A stretch of 64,000 bases of DNA, from assembly GCF_004010195.1 (NCBI RefSeq), contig NC_057716.1, positions 82,794,987 through 82,858,986 of the forward strand, written 5' to 3'. This DNA comes from Chiloscyllium plagiosum. Its lineage: Eukaryota. Both the position numbers and the translations under genes were made by a program. Position 1 is the first letter of the stretch. The number at the start of each line of letters is the position of its first letter. A model generated the notes under the pieces. The model saw nothing but the letters and a program-made list of their open reading frames with translations, was not told the DNA's origin and ran no database searches. Positions 1 to 64,000 of this stretch are shown one piece after another.

Positions 1-127
1 GGGCATTGGATAGGTATATGGAGGATAGTGGGCTAGTGTAGGTTAGGTGGGCTTGGATCGGCGCAACATCGAGGGCCGAAGGGCCTGTACTGCGCTGTAT
101 TCTTCTATGTTCTATGTTCTATGTTCT
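1..127 (+). mobile_element. CR1/HER1-type LINE 3' end with (TTCTATG)n tail
   Basis: GGGCCGAAGGGCCTGT 3'UTR motif followed by TTCTATG repeats; the last 43 nt are the exact reverse complement of 15995-16037. Confidence 0.8.
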
Positions 128-247
128 AAGGGCTCATGCCCGAAATGTCGATTCTTCTGCTTCTTGGATGCTGCCTGACCTGCTGCGCTTTTCCAGCAAC
201 ACATTTTCAGCTCTGATCTCCAGCATTTGCAGTCCTCACTTTCTCCC
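128..247 (+). mobile_element. PLE family A pLTR end (hammerhead stem II/GAAA plus tail), 5'-truncated at the CR1 tail
   Basis: AGGGCTCATGCCCGAAATGTCGATTC...GCAGTCCTCACTTTCTCC matches the 3' end of the PLE at 47421-47637. Confidence 0.8.
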
Positions 248-2219
248 AGAAGATTAAATAGCAAAAGGCTTATTAAGCAAGGCCAAATTCAAATCAACAA
301 TTGTAATTAATAATTTTTCAATGAATGTTTAATAATTAATACTTGAAGGCTCTTTTTTGGACTCCCCAATTCTTTGGTTTTTCTCCTTAAAATCTACCTC
401 TTTGTTCAATTTTTTTGGGAATGTATCCCACTGTCTCCTTACTTTGGTCCATTCTTAATATCAGTCTGATTGCAGTCTGGTAGAATGCTTTGAAACACCC
501 AAAATATAAGCACATTGTTGATGTTTAACAATGCATCAATATATGCAGAACTTGTAACATGGAAACAGGCCATTCTGCCTGATCATATTATAATCCATGT
601 TACTGTCCAAGCAAACGTACAATTGTAATCACAACTGCTCAACCATTTCTATAGATTTTTAACGCTTTATCCTTTCACCCAATTGTTGAATCGACTCTTG
701 AATTGACATAGTCGCTGGAACTAAATTTCACAGCTTCCAGACAATGGGAATTTTGACTACTTCCAACCTTCGGCCAGCCCACAGTTTAAAAATGGGCATT
801 GATGGAACACAAAGCAAAGGGAGACAAATGCATTCTAATGGCAACCAACAGTGTTTTTGCTGCATCTATTTGCTCATCGATTTTATACTGAGGCCCTAAA
901 GCCTAAGTCAGGTCCTTCATTTCCATCTTCATGTGAACATTTGGAGGTTACCTGCTTCAACTATGGCAAAAGACAAACTTGCAGAGGATTTCAGAGGCAA
1001 GAGATTGCAAACCAAGGTCGAACCCTCTCATTTTACTTTTTCATCAAAGAAGCAGATAAACAAGTTTGAATTCCTCCCACATAGACTGGTGACACTTTCT
1101 ATTAAATGATACACATATCCCGATTCAAAGTCTTTAACTTCATTGTTCGTTGTTCATTTTTCCTTCACTATAATTATCAATTTTAACACAAGAGCTGTAC
1201 TGCTCTTTGCAATCTGTGTCAGAGTGATAAGATAGGGAAGTGGGTACAAGGAGAAGGTGAAATCAGCAAGAGACAACTTTACAAAATGTCGCCTGCCTCG
1301 TAGTAGTATCTATACTCAGCATGCTGCTGTCAAGACAGTGACAGGTCTCTTGACCAGGATATCAGGTGATATATGAAGGCATCAGGAAGAGGGAATGTTT
1401 TGAGAAAAGAAACAAGCTGTTAAAGCTTAAAGATAAAAGGAAGACAAAATCAGATGCAGTTTAAATTTCTTAGAGTGTTTGTTTTGTGACAGTCAACCCG
1501 AACTGTAATGTAGTTGTTATTTTGCTTGCTTAGCGGTAGTGAAATTTGTAGAATCCTGAAGTTCTCAGTGAGTGGTTATTTTCCCAAGTTGTTTTTATCA
1601 CTAGTTGCTTCCTTTGAGTCTGGTAAGCTAGACAGAGAGAGAAAGAGAACAAGCCTTCAAGGTTATGCTATTATATATCGTTGCTCCCCCAATCTTTCTA
1701 CGCTGCCAAGTGAGCTTCTGAAAAATGGTCCATTAGTATATTATTGAGACCAGGCCCATCCCAAGCTGAGCACTTCCCAGGCAATATTTTGTCTCCCAAT
1801 TTGCAAATTATGCAAGTGTGTATTGAACAGGAGTTGTGAAGTTCTTGATGTGGAATTAGTTGTGTGGTTTCCCTGCCTTGGACTGAAATGATAAATTAGT
1901 GCAGCCGATTTAATATATTCCACATAGACATTTTGGGCTTGCCTCAATCTGTGATCATTTTAGATCCGTATTTAACTTCTTTAAAAATTGCTTTGGTTCA
2001 TGATGTTCTCAAGTACAAAAATCAGAAGGTGAAAGTTGAATATCAGTAATCCAGGTTCATCAATATTATAACAAAAAGACAACCTATCTCTACGTCAATA
2101 AAATTGTCTGGGTCCCTAACCAGCCTCAGGCCATCTACTGACAGGACCCACATTCATGGCTTGAAGTGCTCCCAGATTTTACCCACTGTGGATTTCTGTT
2201 CATGAAAAGCAGGCTTTGA

Positions 2220-2460
2220 CAGACACCTCCAAACCTGTAACTTCTACCACCTAGAAGAATAATCCCAACTGTGGCTAGGAATACCTCCACCCACACTTCC
2301 CTTCCAAGCCACACAGCATCCTGATAGCTTCACTGTTACTGGGCTAAAATCCTGGAACTCCCTCCCTCACAGCACTATGGCCACAGAACAAGAATTGTAG
2401 TGCGTCAGGAAGACAACTCAGCACCTTGTCAAGGGCAGTTAATGCCAGCAAAGTCCATAT
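2220..2460 (+). mobile_element. Old CR1/L2-type LINE 3' end
   Basis: AAAATCCTGGAACTCCCT...AAGGGCA motifs shared with 12180-12330 and 13565-14075. Confidence 0.6.
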
Positions 2461-2483
2461 CAGTCTCAAATTGATATTCAACC

Positions 2484-2710
2484 TGAAATAACTCTACAGA
2501 GACCAATATCCAATCACCAAGTCACCCTTCATTTACAGTCCTTGACACTGATCCAGCTCTCTCAAAGCCAGATGTCAGAATGAACAGAACCAAAGACACT
2601 CTTGTATATCTCAGTCAGCCAGGGGTCACGGATCGGACCAGATTAACAGCCCAGTCATGGAATTCATATTCTATGATGTCCACCTGGCTGACCTTATTAG
2701 AATCACAACA
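2484..2710 (-). mobile_element. Probable solo LTR
   Basis: Starts TG, ends CA; flanked by CAACC (2479-2483) and CAATC (2711-2715), a 5-bp TSD with one mismatch. Confidence 0.55.
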
Positions 2711-3769
2711 CAATCAACTCACATTTTTCTACACCAAGTAAATCTGAAAAATAATGTTTGTGATGTCTTGTAAGTACAATGTGATTTTTTAAAAACGTTC
2801 CTGAGAAAAAGTAAGTTTTCTACTTATGTAATATTGCATCATAGCCTCAGGATGTCCCAAAATGTTTTGCCAACTGCAATTTACTATTAATGTGGAGTCA
2901 TTTATTTTTAGGCAAGCATGTTCCCAAATTTCCGCTCAGAGTCCAATTTTAATCCTTTGATACTACTGTGTAGAACTTAGTCTGTTCCTTTAAAAAAACA
3001 AGTTGCAATTTGTGTGCCTTTGTGAAGCAATTAGAAGCTCATTGCTTTCAGCAAATCCTCAGGTCAATTAGAGGTCAGCTGGTCTTTCCTTTTAATATAC
3101 TTTATTTTTAAAACTTGTGACTGTTGAAGTCAATTAGAAGGTACATTCTGTTCGTGATTTTTTTCTGTTCATTAGAAATGATTGGATTGCCTTTCCCTTT
3201 GTTTTAAAGGTGTGACAAAGAAATTTGTATGTGTGATACCTGATGTGTGGTGGACATATTTTAACCTTTTTTAGTCTCAAATCTCCATCCATCTGCCAGT
3301 AGTTGAAGCTTAAAAATCTGAAGATTCTAATTTGGAAAGACAACCTCAACCAATTAAAAGCACTTGATGCTTTTATAGACTTTCAGTTCCTCACAAGATA
3401 GGATTGGATGAAGAAGGCTTTTTTGATCTTTTCATCAACCCTAACATATTCTCATTAGAGAAATACAGCTCTTTTTTTAATAAATGAGTCAAATAGGTTG
3501 GCTTCAAACACAATTCCTGATAACCTGCTTCATTGCATGTTCATCCTCAGTGATAAGAAATACCTTGTTTGTGTTAAATGTTATCACATAGCCTGACTCC
3601 AGATTTTCACTATCAAGTCAACCTCAAAGATTGTTTTTCTAACGTATTAAATTCTTCATCCACCCTCAGAAACCCCTCTCAAAGATTTTTTTTCAAAGTT
3701 CTAGCTTATTAATCAGACGCCTTATGATCTATCCACAATAGCCGCGATATGTAAATTAAGATAACTCAT

Positions 3770-4310
3770 ATGAACAAAAACAGAAAATTTGAAAATATGC
3801 AGCAAGTCAGGCAATGTCTGAAGAGACAGAAACAGAGTTAATGGTTTATATTTCTGACTTTTCATCAGAACTGGGAAGTGAAAACAGGGACGAAAGGAAA
3901 AAGAACAGAAAGAAAGTTTTGTGTTTGGATGGATTGCAATAGAGATTAAATGATAAAGGGCTTGTGGAGCAAGGTCGAAAGGGAATGGTGATGAGACAAA
4001 AACAAACGATGTGCTTCCAGGAAGGTTTTGAACACTGCCATCCACATTCAAAAACAGTAAAAATCCAGTAAAGCCAAAACATAGGGGGAAGTAAAGGAAA
4101 ATTAAGGCAGAGTTTGCAATTTGAAATTACTAAAGTTAATATTGAATCCAGAAGGCTGTCAGTGTTTAATCAAAAGATGATGTGTTTCTTTGAGCATTTG
4201 TTGAGTTTCCCTGGTACAATGCAGGAGCTTGACGACAGAGGGGTCAGAGTGGAAATAAAGTGGAGCATTAAAACGGCAGGCAACAGACAGCTAGGGGTCA
4301 TGTTTATATA
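3770..4310 (-). mobile_element. Old PLE family C 3' portion (GIY-YIG C-terminus plus pLTR)
   Basis: 3775-3870 resembles family C pLTR (cf. 59430-59570) with a decayed CTGATGA core; 4130-4310 resembles the PLE C-terminus (EQHLIF-like, cf. 47120-47190). Confidence 0.6.
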
Positions 4311-4890
4311 TTGAAAGGGGGAGGATTCTTGTTCACTGGACTGATTCCTGGGATGAAAATGTGTTGCTGGAAAAGCGTAGCAGGTCAGGCAGCATCCAGG
4401 GAACAGGAGAATCAACGTTTCGGGCATAAGCCCTTCTTCAGGAATTCCTGGGATGGCAGTGCTGATGTAGGAAGAGAGACTGGATCAGTTAAGGTTATGT
4501 TCACCGGAGTTTAGATGAATGATGGAGGATCTTATAGAAAATGATACAGTTCTAACAGGACAAGACAGGTAAATAGAAAGGGTGTTCCTGATGACTAAAT
4601 TACAAGACCAGGGGTCACAGTCTAAGGATTCGTGGTAAGCTGTTTAGGACTGAGAGTAAGAGAAATTTCTTCACCAAGGTGAGCCAATGAAAATCTTTGC
4701 CACAGAAAGCAATAGAGTCCAAACATTGTATGTTTTCTAGCAGGCATTAGGTCTAGTCCTTAAGGATAAAGGGACCAAAGTATTGGTGGAAAGTGGGAGC
4801 AGACTGAGTTGGGTGATCTACCATTGAAAGGTGGACGTGGCTAAAAGGGCCAAATGGCCTATGCATGCTCTTGCATTCTCTGTTTCTCTA
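4311..4890 (+). mobile_element. Degraded CR1 LINE 3' portion, interrupted by a PLE insertion
   Basis: FTGLIPGM (cf. RFTRLIPGM), RGHSLRI-like motif and GGCCAAATGGCCT 3'UTR motif. Confidence 0.7.
4356..4443 (-). mobile_element. PLE family A mini-insertion with intact hammerhead core
   Basis: 12-bp TSD ATTCCTGGGATG at 4344-4355 and 4444-4455; minus strand reads CTGAAGA-A-GGGC-TTAT-GCCC-GAAACGTT. Confidence 0.85.
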
Positions 4891-5009
4891 AATGGTATTT
4901 TTATTTGGCATCCCTGATGTAGTGTGAACTTATATTGTCAGCAGTGAGCACTATATCATCATTTCAAAGAAATACATGCAAAGCACACTTCTGGTGTGCT
5001 GGTCAAGGA

Positions 5010-6445
5010 ATTTAGCAGCAAAGACACTTGAGAAACAATTGCAGGCATTTAACAAAATAGTTCATGGCTCAAAGCAAAGATATATCCCAGTGAGAAAGAC
5101 AGATTCTAGGAAGGGGATAAACCAAAAACTAGAAGTTACAGATATCATCAAATTGAAAAAAAATAAAACTTACAATGGAGCAAAGATTAGTGGTAAGCCA
5201 GAGAATTGGAAAAGTTTACAAATTCAACAAAAGACAATCCAACATTACCTGAAGACAGAAATTAACCATTTAAGCTTGTTAGTACTATCAAGATAGAGAG
5301 TAAGAGTTTCTTTAAATATCTAAAAAGGAAAAGGGAAGCCAAAGTGAACATAAGGTCCTGAAAGAATGAGGCTGGAGAAATAATAATAGGAAGTTTTGCT
5401 CAAACCATACAAGGTATTAATTAGTCAGATCTCATTTAGAATACTGGGAACAGAATACTGGCTTCTTATCTAAGGAAAGATATATTGGCAAAGAAGGTTC
5501 ACTAGGTTAATACCAGATATGGAAAGACTGTCTTATAATGAGAGGTTGAGTGGCTTGGGACTGTACTCATTGGAATTTAGAAGAATGAGAGATGGCTAAT
5601 TCTTAAGGGAATTCACAGAGTAACTGTGGAAAGGTTTCTTCACGACAAACATTGATTTTCCTTATGTTCCAAAATATCTTTGTTGTTTAATCTCTCCTGT
5701 CCTTTAACAGAATCTTCCCATTTTGTTCCAATTATCCCTTATTTTGACAACACATTTCTATTATTTTAAACTGAAAATAAACTGTCCCCATCAAACATTC
5801 CCAGGACAGCAACAGCACAAGGGTGGATTTTCCTCTTATGGGAAAATCTGGAGCAAGGAGGACATGAACTCAGAATAAGGGTTCAGACATTTATGACAGA
5901 GCTGAAAAGGAATTTCTTCACTCATAGAATAGTGAATCAATGGAATTCTTTATCACAGAGGGGTGTCAAGGCTGAGTTTTCAAATATATTCAAAGCTGAG
6001 ATAGACAGCTTTTTAATCAGTAAGGGAATCAAGGTTATGGGAAAAAGCCAGGAAAGTGGAGTCGAGGATTATTAGATTCTTTACAGTGTGGAAATAGGCC
6101 CTTTGGCCCAACAAGTCCACACTGCCCCTCCGAAGAGAAACCCACCCAAACCCCTACCCTATATTTACCCGTGACTAACACACCTAACACTGTGGGCAAT
6201 TTAGCATGGCCAATTCACCTGACCTGCACATCTTTGGATTGTGGGAGGAAACTGGAGCAAACCCATGCAGAAACAGGGAGAATGTGCAAACTCCACACAG
6301 ACAGGCGGGAATCGAACCCAGGACCCTGGTGCTATGAGGCAGCAATGCTAACTACTGAGCCACCATGCCGCCCACTAGGATCAGCAACGATCTCATTCAA
6401 TGGCAGAGTAGACTCTGCTTCTATTTCTTCTAACCTTATGTTTGG
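5010..6445 (+). mobile_element. Fragmented CR1 LINE (ORF2 pieces and 3'UTR), interrupted by HE1
   Basis: QRYIPVRK linker, decayed HLEY/YLRKDI and GLYSLEFRR motifs, and RNFFTHRIVNQWNSL (ORF 5893-6075). Confidence 0.7.
6072..6373 (-). mobile_element. HE1 tRNA-derived SINE
   Basis: Minus strand starts GGGCGGCATGGTGGCTCAGTAGTTAGC (A box) with GGGTTCGATTCC (B box); GGCCATGCTAAATTGCCC core; LINE-like tail. Confidence 0.9.
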
Positions 6446-8634
6446 ATGATTGAATTGCAGACCAGGGTGTCATGGAGGAAACGCTGAACAAGGAGAGGCT
6501 GTGCTAAATGACAGCATCACACTGGAGATTGCAGAATTTGGTGGAAAATGATGCACAGAATATTAAGGTTAATGGGGTACATATAACATATTAGCCAAGT
6601 TTGGCATTTTTAAAATGAAAATATTCATCATCAATTTGCTACCTCACCAGGTGCACACGTTTTGTTGTCACTCTTACCCTCCCCCACAAGAGAGCACGAG
6701 ACAGAACAGCGCAGTGAATCGTACTGCGCTCCCAACTGGTGCACCAGACGGCCAGCAGGCTGCTCATGTCAGCTCTACAGAACAACTACAGCATGTCAGA
6801 TTGTACAAGACTAGCTCTCTGGTGTACAAGACATTTGTCAATGTCTCATTGCTCTGTGATGTCTGTCCCTGGGAATTCGTCAATGTGAAATTCTGGCCAA
6901 CAATTATAATCAAAAAAAAAATTGACAAAAACAAGGGTGGTTGACGGGGTTGCACAAATCTAACCCAGCTTTTACAAAAAAGAAAAATTCTAATACATAA
7001 TGTGCATCCAACAATGTGCAGGATGGCTGACCTTAAGACACAGAATTGTGCAGACTTGACAATTCAGATTGGCGGAGGAATCTATAGGGGAAAGAAATGA
7101 GAGTGATAGCAGGCTCTGATGAATTCAGAGTGTATTTGATCCTTTTTTTAACAATGAATGAAATTTGCTGTGAATAGCTTGCAAGCAGCTGAAGCCTCTG
7201 GCATCACCTAAGCCGACACTCAGATCACACCTTCATTTAATGAGCTTCTCCAAAGTTTATACATCTTGCTTTTCCTCAGGGAGTTAAGTGGGGCTTCAGT
7301 CATTCACGGCTTGGGCTGCAAGGAAAGGGGTGGCATAGCAAATTTTTGATTAAAAAGCCAAAGTAATTATGCGCAGATAACTGAAATGAGCTTTCAGTTG
7401 CTCAACATCAAGGCTTGGCCTTATCTTAAACAGGGCCTTGGCACAGTGATGCAAAATGGTCATGCAAAATTAATTTTTAATGTGTTCAATTTATATTAAA
7501 AATTCCTGCAAGTGTGCAAAAATATTATGTTTTAAAATATTTTTCAACTGGAATTGCCTGAAGGTGTTGCTGAGGAAAAAAAAGCCTTCAAACTGAAGAG
7601 AGTGAAAGGTTTTTATTAGACATCATGCAGGCATTCAGATGAAACTCAGGTCATTTTTTAACTGTCTGATATAATATTCTATAATATGCTGCAATAGGAA
7701 TAATGAATCACTGAAGGGTTCATAGAATTTCCACAGAATTGTTACCAAGACTTTGTGGATTGATCCAGCTGTGATTAATAATTATTTGAATTTGCACAAC
7801 AATTTGAATGAGACACTTTACCCAATGTGTTCCATATTTTGCTAAACAAATTGGTTGATTTATGAGCCTGTGACCATGACAAAGATACAGGAGATGCCAG
7901 GAACAGTACTAAATGCCAAAAATTGTATGAACCTTTACTCGCCCCAGGTCAAGAATAGGGTAAACAGCCGATATAATTGTGTGGACTCTTGGCCTATAAT
8001 CAAACTGAACATTTTTAAACAGATCAACTTCATAAGAGAATACAAACTGTACTCAATCAATTACAAGAACTCATTACAACTGACACTTTAGTGTCCTTTG
8101 ATATATTATGGTATTAAATTTAGATTTGCTTTTGAGAGTGAACTTGACTAATATACTGCATTTAAAGATGTCCTGGCTTAAAACCTGCTTTGCTGTATTG
8201 TAATGTATTTATCCTACTGAGTAAACCCTGTTGCACTAATTGACCTCTGTTCGAAAGTAAGTTTCGCACACATAATTCCAGCTATATTACTCTGTTTCAA
8301 CTCATTTAAACCCTAACCTCCAAATTGTGTTATCGAAGAATCATTATACCTTCTGACCACCCATGTAAATAAAACAAATTTGTTTGCAATTGGCTGAAAA
8401 AGTACCATCCTCTAAATTGTTGATGCAGCTCAAATGTCACGTGTGATAGAAACAAACAGTAAATGTGTAAACTGTGAGATATGACATTTATCTCATTTGT
8501 GACCTCAGTGTGATAAGGCATTTGCATCTTTATCATTCAGAGGTTTGCAGTTCAGGTCACCCAAAGGTTACATACGACAAATCCCTCAATGCTTATCCTT
8601 GAATTTGTCACCTAAGTGATTGACTTTGACTTAT

Positions 8635-10521
8635 TTTAATTTCAAAAATATACTTTATTCATAAAATATTTTGATGATCTGTGCAATTGGTCATGCCATA
8701 TATACGTAAACATTCCATTTCTTTGCATACAGAGATCGGAATTAATCATTCATATATACAGGTCTGTACATTTACCATCCATATATTTAGCTGAGGCGTC
8801 AGCGAAGCCCACTTACTGCGTGGGCCCCCTGTTCTTCTTTGGCAGGCAGATGTTACACAGTGGTCTTTCCCCACTGTGCCTTGGCAGCAGCTGCCCCAAG
8901 CTTCAGCGCGTCCCTCAATACGTAGTGCTGGACCTTGGAATGTGCCAGTCCGCAAAACTCAGTCGGGGTCAGCTCCTTCAGCTAGAAGATCAACAGGTTT
9001 CGGACAGACCAAAGAGCATCTTTGACTGAGTTGATGATCCTCCAGGCACAGTTGATGTTCGTCTCGGTGTGCGTCATGGGGAGCAGACCGTACAGCACGG
9101 AGTCCTGCGTCACGGAGCTGCTCGGGACAAACCTTAACAAACACCACCGCATTCTTCTCCAGACTTCCTTTGTGTAGGCACATTCCAGAAGGAGGTGTGT
9201 GACAGTCTCATCCCCTCCACAGCTGCTTTGAGGGCAGCGTGCGGGGCGGCAGAGAGTCCGTGCGTGCATAAGGATCTCACAGGTAGAGCCCTTCTCACCA
9301 CCAGCCAAGCCATGTCTTGGTGCTTGTTGGAAAGTTCTGGCGATGAAGCATTCCGCCAAATGACTTTGACAGTCTGCGCAGGGAACCGCTCGACAGGATC
9401 CTCCCTCTCCTTTTCCTGAAGGGTCTCAAGGACACTACATGCTGACCACTTCCTGATGGACTTGTGGTCAAAGGTGTTTTTCTTCATAAATTTCTCCACG
9501 AAGGACAGGTGATATGGAACGGTCCAATTTCTTGGAGGGTTCCGTGGCAGCAAGGGCAGGCCCATCCTTCGCAACACCGAGGACAGGTCGAACCTCAGTA
9601 CGTAGTGACACTTGGTGTTTGCGTACCGGGGATCCACGCACAGCTTGGTGCAGCCACACACAAAAGTGACCATCAGGGTGAGGGTGGCATTGGGTGTGTT
9701 TTTTCCACCGTTGCCCAGATCTTTATACATCGAGTCCCTTCAGACCCTGGCCATCTTTGATCTCCATATAAAATAGAAGATGGCTTGGGTGACTGCGATG
9801 GCACAGGTTCTGGGAATAGGCCAGACCTGTGCCACATACAACAACACTGACAGTGCCTCACACCTGATGACCAGGTTTTTACCTGCGATGGAGAGCGACC
9901 GCAGCTTCCATCTGCCCAGTTTCTGCCTCACTTTCCTGCTACGCTCCTCCCAAGACTTGGCGCATGCCCCAACCCCACCGAACCAAATACCCAGCACCTT
10001 CAGGTGGTCAGTCCTGATGGTGAAGGGGATGGAGGATTGGTTGGCCCAGTTCCTGAAGAGCATGGCCTCGCTTTTGCCTCGGTTGACCTTGGCCCCCGAG
10101 GCCCATTCAAACTGGTCACGCATGCACATGAGTCTGTGCACGGACAGCGGATCCGAGCAGAAAATGGCGATGTCATCCATGTACAGGGAGGCCTTAACCT
10201 GTAGACCCCTGCTGCCAGGAATAGTCACCCCTCTCAAGCTCACATCCTTCCTGATGGACTCGGCAAATGGCTCTATGCAGCACACAAACAAGGCAGGAGA
10301 GAGAGGGCAGCCCTGCCTGACTCCAGATCTGACAGTGAAGCTATCTGATTCCCACCCATTGATTGAGACTTCACTGACAATGTTGGTGTAGAGCAGTCTG
10401 ATCCAATTACGGATTCCCTCCCCAAAGCTATATTTTGGAGAGAACATATCTCATATACGTATGTGATATCCTGTCAAAGGCTTTCTCCTGGATCAGGCTG
10501 ATGAGGCAGGTGTCCAACCCC
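8635..10521 (-). mobile_element. Tx1/L1-clade non-LTR retrotransposon, 5'-truncated, frameshifted ORF2 (RT plus C-terminal zinc knuckle)
   Basis: SLIQEKAFDRISH, GVRQGCPLSP, SLYMDD, LKVLGIWF and CPQSSCGGDETVTHLLLEC across ORFs 9740-10447, 9134-9730 and 8982-9359; AATAAA near the 3' end. Confidence 0.9.
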
Positions 10522-10654
10522 AATGCAAGGCCTATACAATACTGTAGAATCAGAAGCAGAGTCATAAACGTCAACATGTTGCCCATTCCATGTTCATTTT
10601 AGTTAGATTGAGGGGAAAACATGCAAAATTAAATATTTCCACATGATTCAGATC

Positions 10655-10885
10655 TAAGGGACAACTTTTCACACAGAGGGTGGTGCAAGTCTGGAATGAG
10701 CTGCCAGTGGAAGTGGCGGAGGTTAGTACAATTAAAACATTTAAAAGGCATCTGGTTGGGTATTTATGAATAGGAAGGGTATGGTCCAAAAGCTGGCATT
10801 TGGGACTAGATTAATTTAGAATATCGATAGGCATGGACAAGTTGGACGAAAGGGTTTGCTTCCATGTTGTACATCTCTATGAATC
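10655..10885 (+). mobile_element. CR1/HER1 LINE 3' end
   Basis: NFFTQRVVQVWNELP followed by the typical 3'UTR and CTCTATGA tail. Confidence 0.85.
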
Positions 10886-12179
10886 CGTAACGTTATGATT
10901 CATTGAACTGAGTGAATTCCTAGCGATGATTTGGTTTCTTTGAGAGGCACTCCCACGCCTCAGTTTGTTAGGGGACTTCAGTTATATTGCCAACCCAACT
11001 AATGGGTTATCATGCCAGTTTTGTAACAGGGAGCTCCCAGAACTATCTTGTGTTAATACATAATTGATCTGTTATAATGCTGTTACTATACAATCTGCTC
11101 CATTGGTTATATTGATGTGAGACTTCATTGAGCAACAAATGATAAATAACATCAACATGTACATCAATTATAAAAAGAAATCTCTCATTTTGAACTTTTT
11201 TCGAGGTGTAAGATTTAATTATTTCATTTCACTCCTCAAACTTTTAATCAGAATTGGTTTCAAGATATTTGATATCACTACTAGTTGGACCATATGTTCA
11301 TGCCTTATCGAAAGAAAGATGTCAGTCATTGCAGGCAGTATGTATAGTTGTAAGATGCACATAGAATGTGTGGTTCTGTGTATTGGCAGTGACATTATGA
11401 TTTATTGCATTCTGTGAAACACCATTACAAACAAAGAAAAACTATTTATATTTTCAGCAGTCTGCTTCAATAGGAATCAGATTGTACTTAGTTAGAGAGC
11501 TGAGGTCATCATTCACTCCCATTTTACCCCCACCTTTCCCTTAGTGGATAGACCTGCCTTGTCTGTTCCTGCTTTTATCAAGCAGACATCTACATCTGTG
11601 AGTAAAGCTCCACTTCCTCAGTTAAAAAGCTGCATCTGATTGTACTAATAAAGCACAACTTCCTCAGTTCAAAACCTGTGTCAGATTGGCCCAATTATTT
11701 GAATGAGTCACAGCAACAGGCAACACAACAGTAGGTCTTTGGAGACCTTTGAACTGAGATTTCTTCAAAGGTGAACCACACACTGTTATTAGGTGATTGT
11801 CAAAAAATTACGAAATCGCTGATTTCCTAAGTTAAACTATGTTGTAGTGACAGAGAAAAACACAGGACTGAGGAAATGCATGCGGTAGAGAGAAAAAAGG
11901 AAGAGAAGGAGACAGGCAGGGGGTGGATAACAAAATATAATGGAGAAAGGATATGGAAAACAGAACCAAACTTAATTCTGAATGCATTTTGGTAAGGTGT
12001 TTCAGGTGTGAACCTTCCAGGAACACTGTACTAATTTCTTATTACATACTTGATTTATATATCAAGTTTGAGTATTTATGTTTTCTACAACGTGATTATC
12101 TCAGACTTTGGGAAATTTAAATAGAAAGAATTTATTTAAGTGAATAAATGTGAGGTTGATTTTGAAAACTGACAAATCC

Positions 12180-12330
12180 CTTCTAAATCCCTTCCTAACG
12201 GCATTGTGTGTCTACCAGATGGATTGCAGCAGTTCAAGAAGACAGCTCACTACCATCTTCTCAAGGCCAACTAGGGACAGGCAGTAAAATGCAGGCCCAG
12301 GCAGAGATGCCCAACTCTCACAAGTGTTTT
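12180..12330 (+). mobile_element. CR1/L2-type LINE 3' end fragment
   Basis: GCAGTTCAAGAAGACAGCTCACTACCATCTTCTCAAGG..AACTAGGG, shared with 13990-14045. Confidence 0.65.
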
Positions 12331-12491
12331 TTTTTAACTGTGAATTCCTATTGTAATTAAACCTCAGAAATGTTATACTGGAGAGGTAGTTGTTCTGTCA
12401 TGCAGCATCAATAGCAAGTTTCTACCAGAAATGCCTACTCCAATTCATTTTAATTTTTTTTCTCATATGTCCCTTAGTAAGGATATAGAAC

Positions 12492-12695
12492 GGTGGTTAG
12501 CTTATTTGGCTAGACGGCTGGTTTGCAATATGACGCCAGTAGCGCGGGTTCAATTCCCATGCTGGCTGAAGTTACCATCTCAACCTCTCCCATCACCTGG
12601 GTTATGGTGATCTTCAGCTTAAACCACCACCAGTTGTCTCTCTCTAATGAGAGAGCAGCCCTATGGTCTGATAAGACTATGATGTCTTTACTTTT
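12492..12695 (+). mobile_element. tRNA-derived SINE (not HE1)
   Basis: A-box-like TTAGCTTATTTGG, B box GGGTTCAATTCCC, CTCTCTC-TAAT-GAGAGAG hairpin, TTTAC-type tail. Confidence 0.65.
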
Positions 12696-12849
12696 TTTAT
12701 AATAAGGGCATCCATATTGATAAATGTAACAGTACCCTAAATTACGAGAGGCTCATGGTTTATTCTTTAAAAAAAACAGGAATGTGATAGCACATTCCCT
12801 ACATGCCTGGATAAGTGCAGCTCCAACAACGCTCAAGAAGCTTGAACGT

Positions 12850-13560
12850 GTGGCGCTGGAGTAACACGTTCGTCACTCGCCAGGACACCCCAGGCTGGGC
12901 TGGATCCATGTCTGGCTTGTCCTAGCACCTTTCTTTTAATGCTATGTTTTGAGATGGCAGTGGAATAGGGATTCTGAATCCAGGGCTCATCTGGTCTTGT
13001 CGGCTTTCTTTCTCTTTGTTTTATATTTTGTTCCTTTTCTTTTTATTTCTTTTTTCTTCATTTTCTTTTCTTTTAAGCCTGGAAAATGGTGGGTGAAGGA
13101 AGGCAGCTCAGCCTGGGTGCCTGAAGGAGGAGAAAGACCCACTGTGGCAATCTCCCTGTTGGTGGCCTCTCAGTGTGGCAGTCTTTTCCCAGCATGGAGA
13201 TCTCATCTATGTGTGGAGGTCTTTTTTGTCTTCAGCTTCCAGGTATACTAGCAGCCCGGCAGGCAGTCTCACACAAGAGTGGCAGCCTCGGCCTGGCATG
13301 GAAGGCTTCTTCAGGGAAGGCTTCCAGACTGGTATCCAGTGACACTGTGTGGTGTTCTCATCACAGCTGTGCCTTCATGGCATTCCATCATTCCTAAATC
13401 AGCTTACCTGAGCCCAGGAGCCATGAACTGATCTGTCATTAACTTTGTCTTAGTTTTTTTTATTATTTTGTACAATTTCTGTCAGTCATGCAGGTGCCAT
13501 GGTGGGGGGATGTATTTTTCATGTAAAAGTGCACAGGACAATAAATGCCCATCTACTCTG
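12850..13560 (+). mobile_element. Unclassified non-coding retroelement with Rex1-like 3' tail
   Basis: Interrupts a LINE; CpG-rich head; ends GTGCACAGGACAATAAA, resembling Rex1-type tails at 26050 and 33535. Confidence 0.4.
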
Positions 13561-13688
13561 TTCCTTCCAGGATATAACAACCACAAATATTCATTCATTC
13601 CTTCCAACACTGACACTTAATAGCAGCAAGAAGTACCTTCTAAAAGATTCACTGCTGAAACTCACAAATTACAGCACTTTCCAAACTC

Positions 13689-13804
13689 ATAGTTAGAAAT
13701 CATGCAACACCAGGTTATAGTCCAATAGGTTTAATTGGAAGCACTAGCTTGCTAAGCGCTGCTCCTTCATCAGGTGGTTGTGGAATACACAGTTGTAAGA
13801 CTCG
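13689..13804 (-). mobile_element. PLE family B mini-insertion
   Basis: 10-bp TSD TTCCAAACTC at 13679-13688 and 13805-13814; minus strand has CACCTGATGAAGGAGCAGCGCTT. Confidence 0.85.
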
Positions 13805-14234
13805 TTCCAAACTCCTGCCCACTTCATCTAAAAGGATAAGGCAGCAATTGGAAACGCCATTACTTCTAAGTTCCCCTCCAAGTCACCCACCATCCTGATT
13901 TGGAAATAAAATGCCATTCCTTCAGTATCGCTAGGTCAAAATCCTGGAACTCCCTTCCTGATGTCATTGGAGGGGTGCTCAATGCCTAATGGATTGCAGA
14001 AGTTCAAGGAGGCAGCTCATCACTACCTTCTCCAGGGTAACTAGGCCCAGTGGAAATAAGGAAATCTCATGAATGATTTTTTTTAAAAAAACAGTAAATT
14101 CCAGTAGGGATTAATTCCTAAAATTATTATGCAAAGGATAAAGCCTTTTGTTCTACAATGCTTGTATCAGTACCGGGTTTTCACCAGAAAAAAACTATTT
14201 CAATGCCATTTCTATGATTTTTTTTCCATATATT

Positions 14235-14502
14235 AGCGAAGTTTGAGAAGATTTGTAGCTCAGGTTGAGGTTCTAGATGTAGGCTTGTTTGAAGGTTGTA
14301 CCTCAACCTGAGCTACAAATCTTCTCAAACCTCGCTAATACCCATGGGCGCAATATGCTAAACTGGCCTGAAAATGGGAAATGAATACCATCCGAAAGAG
14401 TGCCACCCACGTACAGCTGTACTTCCTGCACGAATACCTAAGAAAACAGGTACTACCTAATGAAAATTAACCTTCCAGCTCAGCGAGCAAACCTACATCG
14501 AG
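14235..14502. mobile_element. PLE family D rearranged insertion (inverted tail, tail running into ORF N-terminus, pLTR end)
   Basis: 12-bp TSD TTTCCATATATT at 14223-14234 and 14503-14514; hairpin 14234-14337; 14460-14500 matches 41055-41095. Confidence 0.8.
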
Positions 14503-14515
14503 TTTCCATATATTC

Positions 14516-15190
14516 GTTAAAAATCACTCCTTCACTGTTGCACACATACTCTATCAAACACTCACACACACACGCTCTCTCCGTCTCTCCTACTCTCCCA
14601 CACACACAATCTCACTCTCTCTCTCTTTCTTACTCTCTCCACCCCCCTACACACATAAGTCTCAGGGTTGAATTTGCATTTGCAGATTTATTTTGCAGAT
14701 ACATTCTATTTTGTTCAAAAAACATACAATCTTCAGGCAGTCAGTCCATGTGACATTTTATAAATCCCTAATTTGGAAATAAAACCAGTCTGACTCGAGT
14801 TTGGAATACAGATAGACACTAACCTCATACTTTTAATGCATTGTCTGAGTTGAGATGTCACTTTTTGTTTATAGCACCTTAAGTTATCTCGGGAATGTGA
14901 CTTGAAAGAAGTCCTGGATTTATATATTAATGAATCAAAAGCTGTGAACCAATTTAAATGATTAAAGACTTAACAGAAATCTTGGTTTGTTCAATACATT
15001 GCATCAATTGTATGACACTTTGATCTTTTACTATAAATTCTGTGTCCTATGATCCTGCCCCTATTAGCTACCTGATGAATGAGCAGTGTTCTGAAAGCTT
15101 ATAATACTAAATAAACCTGTTGGACTATAATCTAGTGTTTCGTGATTTTTAACTTTGCCCAACCAGTCCACCCCGGTGGCACCTCCACAT
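14516..15190 (+). mobile_element. PLE family B 3' region/pLTR with short inverted 5' end
   Basis: 9-bp TSD CATATATTC at 14507-14515 and 15191-15199; starts with inverted GTTAAAAATCAC; decayed hammerhead CTGATGA...GAAAGCTT at 15072-15100. Confidence 0.8.
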
Positions 15191-15350
15191 CATATATTCC
15201 TTAGTAAGGGCTTTCATATTCTGAATAAAGCACTAACTTAATGGATTGGAAGCTTGCAATTTAACTTCAGAAAATTAGTTATAAGTGTGTCTTTGCCAGA
15301 ACATATAACATATATGTTGTTGTACTGAGGTTTAAGGGTGTGAAAACATT

Positions 15351-15695
15351 ATGGCCTTCTCAAAAAGATTGGAATATAAAAGCACTGTTGTGCTACTGAG
15401 ACTTTATAAAGCTCTGGTTAGGCCCCATTTGGAGTACTGTGTCCAGTTTTGGTCCCCACACCTCAGGAAGGACATACTGGCACTGGAGCGTGTCCAGCAG
15501 AGATTCACACGGATGATCCCTGGAATGGTAGGTCTAACATATGAGGAACGGCTGAGAATCCTGGGATTGTATTCATTGGAGTTTAGAAGGGTAAGTAGAG
15601 TTGAAATGCCCATCAGCCATGTTTGAATGGCGGAGTGGACTCGATGGGCCGAATGGCCTTGCTTCCGCTCCTATGTCTTATGGTCTTATGGTCTT
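15351..15695 (+). mobile_element. Young CR1 LINE fragment with internal deletion
   Basis: LLRLYKALVRPHLEYCVQFWSPHLRKDILALERVQ...GLYSLEFRR, then an abrupt jump at about 15590 to the 3'UTR and (TATGGTCT)n tail. Confidence 0.9.
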
Positions 15696-15994
15696 AAGCA
15701 TTACTCACTATGATGAGCTCTCCCAGGCTTGGTGGCAGAACAGCCTAGGATCTCAAAGTATTAAGACTCATTGTATGGATCTTTCTCATGGTCCCTGTAA
15801 CATTCTGGAATCTGTTCACAAATCAGTTTTTCACAAGTCAGAGTGCAATGCAGGTTGATGGAAAGTAGCCATTCGTTGGTACGGGAAAGGTTAATATGCT
15901 GGATCTTCAAAATTTAAAACCATGTATGGGATCGCACTTGTCACTGCAAGCATTCGTAAGTTGGACGTTTGTAAATTGGGGACCCACTACATAT

Positions 15995-16115
15995 TAGAAC
16001 ATAGAACATAGAAGAATACAGCGCAGTACAGGCCCTTGTCCTGGCTACCCTATAACTCTCAATCGCCCCAATTGAACCTTCACGTCTCATCTTGAGATAG
16101 GCCGCCCTCTTCCAT
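15995..16115 (-). mobile_element. CR1 tail (43 nt) fused to an internal ORF2 fragment
   Basis: Tail identical to the window-start tail; adjacent minus strand reads KRAAYLKMRREGSIGAIESYRVAR, resembling the CR1 EN-RT linker. Confidence 0.6.
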
Positions 16116-18367
16116 TTATTGATGTGACTTTTTACATAATTATTATCATGCAATAAATGACATTTTATTTCGGTGAAAAACTTTTTCTCATTAGACTATC
16201 AAGTAATTTTCTTCCACCCACTCAACCAAGCAGGTCCTGTAGATTCCTACCAGGAAGGAGGATTGTGGCAGCAAATCTACCAGGTAGATTCTCCAGCATG
16301 TTGAGCAGTGGTGAAGATTTATTTTGTAATGGCTGCCACTTATCTACTTCATGTTTTGCTGAGTAATATATTTAAAACCATAATCAGTGATGCCTCTCTG
16401 ACACATTACAGGATAGAAAAATAGCAATTAATTGTTCCTATTACTGCCTTCCTAATTTATTAAGCATCTTGATCGTGCTAATCATAAACAACATAAAATG
16501 GTTAAAAGGATTTTTTTAAACAACAATATACACATTCAATTTAATTTGATGCAATTTAAAATTGTTCCCACTGAAACTGCCATCTTATAACATTTCTTTT
16601 GTTCAATTGTTACCTTGTTTGCAAGGACAAGATACAATATCTGACAGGAGAAAAAGTGCATCCCCTAATGGCCATATTATTGATACATTTTACTAGATTT
16701 GTTGTAATAGTTTCTAAACAATTCTTCTATTATTCATTCCTTGTGTTGTATAATAGAATTTCTAGTTTGATCATTTGAAACCAATTTCATAAAGTAAGCA
16801 TTATATGTGTTAGTATTTTACCTAAGCACATATTTCATCCACTTATAACTGATTCAAAGAGTCTATTTGAGCCTTCAGAGATCCATGTTACTGCGGATCT
16901 ATGAGGCGAGTCTGATTGGATGAGATGTGCTGGATCAGGCTCTTCAAATATTTGTGTTTTGACAGCACTTCTCACTGTAAAGTGTTTTACTTTTACACCC
17001 CAATAGCAGACAAATATGTTGCTCAGTTGGTGAAAACTGCAAAGTCTCTTTTGCAATTACCTGCTGGTCAACTTAAGGTCAATCTCATAAAAGTGAACCA
17101 ACCTGATTTCTGTAGTCTGCCTCAGAAATGAGTCCATCAGTAAATACATTTTTGCAGTTGTAGTGTAGATAATTTGTGTGTCATTACTAGAAGGCGATGG
17201 TTACAAAATGCAGAGACTATAAAACAAACATTTCAATATAGTTGGATTAAAAGACTAGGAAACAGTTACTACCACTTAGAAAATAAAATCTATATAGCCA
17301 GCTACTGCAGTCTTCAATCAAATCTATGTTGAAGTGACCATAAGACTATTGTTAAAGCCAGAATGACTTGATCTGTGTAGGCCCCAGAAGCATTTTGCTC
17401 TTTTCTAAAGGCCAATTTCTTTAGCTATTGATCGTGAAAGTGATATCACACTGGAAGGTGTATTGATACGGTGTTAGTTTACATAGCAGTCTTGAGGACC
17501 ATCACTGGCTAATCAAAGCCACTGTCTGAACATTGCTGTGAACACAGTCCAAACAAAATCAATAAAGACGATTAAATGACATGTACAAGATGTATCAATA
17601 TTAAATATATTCCATTTCCCGGACACAAACGCAACACAAGGTGGATGGAGAATATTGGATCTGCTCACGTTATGATTCGTGCCAGGGTAGGTTAGTGTGA
17701 AAAAAGAAAACACCATTTAACATGCCATTATTTCAGTTTTGTGGTTCTAATATAAATGCTTAAGGATTCAAGAAATATTTATATAATTCTGTAATGTATT
17801 GATTAAAGATTCTAACAGGCTTCCACATTGAATAATTAACTCTTTTTTAAAAAAAAGCTGAACAGCTTCAACCCTTACTGGTAGGGTTAACGTATTTAAC
17901 TTTGCCTGGCTTTGTGCCAATACTTATAAAACTTGCCTTGAGAAAGACCACCAAGATTGGTGGTTAAAAAATTACCACTAAATCATATAAATCTGCCAAG
18001 GTTAACACTTTAATTATGTGCTGGAGCTATTTGTGTGTTATTTAATATAAGTTCATGTCAAATGTGCACCTTGAAGTAAAGAAAGTTAATCTGATAAACC
18101 TTTCGGATCACTATTCCACAGTAAACCTTCCTGCCTGCCACAATCCACATTGATAACCAGCCAATCCCATATCTGATTTGCATCACTACACCCTTGGTAG
18201 CCAGTCATTCAGCTGCCCTAGTGCTGAGTTTTAGGTTTCCCTCTCCACCTCCTTCTACTCCCTTTAAGACATTCCTGAGAACTATATCTTTGACCAATTG
18301 TTATGTCATCCAACCTAAAGCCTCTTATTTGACTCAGTATTAAATTCTGGTTAACAACATTTCTGTG

Positions 18368-18571
18368 TACAAAGTTAAAAATCACACAACACCAGGTTAC
18401 AGTCCAACAGGTTTAACTGGAAGCACCAGCTTTCGGAGCGCTGCTCCTTCATTAGGTAGTTATGGAGTTACTCCGAAAGCTAGTGCTTCCAATTAAACCT
18501 GTTGCACTATAACCTGGTAATGTGTGATTTTTAACTTTGTACACCCCAGTCCAACACCGGCATCTCCAAAT
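18368..18571. mobile_element. PLE family B head-to-head palindromic insertion
   Basis: 13-bp TSD CAACATTTCTGTG at 18355-18367 and 18572-18584; arms about 18368-18438 and 18471-18541; right arm carries an extra ~30-nt tail. Confidence 0.9.
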
Positions 18572-18830
18572 CAACATTTCTGTGAAGTACCTTGGTATTT
18601 TTAACCATGTTGGCAATAGGTCACATATCTCAATGAATTAAGAACTGTACTGAAGGTTTAAAAGATCTCATCCTGTTCCTATGTTCAGAAATATAAATGA
18701 TAATTTTTGTCATTTTTGTTTCATTGATGGGAGAATGAAAAACCTGAAGTCACCATTAACATACTGCGCCTGTATAAGAGCATCACATCTTGACCCAACA
18801 ATTATTGTTCATTTCTAGTTGCCCTTGAGA

Positions 18831-19083
18831 CCTGTCTATTGTCCTTCCTACCTATCCGCTCCACCCTCCACTCCGACCGATCACCATCATCCACCTTCAT
18901 TTACCTATCACACACTAAGTTACCTTCTCCCAGCCCCACACCCCTCACATTTATGTCTCAGCCCCCTTGCCCGCCCCCACCTACATTGCTGATGAAGAAG
19001 TTATGCACGAAACGTCAACTCTCCTGCTCCTTGTTTGTTGCCTGACCAGTTGTGCTTTTCCAGCGCCACACTTCTACACTCCT
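18831..19083 (+). mobile_element. PLE family A pLTR, inserted in a minus-strand LINE 3' end
   Basis: CCTTGAGA duplicated on both flanks; C-rich pLTR like 47250-47510; CTGATGA...CGAAACGTC with broken stem II. Confidence 0.8.
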
Positions 19084-22000
19084 CCTTGAGAAGGTAGTGT
19101 TGAGCTACCTTGAAATATTGTAGTCCATTTGCTGTAGGTATACCAATAATGCCTTTGGAGAGGTTTTTGCAGGATTTCAACGCTGTGACATTGCAGGAAT
19201 GACAACATATTTACTTTGCTGGGGTTCCACAGACTTATTTGACAATAACTCTCAGAATTCTAAACTTCTTAGCATTCAAAATCTTCATTTTCATTCATCA
19301 TTGACAGCCTTATCCCGCACCTTCTCTTCCCAAAGCTTATGCTCCAAAAAAATTAAAATTGTACGGAAAAGAAGGACTTGCCCTCATGATCATAGTATGC
19401 TTGTGCATGGTGCAGTTGAACCTGATAACTTCATTCAGTCCTTTGCTGATATTTATTATGCACTCACTTCAGAAGAAAGGGGAAGAGGCAAAAATTGCAT
19501 GAGAAAATGGGTGACAAATGTTAGACCCAATCTTTGTTCCCAGGTTTAGGGCACGAAGATGGGAAATTGCCTAGCTCCACAAACACAATCTGATGGAAAA
19601 CAAAATGTCCTGGACAGTCAAATTTACATTCTGGAGTGACAAGGTTCTTTGGGAGGTGTATTAAGTGACCCTGAAGTGACAGTAAGGGTTGCCAGCTGTG
19701 GAAGCAAACTGGACGCAGGACTGTCTCTATACATCAGCATTATAGGGCAGTTTATTGAAAATGCAATAACAGCAAAGGTACCATTTCAACCACTACTCCT
19801 CAGTTACTTTCCAACTATACATACTTCCAATGCCCTTTCTGTGTTAATCCTGTGCAACATTATAGATTCTATGCCACCAAATGCCCTTCTACTTATCCCT
19901 AGGTGCCCTAATATCCCCTATTCCACTCTGTCTACCCCACAGCCCTTCATTTCATCTATTTCAGCCAATGGCCTGTACCCACCACCATGGCCTTTGTAGC
20001 CCCTCAGCCAACTTAGTACCAACTATTGGCAACCGTTGCTCCCCCCCTTCCACCCCTGCCCCCATCCTCCAATAACCACCACTCTTTTTTCCCTTCTCTC
20101 CTCTGTCCTTAATTCCAGCTCATCTTGCATCCATCTTGGAAAGTGCTCAGGAGCCCCGCTGACAGAGTAACATGTTCACGTGTGATGCCACCAGTTAAAA
20201 ATATACTTTCACTCATAAAAAAATAAATAAATTGAAATTCCATCAACTAATCTATTATGAAAATTAGCCTTTGTACTGACAGTTATTTAACAACTTAGTT
20301 TTGTTTTAGTAGCATAATAATTTTGTATGGGTTTTTGCACTCTTTCAGTACATCCAGGTCTTCTGTTGCACTCCAGTTGGTATTAGACACCAATTCCCCT
20401 TCCAAAAGGATACCTGATCTCCAAGGGTGACCAGCAACACACCTAAGGTGTCCTGGGAATATATTCAGAGAGGCACCTCACCTCTCTAAAAGACTACCTT
20501 TGCTCTTTAAGAAAATTCACTAAAATAGATCTACTCTGATCTGCTGTACATACTCTGTGTTATAGACAATGAGGATGCTAAAACCTGGTTGAAATTGAAA
20601 TATTTCTGCGACCTGTGCATGCATAAAGCCCAGGTCTCCAAGAAACTGCCTGCATGAAAATCAGACATGATGAAAACAAAGATTTCTGGAGGAAAAAACT
20701 ATAGTTATGAAAAACTCAGAGAAATCTTCATTGAACAGAGCTTTACTCCTGAATAAGTGTGCGACAATGCCAACAGAATGAGACCTAGGTCAGCAGGTTG
20801 GTCAGATATCAAATCAAATTCAATGTACCAACAGATCAATGAGTTATCCACTTAAATAGTACTACTAAATGTGAGGTTACACACAAAGACAAGCACACAG
20901 AATACAAAATAACTGTAGTCATCATAAAAGCTATCCTCACTCAAAGGAGAGAGCAACCTTCAGAAACCTATTTTTGAACTGAGTCAATATTTGAAATTCT
21001 TCAGTCATAAAATATAAATCCTTAACAGGTATCATAGCAGCTCAGTCAAATGAAACTCCATCCAAAACTCTTCTACAAATGTGTCCAAGCATTGATTTTT
21101 AAGTCACAAAATGACTTCTCAGCCTTGACTGAGATGCTAGGGGAGATGATGAGCAGAAGGCAGGTGCTCTTTACAGAAAAGGAGATAGCATGAGTCATGC
21201 AAATCATAATTGCATGCTGTTTTGCAGTTCAGTAATAAAGTGGATTGGAAGACGCTAGGAACTATGCCACTTGCTCATTTTTCTGGTGTGTAACACAGGG
21301 AGACTGACAGTAACAAATTACTGCTAACAATTTTATCTAACAAAGCATCTTAAGATGATTTACAATAGTCTCAATACTGGAACATGAACAAAAATAGAGG
21401 TTAAGGAAGGTGACAAAAGACATAGTCAAAGAGTCTAGATTAGAGTGGTGCTGGAAAAGCACAGCAGGAGATCTGTTTTGAGGAGGTTTTGGATGGTAAT
21501 GAGAGATATAACAAGGTGGAGGGTTTACAAAAAAGCTCCAGAGTGGAGGGAGTGATAGGTGGATTTTGTAGTTTGGTAGTTTGGAAGAAAAGAGATGTCT
21601 TATGTGTAGTGGACCATAATTGTCAGAGGAAAGAAAGAAGGGTGAACTTTATATGTAATACACACACACACACAATTATAAATATGTATGTGTGTTGCTG
21701 TAGAAGATGTGAATGTTGGAATTTCATGAAGTGCTCAAGACTTTTTCTAAGGGTTCATATACTTGTGAGTAAATTTCCTAATGATAAATCCATCCTAGCC
21801 CAACAATTTTAATGAAGATATTTACATATTCATTTAAATTAAATCTAAAAATTTCAAAGGCTATATATTTTGTTTTACATGATACATAAGGATAAATGTC
21901 CCACCATCACTGTAGAACACCATACCAAAACTACTGATGATAACCCGATGACTAGTATTGACAGCAGGAAGGTTGCAGGAATATTGCTTTAATTAAGTTC

Positions 22001-22484
22001 ACTAAGTGAGAAATTCCACCAAGAGGTACCTATGTTTCCAGTGCAAAATTTTCATTTATTCGAGTTTACATCATGTTCCTTAAATGAATAAAGCAAGTTC
22101 CTATGCCATCTGATCCCAGAGGTTAAGTCTAGTTCGCACACACTACTTGTCTGAACTTGGTGATATGCAGAGTACAGTGATCACTTTAGAGGTCAATTTA
22201 AAAAAAACAATAAAATCTGTAACTGATTTTGAAAGGCTCAGAAAAGCAGGAGTGCTCATGAAGAAAAAATCCGATTCACCAGTCTATTGTAATTACTTTT
22301 CACATTCCATCCCTCTGACCCCCAAATTCTTTTCAGAGCCATCCTACAAGCTATGAACTGCAGAAGGGGTTGGGTTAATAGCTGCAGTTCATCAGCAACA
22401 TTCAAATGAGGATTAGAGCCAAATTTATCCAGGCCTCATGTGCTATGGGCTAGCTCTGAGATCACTTGGCCTGATGATGCTGAA

Positions 22485-22585
22485 GAGGAGAAAGTGAGGA
22501 CTGGGCTTATGCTGGAAACGTCGATTCTCCTGTTCCTTGGATGCTGCCTGACCTGCTGCGCTTTTCCAGCAACACATTTTCAGCT
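22485..22585. mobile_element. PLE family A mini-insertion (short inverted tail plus forward arm)
   Basis: 14-bp TSD CTGATGATGCTGAA at 22471-22484 and 22586-22599. Confidence 0.85.
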
Positions 22586-22611
22586 CTGATGATGCTGAAT
22601 CAAAATAACTT

Positions 22612-22689
22612 TAAAAATCACACAACACCAGGTTATAGTTCAACAGGTTTATTTGGAAGCAATAGATTTTGGAGCACTGCTCCTTCATC
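22612..22689 (-). mobile_element. PLE family B mini-insertion
   Basis: TAAAAATCACACAACACCAGGTTATAG...CTCCTTCATCA; AAATAACTT duplicated at 22603-22611 and 22690-22698. Confidence 0.8.
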
Positions 22690-25189
22690 AAATAACTTGA
22701 ACTTATGTTGTACATTTAATAGAATAGAACAGCACAAGGAACTATCAGCCACATTATAAAACAAAGCATGGCTCCAAGCCACGTAGGGAGATATTAAGCA
22801 AAATGACCAAAAGGTTGGTCAATGGATAGGTTTAAAAGAGCATCTTAAAGGAAAAAAGCAACGTCCAGAGGCAGAAAAGTGTAGAGGTAGGCTTTCCAGA
22901 GGTGGCGAACAAACAACTAAATGCAAACATATCAAAGGCAGTACCATTAAAATTAAGGTACTCAAGAAGCTAGAATTAGAAAAGAACATTGAATGTCTCC
23001 CACATTGTCTTAAAAATGGTACATTTTTAAAAAAAATAGTCATTTAGTTGATTTTATTCGAATTGACCATTAATTTATTTTGTATTTCAGCAGGAGGCAA
23101 ACTAAAAACCTTTTTTGCTTCAAATTTAACAATGATATAGCCAATAAATGAGTGCAGCACAGATTTTCTCATTAGTGTTCAAACAGGTCATTGTTTGCGT
23201 TAAAATAATGTCGATTAGAAAACCCAGGCTCGTCTCTTTAAAGGAGCTTAAGCTGCTCTTTATGAAAAAAAAGACCAGTCAATAAAGCTACAACATAATA
23301 ATCAATTGCCATTTGTGATGGCAGGGCTGACAGTGGGTGCAGATCACTGCAGATTACTGTCATTGTGTGCTGTCGTGCAGTACAGGCAGGCAGCACAGTA
23401 GAAGACAAATGATACTGTATTCAGAGGAACTAGAAAGCATTTAGTCGTACCTGTTCCCACTGTAACTGAACATGAAGTAATGTCAATACGAGCGTCTCCT
23501 GGATGCACATGACAGGATTATGAGGAGAAAGGGCTAAATTAATCAAAAAAGGCTCCTCTGACACCCTTCATTACTGGGAGGCTATTTCATGATAAAGAAT
23601 ATTGTACTTCTAACCATCGTTTCTCTTTTAGGACTTGTGTCAACGAGCATATATATATATATTTTGTTTGGAATGGGGCACAACAAATTAATCCAATCAA
23701 ATTAATCTGTCACGAACAACAGCATTAACTGGGTGAAATAATTTGGCTAATGTCCAAATAGTAAACTTCCAAATGTTGAATATTTGACTATTCTTAATCA
23801 GACAAAACTCAGCATGTAACAATAAAATTGAAAGTATCTCTCTTCGCTCCAATAATTAATTTTCTGCCCAAGGTCCTGGTGTTTGAGATGCAATTCCTAT
23901 CTTACATTATCATGACCAATATGTCAGCAATGAAATTGCATAGTTTTATCAAAATAAAATCAATAGTCAGCAGAAAGAGAATGGAATGTGTAATAAACTA
24001 CCAAGTACAGAAGTCAAATTCTCTGACTGGCATGGGTTACAAAAGTATGACACAGTACACATGCTGGCACATGACAGTCAATAAAATGTAATCAGAGGTG
24101 TAATGAAGCTTCAGAGCTTTCAACATTAATTCAATTCTGTGGGGCTATGGAGCTGAAAATTTAAGTTTCAAAGCCCATCATGGTCTACTTCTGCGTTTTA
24201 ACTACCCCTGACTTTATATATTGCTGGGTGAATTTCCTTTCCCTCGAGAACTTTAAGAGTAACCTTGTCAATCCCAGCCACAAGCTAGCTTCATTATTCT
24301 ATGGACTAGCTTCACCAAAACTCCAAGACATAGCTGCTCAATAGGAACAAAGCCAATGAGAAATGAAATTCTCCATTTTATAATATGTTGACAATACTGT
24401 GTTCAGTCATTCATCTACCAGTGGTGGAACAACACTGCTGGCTACGCTAACTTCCCACTTTGATTATGAAGAGTAAAATGTATTCAGAAATTCTTGACTT
24501 CAGCAGTTAAATTTACCATTTTCTTTTTGAATTACAAATATCAAGAGGATAATCATGTTCAATAACTTTTGCATTTTCTGAGGACTTAATGGGTAAAACA
24601 TAGAGCCGTACAAAATGTGACACTGAACTAATTGAAACTGGAACATCTAAGTTTTTTGTTTGTGATTTGTTTTGAGATTGATGTCCTTCTCAGGATAGCA
24701 GAGTTAGTCAGCCACAATGTGCATTCCCTGTCCATTCTGGGTCAAAGGTTGGCATTTCCCCAGGTTTTAGTTTTTAATCATTGTCACTCTTCCCTGTGTT
24801 CAGCCTTCATTTCCAGGAGATGATGCAATGTTGCAAATGAACAGCATGTAAGTGAGGAATAGATGACAACTGAGGATTGATCCTTGAGAATTCCAGAGCT
24901 AACCATTGCTGGGGTAGGAAGAGATATAATTGTAAGATATTACCTAGTTATGACTCTATCGATAAGAGTGGAACAAATTGAAACAAGGTCCACGTAACTG
25001 AACATCTAGCTGTATCTACGTCAGTCAGGCTGTTGTAATAAATACTTTTATTTCTTTTTAGAACTCTATGATATTGTAGTTAACTAAATAAAAAGCTGGA
25101 GCCCATCATGAGGCTTTCTTGAGTAAAAAATAAAGGAATTTGATTGCCTACTAACCTTGTGAAAACAATACTAGTACCCTAGAAGGATG

Positions 25190-26085
25190 TGCACTCAACC
25201 CTTTACTGTACAACATGTACACTCATGGTTGTGTGGCCAAATTTCAGCTGAACTCCATCAATGCCACCATTGCAGCCAATGCTGAGATAGAAAAGAGGAA
25301 AGTAATAAAGTGCTTGGTGACATGGTGGTAAGATAACAATCTCTCTCTCTATGTCAGCAAAACTAAAAGAGCTGCTCATTGACTTCAGGAACTAAGGAGG
25401 AGGGCATGCCCCTATCTACATCAATGGAGCTGAGGTGGTGATGATAGCGAGTGTTGAGTTCCTATGAATGAAGATCACCAACAATCTGTCATGGACCACT
25501 CATGTTGATGCGATGAACAAGAAAGCACAACAACACTGCTTCTTCCTCGAGAGGCTAAGGAAATTCAGTATGTCCATAAGGAACATCACTAACTTTTACA
25601 GATAGAAGCATTCTATCTGGATGCATTGTAGTAACTGCTCTGCCCAGGACCATAAGAAACTACAGAAAATTGCAAACACAGCCCAAACCGTCATGCAAGC
25701 CGATCTTCCATCCATTGACTCAATCCATACTTCTTGATGCCACGCGAAGATAGCCATCAAAGACCCCTCCCACTGCGATTACAATAATCTCTTCCAACCT
25801 CTTCCATGAGGGAGAAGATACAAAAGCTTAAACACACATACTAACAGATTCAAGAACAGCTTCTTCCTCACTGTTATTCGACTTCTGAATGGACCTCAAA
25901 TTTCAAATCTAGTGCTGATCTTACTTTTTGTGCATCTACTTTACAACTGCAACTTTGTATTCCTTGCTCTATTCAATTACCCTATGATTTCTGTATATTA
26001 TGATCTGCCTGTACTGCACACAAAACAAAACATTTCACTGTACTTAGGTACATGTGACAATAATAAATCGAATCAGAAATCAATA
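25190..26085 (+). mobile_element. Rex1/Babar-type LINE 3' portion, decayed
   Basis: KKAQQHCFFLERLRKFSMS, IEAFYL/SILSGC-like and RFKNSFF motifs; GTACATGTGACAATAA tail with AATC repeats. Confidence 0.75.
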
Positions 26086-26130
26086 ATAAAAACAAAACAT
26101 CAAACACACACAGAAATGTAAAAAGTAAGT

Positions 26131-26444
26131 TTAGATTAGATTCCCTACAGTATGGAAACAGGCCTTTTGGCCCAACATGTCCACACTGACCCTCTGGAGA
26201 GTAACCTATTCAGACCCATTTCCTTACCCTATATTTACCCCTGACTTGGCAATTTAGCATGGCCAATTCCCCTGACCTGCACATCTTTAGATTGTGGGAG
26301 GAAATCAGAGCACCCGGACGAAACCCACACAGACACGGGGAGGATATGCAAACTCCACGCAGCCAGTTGCCCAAGGTAAAAATAAAAACTGGGTCCCTGG
26401 TACTGTGAGGCAGCACTGCTAATCACTGAGCCACTGTGCCGCCC
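26131..26444 (-). mobile_element. HE1 SINE
   Basis: Minus strand GGGCGGCACAGTGGCTCAGTGATTAGC head, conserved core, (AATCT)n tail. Confidence 0.9.
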
Positions 26445-26489
26445 CAAAAGGAAACAAATATCTGGTACAGGCAAAAATAATAAATGCGA

Positions 26490-26533
26490 GGATTAGAGTT
26501 AGGGTTAGGATTAGGTTTAGGTTTAAGGTTAGG
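26490..26533 (+). repeat. Degenerate interstitial telomere-like hexamer repeat
   Basis: TTAGAG TTAGGG TTAGGA TTAGGT TTAGGT TTAAGG TTAGG. Confidence 0.7.
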
Positions 26534-26669
26534 ATGGGATTTAAAAGTGCTTAGAGTTTTGAGGTGTTCAATTTTTCAACTGTGGCTACAAATGTTTACT
26601 TGTTGACCCATGACCTAAGTAATGGAAATGCCTATAGGGATCTTAGAGTTCTTGTTGAATCTTTCAAAT

Positions 26670-27125
26670 CATGAGATCATGAGAAGTAGGAACAGGAGTA
26701 GGCTACTCTGCCCCTCAAGCATACTCCACCATTCAATAAGATCATGTTTATCCAACATTCCTCACATCCATTTCCCTGCCCTTTTCCTGTAACCCTTGAT
26801 TCCCCTACTGGTCAGAAATCTATCTCAGCCTTATAGGACTGCCCCCATAGCTCTTTATGGCAAGGAGCTCCAAAGACTCTCAATCTTTTGCTGGAAGAAA
26901 TTCCTCCTTAGCTCGGTCTTAAATTAGCACCCTCTTTTCTGGGGACTATGCCCTCTGGTTCTAGAATCTCCCATGACAGAAACATCCTCTCAGTGTTTAA
27001 CCTGTCAAACCCCTTAAGAATCCTAAATGTTTCAATAAGCTATCCTTTCATTCTTCTAAACAGGTCAGTGAGCAGAGTTCCAACCTGTTTAGCTTGCCTA
27101 GCCTTTGCTCCTAAGATAGTCCCAC
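26670..27125 (-). mobile_element. CR1 LINE 3' end
   Basis: Minus strand IETFRILKGFDRL, SRTRGHS and RNFFQ motifs; TACTCCTGTTCCTA tail. Confidence 0.8.
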
Positions 27126-28394
27126 AATACTAGTTGTTTCCACAACTTGCATTTTTGCACAGAATATTGTTTTCAACATGCTGAAGGAAACAGGAAAGAG
27201 GGAGAGAAAAAGAAAGGGAAGTTGAGATGACAATAACAACAGTGAGGAATTGTAGGAGTTGACTTGGAGGGTGTGGGACATTTGTGGCTGAAATGTCTGT
27301 CAGCAGCTAGGACATAAAAACCAGAACTGAACTAATTTAGCTTAACGAAAATGAAGAAGCAATTACTCCACAATATTTTTCTGTACCATATTGTACTGCT
27401 GCAAAGTTTTACTTTTCAGAACCTCCTCTTCACACCAAACAATATATTCTGTAACAGGCCATGTATACATAACGTGAAGCTTTTAGTTTGATCAGATTTT
27501 GCAGCAAACTTGGCCCCACCTCCCCCTCACTTGTGTTTGATTTTAGGATTACTTGAGGCTTTAAAGCAGAGATTGGGATCAGGCTGGTGTAAGCAGCTGA
27601 TAAAATCTCTTCCTGATTTCAAACAAAATTCAAGCTCTTTGTATGTAATAGGCAGGCAATGTATTACTGGTTACTTTTTTTCGCCACTTCATTGTCTACT
27701 GATTACATAGGTGTCTCACACACCATTTCCAGACGGAAAGGGTGAGAAAGTAACCTTTTGCCAAATGTTTGCTAATGCCACTCTGAACAAACTGCTTGTG
27801 TCTAGCCAATATTTGGCACCTCCCAGATAGCCTTGCATGAATGTAAGAATTCACTATATAGGAAAGCACACTTGAGAACCGGTGTCTAACTATTCCCCAG
27901 TGATCAAGACAGACTGCTGTAACAAAATTTCTCCCAGCATAATAACTGACCTGGTATAAATCCAATAATTTGTATTAAAATCAGCTCATATTAACCATAC
28001 AGAAAGGAATCTCTTTAAAATCTAATGCATAAATAAAGCTTCATGTTTCATGTTTCTTAAAACTAAATTCCTTTCTTTCCTTGTTTACTCCACCCTGATG
28101 TTTGTTGCAATGAATCAATTTTTTGCATTGTTTAGTCCATAATAAGCCACTACCTAATACTTCCCGTTTAAAAATGTTCCTAATTCTATTCTTGTGAATC
28201 ACAATTCCCACAACATGATATAAATGCAGCCAGAGATAAATCCAAAATGGAAATGTATGTATATTTTGGTCAAGTCACATTATCACGCTACTATTACATT
28301 TAATTTGAATTATGTGGTATTCATAGCACAGAAACAGACCATTCAGCCCCAAAGCTTCATACTGCTGTTGATGCTTCACATAAGGCAGCTGTGA

Positions 28395-29135
28395 CTAGGC
28401 TGACACTCCTGTAAAGTACTAAAAGAGAGCAGCTTATTGGGGATGCTGCCCTTCAGATAAACTGTTAAACAGAGACTTTGTTTTACCCTTTAAAGTGAAT
28501 GTACATTGCCTCTCAGAACTTTTTTCAAAGATGATCAGGTGAGTTATGCTTAGTCATAGATCATAGAGATGTACAGCATGGAAACAGACCCTTCGGTCCA
28601 ACTCGTCCATGCCGACCAGATATCCCAACTCAATCTAGTCCCACCTGCCAGCACCTTGCCCATATCCCTTCAAATCCTTCCTATAAAAAAAATCCAGATG
28701 CCTCTTAAATGTTGCAATTGTACTAGCCTCCATCACTTCTTCTGGAAGCTCATTCCATACATGTACCACCCTCTGCATGCAAAAGTTGCCTCTTAGATCT
28801 CTTTTATATCTTTCCCCTCTCACCCTAAACCTATGCCCTCTAGTTCTCACCCCAGGGAAAAGACTTTGTCTATTTATCCTATCTATGTCCTTCATGATTT
28901 TATTAACCTCGATAAGGTCACCCCTCAGCCTCTGACGCTTCAGGGAAAACAGCCCTTGGTCTTCAATAAAAATCACATACTGATTAGCTAGCCATTTTTA
29001 CATGGAATGTGTGTGTAAACTCACTGCCACATTTTCTGCATTTCAACAGTGCCCACATATCAAAGGTTTTTAATTGATAGTAAAATATTTTGAGACTTCC
29101 TGAATTGTGAAAGGTGCTACATAAACATATGTTTA
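28395..29135 (+). mobile_element. Deu-domain SINE relic (SacSINE1/AmnSINE1-like) split by a CR1
   Basis: GATGCTGCCCTTCAGATAAACTGTTAAAC..GAG Deu-like block before the CR1; CTGAATTGTGAAAGGTGCTACATAAA L2-like tail after it. Confidence 0.5.
28552..28957 (-). mobile_element. CR1/HER1 LINE 3' end
   Basis: ORF 28635-28976: GLFSLKRQRLRGDLIEV...RGHRFRVRGERYKRDLRGNF; (CTATGA)n tail. Confidence 0.9.
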
Positions 29136-29756
29136 TATCTTACTGTAAAACTCTTTCTACATTCTGACAAATACATAAAAGAGAAATAATTGAAAGATTA
29201 AATTGATAGAGTTAGATCACTAAGATTAGAAAGAATTGGCCCTGCAGGATGACATGGCTCACTTGGGTAGAATAGTCTGTTTCTCCTTTATAAAGATAAT
29301 GAAAGTCTGAGCAAAAGCATCAAAAAGTGAAACGTTAGACTGAATGGACAATTGTTGATTGGATCCTCTTTTTACAAGGTGCCAGAATGTAAGGTCTAAA
29401 TTTCCCATACATAAGACTCGTGAATCTAAATTGTCAAACTGAAAAAGAAATATAAAAAGGAAGAAAATAAAATAGCATATCAACTTGGTAGTTTGAGAAT
29501 CACTGGTTATCTTCCATTCTCCATCCATTACTGTTTCTTTTCTTTCTTTAAAGGTTGCAGTTCCTCCTCAATCCACTATCTAACTCCGTTCTCTGTCAAA
29601 ACAATATTCTTTCTTCATTGAATTAATTTCTATCAAATATGGTTTTCAATTAGTTCAAACTTGGGGGCATTTGCATGATCAATTTCCTACTATACTTATG
29701 TTGCAGTTACTGTAGCAATACAGGTTAAATCCAGAGTATAGATCTATCAAAGTTGT

Positions 29757-29993
29757 GAGGTGGAGGTGCCGGTGTTGGACTGGGGTAGACAAAGTTAACA
29801 ATCACAGGACTGGGGTGGACAAAGTTAACAATCATACAATACCAGGCTATAGTCCAAAAGATTTATTTGGAAGTACAAGCTTTCAGAGCACTGATCCTTT
29901 GAAGGAGCTGATGAAGGAGCAGAGCTCTGAAAGCTTGTACTTTCAAATAAACCTGTTGAACTATCGCCTGGTGTTGTGCGATTTTTAACTCCG
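29757..29993. mobile_element. PLE family B head-to-head palindromic insertion with an internal 30-bp duplication
   Basis: 10-bp TSD TCAAAGTTGT at 29747-29756 and 29994-30003; GGACTGGGGT.GACAAAGTTAACAATCA occurs twice; CTGATGAAGGAGCAGAGCTCTGAAAGCTT at about 29908-29936. Confidence 0.85.
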
Positions 29994-30147
29994 TCAAAGT
30001 TGTCAGTCATTGTTCACTGGTAGCACACTGAATAAGAAGGTTACGGATTTAATCTGACACTGGGCTGATATTAATAAAGGAGCACCCTTTGGATGGAATG
30101 TCAAATCAAACTTTCTCAACTGGATATAAAATATTCCACAACCACAA

Positions 30148-31137
30148 AGATCGGTACTGGGTCCACTGTTTTTCGTTATTCATACTAATAATTTGGATGT
30201 GAACACAAGAGTTAGTAAGTAGTTAGTTAGTAATAAGTTAGTAAGTGTGCAGATGATACCAAAATTGGAGGTGTAGTGGACAGCGAAGAAAGTTACCTCA
30301 GAGTACAATAGGATCTTGATCAGATGAGCCAATGGGCTGAGGAGTAGCTGATGGAGTTTAATGTAGATAAATGCGACGTGCTGCATTTTGGAAAGGCAAA
30401 TCAGGGCATGACGTGCATATCTAATGGCAAGGTGCTTGGAGAATGTTGCTGAACCTTGGAGTGCAGGTTCATAGTTCCTTGAAAGTGGGGTCCCAAGTAG
30501 ATAGGATAGTGAATCTTTCCTTTATTGGTCAGAGTATTGCGTATAGGAGTTGGGAGGTCATGTTGCATGTACAGACCATTGGTTCGGCCAATATTTTGGA
30601 ATATTGTGTGCAATTCTGGTCTCCTTCTACGGAAGGATATTGTGAAACAAGAAAGGGTTCAAAAAAGATTTACGAGGATGTTGTCAGAGTTGGAGGGTTT
30701 GAGTTGTAGGGACAGGCTGAATAGGATGGGGCTGTTTTCTCTGGAGTGTCGGTGGCTGAGGGGTGACCTTAGACAGTTTTATAAAATCATGAGAGACATG
30801 GATAGCGTAAATAGAAAAGGTCTGTTCCCTGGATTGGAAGAGTCCAGAACTAGAGGGTATAGGTTTAGAGTGAGAGGAGAATGATTTAAAAGGAACCTAA
30901 GGGGCAATGTTTTCACACAGAGGGTGGTGCGTGTATGGAATGAGCTGTCAGAGGAAGTGGTGGAGGCTAGTACAATTGCAACATTTAAAAGGTATCTGGA
31001 TGGGTACATGAATAGGAAGGGTGTAGAGGGATATGGGCCAAATGTTGGCAAATGGGACTAGATTAATTTAGGATCAGCATCGACAAATTGGACTGAAGTT
31101 CTGTTTCAATGCTGTACATCTCTATGGCTTTATGACT
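30148..31137 (+). mobile_element. CR1/HER1 LINE, RT C-terminal half and 3'UTR, frameshifted
   Basis: SVLGPL, CADDTKIGG, LEYCVQFWSP and GLFSLE motifs plus typical 3'UTR. Confidence 0.9.
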
Positions 31138-31529
31138 TAATTACAATGGCACTATCACTGATGTTCTACTTAACATTTTAAAAATTCTTTTATAGCATAT
31201 CAGCATGTATTGTCCATCCCAAACTGACCTCAAGAACTTTGTAGTTGTTGTGCCAAGTCTTATGGCACATCAATTTGTCTTTAAGAGATATCCTCTTCCC
31301 TTATTTTCACTGTACCATAGAAAGTCAGTTGAGGGTATATTGATCTCAGATGCCATCTTGAAACTGTGGATTACTTGAAACTTGACATGTTATGAAAAGC
31401 ATATCCTTCTCCTGCAACTAAATAACATAATAAAGATACTTGGAGAGAAGCAAACCCCACATACATGGTGAGCTTGAGACGTTCCAGTCCATATGGGACA
31501 AGTCTACCAAGACAGCAGTCTGGGACGGC

Positions 31530-31800
31530 GCTTCAGAATTTTGACTGATTGACTGTGAAGGAACAGTGATAAAGTTCCAAGTCAGGATGGTATGTGACTT
31601 GGAGGGAACCTGCAGCTGGGAGTGCCCTTACCTGTCCAAATGGTAGAGATTGTGGGTTTTGAAGGTGTGGTCAAAACAACATTGATGATTTGCAGCTTTG
31701 GAACTTGTAGATTGTACGCATTTCTGCCACTGTACAACACTGATGGCAGGAGTAAGTATTGAAGGTGGTGGATAGTGAAGGTAGTGGAATTTCCCTTTTA
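31530..31800 (-). mobile_element. Old CR1/L2-type LINE fragment
   Basis: Reverse complement resembles 13840-13930 (TTCCCTCCAAGTCACA..CCATCCTGACTTGGAA). Confidence 0.55.
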
Positions 31801-32528
31801 TATCAAATAACAGTTCTTTTGGAACTGAAAGCAACATTGGCTGACAGAATGGCATGCTGGGAAAACTGGCCAACTGAACAGCATGTTGGGAGTTGAATCA
31901 GGCCAGAGAGATAGGTATGCAAATCAGTTATCTTTGATTGATTATATTGAATAGGTGTTAATGAGACAGTGGAACTGAGATGTTAAACCAGGAAGCTTGC
32001 AACAGTCACTGACAAATTGAATCAAACCAATCAGATATGTGAGCCATTCACGTGATTAACTATTGAATAGGTTGCTGATGAGACAATGCTGCAAGGTTTC
32101 AGGTGGAACAATAGGTCTGCGTTTCAGTAGAACTGTTTTTGAGACAGCTCGGCTCCTAGGGTCAGCTCAATCAATCGGGCAAATTACAATATCCAATACT
32201 ATCTTTTGTAACTCCCTTCCTGGGATAGAAACTCAATTCAAATTATGCTAATTACTTTGTCACATCAAGCTACTGCTAAACCACTGTACTTGGAAATTAC
32301 CTGGATAACTAATTAAACGAAGCCACTCAAACCAGAGGGGTCGCACACACACTCCAGAGAACATCAGGAACAAGAAGCAGGAAGCTTGGGAGCAAGATTG
32401 ACAGCCTCAACGCCAGTTTGACCAGCTGTAGTCAGGGTAGTAGAAGCTTTTAATATATTGCAATCCCAAAACTGATTTTAAACTAAAGTGGGCATAGACA
32501 TTTGAGAACAGTATGGTTACTCGGGATA

Positions 32529-32732
32529 AAGTTAAAAATCACACACCTGGTTGCAGTCTAACAGGTTTTTTTTGTAAGCACTAGCTTTTGGAGCACTGCT
32601 CCTTCATCAGGTGGTTGTGGTCCTGATGAAGGAACAGCGGTCCAAAAACTAGTGTTTACAAATCAATCTGTTGGATTATAATCTCGCGTTGTGTGTTTGT
32701 CCATCCCAGTCCAATACTGGCACTTCCAAGTC
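32529..32732. mobile_element. PLE family B head-to-head palindromic insertion
   Basis: TSD ATGGTTACTCG(G/C)GATA at 32513-32528 and 32733-32748; CTGATGAAGGA on both strands around 32610-32625. Confidence 0.85.
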
Positions 32733-33048
32733 ATGGTTACTCGCGATATTAGAGGAAAAGATGGATTTTGTAAAGTTGTGTATATGTAGTGTTTTCAGTG
32801 ATAATAAACCATATCTCAGGTAAACCACATCACATATTAGTGAGAAATGAGTCCCATAAAACACCAAACCCTGTATATTATTGGTCACCATTGCATAAGA
32901 GGAGTAATCAATTTTTCTGACAATTATACAATAGGGTTCCTAGCAACTGGGCTGCATTGTCTTTAATTCTGTCGAGCTTCTTGAGTATTGTTGGAGCTAC
33001 TCTCATCCAGGTAAGTGAAGAGTATTCCATCACACTCTGACTTGTGTT

Positions 33049-33561
33049 ATGTTAATGACGAATACCCTTGCCAACATTTATAGGTACACCATTGAGAGCA
33101 TTCTATCTGGATGTATCACTACTTGGTATGGCAAATGTACCATTCAAGATCGGAGATGGTTACAGAGAGTGGTGAACTCGGCCCGGACAATCAGAGAGGC
33201 CAATCTCCCATCTATAGAATCCATCTACCAGGCTCGCTGTCAAGGAAAGGCTGCCAGCATTCTCAAAGATCCATCCCACCCTGGCAATGTTTTTCTACAA
33301 CCTCTACCATCGGGAGGAAGGTACAGAAGCCTGAACACATGCACCAGCCGGTTTTGAAATAGTTTCTACCCTACTGTTATTAAAATACTGAATGGACTCA
33401 CGAACTATTAATATTCGCCTGTACCTGTGTTTTTGTTTTTGCTGCTGTTTACCTATTATTTACTTATCTATGCTACTTAACTCTGTGACTTCCTGTATTG
33501 CTCACGAGACAAAGCTTTTCACTGTGCCTAGGTACACATGATAATAAATTCAATTCAATTC
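33049..33561 (+). mobile_element. Rex1/Babar-type LINE 3' end
   Basis: ORF 33049-33357: TLANIYRYTIESILSGCITTWYG...ILKDPSHPG...LPSGGRYRSL; (AATTC)n tail. Confidence 0.85.
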
Positions 33562-33569
33562 ATCTACTC

Positions 33570-33990
33570 ATAACCCTATTATCACCTATCTAGCTTCTCA
33601 TCTTCCCTTGTTTACTATCAACAATCCATTTGTCTGCCTAATTTCTTTTCTGTCACCCAAGTCTGTCTCCACCTATTCACTTATATTTTTTCTTCCCAAA
33701 TTCCTTGTCACCAACACAAATGGCACCTTTTCTGAGCTGCTGTCAGTTCAGCAGAAGGGTCACTGGACTCGAAAGTTAATTCTTCTTTTCTCTTAGGCAA
33801 AAGTGAGGACTGCAGATGCTGGAAACCAGAGTTTAGTTCAGAGTGGTGCTGGAAAAGCCCTTCATTTGCCCAAAACGTCGATTTTCCTGCTCCTCGGATG
33901 CTGCCTGACCTGCTGTGCTTTTCCAGCACCACTCTAATCTAAACTCTTCTTTTCTCTTCATAGATGCTGCCAGACCTGCTGGATTTTTTG
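33570..33990 (+). mobile_element. Old PLE family C pLTR containing a nested family A insertion
   Basis: AAGGGTCACTGGACTCGAAAGTTAA...TAGATGCTGCCAGACCTGCTG, split by the 33795-33944 insertion. Confidence 0.65.
33795..33944. mobile_element. PLE family A head-to-head insertion
   Basis: 14-bp TSD TCTTCTTTTCTCTT at 33781-33794 and 33945-33958; inverted AGAGTGGTGCTGGAAAAGC / GCTTTTCCAGCACCACTCT. Confidence 0.9.
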
Positions 33991-34162
33991 ATTGCACTTC
34001 TGAAGTACTTTTTTGAACTCATGGGATGTGGATGTCGCTGGCCAGCCAGTATTTATTGTCCATCCCTCATTCCCCTTGAGAAGGAAACTAGGAACAAGCA
34101 ATAAATGCTTGCCACATAGTGTCCCATGAAGGAATAAGAAAAAACTACTTCAGAAGTAGCTT

Positions 34163-34586
34163 GGGGCAGCATGGTGGCTCAGTGGTTAGCACTGCTGCCT
34201 TACAGCACCAGGGTTCCAGGTTTGATTCCAGCCTTGATGACTCTCTGTGTGGAGAAAGTGAGGTCTGCAGATGCTGGAGATCAAAGTTGAAACTTTATTG
34301 CTGGAACAGCACAGCAGGTCAGGCAGCATCTAGTGTCGTGGATGAACTGTTCAACCTCCTCGTGGGAGCAGACTCTCTGACTCTCTGTGTGGGTTTCCTT
34401 CTGGTGCTCCGGTTTCCTCCCATAATCTGAAGTTGTGTAGGTCAGGTGAATTGGCCATGCTAAATTGCCCATAGTGTTAGGTGCATTAGCAGAGGGAAGT
34501 GGGTCTGGGTGGGTTACTCTTTCGAGGGTTGGTGTGGACTTGTTGGGCCAAAGGGCCTGTTCCACACTGTAGGTTATCTAATCTAA
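34163..34586 (+). mobile_element. HE1 SINE interrupted by a PLE-derived insertion
   Basis: GGGCAGCATGGTGGCTCAGTGGTTAGC head, GGCCATGCTAAATTGCCC core, ATCTAATCTAA tail. Confidence 0.9.
34253..34377 (-). mobile_element. PLE family A chimeric insertion (pLTR tail joined to an internal RT fragment)
   Basis: TGACTCTCTGTGTGG at 34238-34252 and 34378-34392; minus strand CSHEEVEQFI matches the RT segment at 45840-45870. Confidence 0.75.
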
Positions 34587-36589
34587 AGTGCAATTGTAGT
34601 TTAAAAACAGGAACCAATTTTCTTATAGCAAGGTCCCTAAACTATACTGGGAGAACAAAAATTGAATGATCATTAGCTGTAACATCCTTTGGGATCTCCC
34701 AAGGTCATAAAACTGACATACAAATGCAAGATTTTCCCTTGCAATGAGCCAATTATTTTTCCTATATTGGGTTAGTTTAATAAAAATTATTCTTGTCTAT
34801 CAGATTCTTCATGTTATTTCAGGCCCCAGAATTAACAATTTTGCAATCAGTTTGGTCACATAACCTTGCGAGATTCTTGCCAAATACACCAGAATTATTT
34901 GACTTCGCTGTTCATCTGCAGTAACAAATAAATTCACACAAAGGCTATATCAATTATGCCAGTGATAACAATAGAGGTAAGGCAAATAGAATACTATTAT
35001 GCGATTAATAAAATATTAATCAATTATGCATGTTTTCAATGACTAATTAATGAAAAGTCATTGCTTTCCAGCTACGAACATGCCATTAATGCTGTTCACT
35101 TGTCCTTGTACACTTGTCTTTTCCTGTAATTTCCTTAATAACTTTGAATTGCTACCCATTATTTAGAAAAATAAGATCACTCTTTGATTTAACTTAGTCA
35201 AGTCCTACTCAGAGGATGTGATTGTATTAAGAAAAGGAATTACAGATTTTCAAATGAGGCTTGAAAAGTATTGAGCTGTGGAGTCCATTTTCTGTGTACT
35301 ACTCTGTGTAACAGCTTGTTAAGTCCAGGATTGTCTTGGAAACTTACCCTTGGGCATTTAATGCAAAACAAATTCTGCACTAAGTTTGGTGTCTCATTGT
35401 TATTTTTAACATACTTGAGACAAAGATAATTGTTTCCAATATCTATGACTATTGTGTGAAATGCTTTTGTTGCAGCATCGTCATTTTGCAGCAACATCCA
35501 GGAATTAAATCTGACATTGAATGATATTCAAGACATTTGCAGCCTGTGCCAGTGTCTGCTTGGAAGCTTTGTACTTTCCTTCTTCTAAGCCAACATTTTA
35601 TCACCATCTTTCTCTGTTCCTTAGCAATGATCTGCCTATGCAGCATATTTTCCCAAGACGCCAATAAAATGCCCGCCATTTCTCCTTGAAGTTGGTTTCC
35701 ATTCTTTTGGGAAAATGGTCTGGAATCTCACCAACATACTGACCTTTTATTGTCAATTTTAACATCATGACAACTCATTGATTGTGCTTGTGATAATGCT
35801 CTTATGTTGTTATAACTTCTTTGGTTCCATGTTGCTTCCTTCCTTGGGAGTGATCTATTCCAGCTTCAGTGTTAAATACTTTCTCAACTTAGTATTTTAA
35901 TTGTTTCCTTAATTAATTTGGACATCTAATTGTACTGAAAATAACAGAAACATTTTTAAAAAACTCATGTAGAGAAAAAGAGATAAACCAATTAAAAATA
36001 GAATGTTGTAATGTGTAGAGTGATGGAATAGTGTGAAAGGAGTTAGTAAAGAAACATTTGGAAGCAACAAAATGAACAAATCAGAGAAGAATTCAGGAAG
36101 AAGAACATTTGGGAGAATTAATGAAATTCAGAATTGGATTACAATTAAAGACAATGTTTAAAATAAAATCTTTAATGGGATGCAGTATTGTTGACCAGTC
36201 TAACATTTGCTACCCTTCCAAATTGGAGGTTTGGATGAATTTTGGCCTCAATAATGGTTTAGTACCTAAAACGATTAATACAACCTGCCTCTCTATCCAA
36301 ATTAGACTTAATATTATCACAATACTTGTATACTGGAATTTGTCCTGTGCATCTGCATGATGTGGGATTTAAAGTCTAGCTGTAAATCTGCCATATCCAT
36401 CAGGAAGAGTTCATCCTGCCCCTTCATGACCCCCACTGTCCGGATATCTGGACATTGTTCTAATCTATGTTTACTGTGCTGCAGCTGTAATTGGGTTTCT
36501 CTCCTATCTGTTGTAGCCTTTATTCCTCCATTGTAGCCTGTTCTAGTTCATGCATGAATAGTTATTTGACATCCTGATTTCTGTGACAT

Positions 36590-37343
36590 TTTATTTGATT
36601 TGATTTATTGTAGCCACATGTACCTAAGTACAGTGAAATGCTTTGTTTTGCAAACAGCACAGGCAGATCATAGCAAATAAGGACATAGAGTTCCAAGTGT
36701 GCTGAGACACAGTGAGGCATACAGCGTTGCGGTTGTACAGAAGGTGCACAAAGGAAGATCAACATTAGCAAGATCAAGCTGGAAAATCTCAGCAGGCCTG
36801 GCAGTATCTGTAAGGAGAGAAAAGAGCTGACGTTTCAAGTCTAACTGACCCTTTGTCCAGCTTAGACAAAGGGTCAGTTAGACTCAAAATGTCAGCTCTT
36901 TTCTCTCCTTACAGATATTGCCAGACCTGCTGAGATTTTTCAGCATTTTCTCTTTTGGTTTCAGATTCCAGCATCCGCAGTAACTTGCTTTTAACAGCAA
37001 GATCAACATTACTTGAAATTAGACGGGTCCATTCAGCTGTCTAATAACAGCAGGGAAGCAACTGTTCTTGAACCTGTTGGTGTATGTGTTCAAGCTTCTA
37101 TATCTTTTGCCTGACAGAAGAGGTTAGAAGAGAGCATTACTGGGGTGGAAGGGATCTTAGATGATGTGGGCTGCCTTTCTGTGGCAACATGAAGTATAAA
37201 TGGAGTCCATGGATGGGAGGTTGGCTTCTGTGATGGTCTGGGCTGTGCACACAACTCTGTAGTTTTTTTTACGGTCCTGGGCAGACCAGTTGCTATCCCA
37301 GGCTGTTATGCACACAGATAGTATGCTTTCTATGGTCCAATAC
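36590..37343 (-). mobile_element. Rex1/Babar-type LINE 3' end
   Basis: ORF 37157-37345: TIESILSVCITAW...ANLPSMDSIYTS; (AAATC)n tail at about 36590. Confidence 0.85.
36778..36995. mobile_element. PLE family C-like head-to-head palindrome
   Basis: 11-bp TSD AGCAAGATCAA at 36767-36777 and 36996-37006; ~80-bp near-perfect arms around a 7-nt loop, plus a right-hand tail. Confidence 0.9.
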
Positions 37344-37559
37344 ATTTTCTGAAAGTGACCAAGTCTTATACAGATAAAACTTTCTTTTTTAATAGCTAGG
37401 CACTGCTTGTGCCTATATAATATCCTTTCTGCATAGCACTGATAATGACTGGCAGTACCTCATCTCTGGCCTACTCACTGTACTGGTTTCTCTCATGTTT
37501 ATTCAGAATTTTTTTAATCTTAAGAACTGAATTAATTCACTGATCTCCCATGATAAAGT

Positions 37560-38260
37560 TGATCTTATTAGGATTAATCAGAGTTTCTTCGGATTTCCAT
37601 TTCACTCAATATCTGAATAGCTTTCTATAGAGAAAATCTGACAAAGACTCCTCAGTAATTCCAACAACAAATCTGTTTCTTATAAATTCTGACATTAAAT
37701 CTCCACTAATCCATTGAGATCATAAACAAAATTATCAATTTCTGATCCGAGGAAGGGTCACTGAACCCAAAATGTTAACTGATTGCTCTCTGCAGGTTCT
37801 GCCAGACCTGCTGAACTTTTCCAGTAATTTCTGCTTTTGTTTCTCATTTCCAGCATACACACTTCTCTTGTTTTTTACTAATGAAATTATTGGTGAATTC
37901 CCTAGGATGCTGAATTCTGCTCTTAGATCCTGTTCTTTCAAAAATGTTAGTTGTTCTGAGGTTATAATAATTGTCAAAAGCTTTTAGAACTTCATTGAAA
38001 GCATCTTCTTCTTTTGCAACTTGGTGAGGTATAAGATCATCAGAAATAGTCTGCAGCAATCAGTTGTGAAAAAAAAAACTAGTTTGCTTCCATATTAATA
38101 GGGAGTGTAGATACAGATGTACCATGTACTGTTATCCCATCTGAGAGAAGCTGATGAGTCTCATGAACTTCCACACAGACGTTAACGTGTAAACTAATCA
38201 CTGTTTCAAACAACTGGGGCATCAGAAGGAATTTTTGTGGTTTTATTTACAATATTATCT
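37560..38260 (-). pseudogene. Gypsy/Ty3 LTR retrotransposon gag relic
   Basis: Minus strand VSTLPINMG, FNEVLKAFDNYYNLRTTNIFER...IQHPREF and EFIRNRFVVGITEESLS resemble conserved Gypsy gag motifs (FER..FN.R.Q..GE; IRDRIVVG). Confidence 0.7.
37738..37878 (+). mobile_element. PLE family C pLTR end inserted into the gag relic
   Basis: CCGAGGAAGGGTCACTGAACCCAAAATGTTAAC...GCCAGACCTGCTGAACTTTTCCAG. Confidence 0.75.
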
Positions 38261-40081
38261 TTTGACGAGGGGATGGCAAAGACTTCTTGTTGCAGTGGAT
38301 AACTGCAATTGTTAACATTGTTTCACACATGACAGCGGTGACCATACTTCCATAGTGTTACTTCGGATGTACAGTGAATCAGACATCTGGTGTCATGTAA
38401 AGGGCCATATAAGTGCAACTCTTTCACTCACTTCTTTCAAAGTAAACTCAAAAGCACAGTTCTGAAGGAGAGTCACTGGACCCAAGTCCTCAACATAGCA
38501 ATTCATCAGTCTGGAATTCTGCTCCAGCTCCTGTTTGCTGCCTCACTCTCTCTCCCTCTCTCTCAAAACATGAGACTTCTCCAGCTCAGGCATGCTTCCA
38601 AACAATCCTCTGGAGGTATCTTTTCACCTGTTTCAATTCCCTTCCTGACTTGTCACAAAAGTAGATACTTCCTCCTCACAAGTCCTCCACTTTTCTTTCT
38701 TGTTTCCTTTCATTTCGTTTGCGTTATGGTATTGCAATTCGGTCCCTCAGCTTGCCAAAGATGCTGTGCCTTGCAGGAAGGAACTGTATAGTTCTGCTGC
38801 CCTGAACTGTTTCCACACTACTGTCACCTGCCCTTGTGACATAGTGGTAGCATCCCTACTTGTGAGCCAGAAAGACCTCTGTTTAAGTTCCTGTTGCTCC
38901 AGGGGAATACCCGAATAGGTTGGTGGTCAAAGGTAGCTACTAACTGAGATTGGCACATGAAATAAAATCTCTGTTTTTCTTACTGCCACAATAAAGGCTA
39001 GAATCACTGTGGGATCTCTTGCCTAGGCCACTCATAAAGTCATGGAGTTATACAGTATGGTTGTGAGTAGCTAATAATTGAAGAATATTTAAAATAAGAT
39101 TGAAATTTAAAAATAAATTGAGAAAAGACCTTTTTCTTTTCCTCAAACTGGATTTAAAAGAAAAAAAGTTTACTTCTTTTAATTAAAAGTATGTAAGAAG
39201 TTTTGTTGCCTACAGCTGCACCTAATTAAAGATTGCAAAGATGAAGGCTTCTCACAGCTGGGTGTCATTATACACAAAGTCATATTTCGCTTCTTCCAGC
39301 TGAAAGGCAAAATTTTCCTGAGGTTTCAGCAGATAGCAGTGATCTTTTTGCAGGGTATAAACATGCCAAGAAATAGCTCTTTTATAAACTAATTAATGAT
39401 TGTAACCCAAGGTGAAGGTGTGCATTTGCACCACACTCTAACAAACTAGAATCTCTCTTCCTTCAGGTGGATTCTCTTAATTGATCATCAGAGACAAAAT
39501 GGATATCTTCCTTCAGAAAAATCTGGAAGGTGTTTGTTTTTATTTTATTATACTTTATTGCTATAAATCTAGATTTAAAGGAGATAGATCAAGCTGTGAA
39601 CCTAATGGCACTTACAAGCCAATCAATGAATCCGTAATTAGCTGATTAGTTTTGAATGAAGAATCTTTTTGCAATTAACTTGTATGCCTGGGAATACAAA
39701 TCGAATATTGTACCATTTCTCTGGGTGCAAAATGGGCACAATGGGGTTAATTTGAGGCACCAGTATCTCATACCTGAGGACATCTGGCAGACTCCAACTC
39801 AATATTGGGTAGGCCTCTTCTTCAGGCATTACTGGTGGCTTTTAACTAGATTTTTGTACTCTTGCAAATGTAAATGTGCCTTCTGTTCATTTTGATATTT
39901 CAGAATGACGTGGAAGCCAGGCCTGCTGTACCTGACAGTTTCTCAGCAATATCCAATCAGCTTCTGGAGTGGCGTCACTGTTTCTCACATGGAGATTTAT
40001 CTTTCAGACATTGTTGGTGAGGCAAGGTACTCAATATCTGATTCGTCAAATAGGGAAGCTTCCTGTAAAGTCTCAGTTCCA

Positions 40082-41096
40082 TTGAGTTTTGAGAAGATTT
40101 ATAGCTCAGGTTGAGGTACTGGATGTAGGTTTGCTCGCTAAGCTGGAAGGTTCCTTTTCAGACATTTCATCACCATTCTAGGTATCATCAGGGAGCATCC
40201 AGACAAAGCACTGCTGATGGTTCCTACTTTCTATTTATATGTTTGGGTTTCTTTGGGTTGGTGATGTCATTTCCTATTCTTTTTCTCTGTGTGTGGTAAA
40301 TGGGATCTGAGTCAATGAGTTAGTTGATAAAGTTCCGGCTGGAATGCCGTGCTTCTAGGATTTCTTGTGTATGTCTCTGTTTGGCTTGTCCTAGGATGGA
40401 TGTGTTGCCCCAGTTGAAATGGTGTCCATCTTTATCTTTATGTAAGGATACTAGTGAGAGAGGGTCATGTTGTTTTGTGGATAGCTGATGACATTAGTTT
40501 TGCTTGTGTCTGTATAGGGTCTTTAAAATTCATTAGTTGCTGTTTTAGTGTGTTGGTGCGCTACCATAATGCCAAGTGGTCCGAGTCAGACACCTTAGCA
40601 TTATGGTAGCCCACAAACCCACCAACATACTAAAAGAGCAGCTAATGAACTCGAAAGACCCTATACAGACAACAAGCAAAACTACTGTCATTTAAAATAC
40701 CATGCAAGAACTGTAACAAACACTATATTAGACAAACAAGCAGAAAACTAGCCACCAGGATACATGAACACCAACTAGCCACTGGGACAATACATCCATC
40801 CTATGTCAAGCCAAACAGAGACACACATGAGAGTTCCTAGAAGCATGGCATTCCAACTGAAACTCTATCGACAAACACACTGACTTGGACCCCATTTATC
40901 ACCCCTGAGAAAAAGAACAGGAAATGACATCACCACAGAAAATGACACTACCAACCCAAAGAACCCCAAACATATAAATAGAAAGCAGGAACCATCAGCA
41001 ATGCTTCGTCCAGAGGGTCACTTACGTTATTACCTAGTATGGTGACGAAACGTCTGAAAATGAAACTTCCAGTTCAGCGAGCAAACCTACATCCAG
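40082..41096. mobile_element. PLE family D ~1 kb head-to-head palindromic insertion (GIY-YIG region plus pLTR in both arms)
   Basis: 13-bp TSD AGTCTCAGTTCCA at 40069-40081 and 41097-41109; plus arm reads KIPCKNCNKHYIRQTSRKLATRIHEHQLA; GGTGACGAAACGTCTG hammerhead half at 41041-41056. Confidence 0.9.
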
Positions 41097-43180
41097 AGTC
41101 TCAGTTCCAGCCATTGGGTGCTCATTCAAGTATTCTTGGTTTGGTCCCAGGCTCAATTTCAATTGGCCTCAACCCTTTCCTTTAGCATATGCCTGGAGGT
41201 CGCATTGTCACCTTCATGGATGAAACTAAGTGCCAATGGATATATTACTGTTGTTAGTGCTTCGCAACAGATCTTACTGTGAAAAAGATCTTAAATTTAT
41301 ATCAATGTATTTCTATTATGATCAATCACAAGCACAGGTAGGGATGGATTATAAATGCTGGCACAACTAATGGCATAATCCCATGAATGAATTAAAAATA
41401 AAAAACCTGAAGGATCAATTTGCTTCCTGACAAAAAGTATTGTTCAGGACAGTCTTGTACTGATGAAAAATTGCCAGGTAAACATCTGAGATGCTATCAA
41501 AATTGCTTTCTACCATTGCAAATCAAGTATATTTGTTCAACATAACTTGGCTGTGTGCAAAAATGTGATAACTGAAATTTCAAAGTGAAGTTGCTCCAGC
41601 TGGTAATTTTAGTGAGAAAAGGCAAAATGAAAAGTTGTAGAGCAAAATCATATAGAAGTTTGAATGACGTGGAGTTTGATGAGATTTGTGGCAGAGTTGA
41701 ACAAGAAGTCCAACAAAGTTGACTTCAACATCAGGAGTATCTCACTCCATGTTTTATGCTTTTCACAAATGGCCTGAGTTTCTCACTGGGTAGCAGTGAG
41801 TTGTCAATTAAGGGGGATTATTGCTTGTGAAACATTTTGTTCAGGCCCACCTCATCTGATTAATATTCAGCTTATTTTACTAAACCCAACAAACCCATTG
41901 GCTAACCCTCTGCAACTTAGAAACAGCACTGACCCAGGCTGTGACCTTAAGACAGAATGCCAAGGCCTGGTGGTGTGGCCTCCTCTCCTTTTTGCCATCC
42001 CCAGACCAGGATCTCTTCTGGAGAATTGTGATGCCTTCTTCCTCTTCTCTGACATTTTCTGAAACCATCTGTGACCAAGCAGGGTAGCTTCTGATGCCAG
42101 TGTGTGTCCAGGTGCACACTGGCGTCTCAGAGCTGGTGCGGGCACAAGGAATGAGGATCTTTTGCTAAATAATCATTGCATGGTGAGTTATTCTATGGAC
42201 GATGTGTGGCAAAATGAGGCTGGAATCAGACGTGCTAAACACGTCTCATATCAAACCTCTGTCGCCACAAGCATGTTTCCAAACTACTCCCATGTCTGAG
42301 AGGCTCTGTGGCTGGAAAGAAGAGTCTTGCAAAATCATCTTGGTATTCTCAGCCTATAAAAGAACTTGAATCTGGAAAGAAGGTTTATGTTGCACTTCCC
42401 TAATTAAAAGCAGCAATCTGAAGCTGTCTCAAATAAAAATAATCCTTTAAAACCATCAAAGTCTACTATATTTAGGATATTATATTTACTATATTCAGCC
42501 CATCCCAGCTCTCACTGTTTGAAAATTAATCTCTGTGCCCCATTTTTGTCCTCATAACTCCAGAGCTTACAACATGTCAAGAAAAACTACATCTCCCTTA
42601 CAAAACAGTGAATCAGTTTCTGCCACTTCTGCTTCCTATGGTGAAGCATTCCATTTTTACTATGCCAGACAAGTTTCTATCTGTACTTGAGAAGGCAAAT
42701 ACATCATGGGCAGAAGAAAGCAACCAGCTTTTCCAATTACAGATGGAACAAACATCCTTCAGGATGTCTTCATTCTAACTATAGATTTACAACACAATCC
42801 AGCAATAAGGGGGTAACAATTTCATATACAACCTGGAGAAAGTGCACCAACTACGTTCGGGACCTCAGGAGGGCAGGAAAGGTGAATGGCACAGTACTTT
42901 CTGGTGCCATGCCCCACATTCTAACATGTCTGCTTTGTCCTTCACAGCTTCTTCTGGATGAAACCTTTTACAGATGTAGCCATTCTTCTCACTGTAGGTG
43001 CTTTCCATTCCCACTGTATAAGGTAGCACCCATTATTAGCCTCATCCTATTGCATTCTCATACTCACGTCTCACTGCCAGTCTCCACAAGTATCTCTTCC
43101 TCCTCTCCACACAGACCAATTTGAACACCCATTTAAACTCTCAGTTGTTAGAGTTGAGTCCAGACCCATCAGCAACTTGC

Positions 43181-43427
43181 TTAAGGGGGATACACGCGGC
43201 AAGTACTTCACAGAGGGTGGTGGGCGGTTGGAACACATTGCCGGCAGAGGTGGTAGAGGCAAGTACAATAGATTCATTTAAAATGCTCCTGGATAAATGC
43301 ATGAGTAGGTGGGGAGTAGAGGGATACAGATGCTTAGGAATTGACCAACAGGTTTACACAGTACATTTGGATTGGCTCAGGCTTGGAGGGCCGAAGGGCC
43401 TGTTCCTGGGTTGTAAATTTTCTTTGT
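43181..43427 (+). mobile_element. CR1 LINE 3' end inserted in the left inverted repeat
   Basis: QRVVGGWNTLPAEVVEASTIDSFKMLLD; GGGCCGAAGGGCCTGTT tail. Confidence 0.85.
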
Positions 43428-43604
43428 TCAATGAAACTGACAAGCTGGGAAGTCTTTGATCAGTTACACTGAAGGGATCCAGCCAGGCTAATTTAGAGGC
43501 TACTGTTCTCTTTTCTCTGTTCTCTCTCTCTCTTTTCTTGCAGGAGAGAGCACACAACTTGCAAGAGGTGGAGACTCAAGGATGTCAGTTGGACTCTCAG
43601 TGAT

Positions 43605-43809
43605 TGAATCAGAAAGTGTGGCCTGGAAAAAGCACAGCAGGCCAAGCAGCATCTGAAGAGCAGGAGAGTCAATATTTCGGGCATCAAGATGAAGGGCTTA
43701 TGCCCGAAAAATCAACTCTCCTGCTCCTTGGATGCTACCTGACCTGCTGCGCTTTTTCCAGGCCACACTTTGGCTCTGACTCTCCAACATCTACAGTCAT
43801 CACTTTCTC
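43605..43809. mobile_element. PLE family A head-to-head palindrome
   Basis: 9-bp TSD CTCAGTGAT at 43596-43604 and 43810-43818; arms about 43613-43684 and 43700-43771; right-hand tail. Confidence 0.85.
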
Positions 43810-44007
43810 CTCAGTGATAGGCACTTTATCAGACAAAACATACCTAATTGCTCCTGTGAGAAGGACACCTGTTTCAGCAGGGCCTAGTGATCAGAGATGT
43901 CACTAAGTCTGGTCCTCCGCCTGTGTTTCCTTCCATCCTGCATGCAACTGAGGAGATAGCAGCTGGTGAATGTGCTATTGGTGGTAATCACAGTGCGATT
44001 GCTTCTG

Positions 44008-44727
44008 CTGCTGAACAAAGAGACCTTGGAGTGCAGGTTCATAGCTCCTTGAAAATGGAATCGCAGGTAGATAGGAGAGTGAAGAAGGTGTTTGGTATGC
44101 TTTCTTTTATTGGTCAGAGTATTGTGAACAGGAGTTGGGAGGTCATGTTGCAGCTGTACAGGACATTGATGAGACCACTGTTGGAATATTGCGTGCAATT
44201 CTGGTCTCCTTCCTATCGGAAAGATATTGTGAAACTTGATAGGGTTCAGAAAGGATTTATAAGGATGTTGCCAGGGTTGGAGGATTTGAGCTATAGGGAG
44301 AGGCTGAACAGGCTGGGGCTGTTTTCCCTGGAGCATGGGAGGCTGAGGGGTGACCTTATAGAGGTTTACAAAATTATGAAGGGCATGGATAGGGTAAATA
44401 GACAAAGTCTTTTCCCTGGGGTCGGGGAGTCCAGAACTAGAGGGCATAGATTTAGGGTGAGAGGGGAAAGATATAAAAGAGACCTAAGGGGCAACTTTTT
44501 CACACAGAGGGTGGTACGTGTATAAAATGAGCTGCCAGAGGAAATGGTGGAGGCTGGTACAATTGCAACATTGAAGAGGTATTTGGATGGGTATATGAAT
44601 AGGAAGGGTTTGGAGGAATATAGGCCGGGTGCTGGCAGTTGGGACTAGATTGGGTTCGGATATCTGGTCGGCATGGACGGATTGGACCGAAGGGTCTGTT
44701 TCCATGCTGTACATATCTATGACTCTA
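44008..44727 (+). mobile_element. Young CR1/HER1 LINE 3' portion
   Basis: EQRDLGVQVH...LEYCVQFWSP...RGDLIEVYKIM...NFFTQRVV in ORF 43887-44525; CTATGACTCT tail. Confidence 0.95.
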
Positions 44728-45367
44728 CTGTTGCCCCTCAGAGGTACTAAGTGCAGCAACACAAGCTGCTCCCTTGCAGGTAAGCACACCTTAAGGTGAA
44801 TGATGTGCTGGCCAAGGTGAAGTGATTTCAAAAGCTGTCAAGTAATAAAAACACTGTCTCAGAGAGGTACTTCGAAGAGTTGCCTCTCAATTAGCCTGGC
44901 TGAATTCCTTCAGTGTAACTGATCAAAGACTTCCGAGCTTGTCAGTTTCATTGAAGAAGGTCTTTCTGCTGTATTCTGCCCTCAGTAAGCCTGCAAGTTG
45001 CTGATGAATCTGGACTCAACTCTAACAACTGAGTTTAAAATAATATTACTGTGCTATTTAAATACCTTAATTGCTTGCCCAAGAGTTAGAATCCTACTTG
45101 CTTTTATTCCCACCCTGATGAATGGCATGATTTTGGGATCAAGGATATAACTCTCCATGTGCATCCAAACAATTCTGCCCTTGGTTTAAGTAAAACTTTA
45201 TTTAACCACAATCAAGTGTTACGGCACAGAATACAAATCAGAAATTTTTAAGACATGACATGATGACATCCAATGTAAAAGTTTCAGCAACAACTTCAGT
45301 CGCACTCTGTCGACTGGAGTCAGTGTTGTCAGTTGGTTAGGTGTGAATATAGTGTACAGCAAGATCA

Positions 45368-47639
45368 GAGAGTGGAAAAGCACAGCACATCAGGCAGCAT
45401 CTGAGGAGCAGGAGAATCAATGTTTCGGGCATAAGCCCTTCATCAGGAATGAGGTTTGTGGGCCAGGTGGCTGAGAGATAAATGGGAGGGGTGTGGGCAG
45501 GGGAGAAAGTAGCCAAAAATGTGATAGATGNNNNNNAAGAGGGTGGTGCCGAGTTGGAGGCTTGGACAGGGATAAGGTGGGGGGAGGGGAATTGAGGAAA
45601 CTGATGTAATCCACATTGATCCCATATGGTTACAGGGTCCCAAGGCGGAAGATGAGGCATTCTATCTCCAGGCATCGGGTAGTTAGGAGTTGGTGATGGA
45701 GCAGGCCCAGGACCTGCAAGTCTTTGGTGGAGTGTGAGGGTGAGTTAAAGTGTTCAGCCACAGAGAGGTTGAGTTGGTTGGTGTGGGTGTCAGACATGTC
45801 CAGGTGAATTTAAGGTTGGGGTGGAAGATGCCAGTGAATTTGATGAACTGTTCAACTTTCTAATGGAAGCACGAAGTATCGTTGATACAGTTATCGATGT
45901 AGTGGGGGAAAGATGGAGAATGGTCCTGGTGTAGCTGCAGAAGACAGACTATTCAACGTACCCGATGAAGAGGCAGGCAAGACTGGGGCCGATGTGGGTG
46001 CCCATAGCCATGGAGGAAGTGGGAGGATTGGAAGGAGAAGTTGTTAAGGGTGAGGACCAGTTCAGCTAGGCGGATGAGGGGTTCAGTGGAAGGGTACTGG
46101 TTGGGTCAGCGTGAGAGAAAGAAATGGAAGGATTTGCAGGCTTTCATCATAGCGGATGAATGTGTACAGAAACTGGATATCCATGGTGAAGATAAGGCAT
46201 TGGAGGCTGGGAAAACAAAAGTTGGAGGAGATGATGGGTGTGGGTGATGTCCTGAACGTGGATGGGGAGTTCTCAGACTAAAGGGGACAGTATCATACCA
46301 CAGCTACCTGGACTACACCTCCTCCCACCCTTCCTCCAACCACACAAGATCAATGTGGATTTCACCAGTTTCCACATTTCCCCTATAAAAATGCTATGCC
46401 TTTTTCCCAATTCTTCCTCCTCCATTGCATCTGCTCCCAGGAGGACCAATTCCATCATAGAACATCCCAGATGACCTTCTTTTTCAAAGACTGCAATTTC
46501 CTCTCCCACATGGACAAGATGCCCTTCAGTGCACCTCCTCCACTTTCCGCACCCCGTCCTTGAACCCCACTCCTTCAATTGCAACAATGTCAGAACCGCC
46601 CTGGTCCTCACCTTCCACCCTACCAACCTCCAGATACATCGCATCATCTTTGCACTTTCCCCACCTACAAACAAACCCCACCACTCAGGATATATTTTGC
46701 TCTCTATCCCTATCTGCATTTTGGAGAGACCATTCCCTCCGTGACTCCCTTGTCAGATCCATGCCCCCCACCAGCCTGCACCCCACTCCTGGCACCTTCT
46801 CCTGCCAACGAAGGAGTGCAAAACCTGCGTCAACACCACTCCCCTCACCTCCATCCAAGGCCCCAAAGGAACCTTCCACATCTGACAGAAATGTACCTGT
46901 ACGTGCACATTCATCAGCTGTTTTATCCGTTGCACCTGATGTGGCCTCCTCTACATTGGGGAGACAGGACGCCAATTGCACATGGTTTCAGAGAACATCT
47001 CTTGGACACCCACACCAACCAACCCCACTGCCCATGGCTAAACACTTTAACACCCCCTCCCACTCTGCCAAGGACATGCAGGTCATGGGCCTCCTCCATC
47101 ACCAATCTCGAACCACCTGACGCCTAGAGGAAGAATGCTTCATCTTCCACCTTGGCACCCTGCAACCACATGGGATCAATGTGGATTTCATAAGTTTCCT
47201 CATTTCCCCTCCTCCCGCCTTATCCTAGTCCCAAACCTCCAACTCGGCACTGCCCTCTTGACCTGTCCTTCTTCCTTCCCACCTATCCACTCCACCCTCC
47301 TCGCCGATCAATCGCCTTTCTCCCCCACCTTCATCTATCTATTGCATTCTCAGCTACATTCCTCCCAGTCCCATCCTCCTCCCATTTATCTCTCAGCCCC
47401 CCCGGCCCACAAGCCTCATTCCTGATGAAGGGCTTATGCCCGAAGCATCGACTCTCTGCTCCTTGGATGCTGCCTGACCTGTTGTGCTTTTCCAGCACCA
47501 CACTGTCTACTCTGATCTCCAGCATCTACAGCCGAAGCATCGACTCTCTGCTCCTTGGATGCTGCCTGACCTGTTGTGCTTTTCCAGCACCACACTCTCT
47601 ACTCTGATCTCCAGCAGCTACAGTCCTCATTTTCTCCTT
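45368..47639. mobile_element. PLE family A ~2.3 kb mosaic insertion (inverted pLTR and RT core; forward thumb, GIY-YIG and pLTR)
   Basis: 9-bp TSD GCAAGATCA at 45359-45367 and 47640-47648; minus strand AMGTHIGPSLACLFIGYVE, HYIDN and FHPNLKFTW; plus strand HSYLDYTSSHP and CGLLYIGET; CTGATGAAGGGCTTATGCCCGAA on both arms. Confidence 0.9.
45531..45536. other. Assembly gap (6 N)
   Basis: N run. Confidence 1.
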
Positions 47640-48119
47640 GCAAGATCAATAAGCATAGTGGCCCACATTATGTATAAAAGTCTGTGTTATCATGGCCTTG
47701 GAAATACTTAGTGTTGTAAATCAGCTTTGAGTATCTGATGCAACATTATCCAACTATCTGTGGGATGGCATATAGTAAAACATAAATGGCATAAAGTGAA
47801 TATACTATATTTTAGTGGAGAAAAAAGTACAATGTAGTTAAACATAATTATGCTCAGTATTCCAAAGAAGAATCATTGGTCTCAAACATTATTTCTTTCT
47901 CCACAGTTGTTGTTAGACCTGCTGAGTTTCTCTAACATCTTCTGTTTTTATTTCAGAACCCTTTTTTCCTTGTATCTTTTACTTTGATTGCAGTAAGAAT
48001 AGAAATTGAACAGCTGGGTGAATAAATGAATTTGGGGTATTTTGGAGGGAAATATAAAACTTTCTGCATGAGGCAGAATAGTGTGATTGTGGTATAATTC
48101 ATCGTGTCAGGGACGTATA

Positions 48120-48400
48120 ATTCGAAGGCCAGGACAAAGCTCTGGGAACACTTGTTCAAATCTTACCACAACATTTGGCGCAATTAAAATTCAATTTGTA
48201 TAACTGGAATCTGAATTATGGTGACCACAACCACCATCATCAGTTGTGGTAAAAGTTCAACTGGTTCACCATTCAGTAATGTCATCCTTACTTGGTCAGG
48301 CCTACCTATGACTCCAGACTCACAGATCCATGATTGACTCTTAACTGCCCTCTGAAATGGCTTTAGCAAGCCACTCAGTTCGAGGGCAATCAATGATTGG
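48120..48400 (+). mobile_element. Old SINE-like repeat
   Basis: GTTCAAATC B-box-like motif; TGACTCCAGAC...GACTCTTAACTGCCCTCTGAAATGGC...AGGGCAAT LINE-like tail. Confidence 0.55.
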
Positions 48401-48789
48401 CCAAAAACACAATGTGTTAGTTTAGGTTTACAGGCAGTGTCAGTAGTCATTGCCTGTCAGGAACAAACATTTGTAAAATGTTTTTGGTTATGATTTCCAA
48501 TATTTTGAGACACACTGTTTTTCATTACTTCAACAATGCCAGTGATACTGAGGCAGCCTTAAATACCCATTTCTGGTTATCTTAAGGATACTTACAGAGT
48601 AGAAGTCCCCAGGACCTGAGTAAATATGGAAAATTAAAAGGATTGGACCATGCTTTTAGTTTACTGCTGAACTCACCCGAACCACTCTTAGATCATTTTG
48701 AGACAAGAGGCTTGGGGATATCGCCTGCCTAATTTATTTGGATGTGTCTTTGCCCATTTGTGGAGATATTTCAGATAAGTGGGCATTTT

Positions 48790-50127
48790 CAAGATGGCAC
48801 CTGTAACCCAAACAGTGCCACAGGGATCAATGCAGGGGCTGCAATTAATTACAATCTATATTAATGACTTGGATGAAGAAAATGAATTTAAATAAGTTTA
48901 CAGACACAAAAATAGGTCAGAAGACAAGTGGCATGGGTGACACAAAATGTTGGCATATGGATAAGACAGGTTAAGTGAATGGGCATAAAACTTGACAGAT
49001 GGAATATAATGTTGGAAAATGTGAGGTTATGCATTTTGGCAGGGAAGGAGTTTAATATTTTTCTAAATGGTGAAAGACTGCATAAAGTTACAGCATATGT
49101 ATAATTCTCAAAAAGCCAACATATGATTTGAGCAGATAATAGAATGCAAATGGAATATTGTCCTTTATTTTATAGGGAATGGAACATAAAAGTCGGGAAG
49201 TCCTGTAAAATCTTTGGAAGGCACTGGTTAGGCCACAGCTGGAATGCTGTGAAAAGTGTTGGGCCTCTCATCTAAAGAAAGCAGTGGTTAGCACTGTTGC
49301 CTCACAGCACCAGGGACCCAGGTTCAATTCCAGCGTCAGGCAACTGTCTGTGTGATTTGCACATTCTCCCAGTGCCTGTGTGGGTTTTCTCTGGTTTCCT
49401 CCCACAGTCCAAAGATGTGCAAGTTAGGTGGATTCGCCATGCTAAATTGTCCATAGTGTTCAGGGATGTATAGGTTAAGTGGAATAATCAGGGGAAATGC
49501 AGGGTTACAAGGATAGGATAGGGGGTGAGTGTGGGTGGGATGTTTTTCAGAGAGTCAGTGTGAATTTGTTGGGCTGAATGGCCTGTTTCCCCACTGTGGG
49601 GATTCAATGAAAGATTAATTGTATTGAAGGCAGTCCAAAAAAGGTTCACTAGCCTGACCCTGGATATAAAGGGACTGTCTTATGAGGAGAGGTTGACTAG
49701 GTTGAGCCTGTACTGATATGTGTTCCTAAGAATGTGGTGCAACCTTATTGAAACATTCAAACCTCTTAGGGAGCTTGTAAGTTTAGCTGCAGAAAAGTCA
49801 TTTCCCCTTATGGAGAGGTTAGGGCCAGAGGAGTTAATCTCAGAATAAGGGGTCACACATTTAAAACAGAGATCAAAGCAAATTTCTTCTCTCGAAGGTA
49901 GTGAATTTGTGGAATTCTTTACCACAGAGGGTTGTTAACACTGAATTGTAAGCATATTCAAGGTTGATATTGATAGATTTCTAATCAGAAAGGGAATGTA
50001 GAGTTATGAGGAAAATGCAAGAAAGTGGAGTACAGGATTAATACATCAGCTGTGGTCTCGTTGAAAGGTAGAACAGATTTAGATGGGCTGAATGGTCTAC
50101 TTCTGCTCTTATGTTTTATGGTCTTAT
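48790..50127 (+). mobile_element. Degraded CR1 LINE (RT half to 3'UTR) with nested HE1
   Basis: VPQGS, IYINDLD, KCEVMHFG and ALVRPQLE motifs; TATGGTCTT tail. Confidence 0.8.
49282..49610 (+). mobile_element. HE1 SINE
   Basis: CAGTGGTTAGCACTGTTGCCTCACAGCACCAGGGACCCAGGTTCAATTCC head and conserved core. Confidence 0.9.
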
Positions 50128-50466
50128 TCCATGAGTAGAATCAAAATTCTACATGCCCCCTCCACCTCAGCTAACCAACACCACTCCCCAGCACCCTCTC
50201 TGTACCCTCATTTCAGAGAATTCAGGTTAATTTGGAGCGCAGAAAAATTGGTCATAGTGTCTCTGTAGTGTGGAAGCAGGCCATGCAGCCCATTAGGTCC
50301 ACACCAACCCTCCAATAGAGCATTCCACCCAGACCTACCCCATCTCTGTAAACCTGCATTTCCCACAGCTAATCAACCCAGTCTACACTTCCCTGGACAC
50401 AGTAGGCAATTTTGCATGGCCAATCCAACTAATTTGCACATTTTGGACTGAAGGAGGAAACTGAGC

Positions 50467-51720
50467 CTCTTGCTGAGATATTTGTATCATCAATAGTCAC
50501 AGGTGAGATGCCGGAAGACTGGAGGTTGGCAAACGTGGTGCCACTGTTTAAGAAGGGTGGTAAGGACAAGCCAAGGAACTATAGAGCAGTGAGCCTGACC
50601 TCGGTGGTGGGCAAGTTGTTGGAGGGAATCCTGAGGGACAGGATGTGCATATATTTGGAACGGCAAGGACTGATTCGGGATAGTCAACATGGCTTTGTGC
50701 GTGGGAAATCATGTCTCACAAACTTGATTGAGTTTTTTGATGAAGTAACAAAGAAGATTGATGAGGGCAGAGCAGTAGATGTGATCTATATGGACTTCAG
50801 TAAGGCGTTCGACAAGGTTCCCCATGGGAGACTGATTAGCAAGGTTAGATCTCATGGAATACAGGGAGAACTAGCCATTTGGATACAGAACTNNNNNNNN
50901 NNNNNNNNNNNNNNNNNNNNNNNNNNNNNNNNNNNNNNNNNNNNNNNNNNNNNNNNNNNNNNNNNNNNNNNNNNNNNNNNNNNNNNNNNNNNNNNNNNNN
51001 NNNNNNNNNNNNNNNNNNNNNNNNNNNNNNNNNNNNNNNNNNNNNNNNNNNNNNNNNNNNNNNNNNNNNNNNNNNNNNNNNNNNNNNNNNNNNNNNNNNN
51101 NNNNNNNNNNNNNNNNNNNNNNNNNNNNNNNNNNNNNNNNNNNNNNNNNNNNNNNNNNNNNNNNNNNNNNNNNNNNNNNNNNNNNNNNNNNNNNNNNNNN
51201 NNNNNNNNNNNNNNNNNNNNNNNNNNNNNNNNNNNNNNNNNNNNNNNNNNNNNNNNNNNNNNNNNNNNNNNNNNNNNNNNNNNNNNNNNNNNNNNNNNNN
51301 NNNNNNNNNNNNNNNNNNNNNNNNNNNNNNNNNNNNNNNNNNNNNNNNNNNNNNNNNNNNNNNNNNNNNNNNNNNNNNNNNNNNNNNNNNNNNNNNGGGC
51401 ATGGATAGGATAAATAGACAAAGTCTTTTCCCTGGGGTCGGGGAGTCTAGAACTAGAGGGCATAGATTTAGGGTGAGAGGGGAAAGATATAAAAGAGACC
51501 TAAGGGGCAACGTTTTCACGCAGAGGGTGGTACGTGTATAGAATGAGCTGCCAGAGGATGTGGTGGAGGCTGGTACAATTGCAACATTGAAGAGGCATTT
51601 GGATGGGTACATGAATAGGAAAGGTTTGGAGGGATATGGGCCGGGTGCTGGCAGTTGGGACTAGCTTGGGTTGGGATATCTGGTCGGCATGGACGGCATG
51701 TACATTTCAATGACTCTATG
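50467..51720 (+). mobile_element. Young CR1/HER1 LINE RT region to 3' end, spanning an N gap
   Basis: PEDWRLANVVPLFKKG...NYRAVSLTS...QHGFVRGKSCLTNL...DVIYMDFSKAFDKVPH; 3' part nearly identical to 44382-44680. Confidence 0.95.
50893..51396. other. Assembly gap (504 N)
   Basis: N run inside a CR1 copy. Confidence 1.
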
Positions 51721-52949
51721 GAGCACCAGTAGGAATACTGCAGTGATACAGAAGAATGTGCAAACTCCATCCGGACAATCACCCTCACGCAGAATTGAAC
51801 CAGGGTCACTGGTGTTGTGAGGCAGCAGTGCTAATGACTGAGCTGCTGTGCTAATGGTAATATATTTTGCAAAATTGTAGTTTTGTTTAACAAAAACCAC
51901 CTTCTCAAATCTAGCTTCCTTGCAAAAGGTTTTACTTTTCAAAGATTGAATACACATCTGTTGAAAATATTTTCTGAGTTCAACTGCCAATGTAATTGTT
52001 GTCCATGGATTGTTTACAATCAGCCTTTCTAGAATGAAAACTGAAATTGTCTAACAACAATATGATATCAGAATGGAGTTAATTTTCTTTCAGGTGGCCA
52101 GTTAACTTGCTTCATTCTTCCATATTGGCTCGATGTAATGAGTCTTGTCTGTCTCAACAACATGTAGACAAAGGAGAGTCAGGAATATGACAGAGGTGGT
52201 TTATTAGACCCCCACAGAAGCCATACACTATGGTAAAAATCATTTAAAATTTGAATTATTTTACTCTATATAAATAAGAAAATATCAAAGTGAAATAAAG
52301 TTTTTTTTTACAAATCCTGGCTTAAGAAAACAAGGTGTGGAATTTTAATGATGAGAAATTTTCAGAAACCTTATTAGTGGAACAAGTAAAGATATTCCTA
52401 AGCCAATTTGTAGCATCCTCTCATCTGATTCTTTACAGCTAAATTGAATGTTATTGAATTTTTGCATCACTTTATAGGTTGCACTGCTCTGTTTAAGGGA
52501 GAAATATCGATGCTAGTCCTAAGGCAAAATGTGCAGTGACTAGGGACAGAAATCATAGTCTGACCAGAAACAAACCCAATTGATTATAACATGAAAACTG
52601 TCTGCATTTTACAGGATCGGAGATGTTTTCCTTTCTTGTCCCCACAGGAGATGTCTTCAGTCAGATGTGACATAATATACTAGGTTATGATTTAAACTTA
52701 TATAGTAATATATTATTCAATGGACTGCTCTCTTACTTCCTATTTTTTCAGCCAGATTTATTTAGTATAGGCTATTATGGACATGAAGAAAGAATAGTCT
52801 TCTGAGATTACCAGGGGAACAAATGCCTGAAATGGATTCTGTGCTATCACCTCCTTTCAGCTTTGAATTGGCAAATGAATGTCTTATATGAACATCAGAC
52901 AGCCAGGGGATGGGAAATCAGACTTCTCGTCCAGCCTGAATGGGCACAA

Positions 52950-53850
52950 CAACAACAAACATATTGGTTAGATCGACTGACATCATCATGCAAATTAATG
53001 TCTGGGGCAAAATCCTTTGCAAGATAGTATAGATGTATCAGATTAATGGTCACCGAACTGTGAAGGAACAGATTTCTTTGGATGGATAGTCTAGATCATT
53101 TCAGAAAGTCTGAGTCTGCACTATAAGTCAGTGTACATTGCGATGAAGTCCATTTTCTTCTCCCTGAGTGCTTGTGTGTGTACTGAAACTGGTAACTTTG
53201 GAACTGAAAATTTTAACGTAGCAACGGTTGCTGCATTCAACAAGGTGCTCCCATGGTTGCTACATTTGATCTGAAGAATAAGGGCCTGGCGTGTGACAAG
53301 GTTTTCAATTGAACATGCAATACCATTCAAGTTAGTTGGATAGAAGCAGTCAAAGCAGAAGCTAATTATGTATCGGCTGTTGGCACTCGGTCTTCGGAAC
53401 TGGAAAAGAAGCACAAGGCAGAAGAGGTGTTGTTGTTGTTAGTAGGCTTTAGGCAGTCAAAGCTTGGGAGAAGGCCAAAGAAGGTGGTAGAAGATCACCA
53501 ACTCTTTGTTGGAGAGATTGGAACGTCCAAATGGAGTGTCTCTGCACACAAAGAGTTGTAAGGGCCTGGGGAATTCCTTGAGATCCTAGGAGCTATTTAG
53601 CAGTTGACCATGATGGTGAAGGAACCCATAGCAGTACTTGCATGGCATAGTTGAAAACGATTGAAGCTCCGAAGAACTCAGGGACAATGCAGCCGAGTGA
53701 AGTTGTATGAAAATACTGCCATTGATCCCAAGAGTAGGTGTTGTCATGCAGCCTTAGGAATTTAGTAGAATTCATTGTCAGGGAAAGGGATTGGGTTACT
53801 AGAATGTCAGCTGTTGTGGAGGCAGACTGTGACATAGTAGATTTTGAGGG
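52950..53850 (-). pseudogene. Possible very old PLE RT/GIY-YIG relic
   Basis: Minus strand STAMGS (cf. GTAMGS motif B') and FDCFYP...SIENLVTRQALILQIKCS (cf. PLE thumb DS..P...I..LV.RA..ICS) in the expected order. Confidence 0.4.
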
Positions 53851-54104
53851 AGTTCTAAGGCAAATCTTTTAAACAATGAAGAATTGGAATCTCTTATAAA
53901 GGAGACAAAGCTTTAATGATATTTGCTGAGCCATAAAATCACTGACATCTGAAGTTGGCCAAGAAATCCATGGGGTGTACCTTGATTGCAAAGCCATTTG
54001 CTATGCTCTGTGATGTGTTTGGCCAGTTTCTAGGTTACTCATATTTACCTTGTGCTAAATCTGGATGTTGGCATAAAAATTGCAAGTGCAGAGAAGATTG
54101 TTTT

Positions 54105-54187
54105 ACTCGAGCTGAAACATTAACTCTGATTTATCTCCACAGATGCTGCCAGACGTGCTGAGCTTTTCCAGCAATTTCTGTTTTTGT
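54105..54187 (+). mobile_element. PLE family C pLTR end
   Basis: GAAACATTAACTCTGATTTATCTCCACAGATGCTGCCAGAC...TTTCTGTTTTTG. Confidence 0.75.
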
Positions 54188-56830
54188 CATTGTTTTGCTA
54201 TCCTAATTTTATAGAGTAAAATTTGTTTTGTTTGTTCAGATCATGGAATCCTGTGGCTTTTACCTTTAATAACACCCAGGATCTTGATTTGCAGCGAGGA
54301 AAAAGGTACTGGTCCATAGCAAGTTATAATATAAATTTGGCAGTGTCAACATGGATCATAACAAGATGTGTATTCGTCCATTTACTGGATTAATTGTGCC
54401 TTGCGGGATGAGCATATGAATACTTAAACACCTTGGTTAAGATATTGGATAGAGAATTTTCATCAAGTCACATTAGCTTTCATTGTCATGTTATATTTCT
54501 AAATCTTACTAACAATTGGTGCCAGTCTGCTTTAAATTACTATGGTGACAGCATGGCATGGACTGGTGTCGCCTGGATTCTGGAAGCAGCATGGTGTAGC
54601 CCAGAGTGGGAATGTAGCAGTGGAGAAGGAAATGTTAGACTTTCTAAGTTATCTTTCTTTATTTTTTATGTTATTTTAAGTTAATTAGAATGGCGCCTAT
54701 GTATGGTGCCAGTACATATTTTCCACTGTATTTTCTATTGAATGCGTGTGACAATAAATGATTCGATTCAATTCAAGTGGCCTCCTCCCCATTCTGATGT
54801 TTTGCAAAGACTTCCTATATCCATATGGATTCCTATCTGGTCTTTCCCAGAGCCTCCCAACCTTCCAAAATGATATCTGCTAGAAGGATCTCCACCTTGA
54901 ATCTATACTTCAAATTTCATGGAGGCTTCAGATGGCTGTTTCAATCTCTGCCTCAGTCATCTATCCCCCCATTTTGATCTTTATCAGAGACCCCCCCCTC
55001 TCTTTCCTTGTCTGTCAGAGACAAAACCCTCACTTATCTTGGTCAGAAGCACAACTCTACTGACTGCCAAGTGTTATTCACACAGCTCGCCACCTCTTGC
55101 TGCCAAATGTTTACTCCTGTTCACTGGTTAGGACATCATCTGTGCTTGTGTCAGGCAAGGTTATGTAAAAATTACTGAAATTACTTCCTACTCTTAAAAC
55201 TGGAAGATATTCTGGTCTCCAACTCCATTTCTGGTCTCTCATTCATCTAAACTCTGACCCAATCTCTCTTTAGATGACAAATTGCCATCCTAGACGTTAG
55301 CCTGGTTAACTTGCACTGTACACCTCTCTAACAAGAACATCTATTCTTAATAAAAAAAGGAATACTGCACACTGTACTCCAGGTATGTTCTCACCAAGGC
55401 CTTGTATAGCTGCAGGTAATACTTCCTTACTCCTGTAGTCAAACCCTCTTGCAAAAGAGGCCAATGCACCATTTGCTTTCCTAACTGCTTTCAGTGACTG
55501 GTGTATGATGTCACCCAGGTCCCGTTCTGTGTCAACCTTCCTCAAGCTATCACCGACAAATAATATTTTGTGATTCTGTTTTTCCAACTAAAAAGAGGAA
55601 ACTTTCATACTTTTGTTACACTGCATCTGCCATGCATTTACCAACTCAATCAACTTATAAGACCATAGGAGCAGAAGTTAGGCTATTCAGCCCATCGAGT
55701 TTGCTGTGCTATTCAGTCATGGCTGATAGGTTTCTCAACCCCATTCTCCTGCTTGTCTCCATAAACCTTGATCCCCTTTATAATCAAGAAGCTATCTATC
55801 TCTGTCTTAATTATACACAATGACCTGGCCTTTACAGCCTTCTGCAGCAGTGAATTCCATAGATTAGCCACTCTCTGGCTGAAGACATTTCTTCTTATCG
55901 CTGTTATAAAATGTCTTCCCTTTACTCTAAGGATGTGCCCTCAAGTCCTTGTCTGTCCTACCAATGGAAACATCTTCCCAACTTCTACTCTGTCCAGGCC
56001 ATTCAGTATTCTGTAAGTTTCAATCAGAACACCCCACATCCTTCAAACCTCCATCGAGTATAGGCCCAGAATCCTCAAATATTCTTCATATGTTAAGCTG
56101 TTCTTTCCTGGGACCATTCTCGTGAATCTCCTCTGAACATGCTCCAGGGCCTCTTGAGATATGGGCCGAAAACTGCACACAGTACTCTAAATATGGCCAG
56201 ACCAGAGCCTTATAGAGCATCTGAAATACATCACTGTTTTTATTTTCAAGTCATCTCAAAATAAATGCTATCATTGCATTTGCCTTTCTTACTACTCACT
56301 CAAAATACACATTTACCTTGAGAAAATCCTAGATTAGAACTCACAAGTCTCTTTGCACTTCAGACTTCTGAATTTTCTCCCCATTTAAAAAAAATGTCCA
56401 TGCCTCTATTCTTCCTATCAATGTGCATGACCTCACACTTTCCCACATTGTACTCCATCTGCCACTTTTTTGCCCATTTTCCTAACCTGTCCAAATCCTT
56501 CTGCAGCCTCCCTGCTTCCTCAATGTGACCTGTCTCTCTACCTATTTTTGAATCATCTGCAAATGTAGCCAGAATCCAACAATTCCTTCATCCAAATCAT
56601 TAATGTATAAAGTGAAAAGTTGTGGTTCCAACACTTAGCCTTGCAGTACACCACTTGTCACCAGCTACAACCCTGAGAAGGACCCATTTATCCCCACTCC
56701 CTGCTTTCTGCCAGACAGTAAAGCTTCTATCCATGCTAGCAACTTGCCTCTAACACAGTAGCATGTTGTGCAGCACCTTGTGAAGGGCCTTCATGAAGTC
56801 CAGATAGATAACAGCCATTGATTCTCTTTG

Positions 56831-56920
56831 TTGAAAAATGTGGTGCTGGAAAAACACAGCAGGCCAGGCAGCATCCGAGGAGCAGGAGAATCGACGTTTC
56901 GGGCATAAGCCCTTCTTCAG
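56831..56920 (-). mobile_element. PLE family A mini-insertion
   Basis: 11-bp TSD GATTCTCTTTG at 56820-56830 and 56921-56931; nearly the same extent as 4356-4443. Confidence 0.9.
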
Positions 56921-56927
56921 GATTCTC
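56886..56927 (-). ncRNA. Minimal type-I hammerhead ribozyme motif, intact
   Basis: Minus strand GAGAAUC-CUGAAGA-A-GGGC-UUAU-GCCC-GAAAC-GUC-GAUUCUC: 7-bp stem I, full core, 4-bp stem II, palindromic ACGU stem III, GUC cleavage triplet. Transcription and activity are not shown. Confidence 0.7.
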
Positions 56928-57295
56928 TTTGGTCTAATCTGCTTATTAATTCCTCAAAGAGTTCCAGCAGATTTCTCAGGCATGACCTCCCATTGATGAA
57001 ACCAAGCTGACTCTGCCCTATTTTATTATATGCTTCCAAGTATTCAGAAATCTCATTCTTCACAATGGATTTCAGGATCTTACCCAGCACCCTGAAGCCT
57101 TTTTACATCCTCCTCATCAGTTGCAATTCCATCTAGATATGTGTCATCAGTAACATTAGAAATATCACATTTGATAGTGTCATTCAAATTGTTAGCATAA
57201 TGCAGATAGTTCCAGAATTTCTCCATGTCTGGATGGTATAATTTCTTAAAGGGGATACTGAGAATCCATTTTAAATATATTAATACTCCATTCTG

Positions 57296-57646
57296 TCATA
57301 GAATCCCCACAGTGTGGAAACAGGCCTTTCGGCCCAACAGGTCCACACTGACCCACCGAAGAGTAATCCACCCAGACCCATTTCCCTACCCTGTTACTCT
57401 ATGTTTATCCCTGACTAATGCACCTAACCTACACATCCTGAACACTATGGGAAATTTAGCTTGGTCAATTCACCTAACCTGCACATCTTTGGACTGTGGG
57501 AGGAAACCAGAGCACCCGGAGGAAACCCACACAGTCACCGATAGAATGTGCAAACTTCACAGAAACAGTTGCCCGAGGCTGGAATCAAACCTGGGTCCCT
57601 GGTACTGTGAGGCAGCAACGTTAACAACTGAGCCACAATGCTGCCC
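57296..57646 (-). mobile_element. HE1 SINE
   Basis: Minus strand GGGCAGCATTGTGGCTCAGTTGTTAAC head, conserved core, GATTCTATGA tail. Confidence 0.9.
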
Positions 57647-58704
57647 TGTCTGTCTTTGTTCATTTTTTACTACTAAAAATAGACAAGCACTTTTTTACCA
57701 AAGCTGATCAAAAACAGTCCACTGCACAACATTACCAGATAGATGATCAAGCCTTTGATTTTCCCTCCTTGTGCAACCCCCTGCCCCTGTACCCATAACT
57801 ATTATGGTGTCACAGGCATAATTCAGAATTCAGCTTCCAAAAGTTTGCAAGTGAAATCACATCCATTGCATTGTTTTCTAGCGCAGTATATGGTTCTTTT
57901 TGCCATTCTGATAGAAATCTATTTTCCTAAAACAACAGATAATGTTCAAATCTTTGTCGTTTGAACTCTACCTCTGTTGTTCTTTTATAATCTTTACCAA
58001 CTAACCAAAATGGGCAGATTTTAATGTTTATTGAGACCTCACCAGCGCTGAATGAGTGTCAATAAATGAATGACAATTAACTTTCCTTTTGTGGTGGCTT
58101 TTCCACTTGTACTGGACATAATCTTATATCCACGTGTCAGAAGGATTTACTGAAAGCAAACTACCGTGGAATTAAAATTATTCAAATGAGTATTTATTTT
58201 GCAGTGTCTACCCTTCTTCTCATTCTTTAAATCTTATATGTTTAAGTCTAGCTATCAAGCTCCAATATTCCCATTTTATTCAAAGAAAGTAAAAAAATAA
58301 AGCTGTGATATCTGTTTTCCAAGACTAGCTATAAGGATGAAATCACTGAAATTCACAAACAAGGAGCTGTCTCATTTTGAATTGCTTTATGAAAAATGAT
58401 TTCTCTTTCACTTACTTTAATCTACATGGAACTCTGTCAGTGATACTCTGTGCAACATAAAATATATGACGGCCATATACTGATTCTGACTACGAATTGA
58501 TGAGCATTAGATTGTCATTTGTGTTATATTAGGAAAAATTCTCACTTTGGAGACTTTATTTCTTGCAGTGAACTTAAAACATTCCTTTCCCCTTCTGCCC
58601 CAAATTCCCACTTTGACCCAAATTCCCAGTTATTCACTCTGACTCAGTCTCACTTCAGCATCGTCTCCAGCAGTCCACTTTGAATAAACTTTCCTAACGA
58701 GTCA

Positions 58705-58918
58705 AAAACAGAAATTACTGGTGAAACTCAGCAGGCCTGGCAACACCTATGGGAAGAAAACAGAGTTAAATTTCAAGCCTGGTGACTCTTTCAGAATCTG
58801 TTAAAACATGAACTCTGCTTTCTTTACACAAATGCTGCCAGACCTGCTGAGAAACACCAGCAATTTCTGTTTTTGTTTCAGAACTCCAGCATCCACAGTT
58901 CTTTGTTTCATTTTAGCT
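58705..58918. mobile_element. PLE family C head-to-head insertion, diverged
   Basis: AAAAACAGAAATT.CTGG...CTCAGCAGG and its reverse complement; imperfect TSD CTAACGAGTCA / CTGATGAGTCA. Confidence 0.75.
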
Positions 58919-59431
58919 CTGATGAGTCACTTGTGTTTCTTAACTTCCTGCTGCAGTAATCAACATTTAATTCAGAAAATAAATTTCATATTTTAGATAG
59001 ATAACTGCTACTATTAGGCAGCTGCCTGATTAACTATGCTATTTTAACTTCCTTAAAGGACATGTTTCTTGGCATGATTCTAAATTTTACTGTATAATTA
59101 AACTTGCAAATGATTTATCAGCCAAGTTCCCACTTTGACCAAAATTCCCAGTTACGCACTCTGTTTCAGTCTTACTCTGGTGAAGCCTTCCTCACTCTAA
59201 CTATGTCAGTTACTCTGCATTATTTTTATGGCACTAACAGTGAATTTCATGACAAAGTTTACCCTGTACAGTTTGATATTAGTTCAGCTTTAAGTATTCT
59301 ATGTGGTCAAATGTATTGGACAGATATGAATATTAGATCTTGAGTTGAAGTCAGAAGCAGTTTAAAGGTACTTGACTTATGAAACATGAATTTGTATTTT
59401 ATCATTTGGTTAGGCAAGAAGAATAACTAAT

Positions 59432-59669
59432 GAAAACTGAAAGAACTGCAAATGCTGTAAATCAGAAACAAAAACAGAAATTGCTGGAAAAACTCAGCCG
59501 GTCCAGCAGCATCTGTGGAGAGAAATCAGACTTAATGTTTTGGGTTGAGTTATCCTTCCTCAGAACAGTTTTGAGGAAGGATCATTCAACTTTAAACATT
59601 AACTCTATTTCTGTCCACAGATGCTCCTAGACCTGCTGAGCTTTTTCTGGCAATTTCTGTTTTTGTAGC
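59432..59669. mobile_element. PLE family C head-to-head insertion
   Basis: 9-bp TSD ATAACTAAT at 59423-59431 and 59670-59678; centre CCTTCCTCAGAAC-A-GTTTTGAGGAAGG; left arm carries the extra tail. Confidence 0.85.
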
Positions 59670-60289
59670 ATAACTAATAAGATGGTTCTTAAAACCGAGC
59701 AAGTAGAGAGACAAGTAATGAGACTGATTACATTGAGAAAGATAACCCAGTACTGGAAAGTTTCTTCTGTGCATTATAAATGGCAAAATTATAAACCCTT
59801 CTTGATAAATGGGTTTATGATTGTGATGCACAAGGAAATCGCAGCTGCCAAATTTATCACAGCTGTTGTGCTTTCATCACCAGCTTGACCAAATATCTAT
59901 GAGTGCATAAAATCGCATACTGTCACGATTAGACTTTGGACTGACTGGCCTATTCTCACCTCTTGAGATGGGTATAACATCAACTGCTTTTGGTAAACCT
60001 CCTTCAACACAGACATTAAAGATAAGTTGAAGTTTTGACCAAATATTCAAACAGCACTAAATTTACCATAATTTCTCATTAAAATAAATATACTGACAAT
60101 TTGTCAATCCTTATCTGAATGTTCTTATCCATTTTCCATTGTTAAACTTCTTACATTTATAATACCAAAAGCAAGCTGTTTTTACATTAACTCCAAGTAA
60201 ACCTGCTGATTATTGATAGAACCTAATAGGCATGCAATGCATTTCCAAAAGTTTTGTTTTCCTTCAGTTTGAATATCATTGAATGATAT

Positions 60290-60830
60290 AGCAGAGGAGG
60301 CCATTCAGACTACTATCCCAGTATTTGCTCTTTGAAAAGCTATTCAATTATTCCTACTCTGTTCAGTTTCTCTTAATCCTGAAAATATATATTTTCCACG
60401 TATTTACATAATTCCCCCTTTGAAAGTCCCAGTTGAATCTGCTTTCAGCACATATATATGGGCAGCGCACACTAGTTTGAAGTGCGTAAAAGAAAATTGT
60501 TATCCTTCCTCTAGTTCTTTTGTCAATTATCATAAACCTGTGCACTTTGGTCACTCACTCCAGTTGAACCAGTTTGTCCCTATTGATCAAAACCCCTCAA
60601 TTTTGAATGAAGCTATTACATTTCTCTTTAAATTTCTCTACCCTGAGGAGAACAATTGTGGCTTCTTTAGGCTTTCAACACAACTGAAGTCTTTCATCCC
60701 CAGTATTATTCAGGTAAATCTCCCCTGAATCCGCTCTAAGACCTTAACCTTTTGAAGCATTTATACACCTTCTTCCTAATCATGGTGCCCACAGGTTGCA
60801 CACATTAGTCTAACAGAAGACAAATCAGTG
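60290..60830 (-). mobile_element. Very old CR1 LINE 3' portion
   Basis: GAGGAGGCCATTCAG tail motif; TCATCCCCAGTATTATTCAGGTAAATCT (minus RFT*IILGMK, cf. RFTRMIPGM). Confidence 0.55.
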
Positions 60831-61987
60831 ATCTCTATCCTTAAGAGTTTCTATCATTAACTGTTGGATGGGTTTGTGACAAATCATGTAATGATTTATA
60901 AGATACTTGCACTTTTCTGGTTTTACAATCTAAAAGTGGGCAATATTTAGAGAGTTAGAAAATACAAAATCCATGAAGAAACCTAAAGCTGGTGATCCCA
61001 CTGACAGAATTAGAAGCTATGGATTCTGCAAAGATGATACTGTAGTGTTTATTATTAAGACCACAATATTGCAGATTAATTGCAGAAAAGCCTATTACTT
61101 TACTTCACAATTTTTAATTATTTTCGAGAGTTCCTGTACTCAGCAGGGTGAAGTTCAATGCTGTAAAATGGAATACTTTCTGTTCCGTGGGAAACCAAAT
61201 TACTGGAAGCAAGCAGAAAAGAAAAAAAAACAGCCTTACATAAATGCCAATAATCTAAGTTTGAAGGAAAATATTACAGAAACTAACTCACCATACTGAA
61301 AAGAAGCACCTGAGTGGTGAATCTACAGAGCTATGCAAGATTATTTTAAAGTGGAAAGTTTCCGTGAAATGTTGGGCAATGTTACAATCCATTGAGGGGC
61401 ATGGGACAAACATGGAAAAGTCAGATTTTAGCATCAAGTTTAAACAGCGAGTTCTAAACCACACTAATCAATGGCAATAACCTTATTTGCATCTCATTAT
61501 TAGCTAAATTTACCATATTTCTATACGGCTACAATGCAGCCAGACAGAGTCAGCTCTCGACATAAGTCAGAGCAATTACCTGGTGGCAGCAGCAGCTCAC
61601 CACTCAGTTCTCTGGGTCTTCAACACAATCTTCACCATAATTTCCCTGCATGTTCTGTGGACTTCATCCTCTTCCCTCCTTTGTCCACACACTGACAAAT
61701 CGACAGGCTCACACCAATGCCATGGCCAAAACACACCCCAATTCAGCCTTTCAGGATTTCACTTTGGGGCTCAGGGACACATAACCTGTATGCTTCCCTG
61801 AGGTCCCTTTGCATACAGGGCTACACATGCAGCTGCACAAGATGCACCTTATGGCTCCTAGCTCACTTTCTTAGCACACATTAACTTTGCATTTATTGGA
61901 GGCTGCCAGACTCTGTCGCTTTCATTGTTTTCTAACACAGAGGTAGCTTGTCATTATTCAGAGAACTGAACAGTTTTGGAGTTGCCG

Positions 61988-62034
61988 GATGTCACTGGGC
62001 TACATCGATGTCACTGGGCTACATCAATGTCACT
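61988..62034. repeat. 19-bp tandem repeat (about 2.4 copies) overlapping a PLE TSD
   Basis: GATGTCACTGGGCTACATC twice, then AATGTCACT. Confidence 0.85.
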
Positions 62035-62248
62035 AGGCGAAAGTGAGAACTGCAGATCAGAGTCAAGATTAGAGTGGTGCTGGAAAAACACAGTAGGTCA
62101 GGCAGCATCCAACAAGCAGGAAAATTGACGGTTTGGGCAGGAGCTCTTCATCAGGATGCTGAAGGACTCCTGCTGAAATGTCGATTTTCCTGCTCCTTGG
62201 ATGCTGCCTGACCTGCTGTGCTTTTCTAGCACCACTCTAATCTTGACC
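62034..62248. mobile_element. PLE family A head-to-head palindrome
   Basis: 15-bp TSD CTACATCAATGTCAC at 62019-62033 and 62249-62263; ~80-bp arms; left arm carries the extra tail. Confidence 0.9.
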
Positions 62249-62879
62249 CTACATCAATGTCACAACTATAGAAGATAGTTACATCAGCTTACATGGCAAA
62301 CACACTGCGTGCTCTTCAACCAAATGACCATTTAATATGAATGTCACAGGGAAGCATATGTAAAGTCATTTGTGGAATCAATTTCTTTGGGTACCGCTGC
62401 CTTCAGTCAAAGTGCTTGTCCGATTCCAATCAGATTGGTGAGGTATGCGGTCCTGTATGTCATTGCAGTCAAGGGTTGGGCCGCAATCAATCCTACAGTT
62501 CAACTAGTCTGAGGATTACAGATGGGTCAGCTACAATGCTGGGAAAACTTTAGTCAAGGGCTGGACTGTTCTCTGTCAGGCTTGTCCTGCTATGTCAGTC
62601 AGTGGTATGGGCCACAGTCAGTCCAGGGGTTATGTCAGTCATGGTAAGAGGCTGTTGGGGTGAGTCTGTAGACTCTTAGGGAAAGTGACAAGTTCAAGTC
62701 TGGAGCTGAGGTTTATTGAAATGGGTCACTGACTGAATGATTATATTGAGTGGGGACAATTCAAAATAGATACGTGAGTTCTCATAGCATAGGAGGGCAG
62801 GGGAAACTGCAATGGGGAGAGGGGGTTCTCACAGGTGCCAAATACACTGTGGGAGAATGATTGACCTGTGAATTTCTGC

Positions 62880-63630
62880 AACTGACCGCGATTTCCCCTC
62901 CCATGTGGTTAATGATGACCCCCAGCGCATCTCATCCACATCCTGCACCTCTGCCCTCGAACCCCACCCCTCCAACCACAACAAGGACAGAAACCACTGG
63001 TCCTCACCTTCCACCCACCAATCTCTGTGTACATCACATCATCCTCTGCCTTTGACCCACGTACAAATGGACCCCCCCACCAGAGATATATTCCCCTATC
63101 CACCCTTATCCACTTTCCTTAAAGACCGTTCCCCTTGCGACCACCTCGTCAGGTCTACGCTTCTAGCAACTCACCCTCCCTTCCCAGCACCATCCCCTGC
63201 CACCACAGGAATTGCAAAACCTACGCCCACACCTCCTCCCTCACCTCCATCCAAGGCCCCAAAGGAGCCTTCCACAACCAAAGTTTCACCTGCATTTCCA
63301 CACGTCATTTACTGTATTCGTTGCTCCTGATGTGGTCTCCTCTACATTGGGGAGAGTGGATGTCTACTCGCAGAGCACTTCAGAGAACATCTCCAGGACA
63401 CCCGCACCAATCAACCCACTATCCCGTGGGCCAAACAGTTTAACTGCCCCTCCCACTCTGCCAAGGACCTGCAGGTACTGGGCCTCCTCCATCATCACTC
63501 CCTGACCACCCGACACCTGGAGGAAGAACACCTCATCTTCTGCCTTGGGAATCTCCAACTCTACGTCATAAATGTGGATTTCACCAGTTTCCTCATTTCC
63601 TCTAACCCCACCTTACCTCAATTCCAAACC
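62880..63630 (+). mobile_element. PLE family A fragment (linker and GIY-YIG endonuclease), decayed
   Basis: VIYCIRCS*CGLLYIGE, FREHL and EEHLIF motifs; collinear with 46490-47240. Confidence 0.9.
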
Positions 63631-64000
63631 AATTTACAAACCAAAGGCTCAGAAGTAAATTCAGGAAATAAATAATTATAATTAATAATAATTAAATGAA
63701 TCTAATGGAAAAGTGAAGATTGAAAGGTCATCAGTGACACAGAGACAGGAACACAAAAGTGAAGATGAACGATTGGGGTGATCATTGTGCATTTCAGGTA
63801 GAGCTTACAAGTCATTCACAAGGCACAATGCTGAAACATTGCTATCTTTGCTCCAGCTTTTACTGCACAATAGCAAGGATAAGGAGTGGGTGAGTAAGTG
63901 ACTGTTTTCTCTTTTTGGTACAGAATAGAATTCTGTGAGTGAGGCCCCACTAGAGGCAATTGCATTCATCATGCATGAACTAATTCAGTAAGGCTATCCA

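Follow-up and report, generated by a model that had tools for sequence, protein, structure and literature searches.

The question that this locus raises is what its many short, partly inverted repeats are, and how they came to be inserted. The locus is a 64,000-nt stretch of Chiloscyllium plagiosum DNA, referred to as the window herein.

Element ends, ribozyme motifs and linked reading frames

A profile search identified 36 ends of Penelope-like elements (PLEs) in the window, grouped into ~27 insertion events. The profiles were built solely from sequence 3' of the predicted cut site and gave no match to the reversed window sequence; three further, weak end fragments lie beyond the 36. These figures largely bear out a sequence-only reading of this DNA that had counted about 25 insertions from at least four families (A-D), to which we add a fifth family, E. 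The features are as follows (window positions; inverted pairs without strand).

128..236, plus: family A end, 5'-truncated within stem II, tail present
3773..3847, minus: family C-type end, decayed (72% identity, weak)
4354..4445, minus: family A solo end, core and stem II intact; core start 4441, predicted cut after 4414
13688..13790, minus: family B end, GAAA box decayed
14461..14499, plus: family D fragment, 3' of the ribozyme, without core
14949..15194, plus: family B end, preceded by native 3' UTR sequence
18368..18571: family B inverted pair, right-arm tail, 13-bp target duplication (18355, 18572)
18842..19081, plus: family A end with native upstream sequence
21445..21468, minus: family A fragment
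22503..22590, plus: family A end, stem II truncation
22606..22690, minus: family B end
29757..29993: family B inverted pair, 10-bp target duplication; intact core at 29908 in the right arm
32524..32732: family B inverted pair, right-arm tail, 11-bp target duplication
33795..33944: family A inverted pair, left-arm tail, 14-bp target duplication; appears nested within a family C end (33950-33987)
34286..34333, minus: family A fragment, 3' of the ribozyme
36768..36998: family E (U3-A8 core) inverted pair, right-arm tail, 13-bp target duplication; both cores decayed
37747..37866, plus: family C solo end, decayed core
40082..41096: family D (Poseidon type) long inverted pair, left-arm tail, 13-bp target duplication
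43605..43809: family A inverted pair, right-arm tail, 9-bp target duplication
45362..45790, minus: family A end, core at 45446, GIY-YIG remnant upstream (45596-45790)
46815..47623, plus: family A element; linker/GIY-YIG remnant (46815-47256), then 3' UTR, ribozyme at ~47423 and tandem second end (47532-47623)
47891..47957, plus: family C end, decayed
54113..54193, plus: family C end, truncation within the ribozyme
56832..56927, minus: family A solo end; intact core (56920), stem II, ACGUC site, 7-bp stem I
58703..58904: family C inverted pair, credible target duplication not found
59432..59669: family C inverted pair, left-arm tail, 9-bp target duplication
62034..62248: family A inverted pair, left-arm tail, 15-bp target duplication
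63128..63628, plus: family A-type linker and GIY-YIG remnant, beyond the range of the sequence-only reading; search for a following ribozyme end negative

Decay has affected most copies in the window, and 7 of the 36 ends retain an intact CUGANGA...GAAA..UH core. Of the individual copies cited earlier, the family A motifs (minus strand, 4441 and 56920) match their description, and the cores of the B copy at 13745-13775 and the C copy at 37747 are broken. At E<=1, Rfam matched no hammerhead model in the window. The family consensuses drawn from these decayed copies were found letter for letter elsewhere in the genome, with 37,320 exact matches for A (27-mer), 2,430 for B, 139 for C and 441 for D, and none genome-wide for the backwards-read control motif of each of these four families. 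Using a structure descriptor, we found 54 intact minimal hammerheads in a 769-kb spaced genome sample versus 0 in the reversed sample. The resulting ~70 intact motifs per Mb correspond to roughly 250,000 genome-wide, provided that the sample is representative. At ~265 ends per Mb, ribozyme-bearing ends are among the commonest insertions, as had been proposed.

All 8 representative copies have the features that define a minimal type I hammerhead, namely the conserved core, G10.1-C11.1 in stem II, a palindromic stub as stem III and the UH site. In the same eight, and as the sequence-only reading had it, stem II is unlike between families yet forms 4-6 bp, and the tetramer of stem III is self-complementary (ACGT or AGCT). 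From family to family, base pairing persists in stems I and II and at the 15.2-16.2 and 3-8 (core) pairs. Compensatory changes, counted by eye on the eight rows, comprise stem I strands that differ yet pair (2-5 bp), CG/GC at 15.2-16.2, and C3-G8 to U3-A8. Family E has the core UUGACAA with the compensated U3-A8 pair and 1,248 genome matches; among the first 100 matches listed, 99 carry U3-A8 and none C3-G8. Judged from these patterns, the ribozyme appears to be under selection in active lineages. The description of the families as otherwise unalignable did not hold, since an alignable stretch of ~30-70 nt follows the ribozyme in A and C. Family E can also be aligned to both there, and has its downstream sequence, tail and inverted layout in common with C.

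The PLE origin of families B and C had been set in advance as a refutation test, and both were found downstream of GIY-YIG sequence. Among the matches listed, 20 A, 17 B and 25 C ribozymes lie downstream of GIY-YIG motifs, a few of the B cases being chance neighbours and the C links being mostly one duplicated cluster with common 3' flanks plus one independent locus (L043). The ends follow GIY-YIG by 310-550 nt in A, 600-1,400 nt in B, about 390-520 nt in C and 300-380 nt in D. Family B has frames of 598 and 480 aa bearing both RT motifs and GIY-YIG, with a Pfam RVT_1 match in one (E 7e-6) and no RT match in the other. Pfam matches in the locus proteins (RVT_1, E 7e-6 and 3e-6; GIY-YIG, E 0.003) were all under gathering score, and Pfam missed two of the five locus proteins and the window's decayed GIY-YIG frames. 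For A and C we saw GIY-YIG and the linker, the RT core being unreadable in the loci fetched; for D, RT and GIY-YIG were found in separate loci, its native context being absent with the GIY-YIG regular expression and found with a wider one. No peptide was found upstream in the copies of family E examined. Direct 5' pseudo-LTRs (pLTRs) leading into an ORF, as in a partial tandem, were not found in the loci opened. Candidate full-length pairs chosen by spacing, including a family C pair in L121, proved to be independent insertions or local duplications, and a ribozyme upstream of a long frame in L242 has no tail and is not continuous with the ORF.

The Neptune linker is defined as CX2-5CxxC between RT and endonuclease (PMC8557442). 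Cysteine linkers of this type occur in B (CHSRCCRTC), A (CHRRNCKTC) and, decayed, in C (CPCRRC); none was found in family D within 35 residues before GIY-YIG (L108, L111, L113). On this basis we assign A, B and C to the Neptune type and D to the Poseidon type. Linker absence apart, the Poseidon name of D follows a likeness of motifs.

Chance motifs, DNA-transposon MITEs or microRNA hairpins might be suspected from the many perfect-looking hairpins and from Rfam microRNA matches below gathering scores; a microRNA identity in the window was rejected, since these matches reflect inverted arms. However, the controls gave 0, one tail makes the arms asymmetric, junctions vary, duplications span 9-15 bp, and long copies continue into GIY-YIG and RT sequence. 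Such an origin is barely conceivable, and the links to PLE reading frames already refute it.

5' junctions and the copied RNA

The 5' starts of short copies form a wall that lies 4-9 nt ahead of the ribozyme core and ~30 nt past a TATA-like box. In a set of 131 family A copies selected on downstream sequence alone, -7..0 holds 45 of the starts and the 97 positions -109..-13 hold 6; starts at -7..0 account for 12/48 copies in B and 13/50 in C. A simulation of uniform truncation placed none of the longer copies into -7..+8 (0/111 in A, 0/65 in B, 0/75 in C). The junctions are spread rather than fixed to one base: those of A occupy -7 to +8, those of B -10 to +2. TATA-like boxes lie at -35/-37 (A), -38/-40 (B), -35 (C) and -47/-50 (D); the wall is at -9/-10 in B, and 6/65 copies of D begin at -18/-15. 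The flanks of 59 short solo copies have no common homology at the junction (one unrelated 16-nt match), and 11/59 have target duplications of at least 8 bp versus 2.5% in shuffled pairings. Run X21 contributes 234 RNA reads that join at -4 and whose loose ends are mixed. Read from the DNA junctions, transcription would start ~30 nt past the TATA-like box, before the core by 4-5 nt (A, C), ~9 nt (B) and ~15-18 nt (D).

A stall of reverse transcription or an RNA fold, namely hammerhead stem I, could also set the wall, and in A and C the wall (-4/-6) overlaps the 5' strand of stem I. However, stem I is just 3 bp in B and D, yet the wall stands at ~-9 in B with a small cluster at -18/-15 in D; stem I is 2 bp plus a mismatch in the commonest A subfamilies, and stalling is not expected to add a G. 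We regard a stall as very improbable and prefer a transcription start.

An extra G is frequent at the 5' wall of family A. Among the first 100 listed of the family A junctions at -4, a hand tally gave AG:AA at 33:7 and CG:CA at 5:3, against backgrounds of 0.42 and 0.13 for AG and CG (p 1e-7 and 1e-3). In five solo A copies with duplications of at least 10 bp, the G lay outside the duplication in two and inside, as microhomology, in three. The sites inspected individually were 20 AG/CG cases out of the 6,066, selected because they carry G. Support for the extra G is confined to family A, counts in B, C, D and E being too small. It is likely that this G is the RNA cap, copied. The sequence G-ATT could partly reflect target-site preference, and the anole enzyme is reported to favour ATT targets (PMC11167929).

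Family A junction patterns number 6,066 at -4 and 678 at the predicted cut site genome-wide; control junctions number 426 three bases past the cut site and 122 seven bases before it (~183 scaled). Cut-site junctions are therefore 1.6x and ~3.7x the neighbouring controls and ~nine times below the -4 count, ratios that are rough, as the counts come from different patterns without separate denominators. This distribution suggests that the RNAs copied into short insertions were mostly uncut by the ribozyme, and some cut RNA may have been copied. That the hammerhead cleaves in vivo, and that the 3' cleavage fragment is the template of an appreciable fraction of insertions, would fit the excess over both control positions and the 4/20 opened cut-site loci that consist of a solo copy flanked by host DNA, a partial duplication being present at one of them. 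We consider it doubtful, given that 14/20 of those loci are, by our own reading, fold-back junctions and 2 internal changes, that stem I and the ACGT palindrome give microhomology at exactly the cut site, and that the -4 count is so much higher. No read-end pile-up was listed, a weak test with a fragmented library, and the anole work likewise reports no RNA-seq ends at the cut site (PMC11167929).

The short units might instead be non-autonomous and SINE- or retrozyme-like, the short copy itself being transcribed and remobilised by Penelope protein, with the fixed start stemming from a few short masters. The very many near-identical short A copies (the 37,320 exact 27-mers) are compatible with this, pLTR-derived retrozymes have been proposed in vertebrates, one chondrichthyan included (bioRxiv 10.64898/2026.07.22.740005), and non-autonomous Chlamys elements exist (PMC8557442). 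Against it, short copies have no TATA-like box, their 5' flanks are mutually unrelated, the wall tracks the upstream box across families of different offsets, and copies are dispersed or inverted, with a single tandem second end in the window (47532). We judge it unlikely, and it is compatible with the capped-RNA route, since both would use the same enzyme and the same priming sites. We are largely confident in the reading of the repeats as pLTR ends of Neptune- and Poseidon-type PLEs, each with a minimal type I hammerhead motif, the short copies having probably arisen by run-off reverse transcription of the 90-130 bases at the start of a capped, uncut element RNA.

Tails, inverted pairs and insertion mechanism

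All four families (A-D) have two fixed 3' ends ~35-40 nt apart. A tail was found on exactly one arm in 115/131 inverted pairs, where ~64/131 would be expected (A 63/68, B 30/35, C 16/21, D 6/7), and 9/10 inverted pairs in the window have 9-15-bp target duplications around the whole structure. The optional 30-40-bp tail, the inverted 5'-truncated copies and the target duplications are all traits of EN+ PLEs.

Inverted junctions have been attributed to self-priming on an antisense template (PMC3846280). We infer instead priming of both target strands on sense RNA, because the one-tail rule and the cap-like G seen at inverted junctions fit this better than self-priming. The element protein would nick target DNA and prime at one of two internal RNA sites, and reverse transcription would run to the cap, in family A often copying it as the extra G. 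For the inverted pairs, it is rather probable that both target strands were primed, one per site, and the two cDNAs joined head to head. Predicted cleavage, as a dimer or with protein help, would probably occur at a step other than the making of short copies. Taken together, and with a slight lean in its favour, the insertions, in their hundreds of thousands, would amount to a fossil record of the Penelope cycle, in which a protein dimer primes both strands at one fixed internal site each on capped RNA, synthesis runs off at the cap with the hammerhead uncut, the cDNAs are joined head to head, and the ribozyme, with its vertebrate U3-A8 core, is selected for a different step, e.g. releasing or circularising full-length RNA.

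Significance and comparison with known systems

The role of PLE hammerheads has been stated to be unclear (PMC8557442). A density of ~265 ends per Mb provides base-level statistics on where copying starts and stops, directly comparable with the reconstituted anole enzyme. For annotation, ends of 90-250 bp belong under PLE ends, not under SINEs, MITEs or microRNA hairpins. We found no report of shark PLE hammerheads or of a cap-derived G in PLEs, though supplements might list shark motifs.

Minimal hammerheads in Penelope pLTRs, including those of fish Neptune, Poseidon and Xena, have already been described (PMC4209133). The ribozyme class is thus known and the motif alone is no discovery; what stands out is its scale in a shark-like genome together with the junction evidence. 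The described hammerheads resemble those found here in the CUGANGA core, the extra base before stem II, G10.1-C11.1 and the palindromic 15.2-16.2, and also in having several families per genome, mostly single truncated copies and opposite-strand pairs 100-700 bp apart (PMC4209133). No shark is named in the available text; in that set the U3-A8 variant is given for Schistosoma, whereas family E is vertebrate, and the counts of ~4,000 (coelacanth) and ~9,000 (Xenopus tropicalis), made with a different descriptor, compare with our genome-wide estimate (PMC4209133).

The Anolis carolinensis Poseidon element PAc (Frangieh et al. 2024, PMC11167929) is alike in that two internal RT start sites bound the tail, cutting and extension affect both strands, the enzyme uses mainly uncut RNA in vitro, and RNA ends are absent at the cut site. 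PAc is one element in vitro, whereas the record here is genomic, with the paired 3' ends in four families and the one-tail rule; the 5' wall at a likely capped start is undescribed in the PAc account as far as the text available to us extends (PMC11167929). EN+ PLEs share 5' truncation, a head-to-head inverted copy, a 30-40-bp tail that is often one-ended, TATA and Inr-like motifs in the pLTR, and target duplications (Craig et al. 2021, PMC8557442; Arkhipova et al. 2013, PMC3846280).

Non-LTR retrozymes are likewise non-coding and pLTR-derived with a type I hammerhead, and are reported in one chondrichthyan; in that species they form tandem ~360-bp units, whereas here the 90-250-bp ends are dispersed, solo or inverted (bioRxiv 10.64898/2026.07.22.740005). 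The window held no retrozyme-type tandem units each with a hammerhead, its one tandem second end having no core. Full-length LINE-1 insertions also show an extra G at the 5' junction, which has been interpreted as the mRNA cap, and LINE-1 inversions arise by second priming on the other target strand (PMC11702581). LINE-1 primes at the poly(A) tail, whereas here priming apparently occurs at two fixed positions within the RNA, close to its 5' end.

Abundance and fold of the ribozyme-bearing ends

The sequence-only reading, which had assigned the window's short repeats to hammerhead-bearing ends of Penelope-like elements (PLEs), made a real observation and identified it correctly. Its family A motifs are confirmed at 4441 and 56920 (minus strand), and the B, C and D motifs that it deduced from decayed window copies occur exactly elsewhere in the genome (2,430, 139 and 441 matches, respectively). 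The family A motif has 37,320 exact matches in the 3.56-Gb assembly, and backwards controls of the A, B, C and D motifs gave 0 genome matches each. A structure descriptor (core, stem II of at least 4 bp, GAAA, two bases, UH) matched 54 times in a 769 kb evenly spaced genome sample and 0 times in the same sample reversed. Searching 961 kb with profiles built from sequence lying 3' of the predicted cleavage site (cut site), at a threshold of 20 bits, yielded 143 matches for A, 52 for B, 51 for C (E, described below, included) and 9 for D, and 0 on reversed sequence. The density of these profile matches is ~265 ends per Mb; with the proviso that a sample taken entirely from the 25 largest contigs represents the whole genome, the total is near 0.9 million ends. 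The window holds 36 ends from 27 events, with the core intact in 7, and an Rfam search of it returned no hammerhead match. The four families had also been called otherwise unalignable, which did not hold: beyond the ribozyme, on its downstream side, A can be aligned with C, and at least some of the families are therefore related.

Other repeats in the window include a broken reverse transcriptase (RT) of another LINE type (9134-10450, minus strand; Pfam RVT_1, E 9e-17) and many sequences that we take to be CR1-like LINE 3' ends and tRNA-SINE-like repeats (28561-28997, 30513-31093, 43860-44722, 50433-51696 and others).

Across eight representative copies, stem II is 4-6 bp long and differs in sequence between copies, and stem I measures 2-5 bp. 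Either ACGT or AGCT forms the stem III stub, and position H is filled by C, A or U. A fifth family, E, was found at 36768-36998 with the core UUGACAA. Its pattern, allowing C or U at position 3 and G or A at position 8, has 1,248 genome matches; of the 100 that head the listing, 99 have U3-A8, one has C3-A8 and none has C3-G8. A compensated U3-A8 core pair has been reported in Schistosoma (PMC4209133). The family E core, as predicted from sequence, is good evidence for selection on the catalytic fold in an active lineage. This fixed pair escapes CUGANGA descriptors, and stem I reaches 5 bp. A family A subfamily with a CTGT loop (locus L141 and others) has a full 4-bp stem I, while the commonest A subfamilies have 2 bp and a mismatch. 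At 56832-56927 (minus strand), the heptamer preceding the core is the reverse complement of the heptamer that follows the cut site; the resulting 7-bp stem I exceeds family A's native 2-4 bp. This family A end, a predicted ribozyme, is the best single candidate for a cleavage assay. Some 20 nt past the cut site, family C has a run of pyrimidines that closes with CAG and is followed by ATG, resembling a splice acceptor or, alternatively, a short upstream frame.

Linkage to PLE coding sequence

Loci were collected by searching the genome with GIY-YIG peptides, and their downstream ends were then checked for a ribozyme. These ends bear the matching ribozyme of the same family, which bears out the PLE origin proposed for A-D. 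Family B loci carry frames of 598 and 480 residues that combine RT motifs with a cysteine linker and GIY-YIG. Family A has the linker and GIY-YIG, with remnants in the window:

45596-45790, family A GIY-YIG remnant
46815-47256, family A linker/GIY-YIG remnant
63128-63628, family A linker/GIY-YIG remnant

The family C GIY-YIG is distinct, 42% identical to that of A, and ends 168 nt before the core; most C loci have a common 3' flank and were counted as a single duplicated cluster; L043 is an independent case. Family D has an RT and a GIY-YIG without the linker, GIY-YIG-like peptides lying upstream in 8 of 30 loci. Pfam scores for PLE domains were all below gathering thresholds. By the linker criterion of PMC8557442, the predicted proteins of A, B and C are of the Neptune type and those of D of the Poseidon type. 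No ORF link was found upstream of the family E copies examined. Loci L280-L309, many on contig C8, represent one old family C insertion amplified with its 3' flank in many copies; this large duplicated or satellite-like unit is concentrated on C8 and small contigs.

Termini, inverted pairs and the 5' wall

Each family has two 3' ends ~35-40 nt apart, the longer including an extra 3' stretch (tail); in family A, counted from the cut site, right-hand target duplications begin at +60-62 or +96-100. Among all loci examined, 115 of 131 inverted (head-to-head) pairs carry the tail on exactly one arm (A 63/68, B 30/35, C with E 16/21, D 6/7), where ~64 would be expected if the arms were independent; 14 others have no tail and 2 have two. 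The tail is present in 226/575 solo copies. Since duplications of 9-15 bp bound 9 of the 10 inverted pairs in the window, each pair is one insertion event. A family C end seems to have received a family A pair at 33795-33988; the 14-bp duplication of this pair is C-type sequence. In a family B pair, the left-arm tail (29757-29818) appears tandemly duplicated.

For 5' junctions, copies were chosen by downstream sequence only; 271 matches, window included, passed score, edge and N filters, and the counts cover the 237 copies outside the window. Of 131 family A copies, 45 start at -7..0 relative to the core, 25 at +1..+8, 6 in -109..-13 and 5 at +26..+30, the cut site, while 23 extend past -110. 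Starts at -7..0 account for 12/48 copies in B and 13/50 in C; the B wall, or junction pile-up, lies at -9/-10, and in D, where most copies are long, 6/65 start at -18/-15. Simulated uniform truncation gave no comparable pile-up. The flanks of 59 short solo copies are mutually unrelated, and 11 of the 59 have duplications of at least 8 bp, versus 2.5% in shuffled pairings.

Native upstream sequence contains TATA-like boxes at -35/-37 (A), -38/-40 (B), -35 (C) and -47/-50 (D), and the walls fall ~30 nt after them. The A and C walls fall on TCATTC or TCAGTT, which resemble the initiator consensus. TATA and Inr-like motifs have been noted in a pLTR (PMC3846280). Among raw RNA reads of one run (X21), 234 with mixed loose ends join at -4; they probably stem from host transcription across many insertions and confirm the DNA junction at -4 rather than a start site.

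Family A blocks preceded by two non-native bases were counted genome-wide by pattern matching, with no separate denominators; this gave 6,066 junctions at -4 and 678 at the cut site, against 426 three bases after the cut site and 122 (~183 scaled) seven bases before. By hand tally, AG:AA was 33:7 and CG:CA 5:3 among the first 100 listed at -4, GG (28) and GA (24) being excluded as confounded by inverted arms; AG:AA at the cut site was 34:30. Extra G in LINE-1 has been read as the mRNA cap (PMC11702581). Inspection of 20 of the AG/CG sites yielded 5 solo copies with duplications of at least 10 bp, the G being untemplated in 2 and within microhomology in 3; several inverted junctions carry a G not supplied by the arm, and an unselected local set has G at 15/39 non-native A junctions. 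Against reading this G as cap-derived, cases are too few in families other than A, and a target preference could add G-ATT. Manual reading of 20 cut-site loci found 14 fold-backs, 2 internal changes and 4 solo copies. Since stem I and the palindrome make microhomology available there, the modest excess at the cut site neither shows nor excludes cleavage.

A possible mechanism and relation to known elements

The analysis shows that the repeats derive from PLEs, have two alternative 3' ends and a wall on the 5' side, carry target duplications and a single tail per inverted pair, and keep a conserved fold. In the mechanism we propose, a capped RNA would be begun by the pLTR promoter just before the ribozyme, and the element protein would prime ~60 or 97 nt downstream of the cut site and run off at the cap. 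The resulting A units, ~93 or 129 nt, would hold the whole uncut motif and lack the promoter. Priming of both strands, one per site, would give head-to-head pairs. To make long copies, either priming within the 3' pLTR or a template jump would be required. The conservation of the putative ribozyme suggests a function in the active lineage, probably exerted on full-length RNA, either by a dimer or with the aid of protein.

Among the papers listed by our literature searches, none concerned shark PLE hammerheads or cap-derived G in PLEs. A whale shark preprint notes PLE expansion (10.1101/443036), and retrozymes are recorded in one chondrichthyan (bioRxiv 10.64898/2026.07.22.740005). This ribozyme class is already known from fish PLEs, where it comprises many families and occurs in single truncated copies as well as opposite-strand pairs (PMC4209133), and PLE tails and inverted ends have also been described (PMC8557442, PMC3846280); the value of the present repeats thus rests on scale and junction evidence. 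Their two 3' ends match the tail and two internal RT starts of an anole element (PMC11167929).
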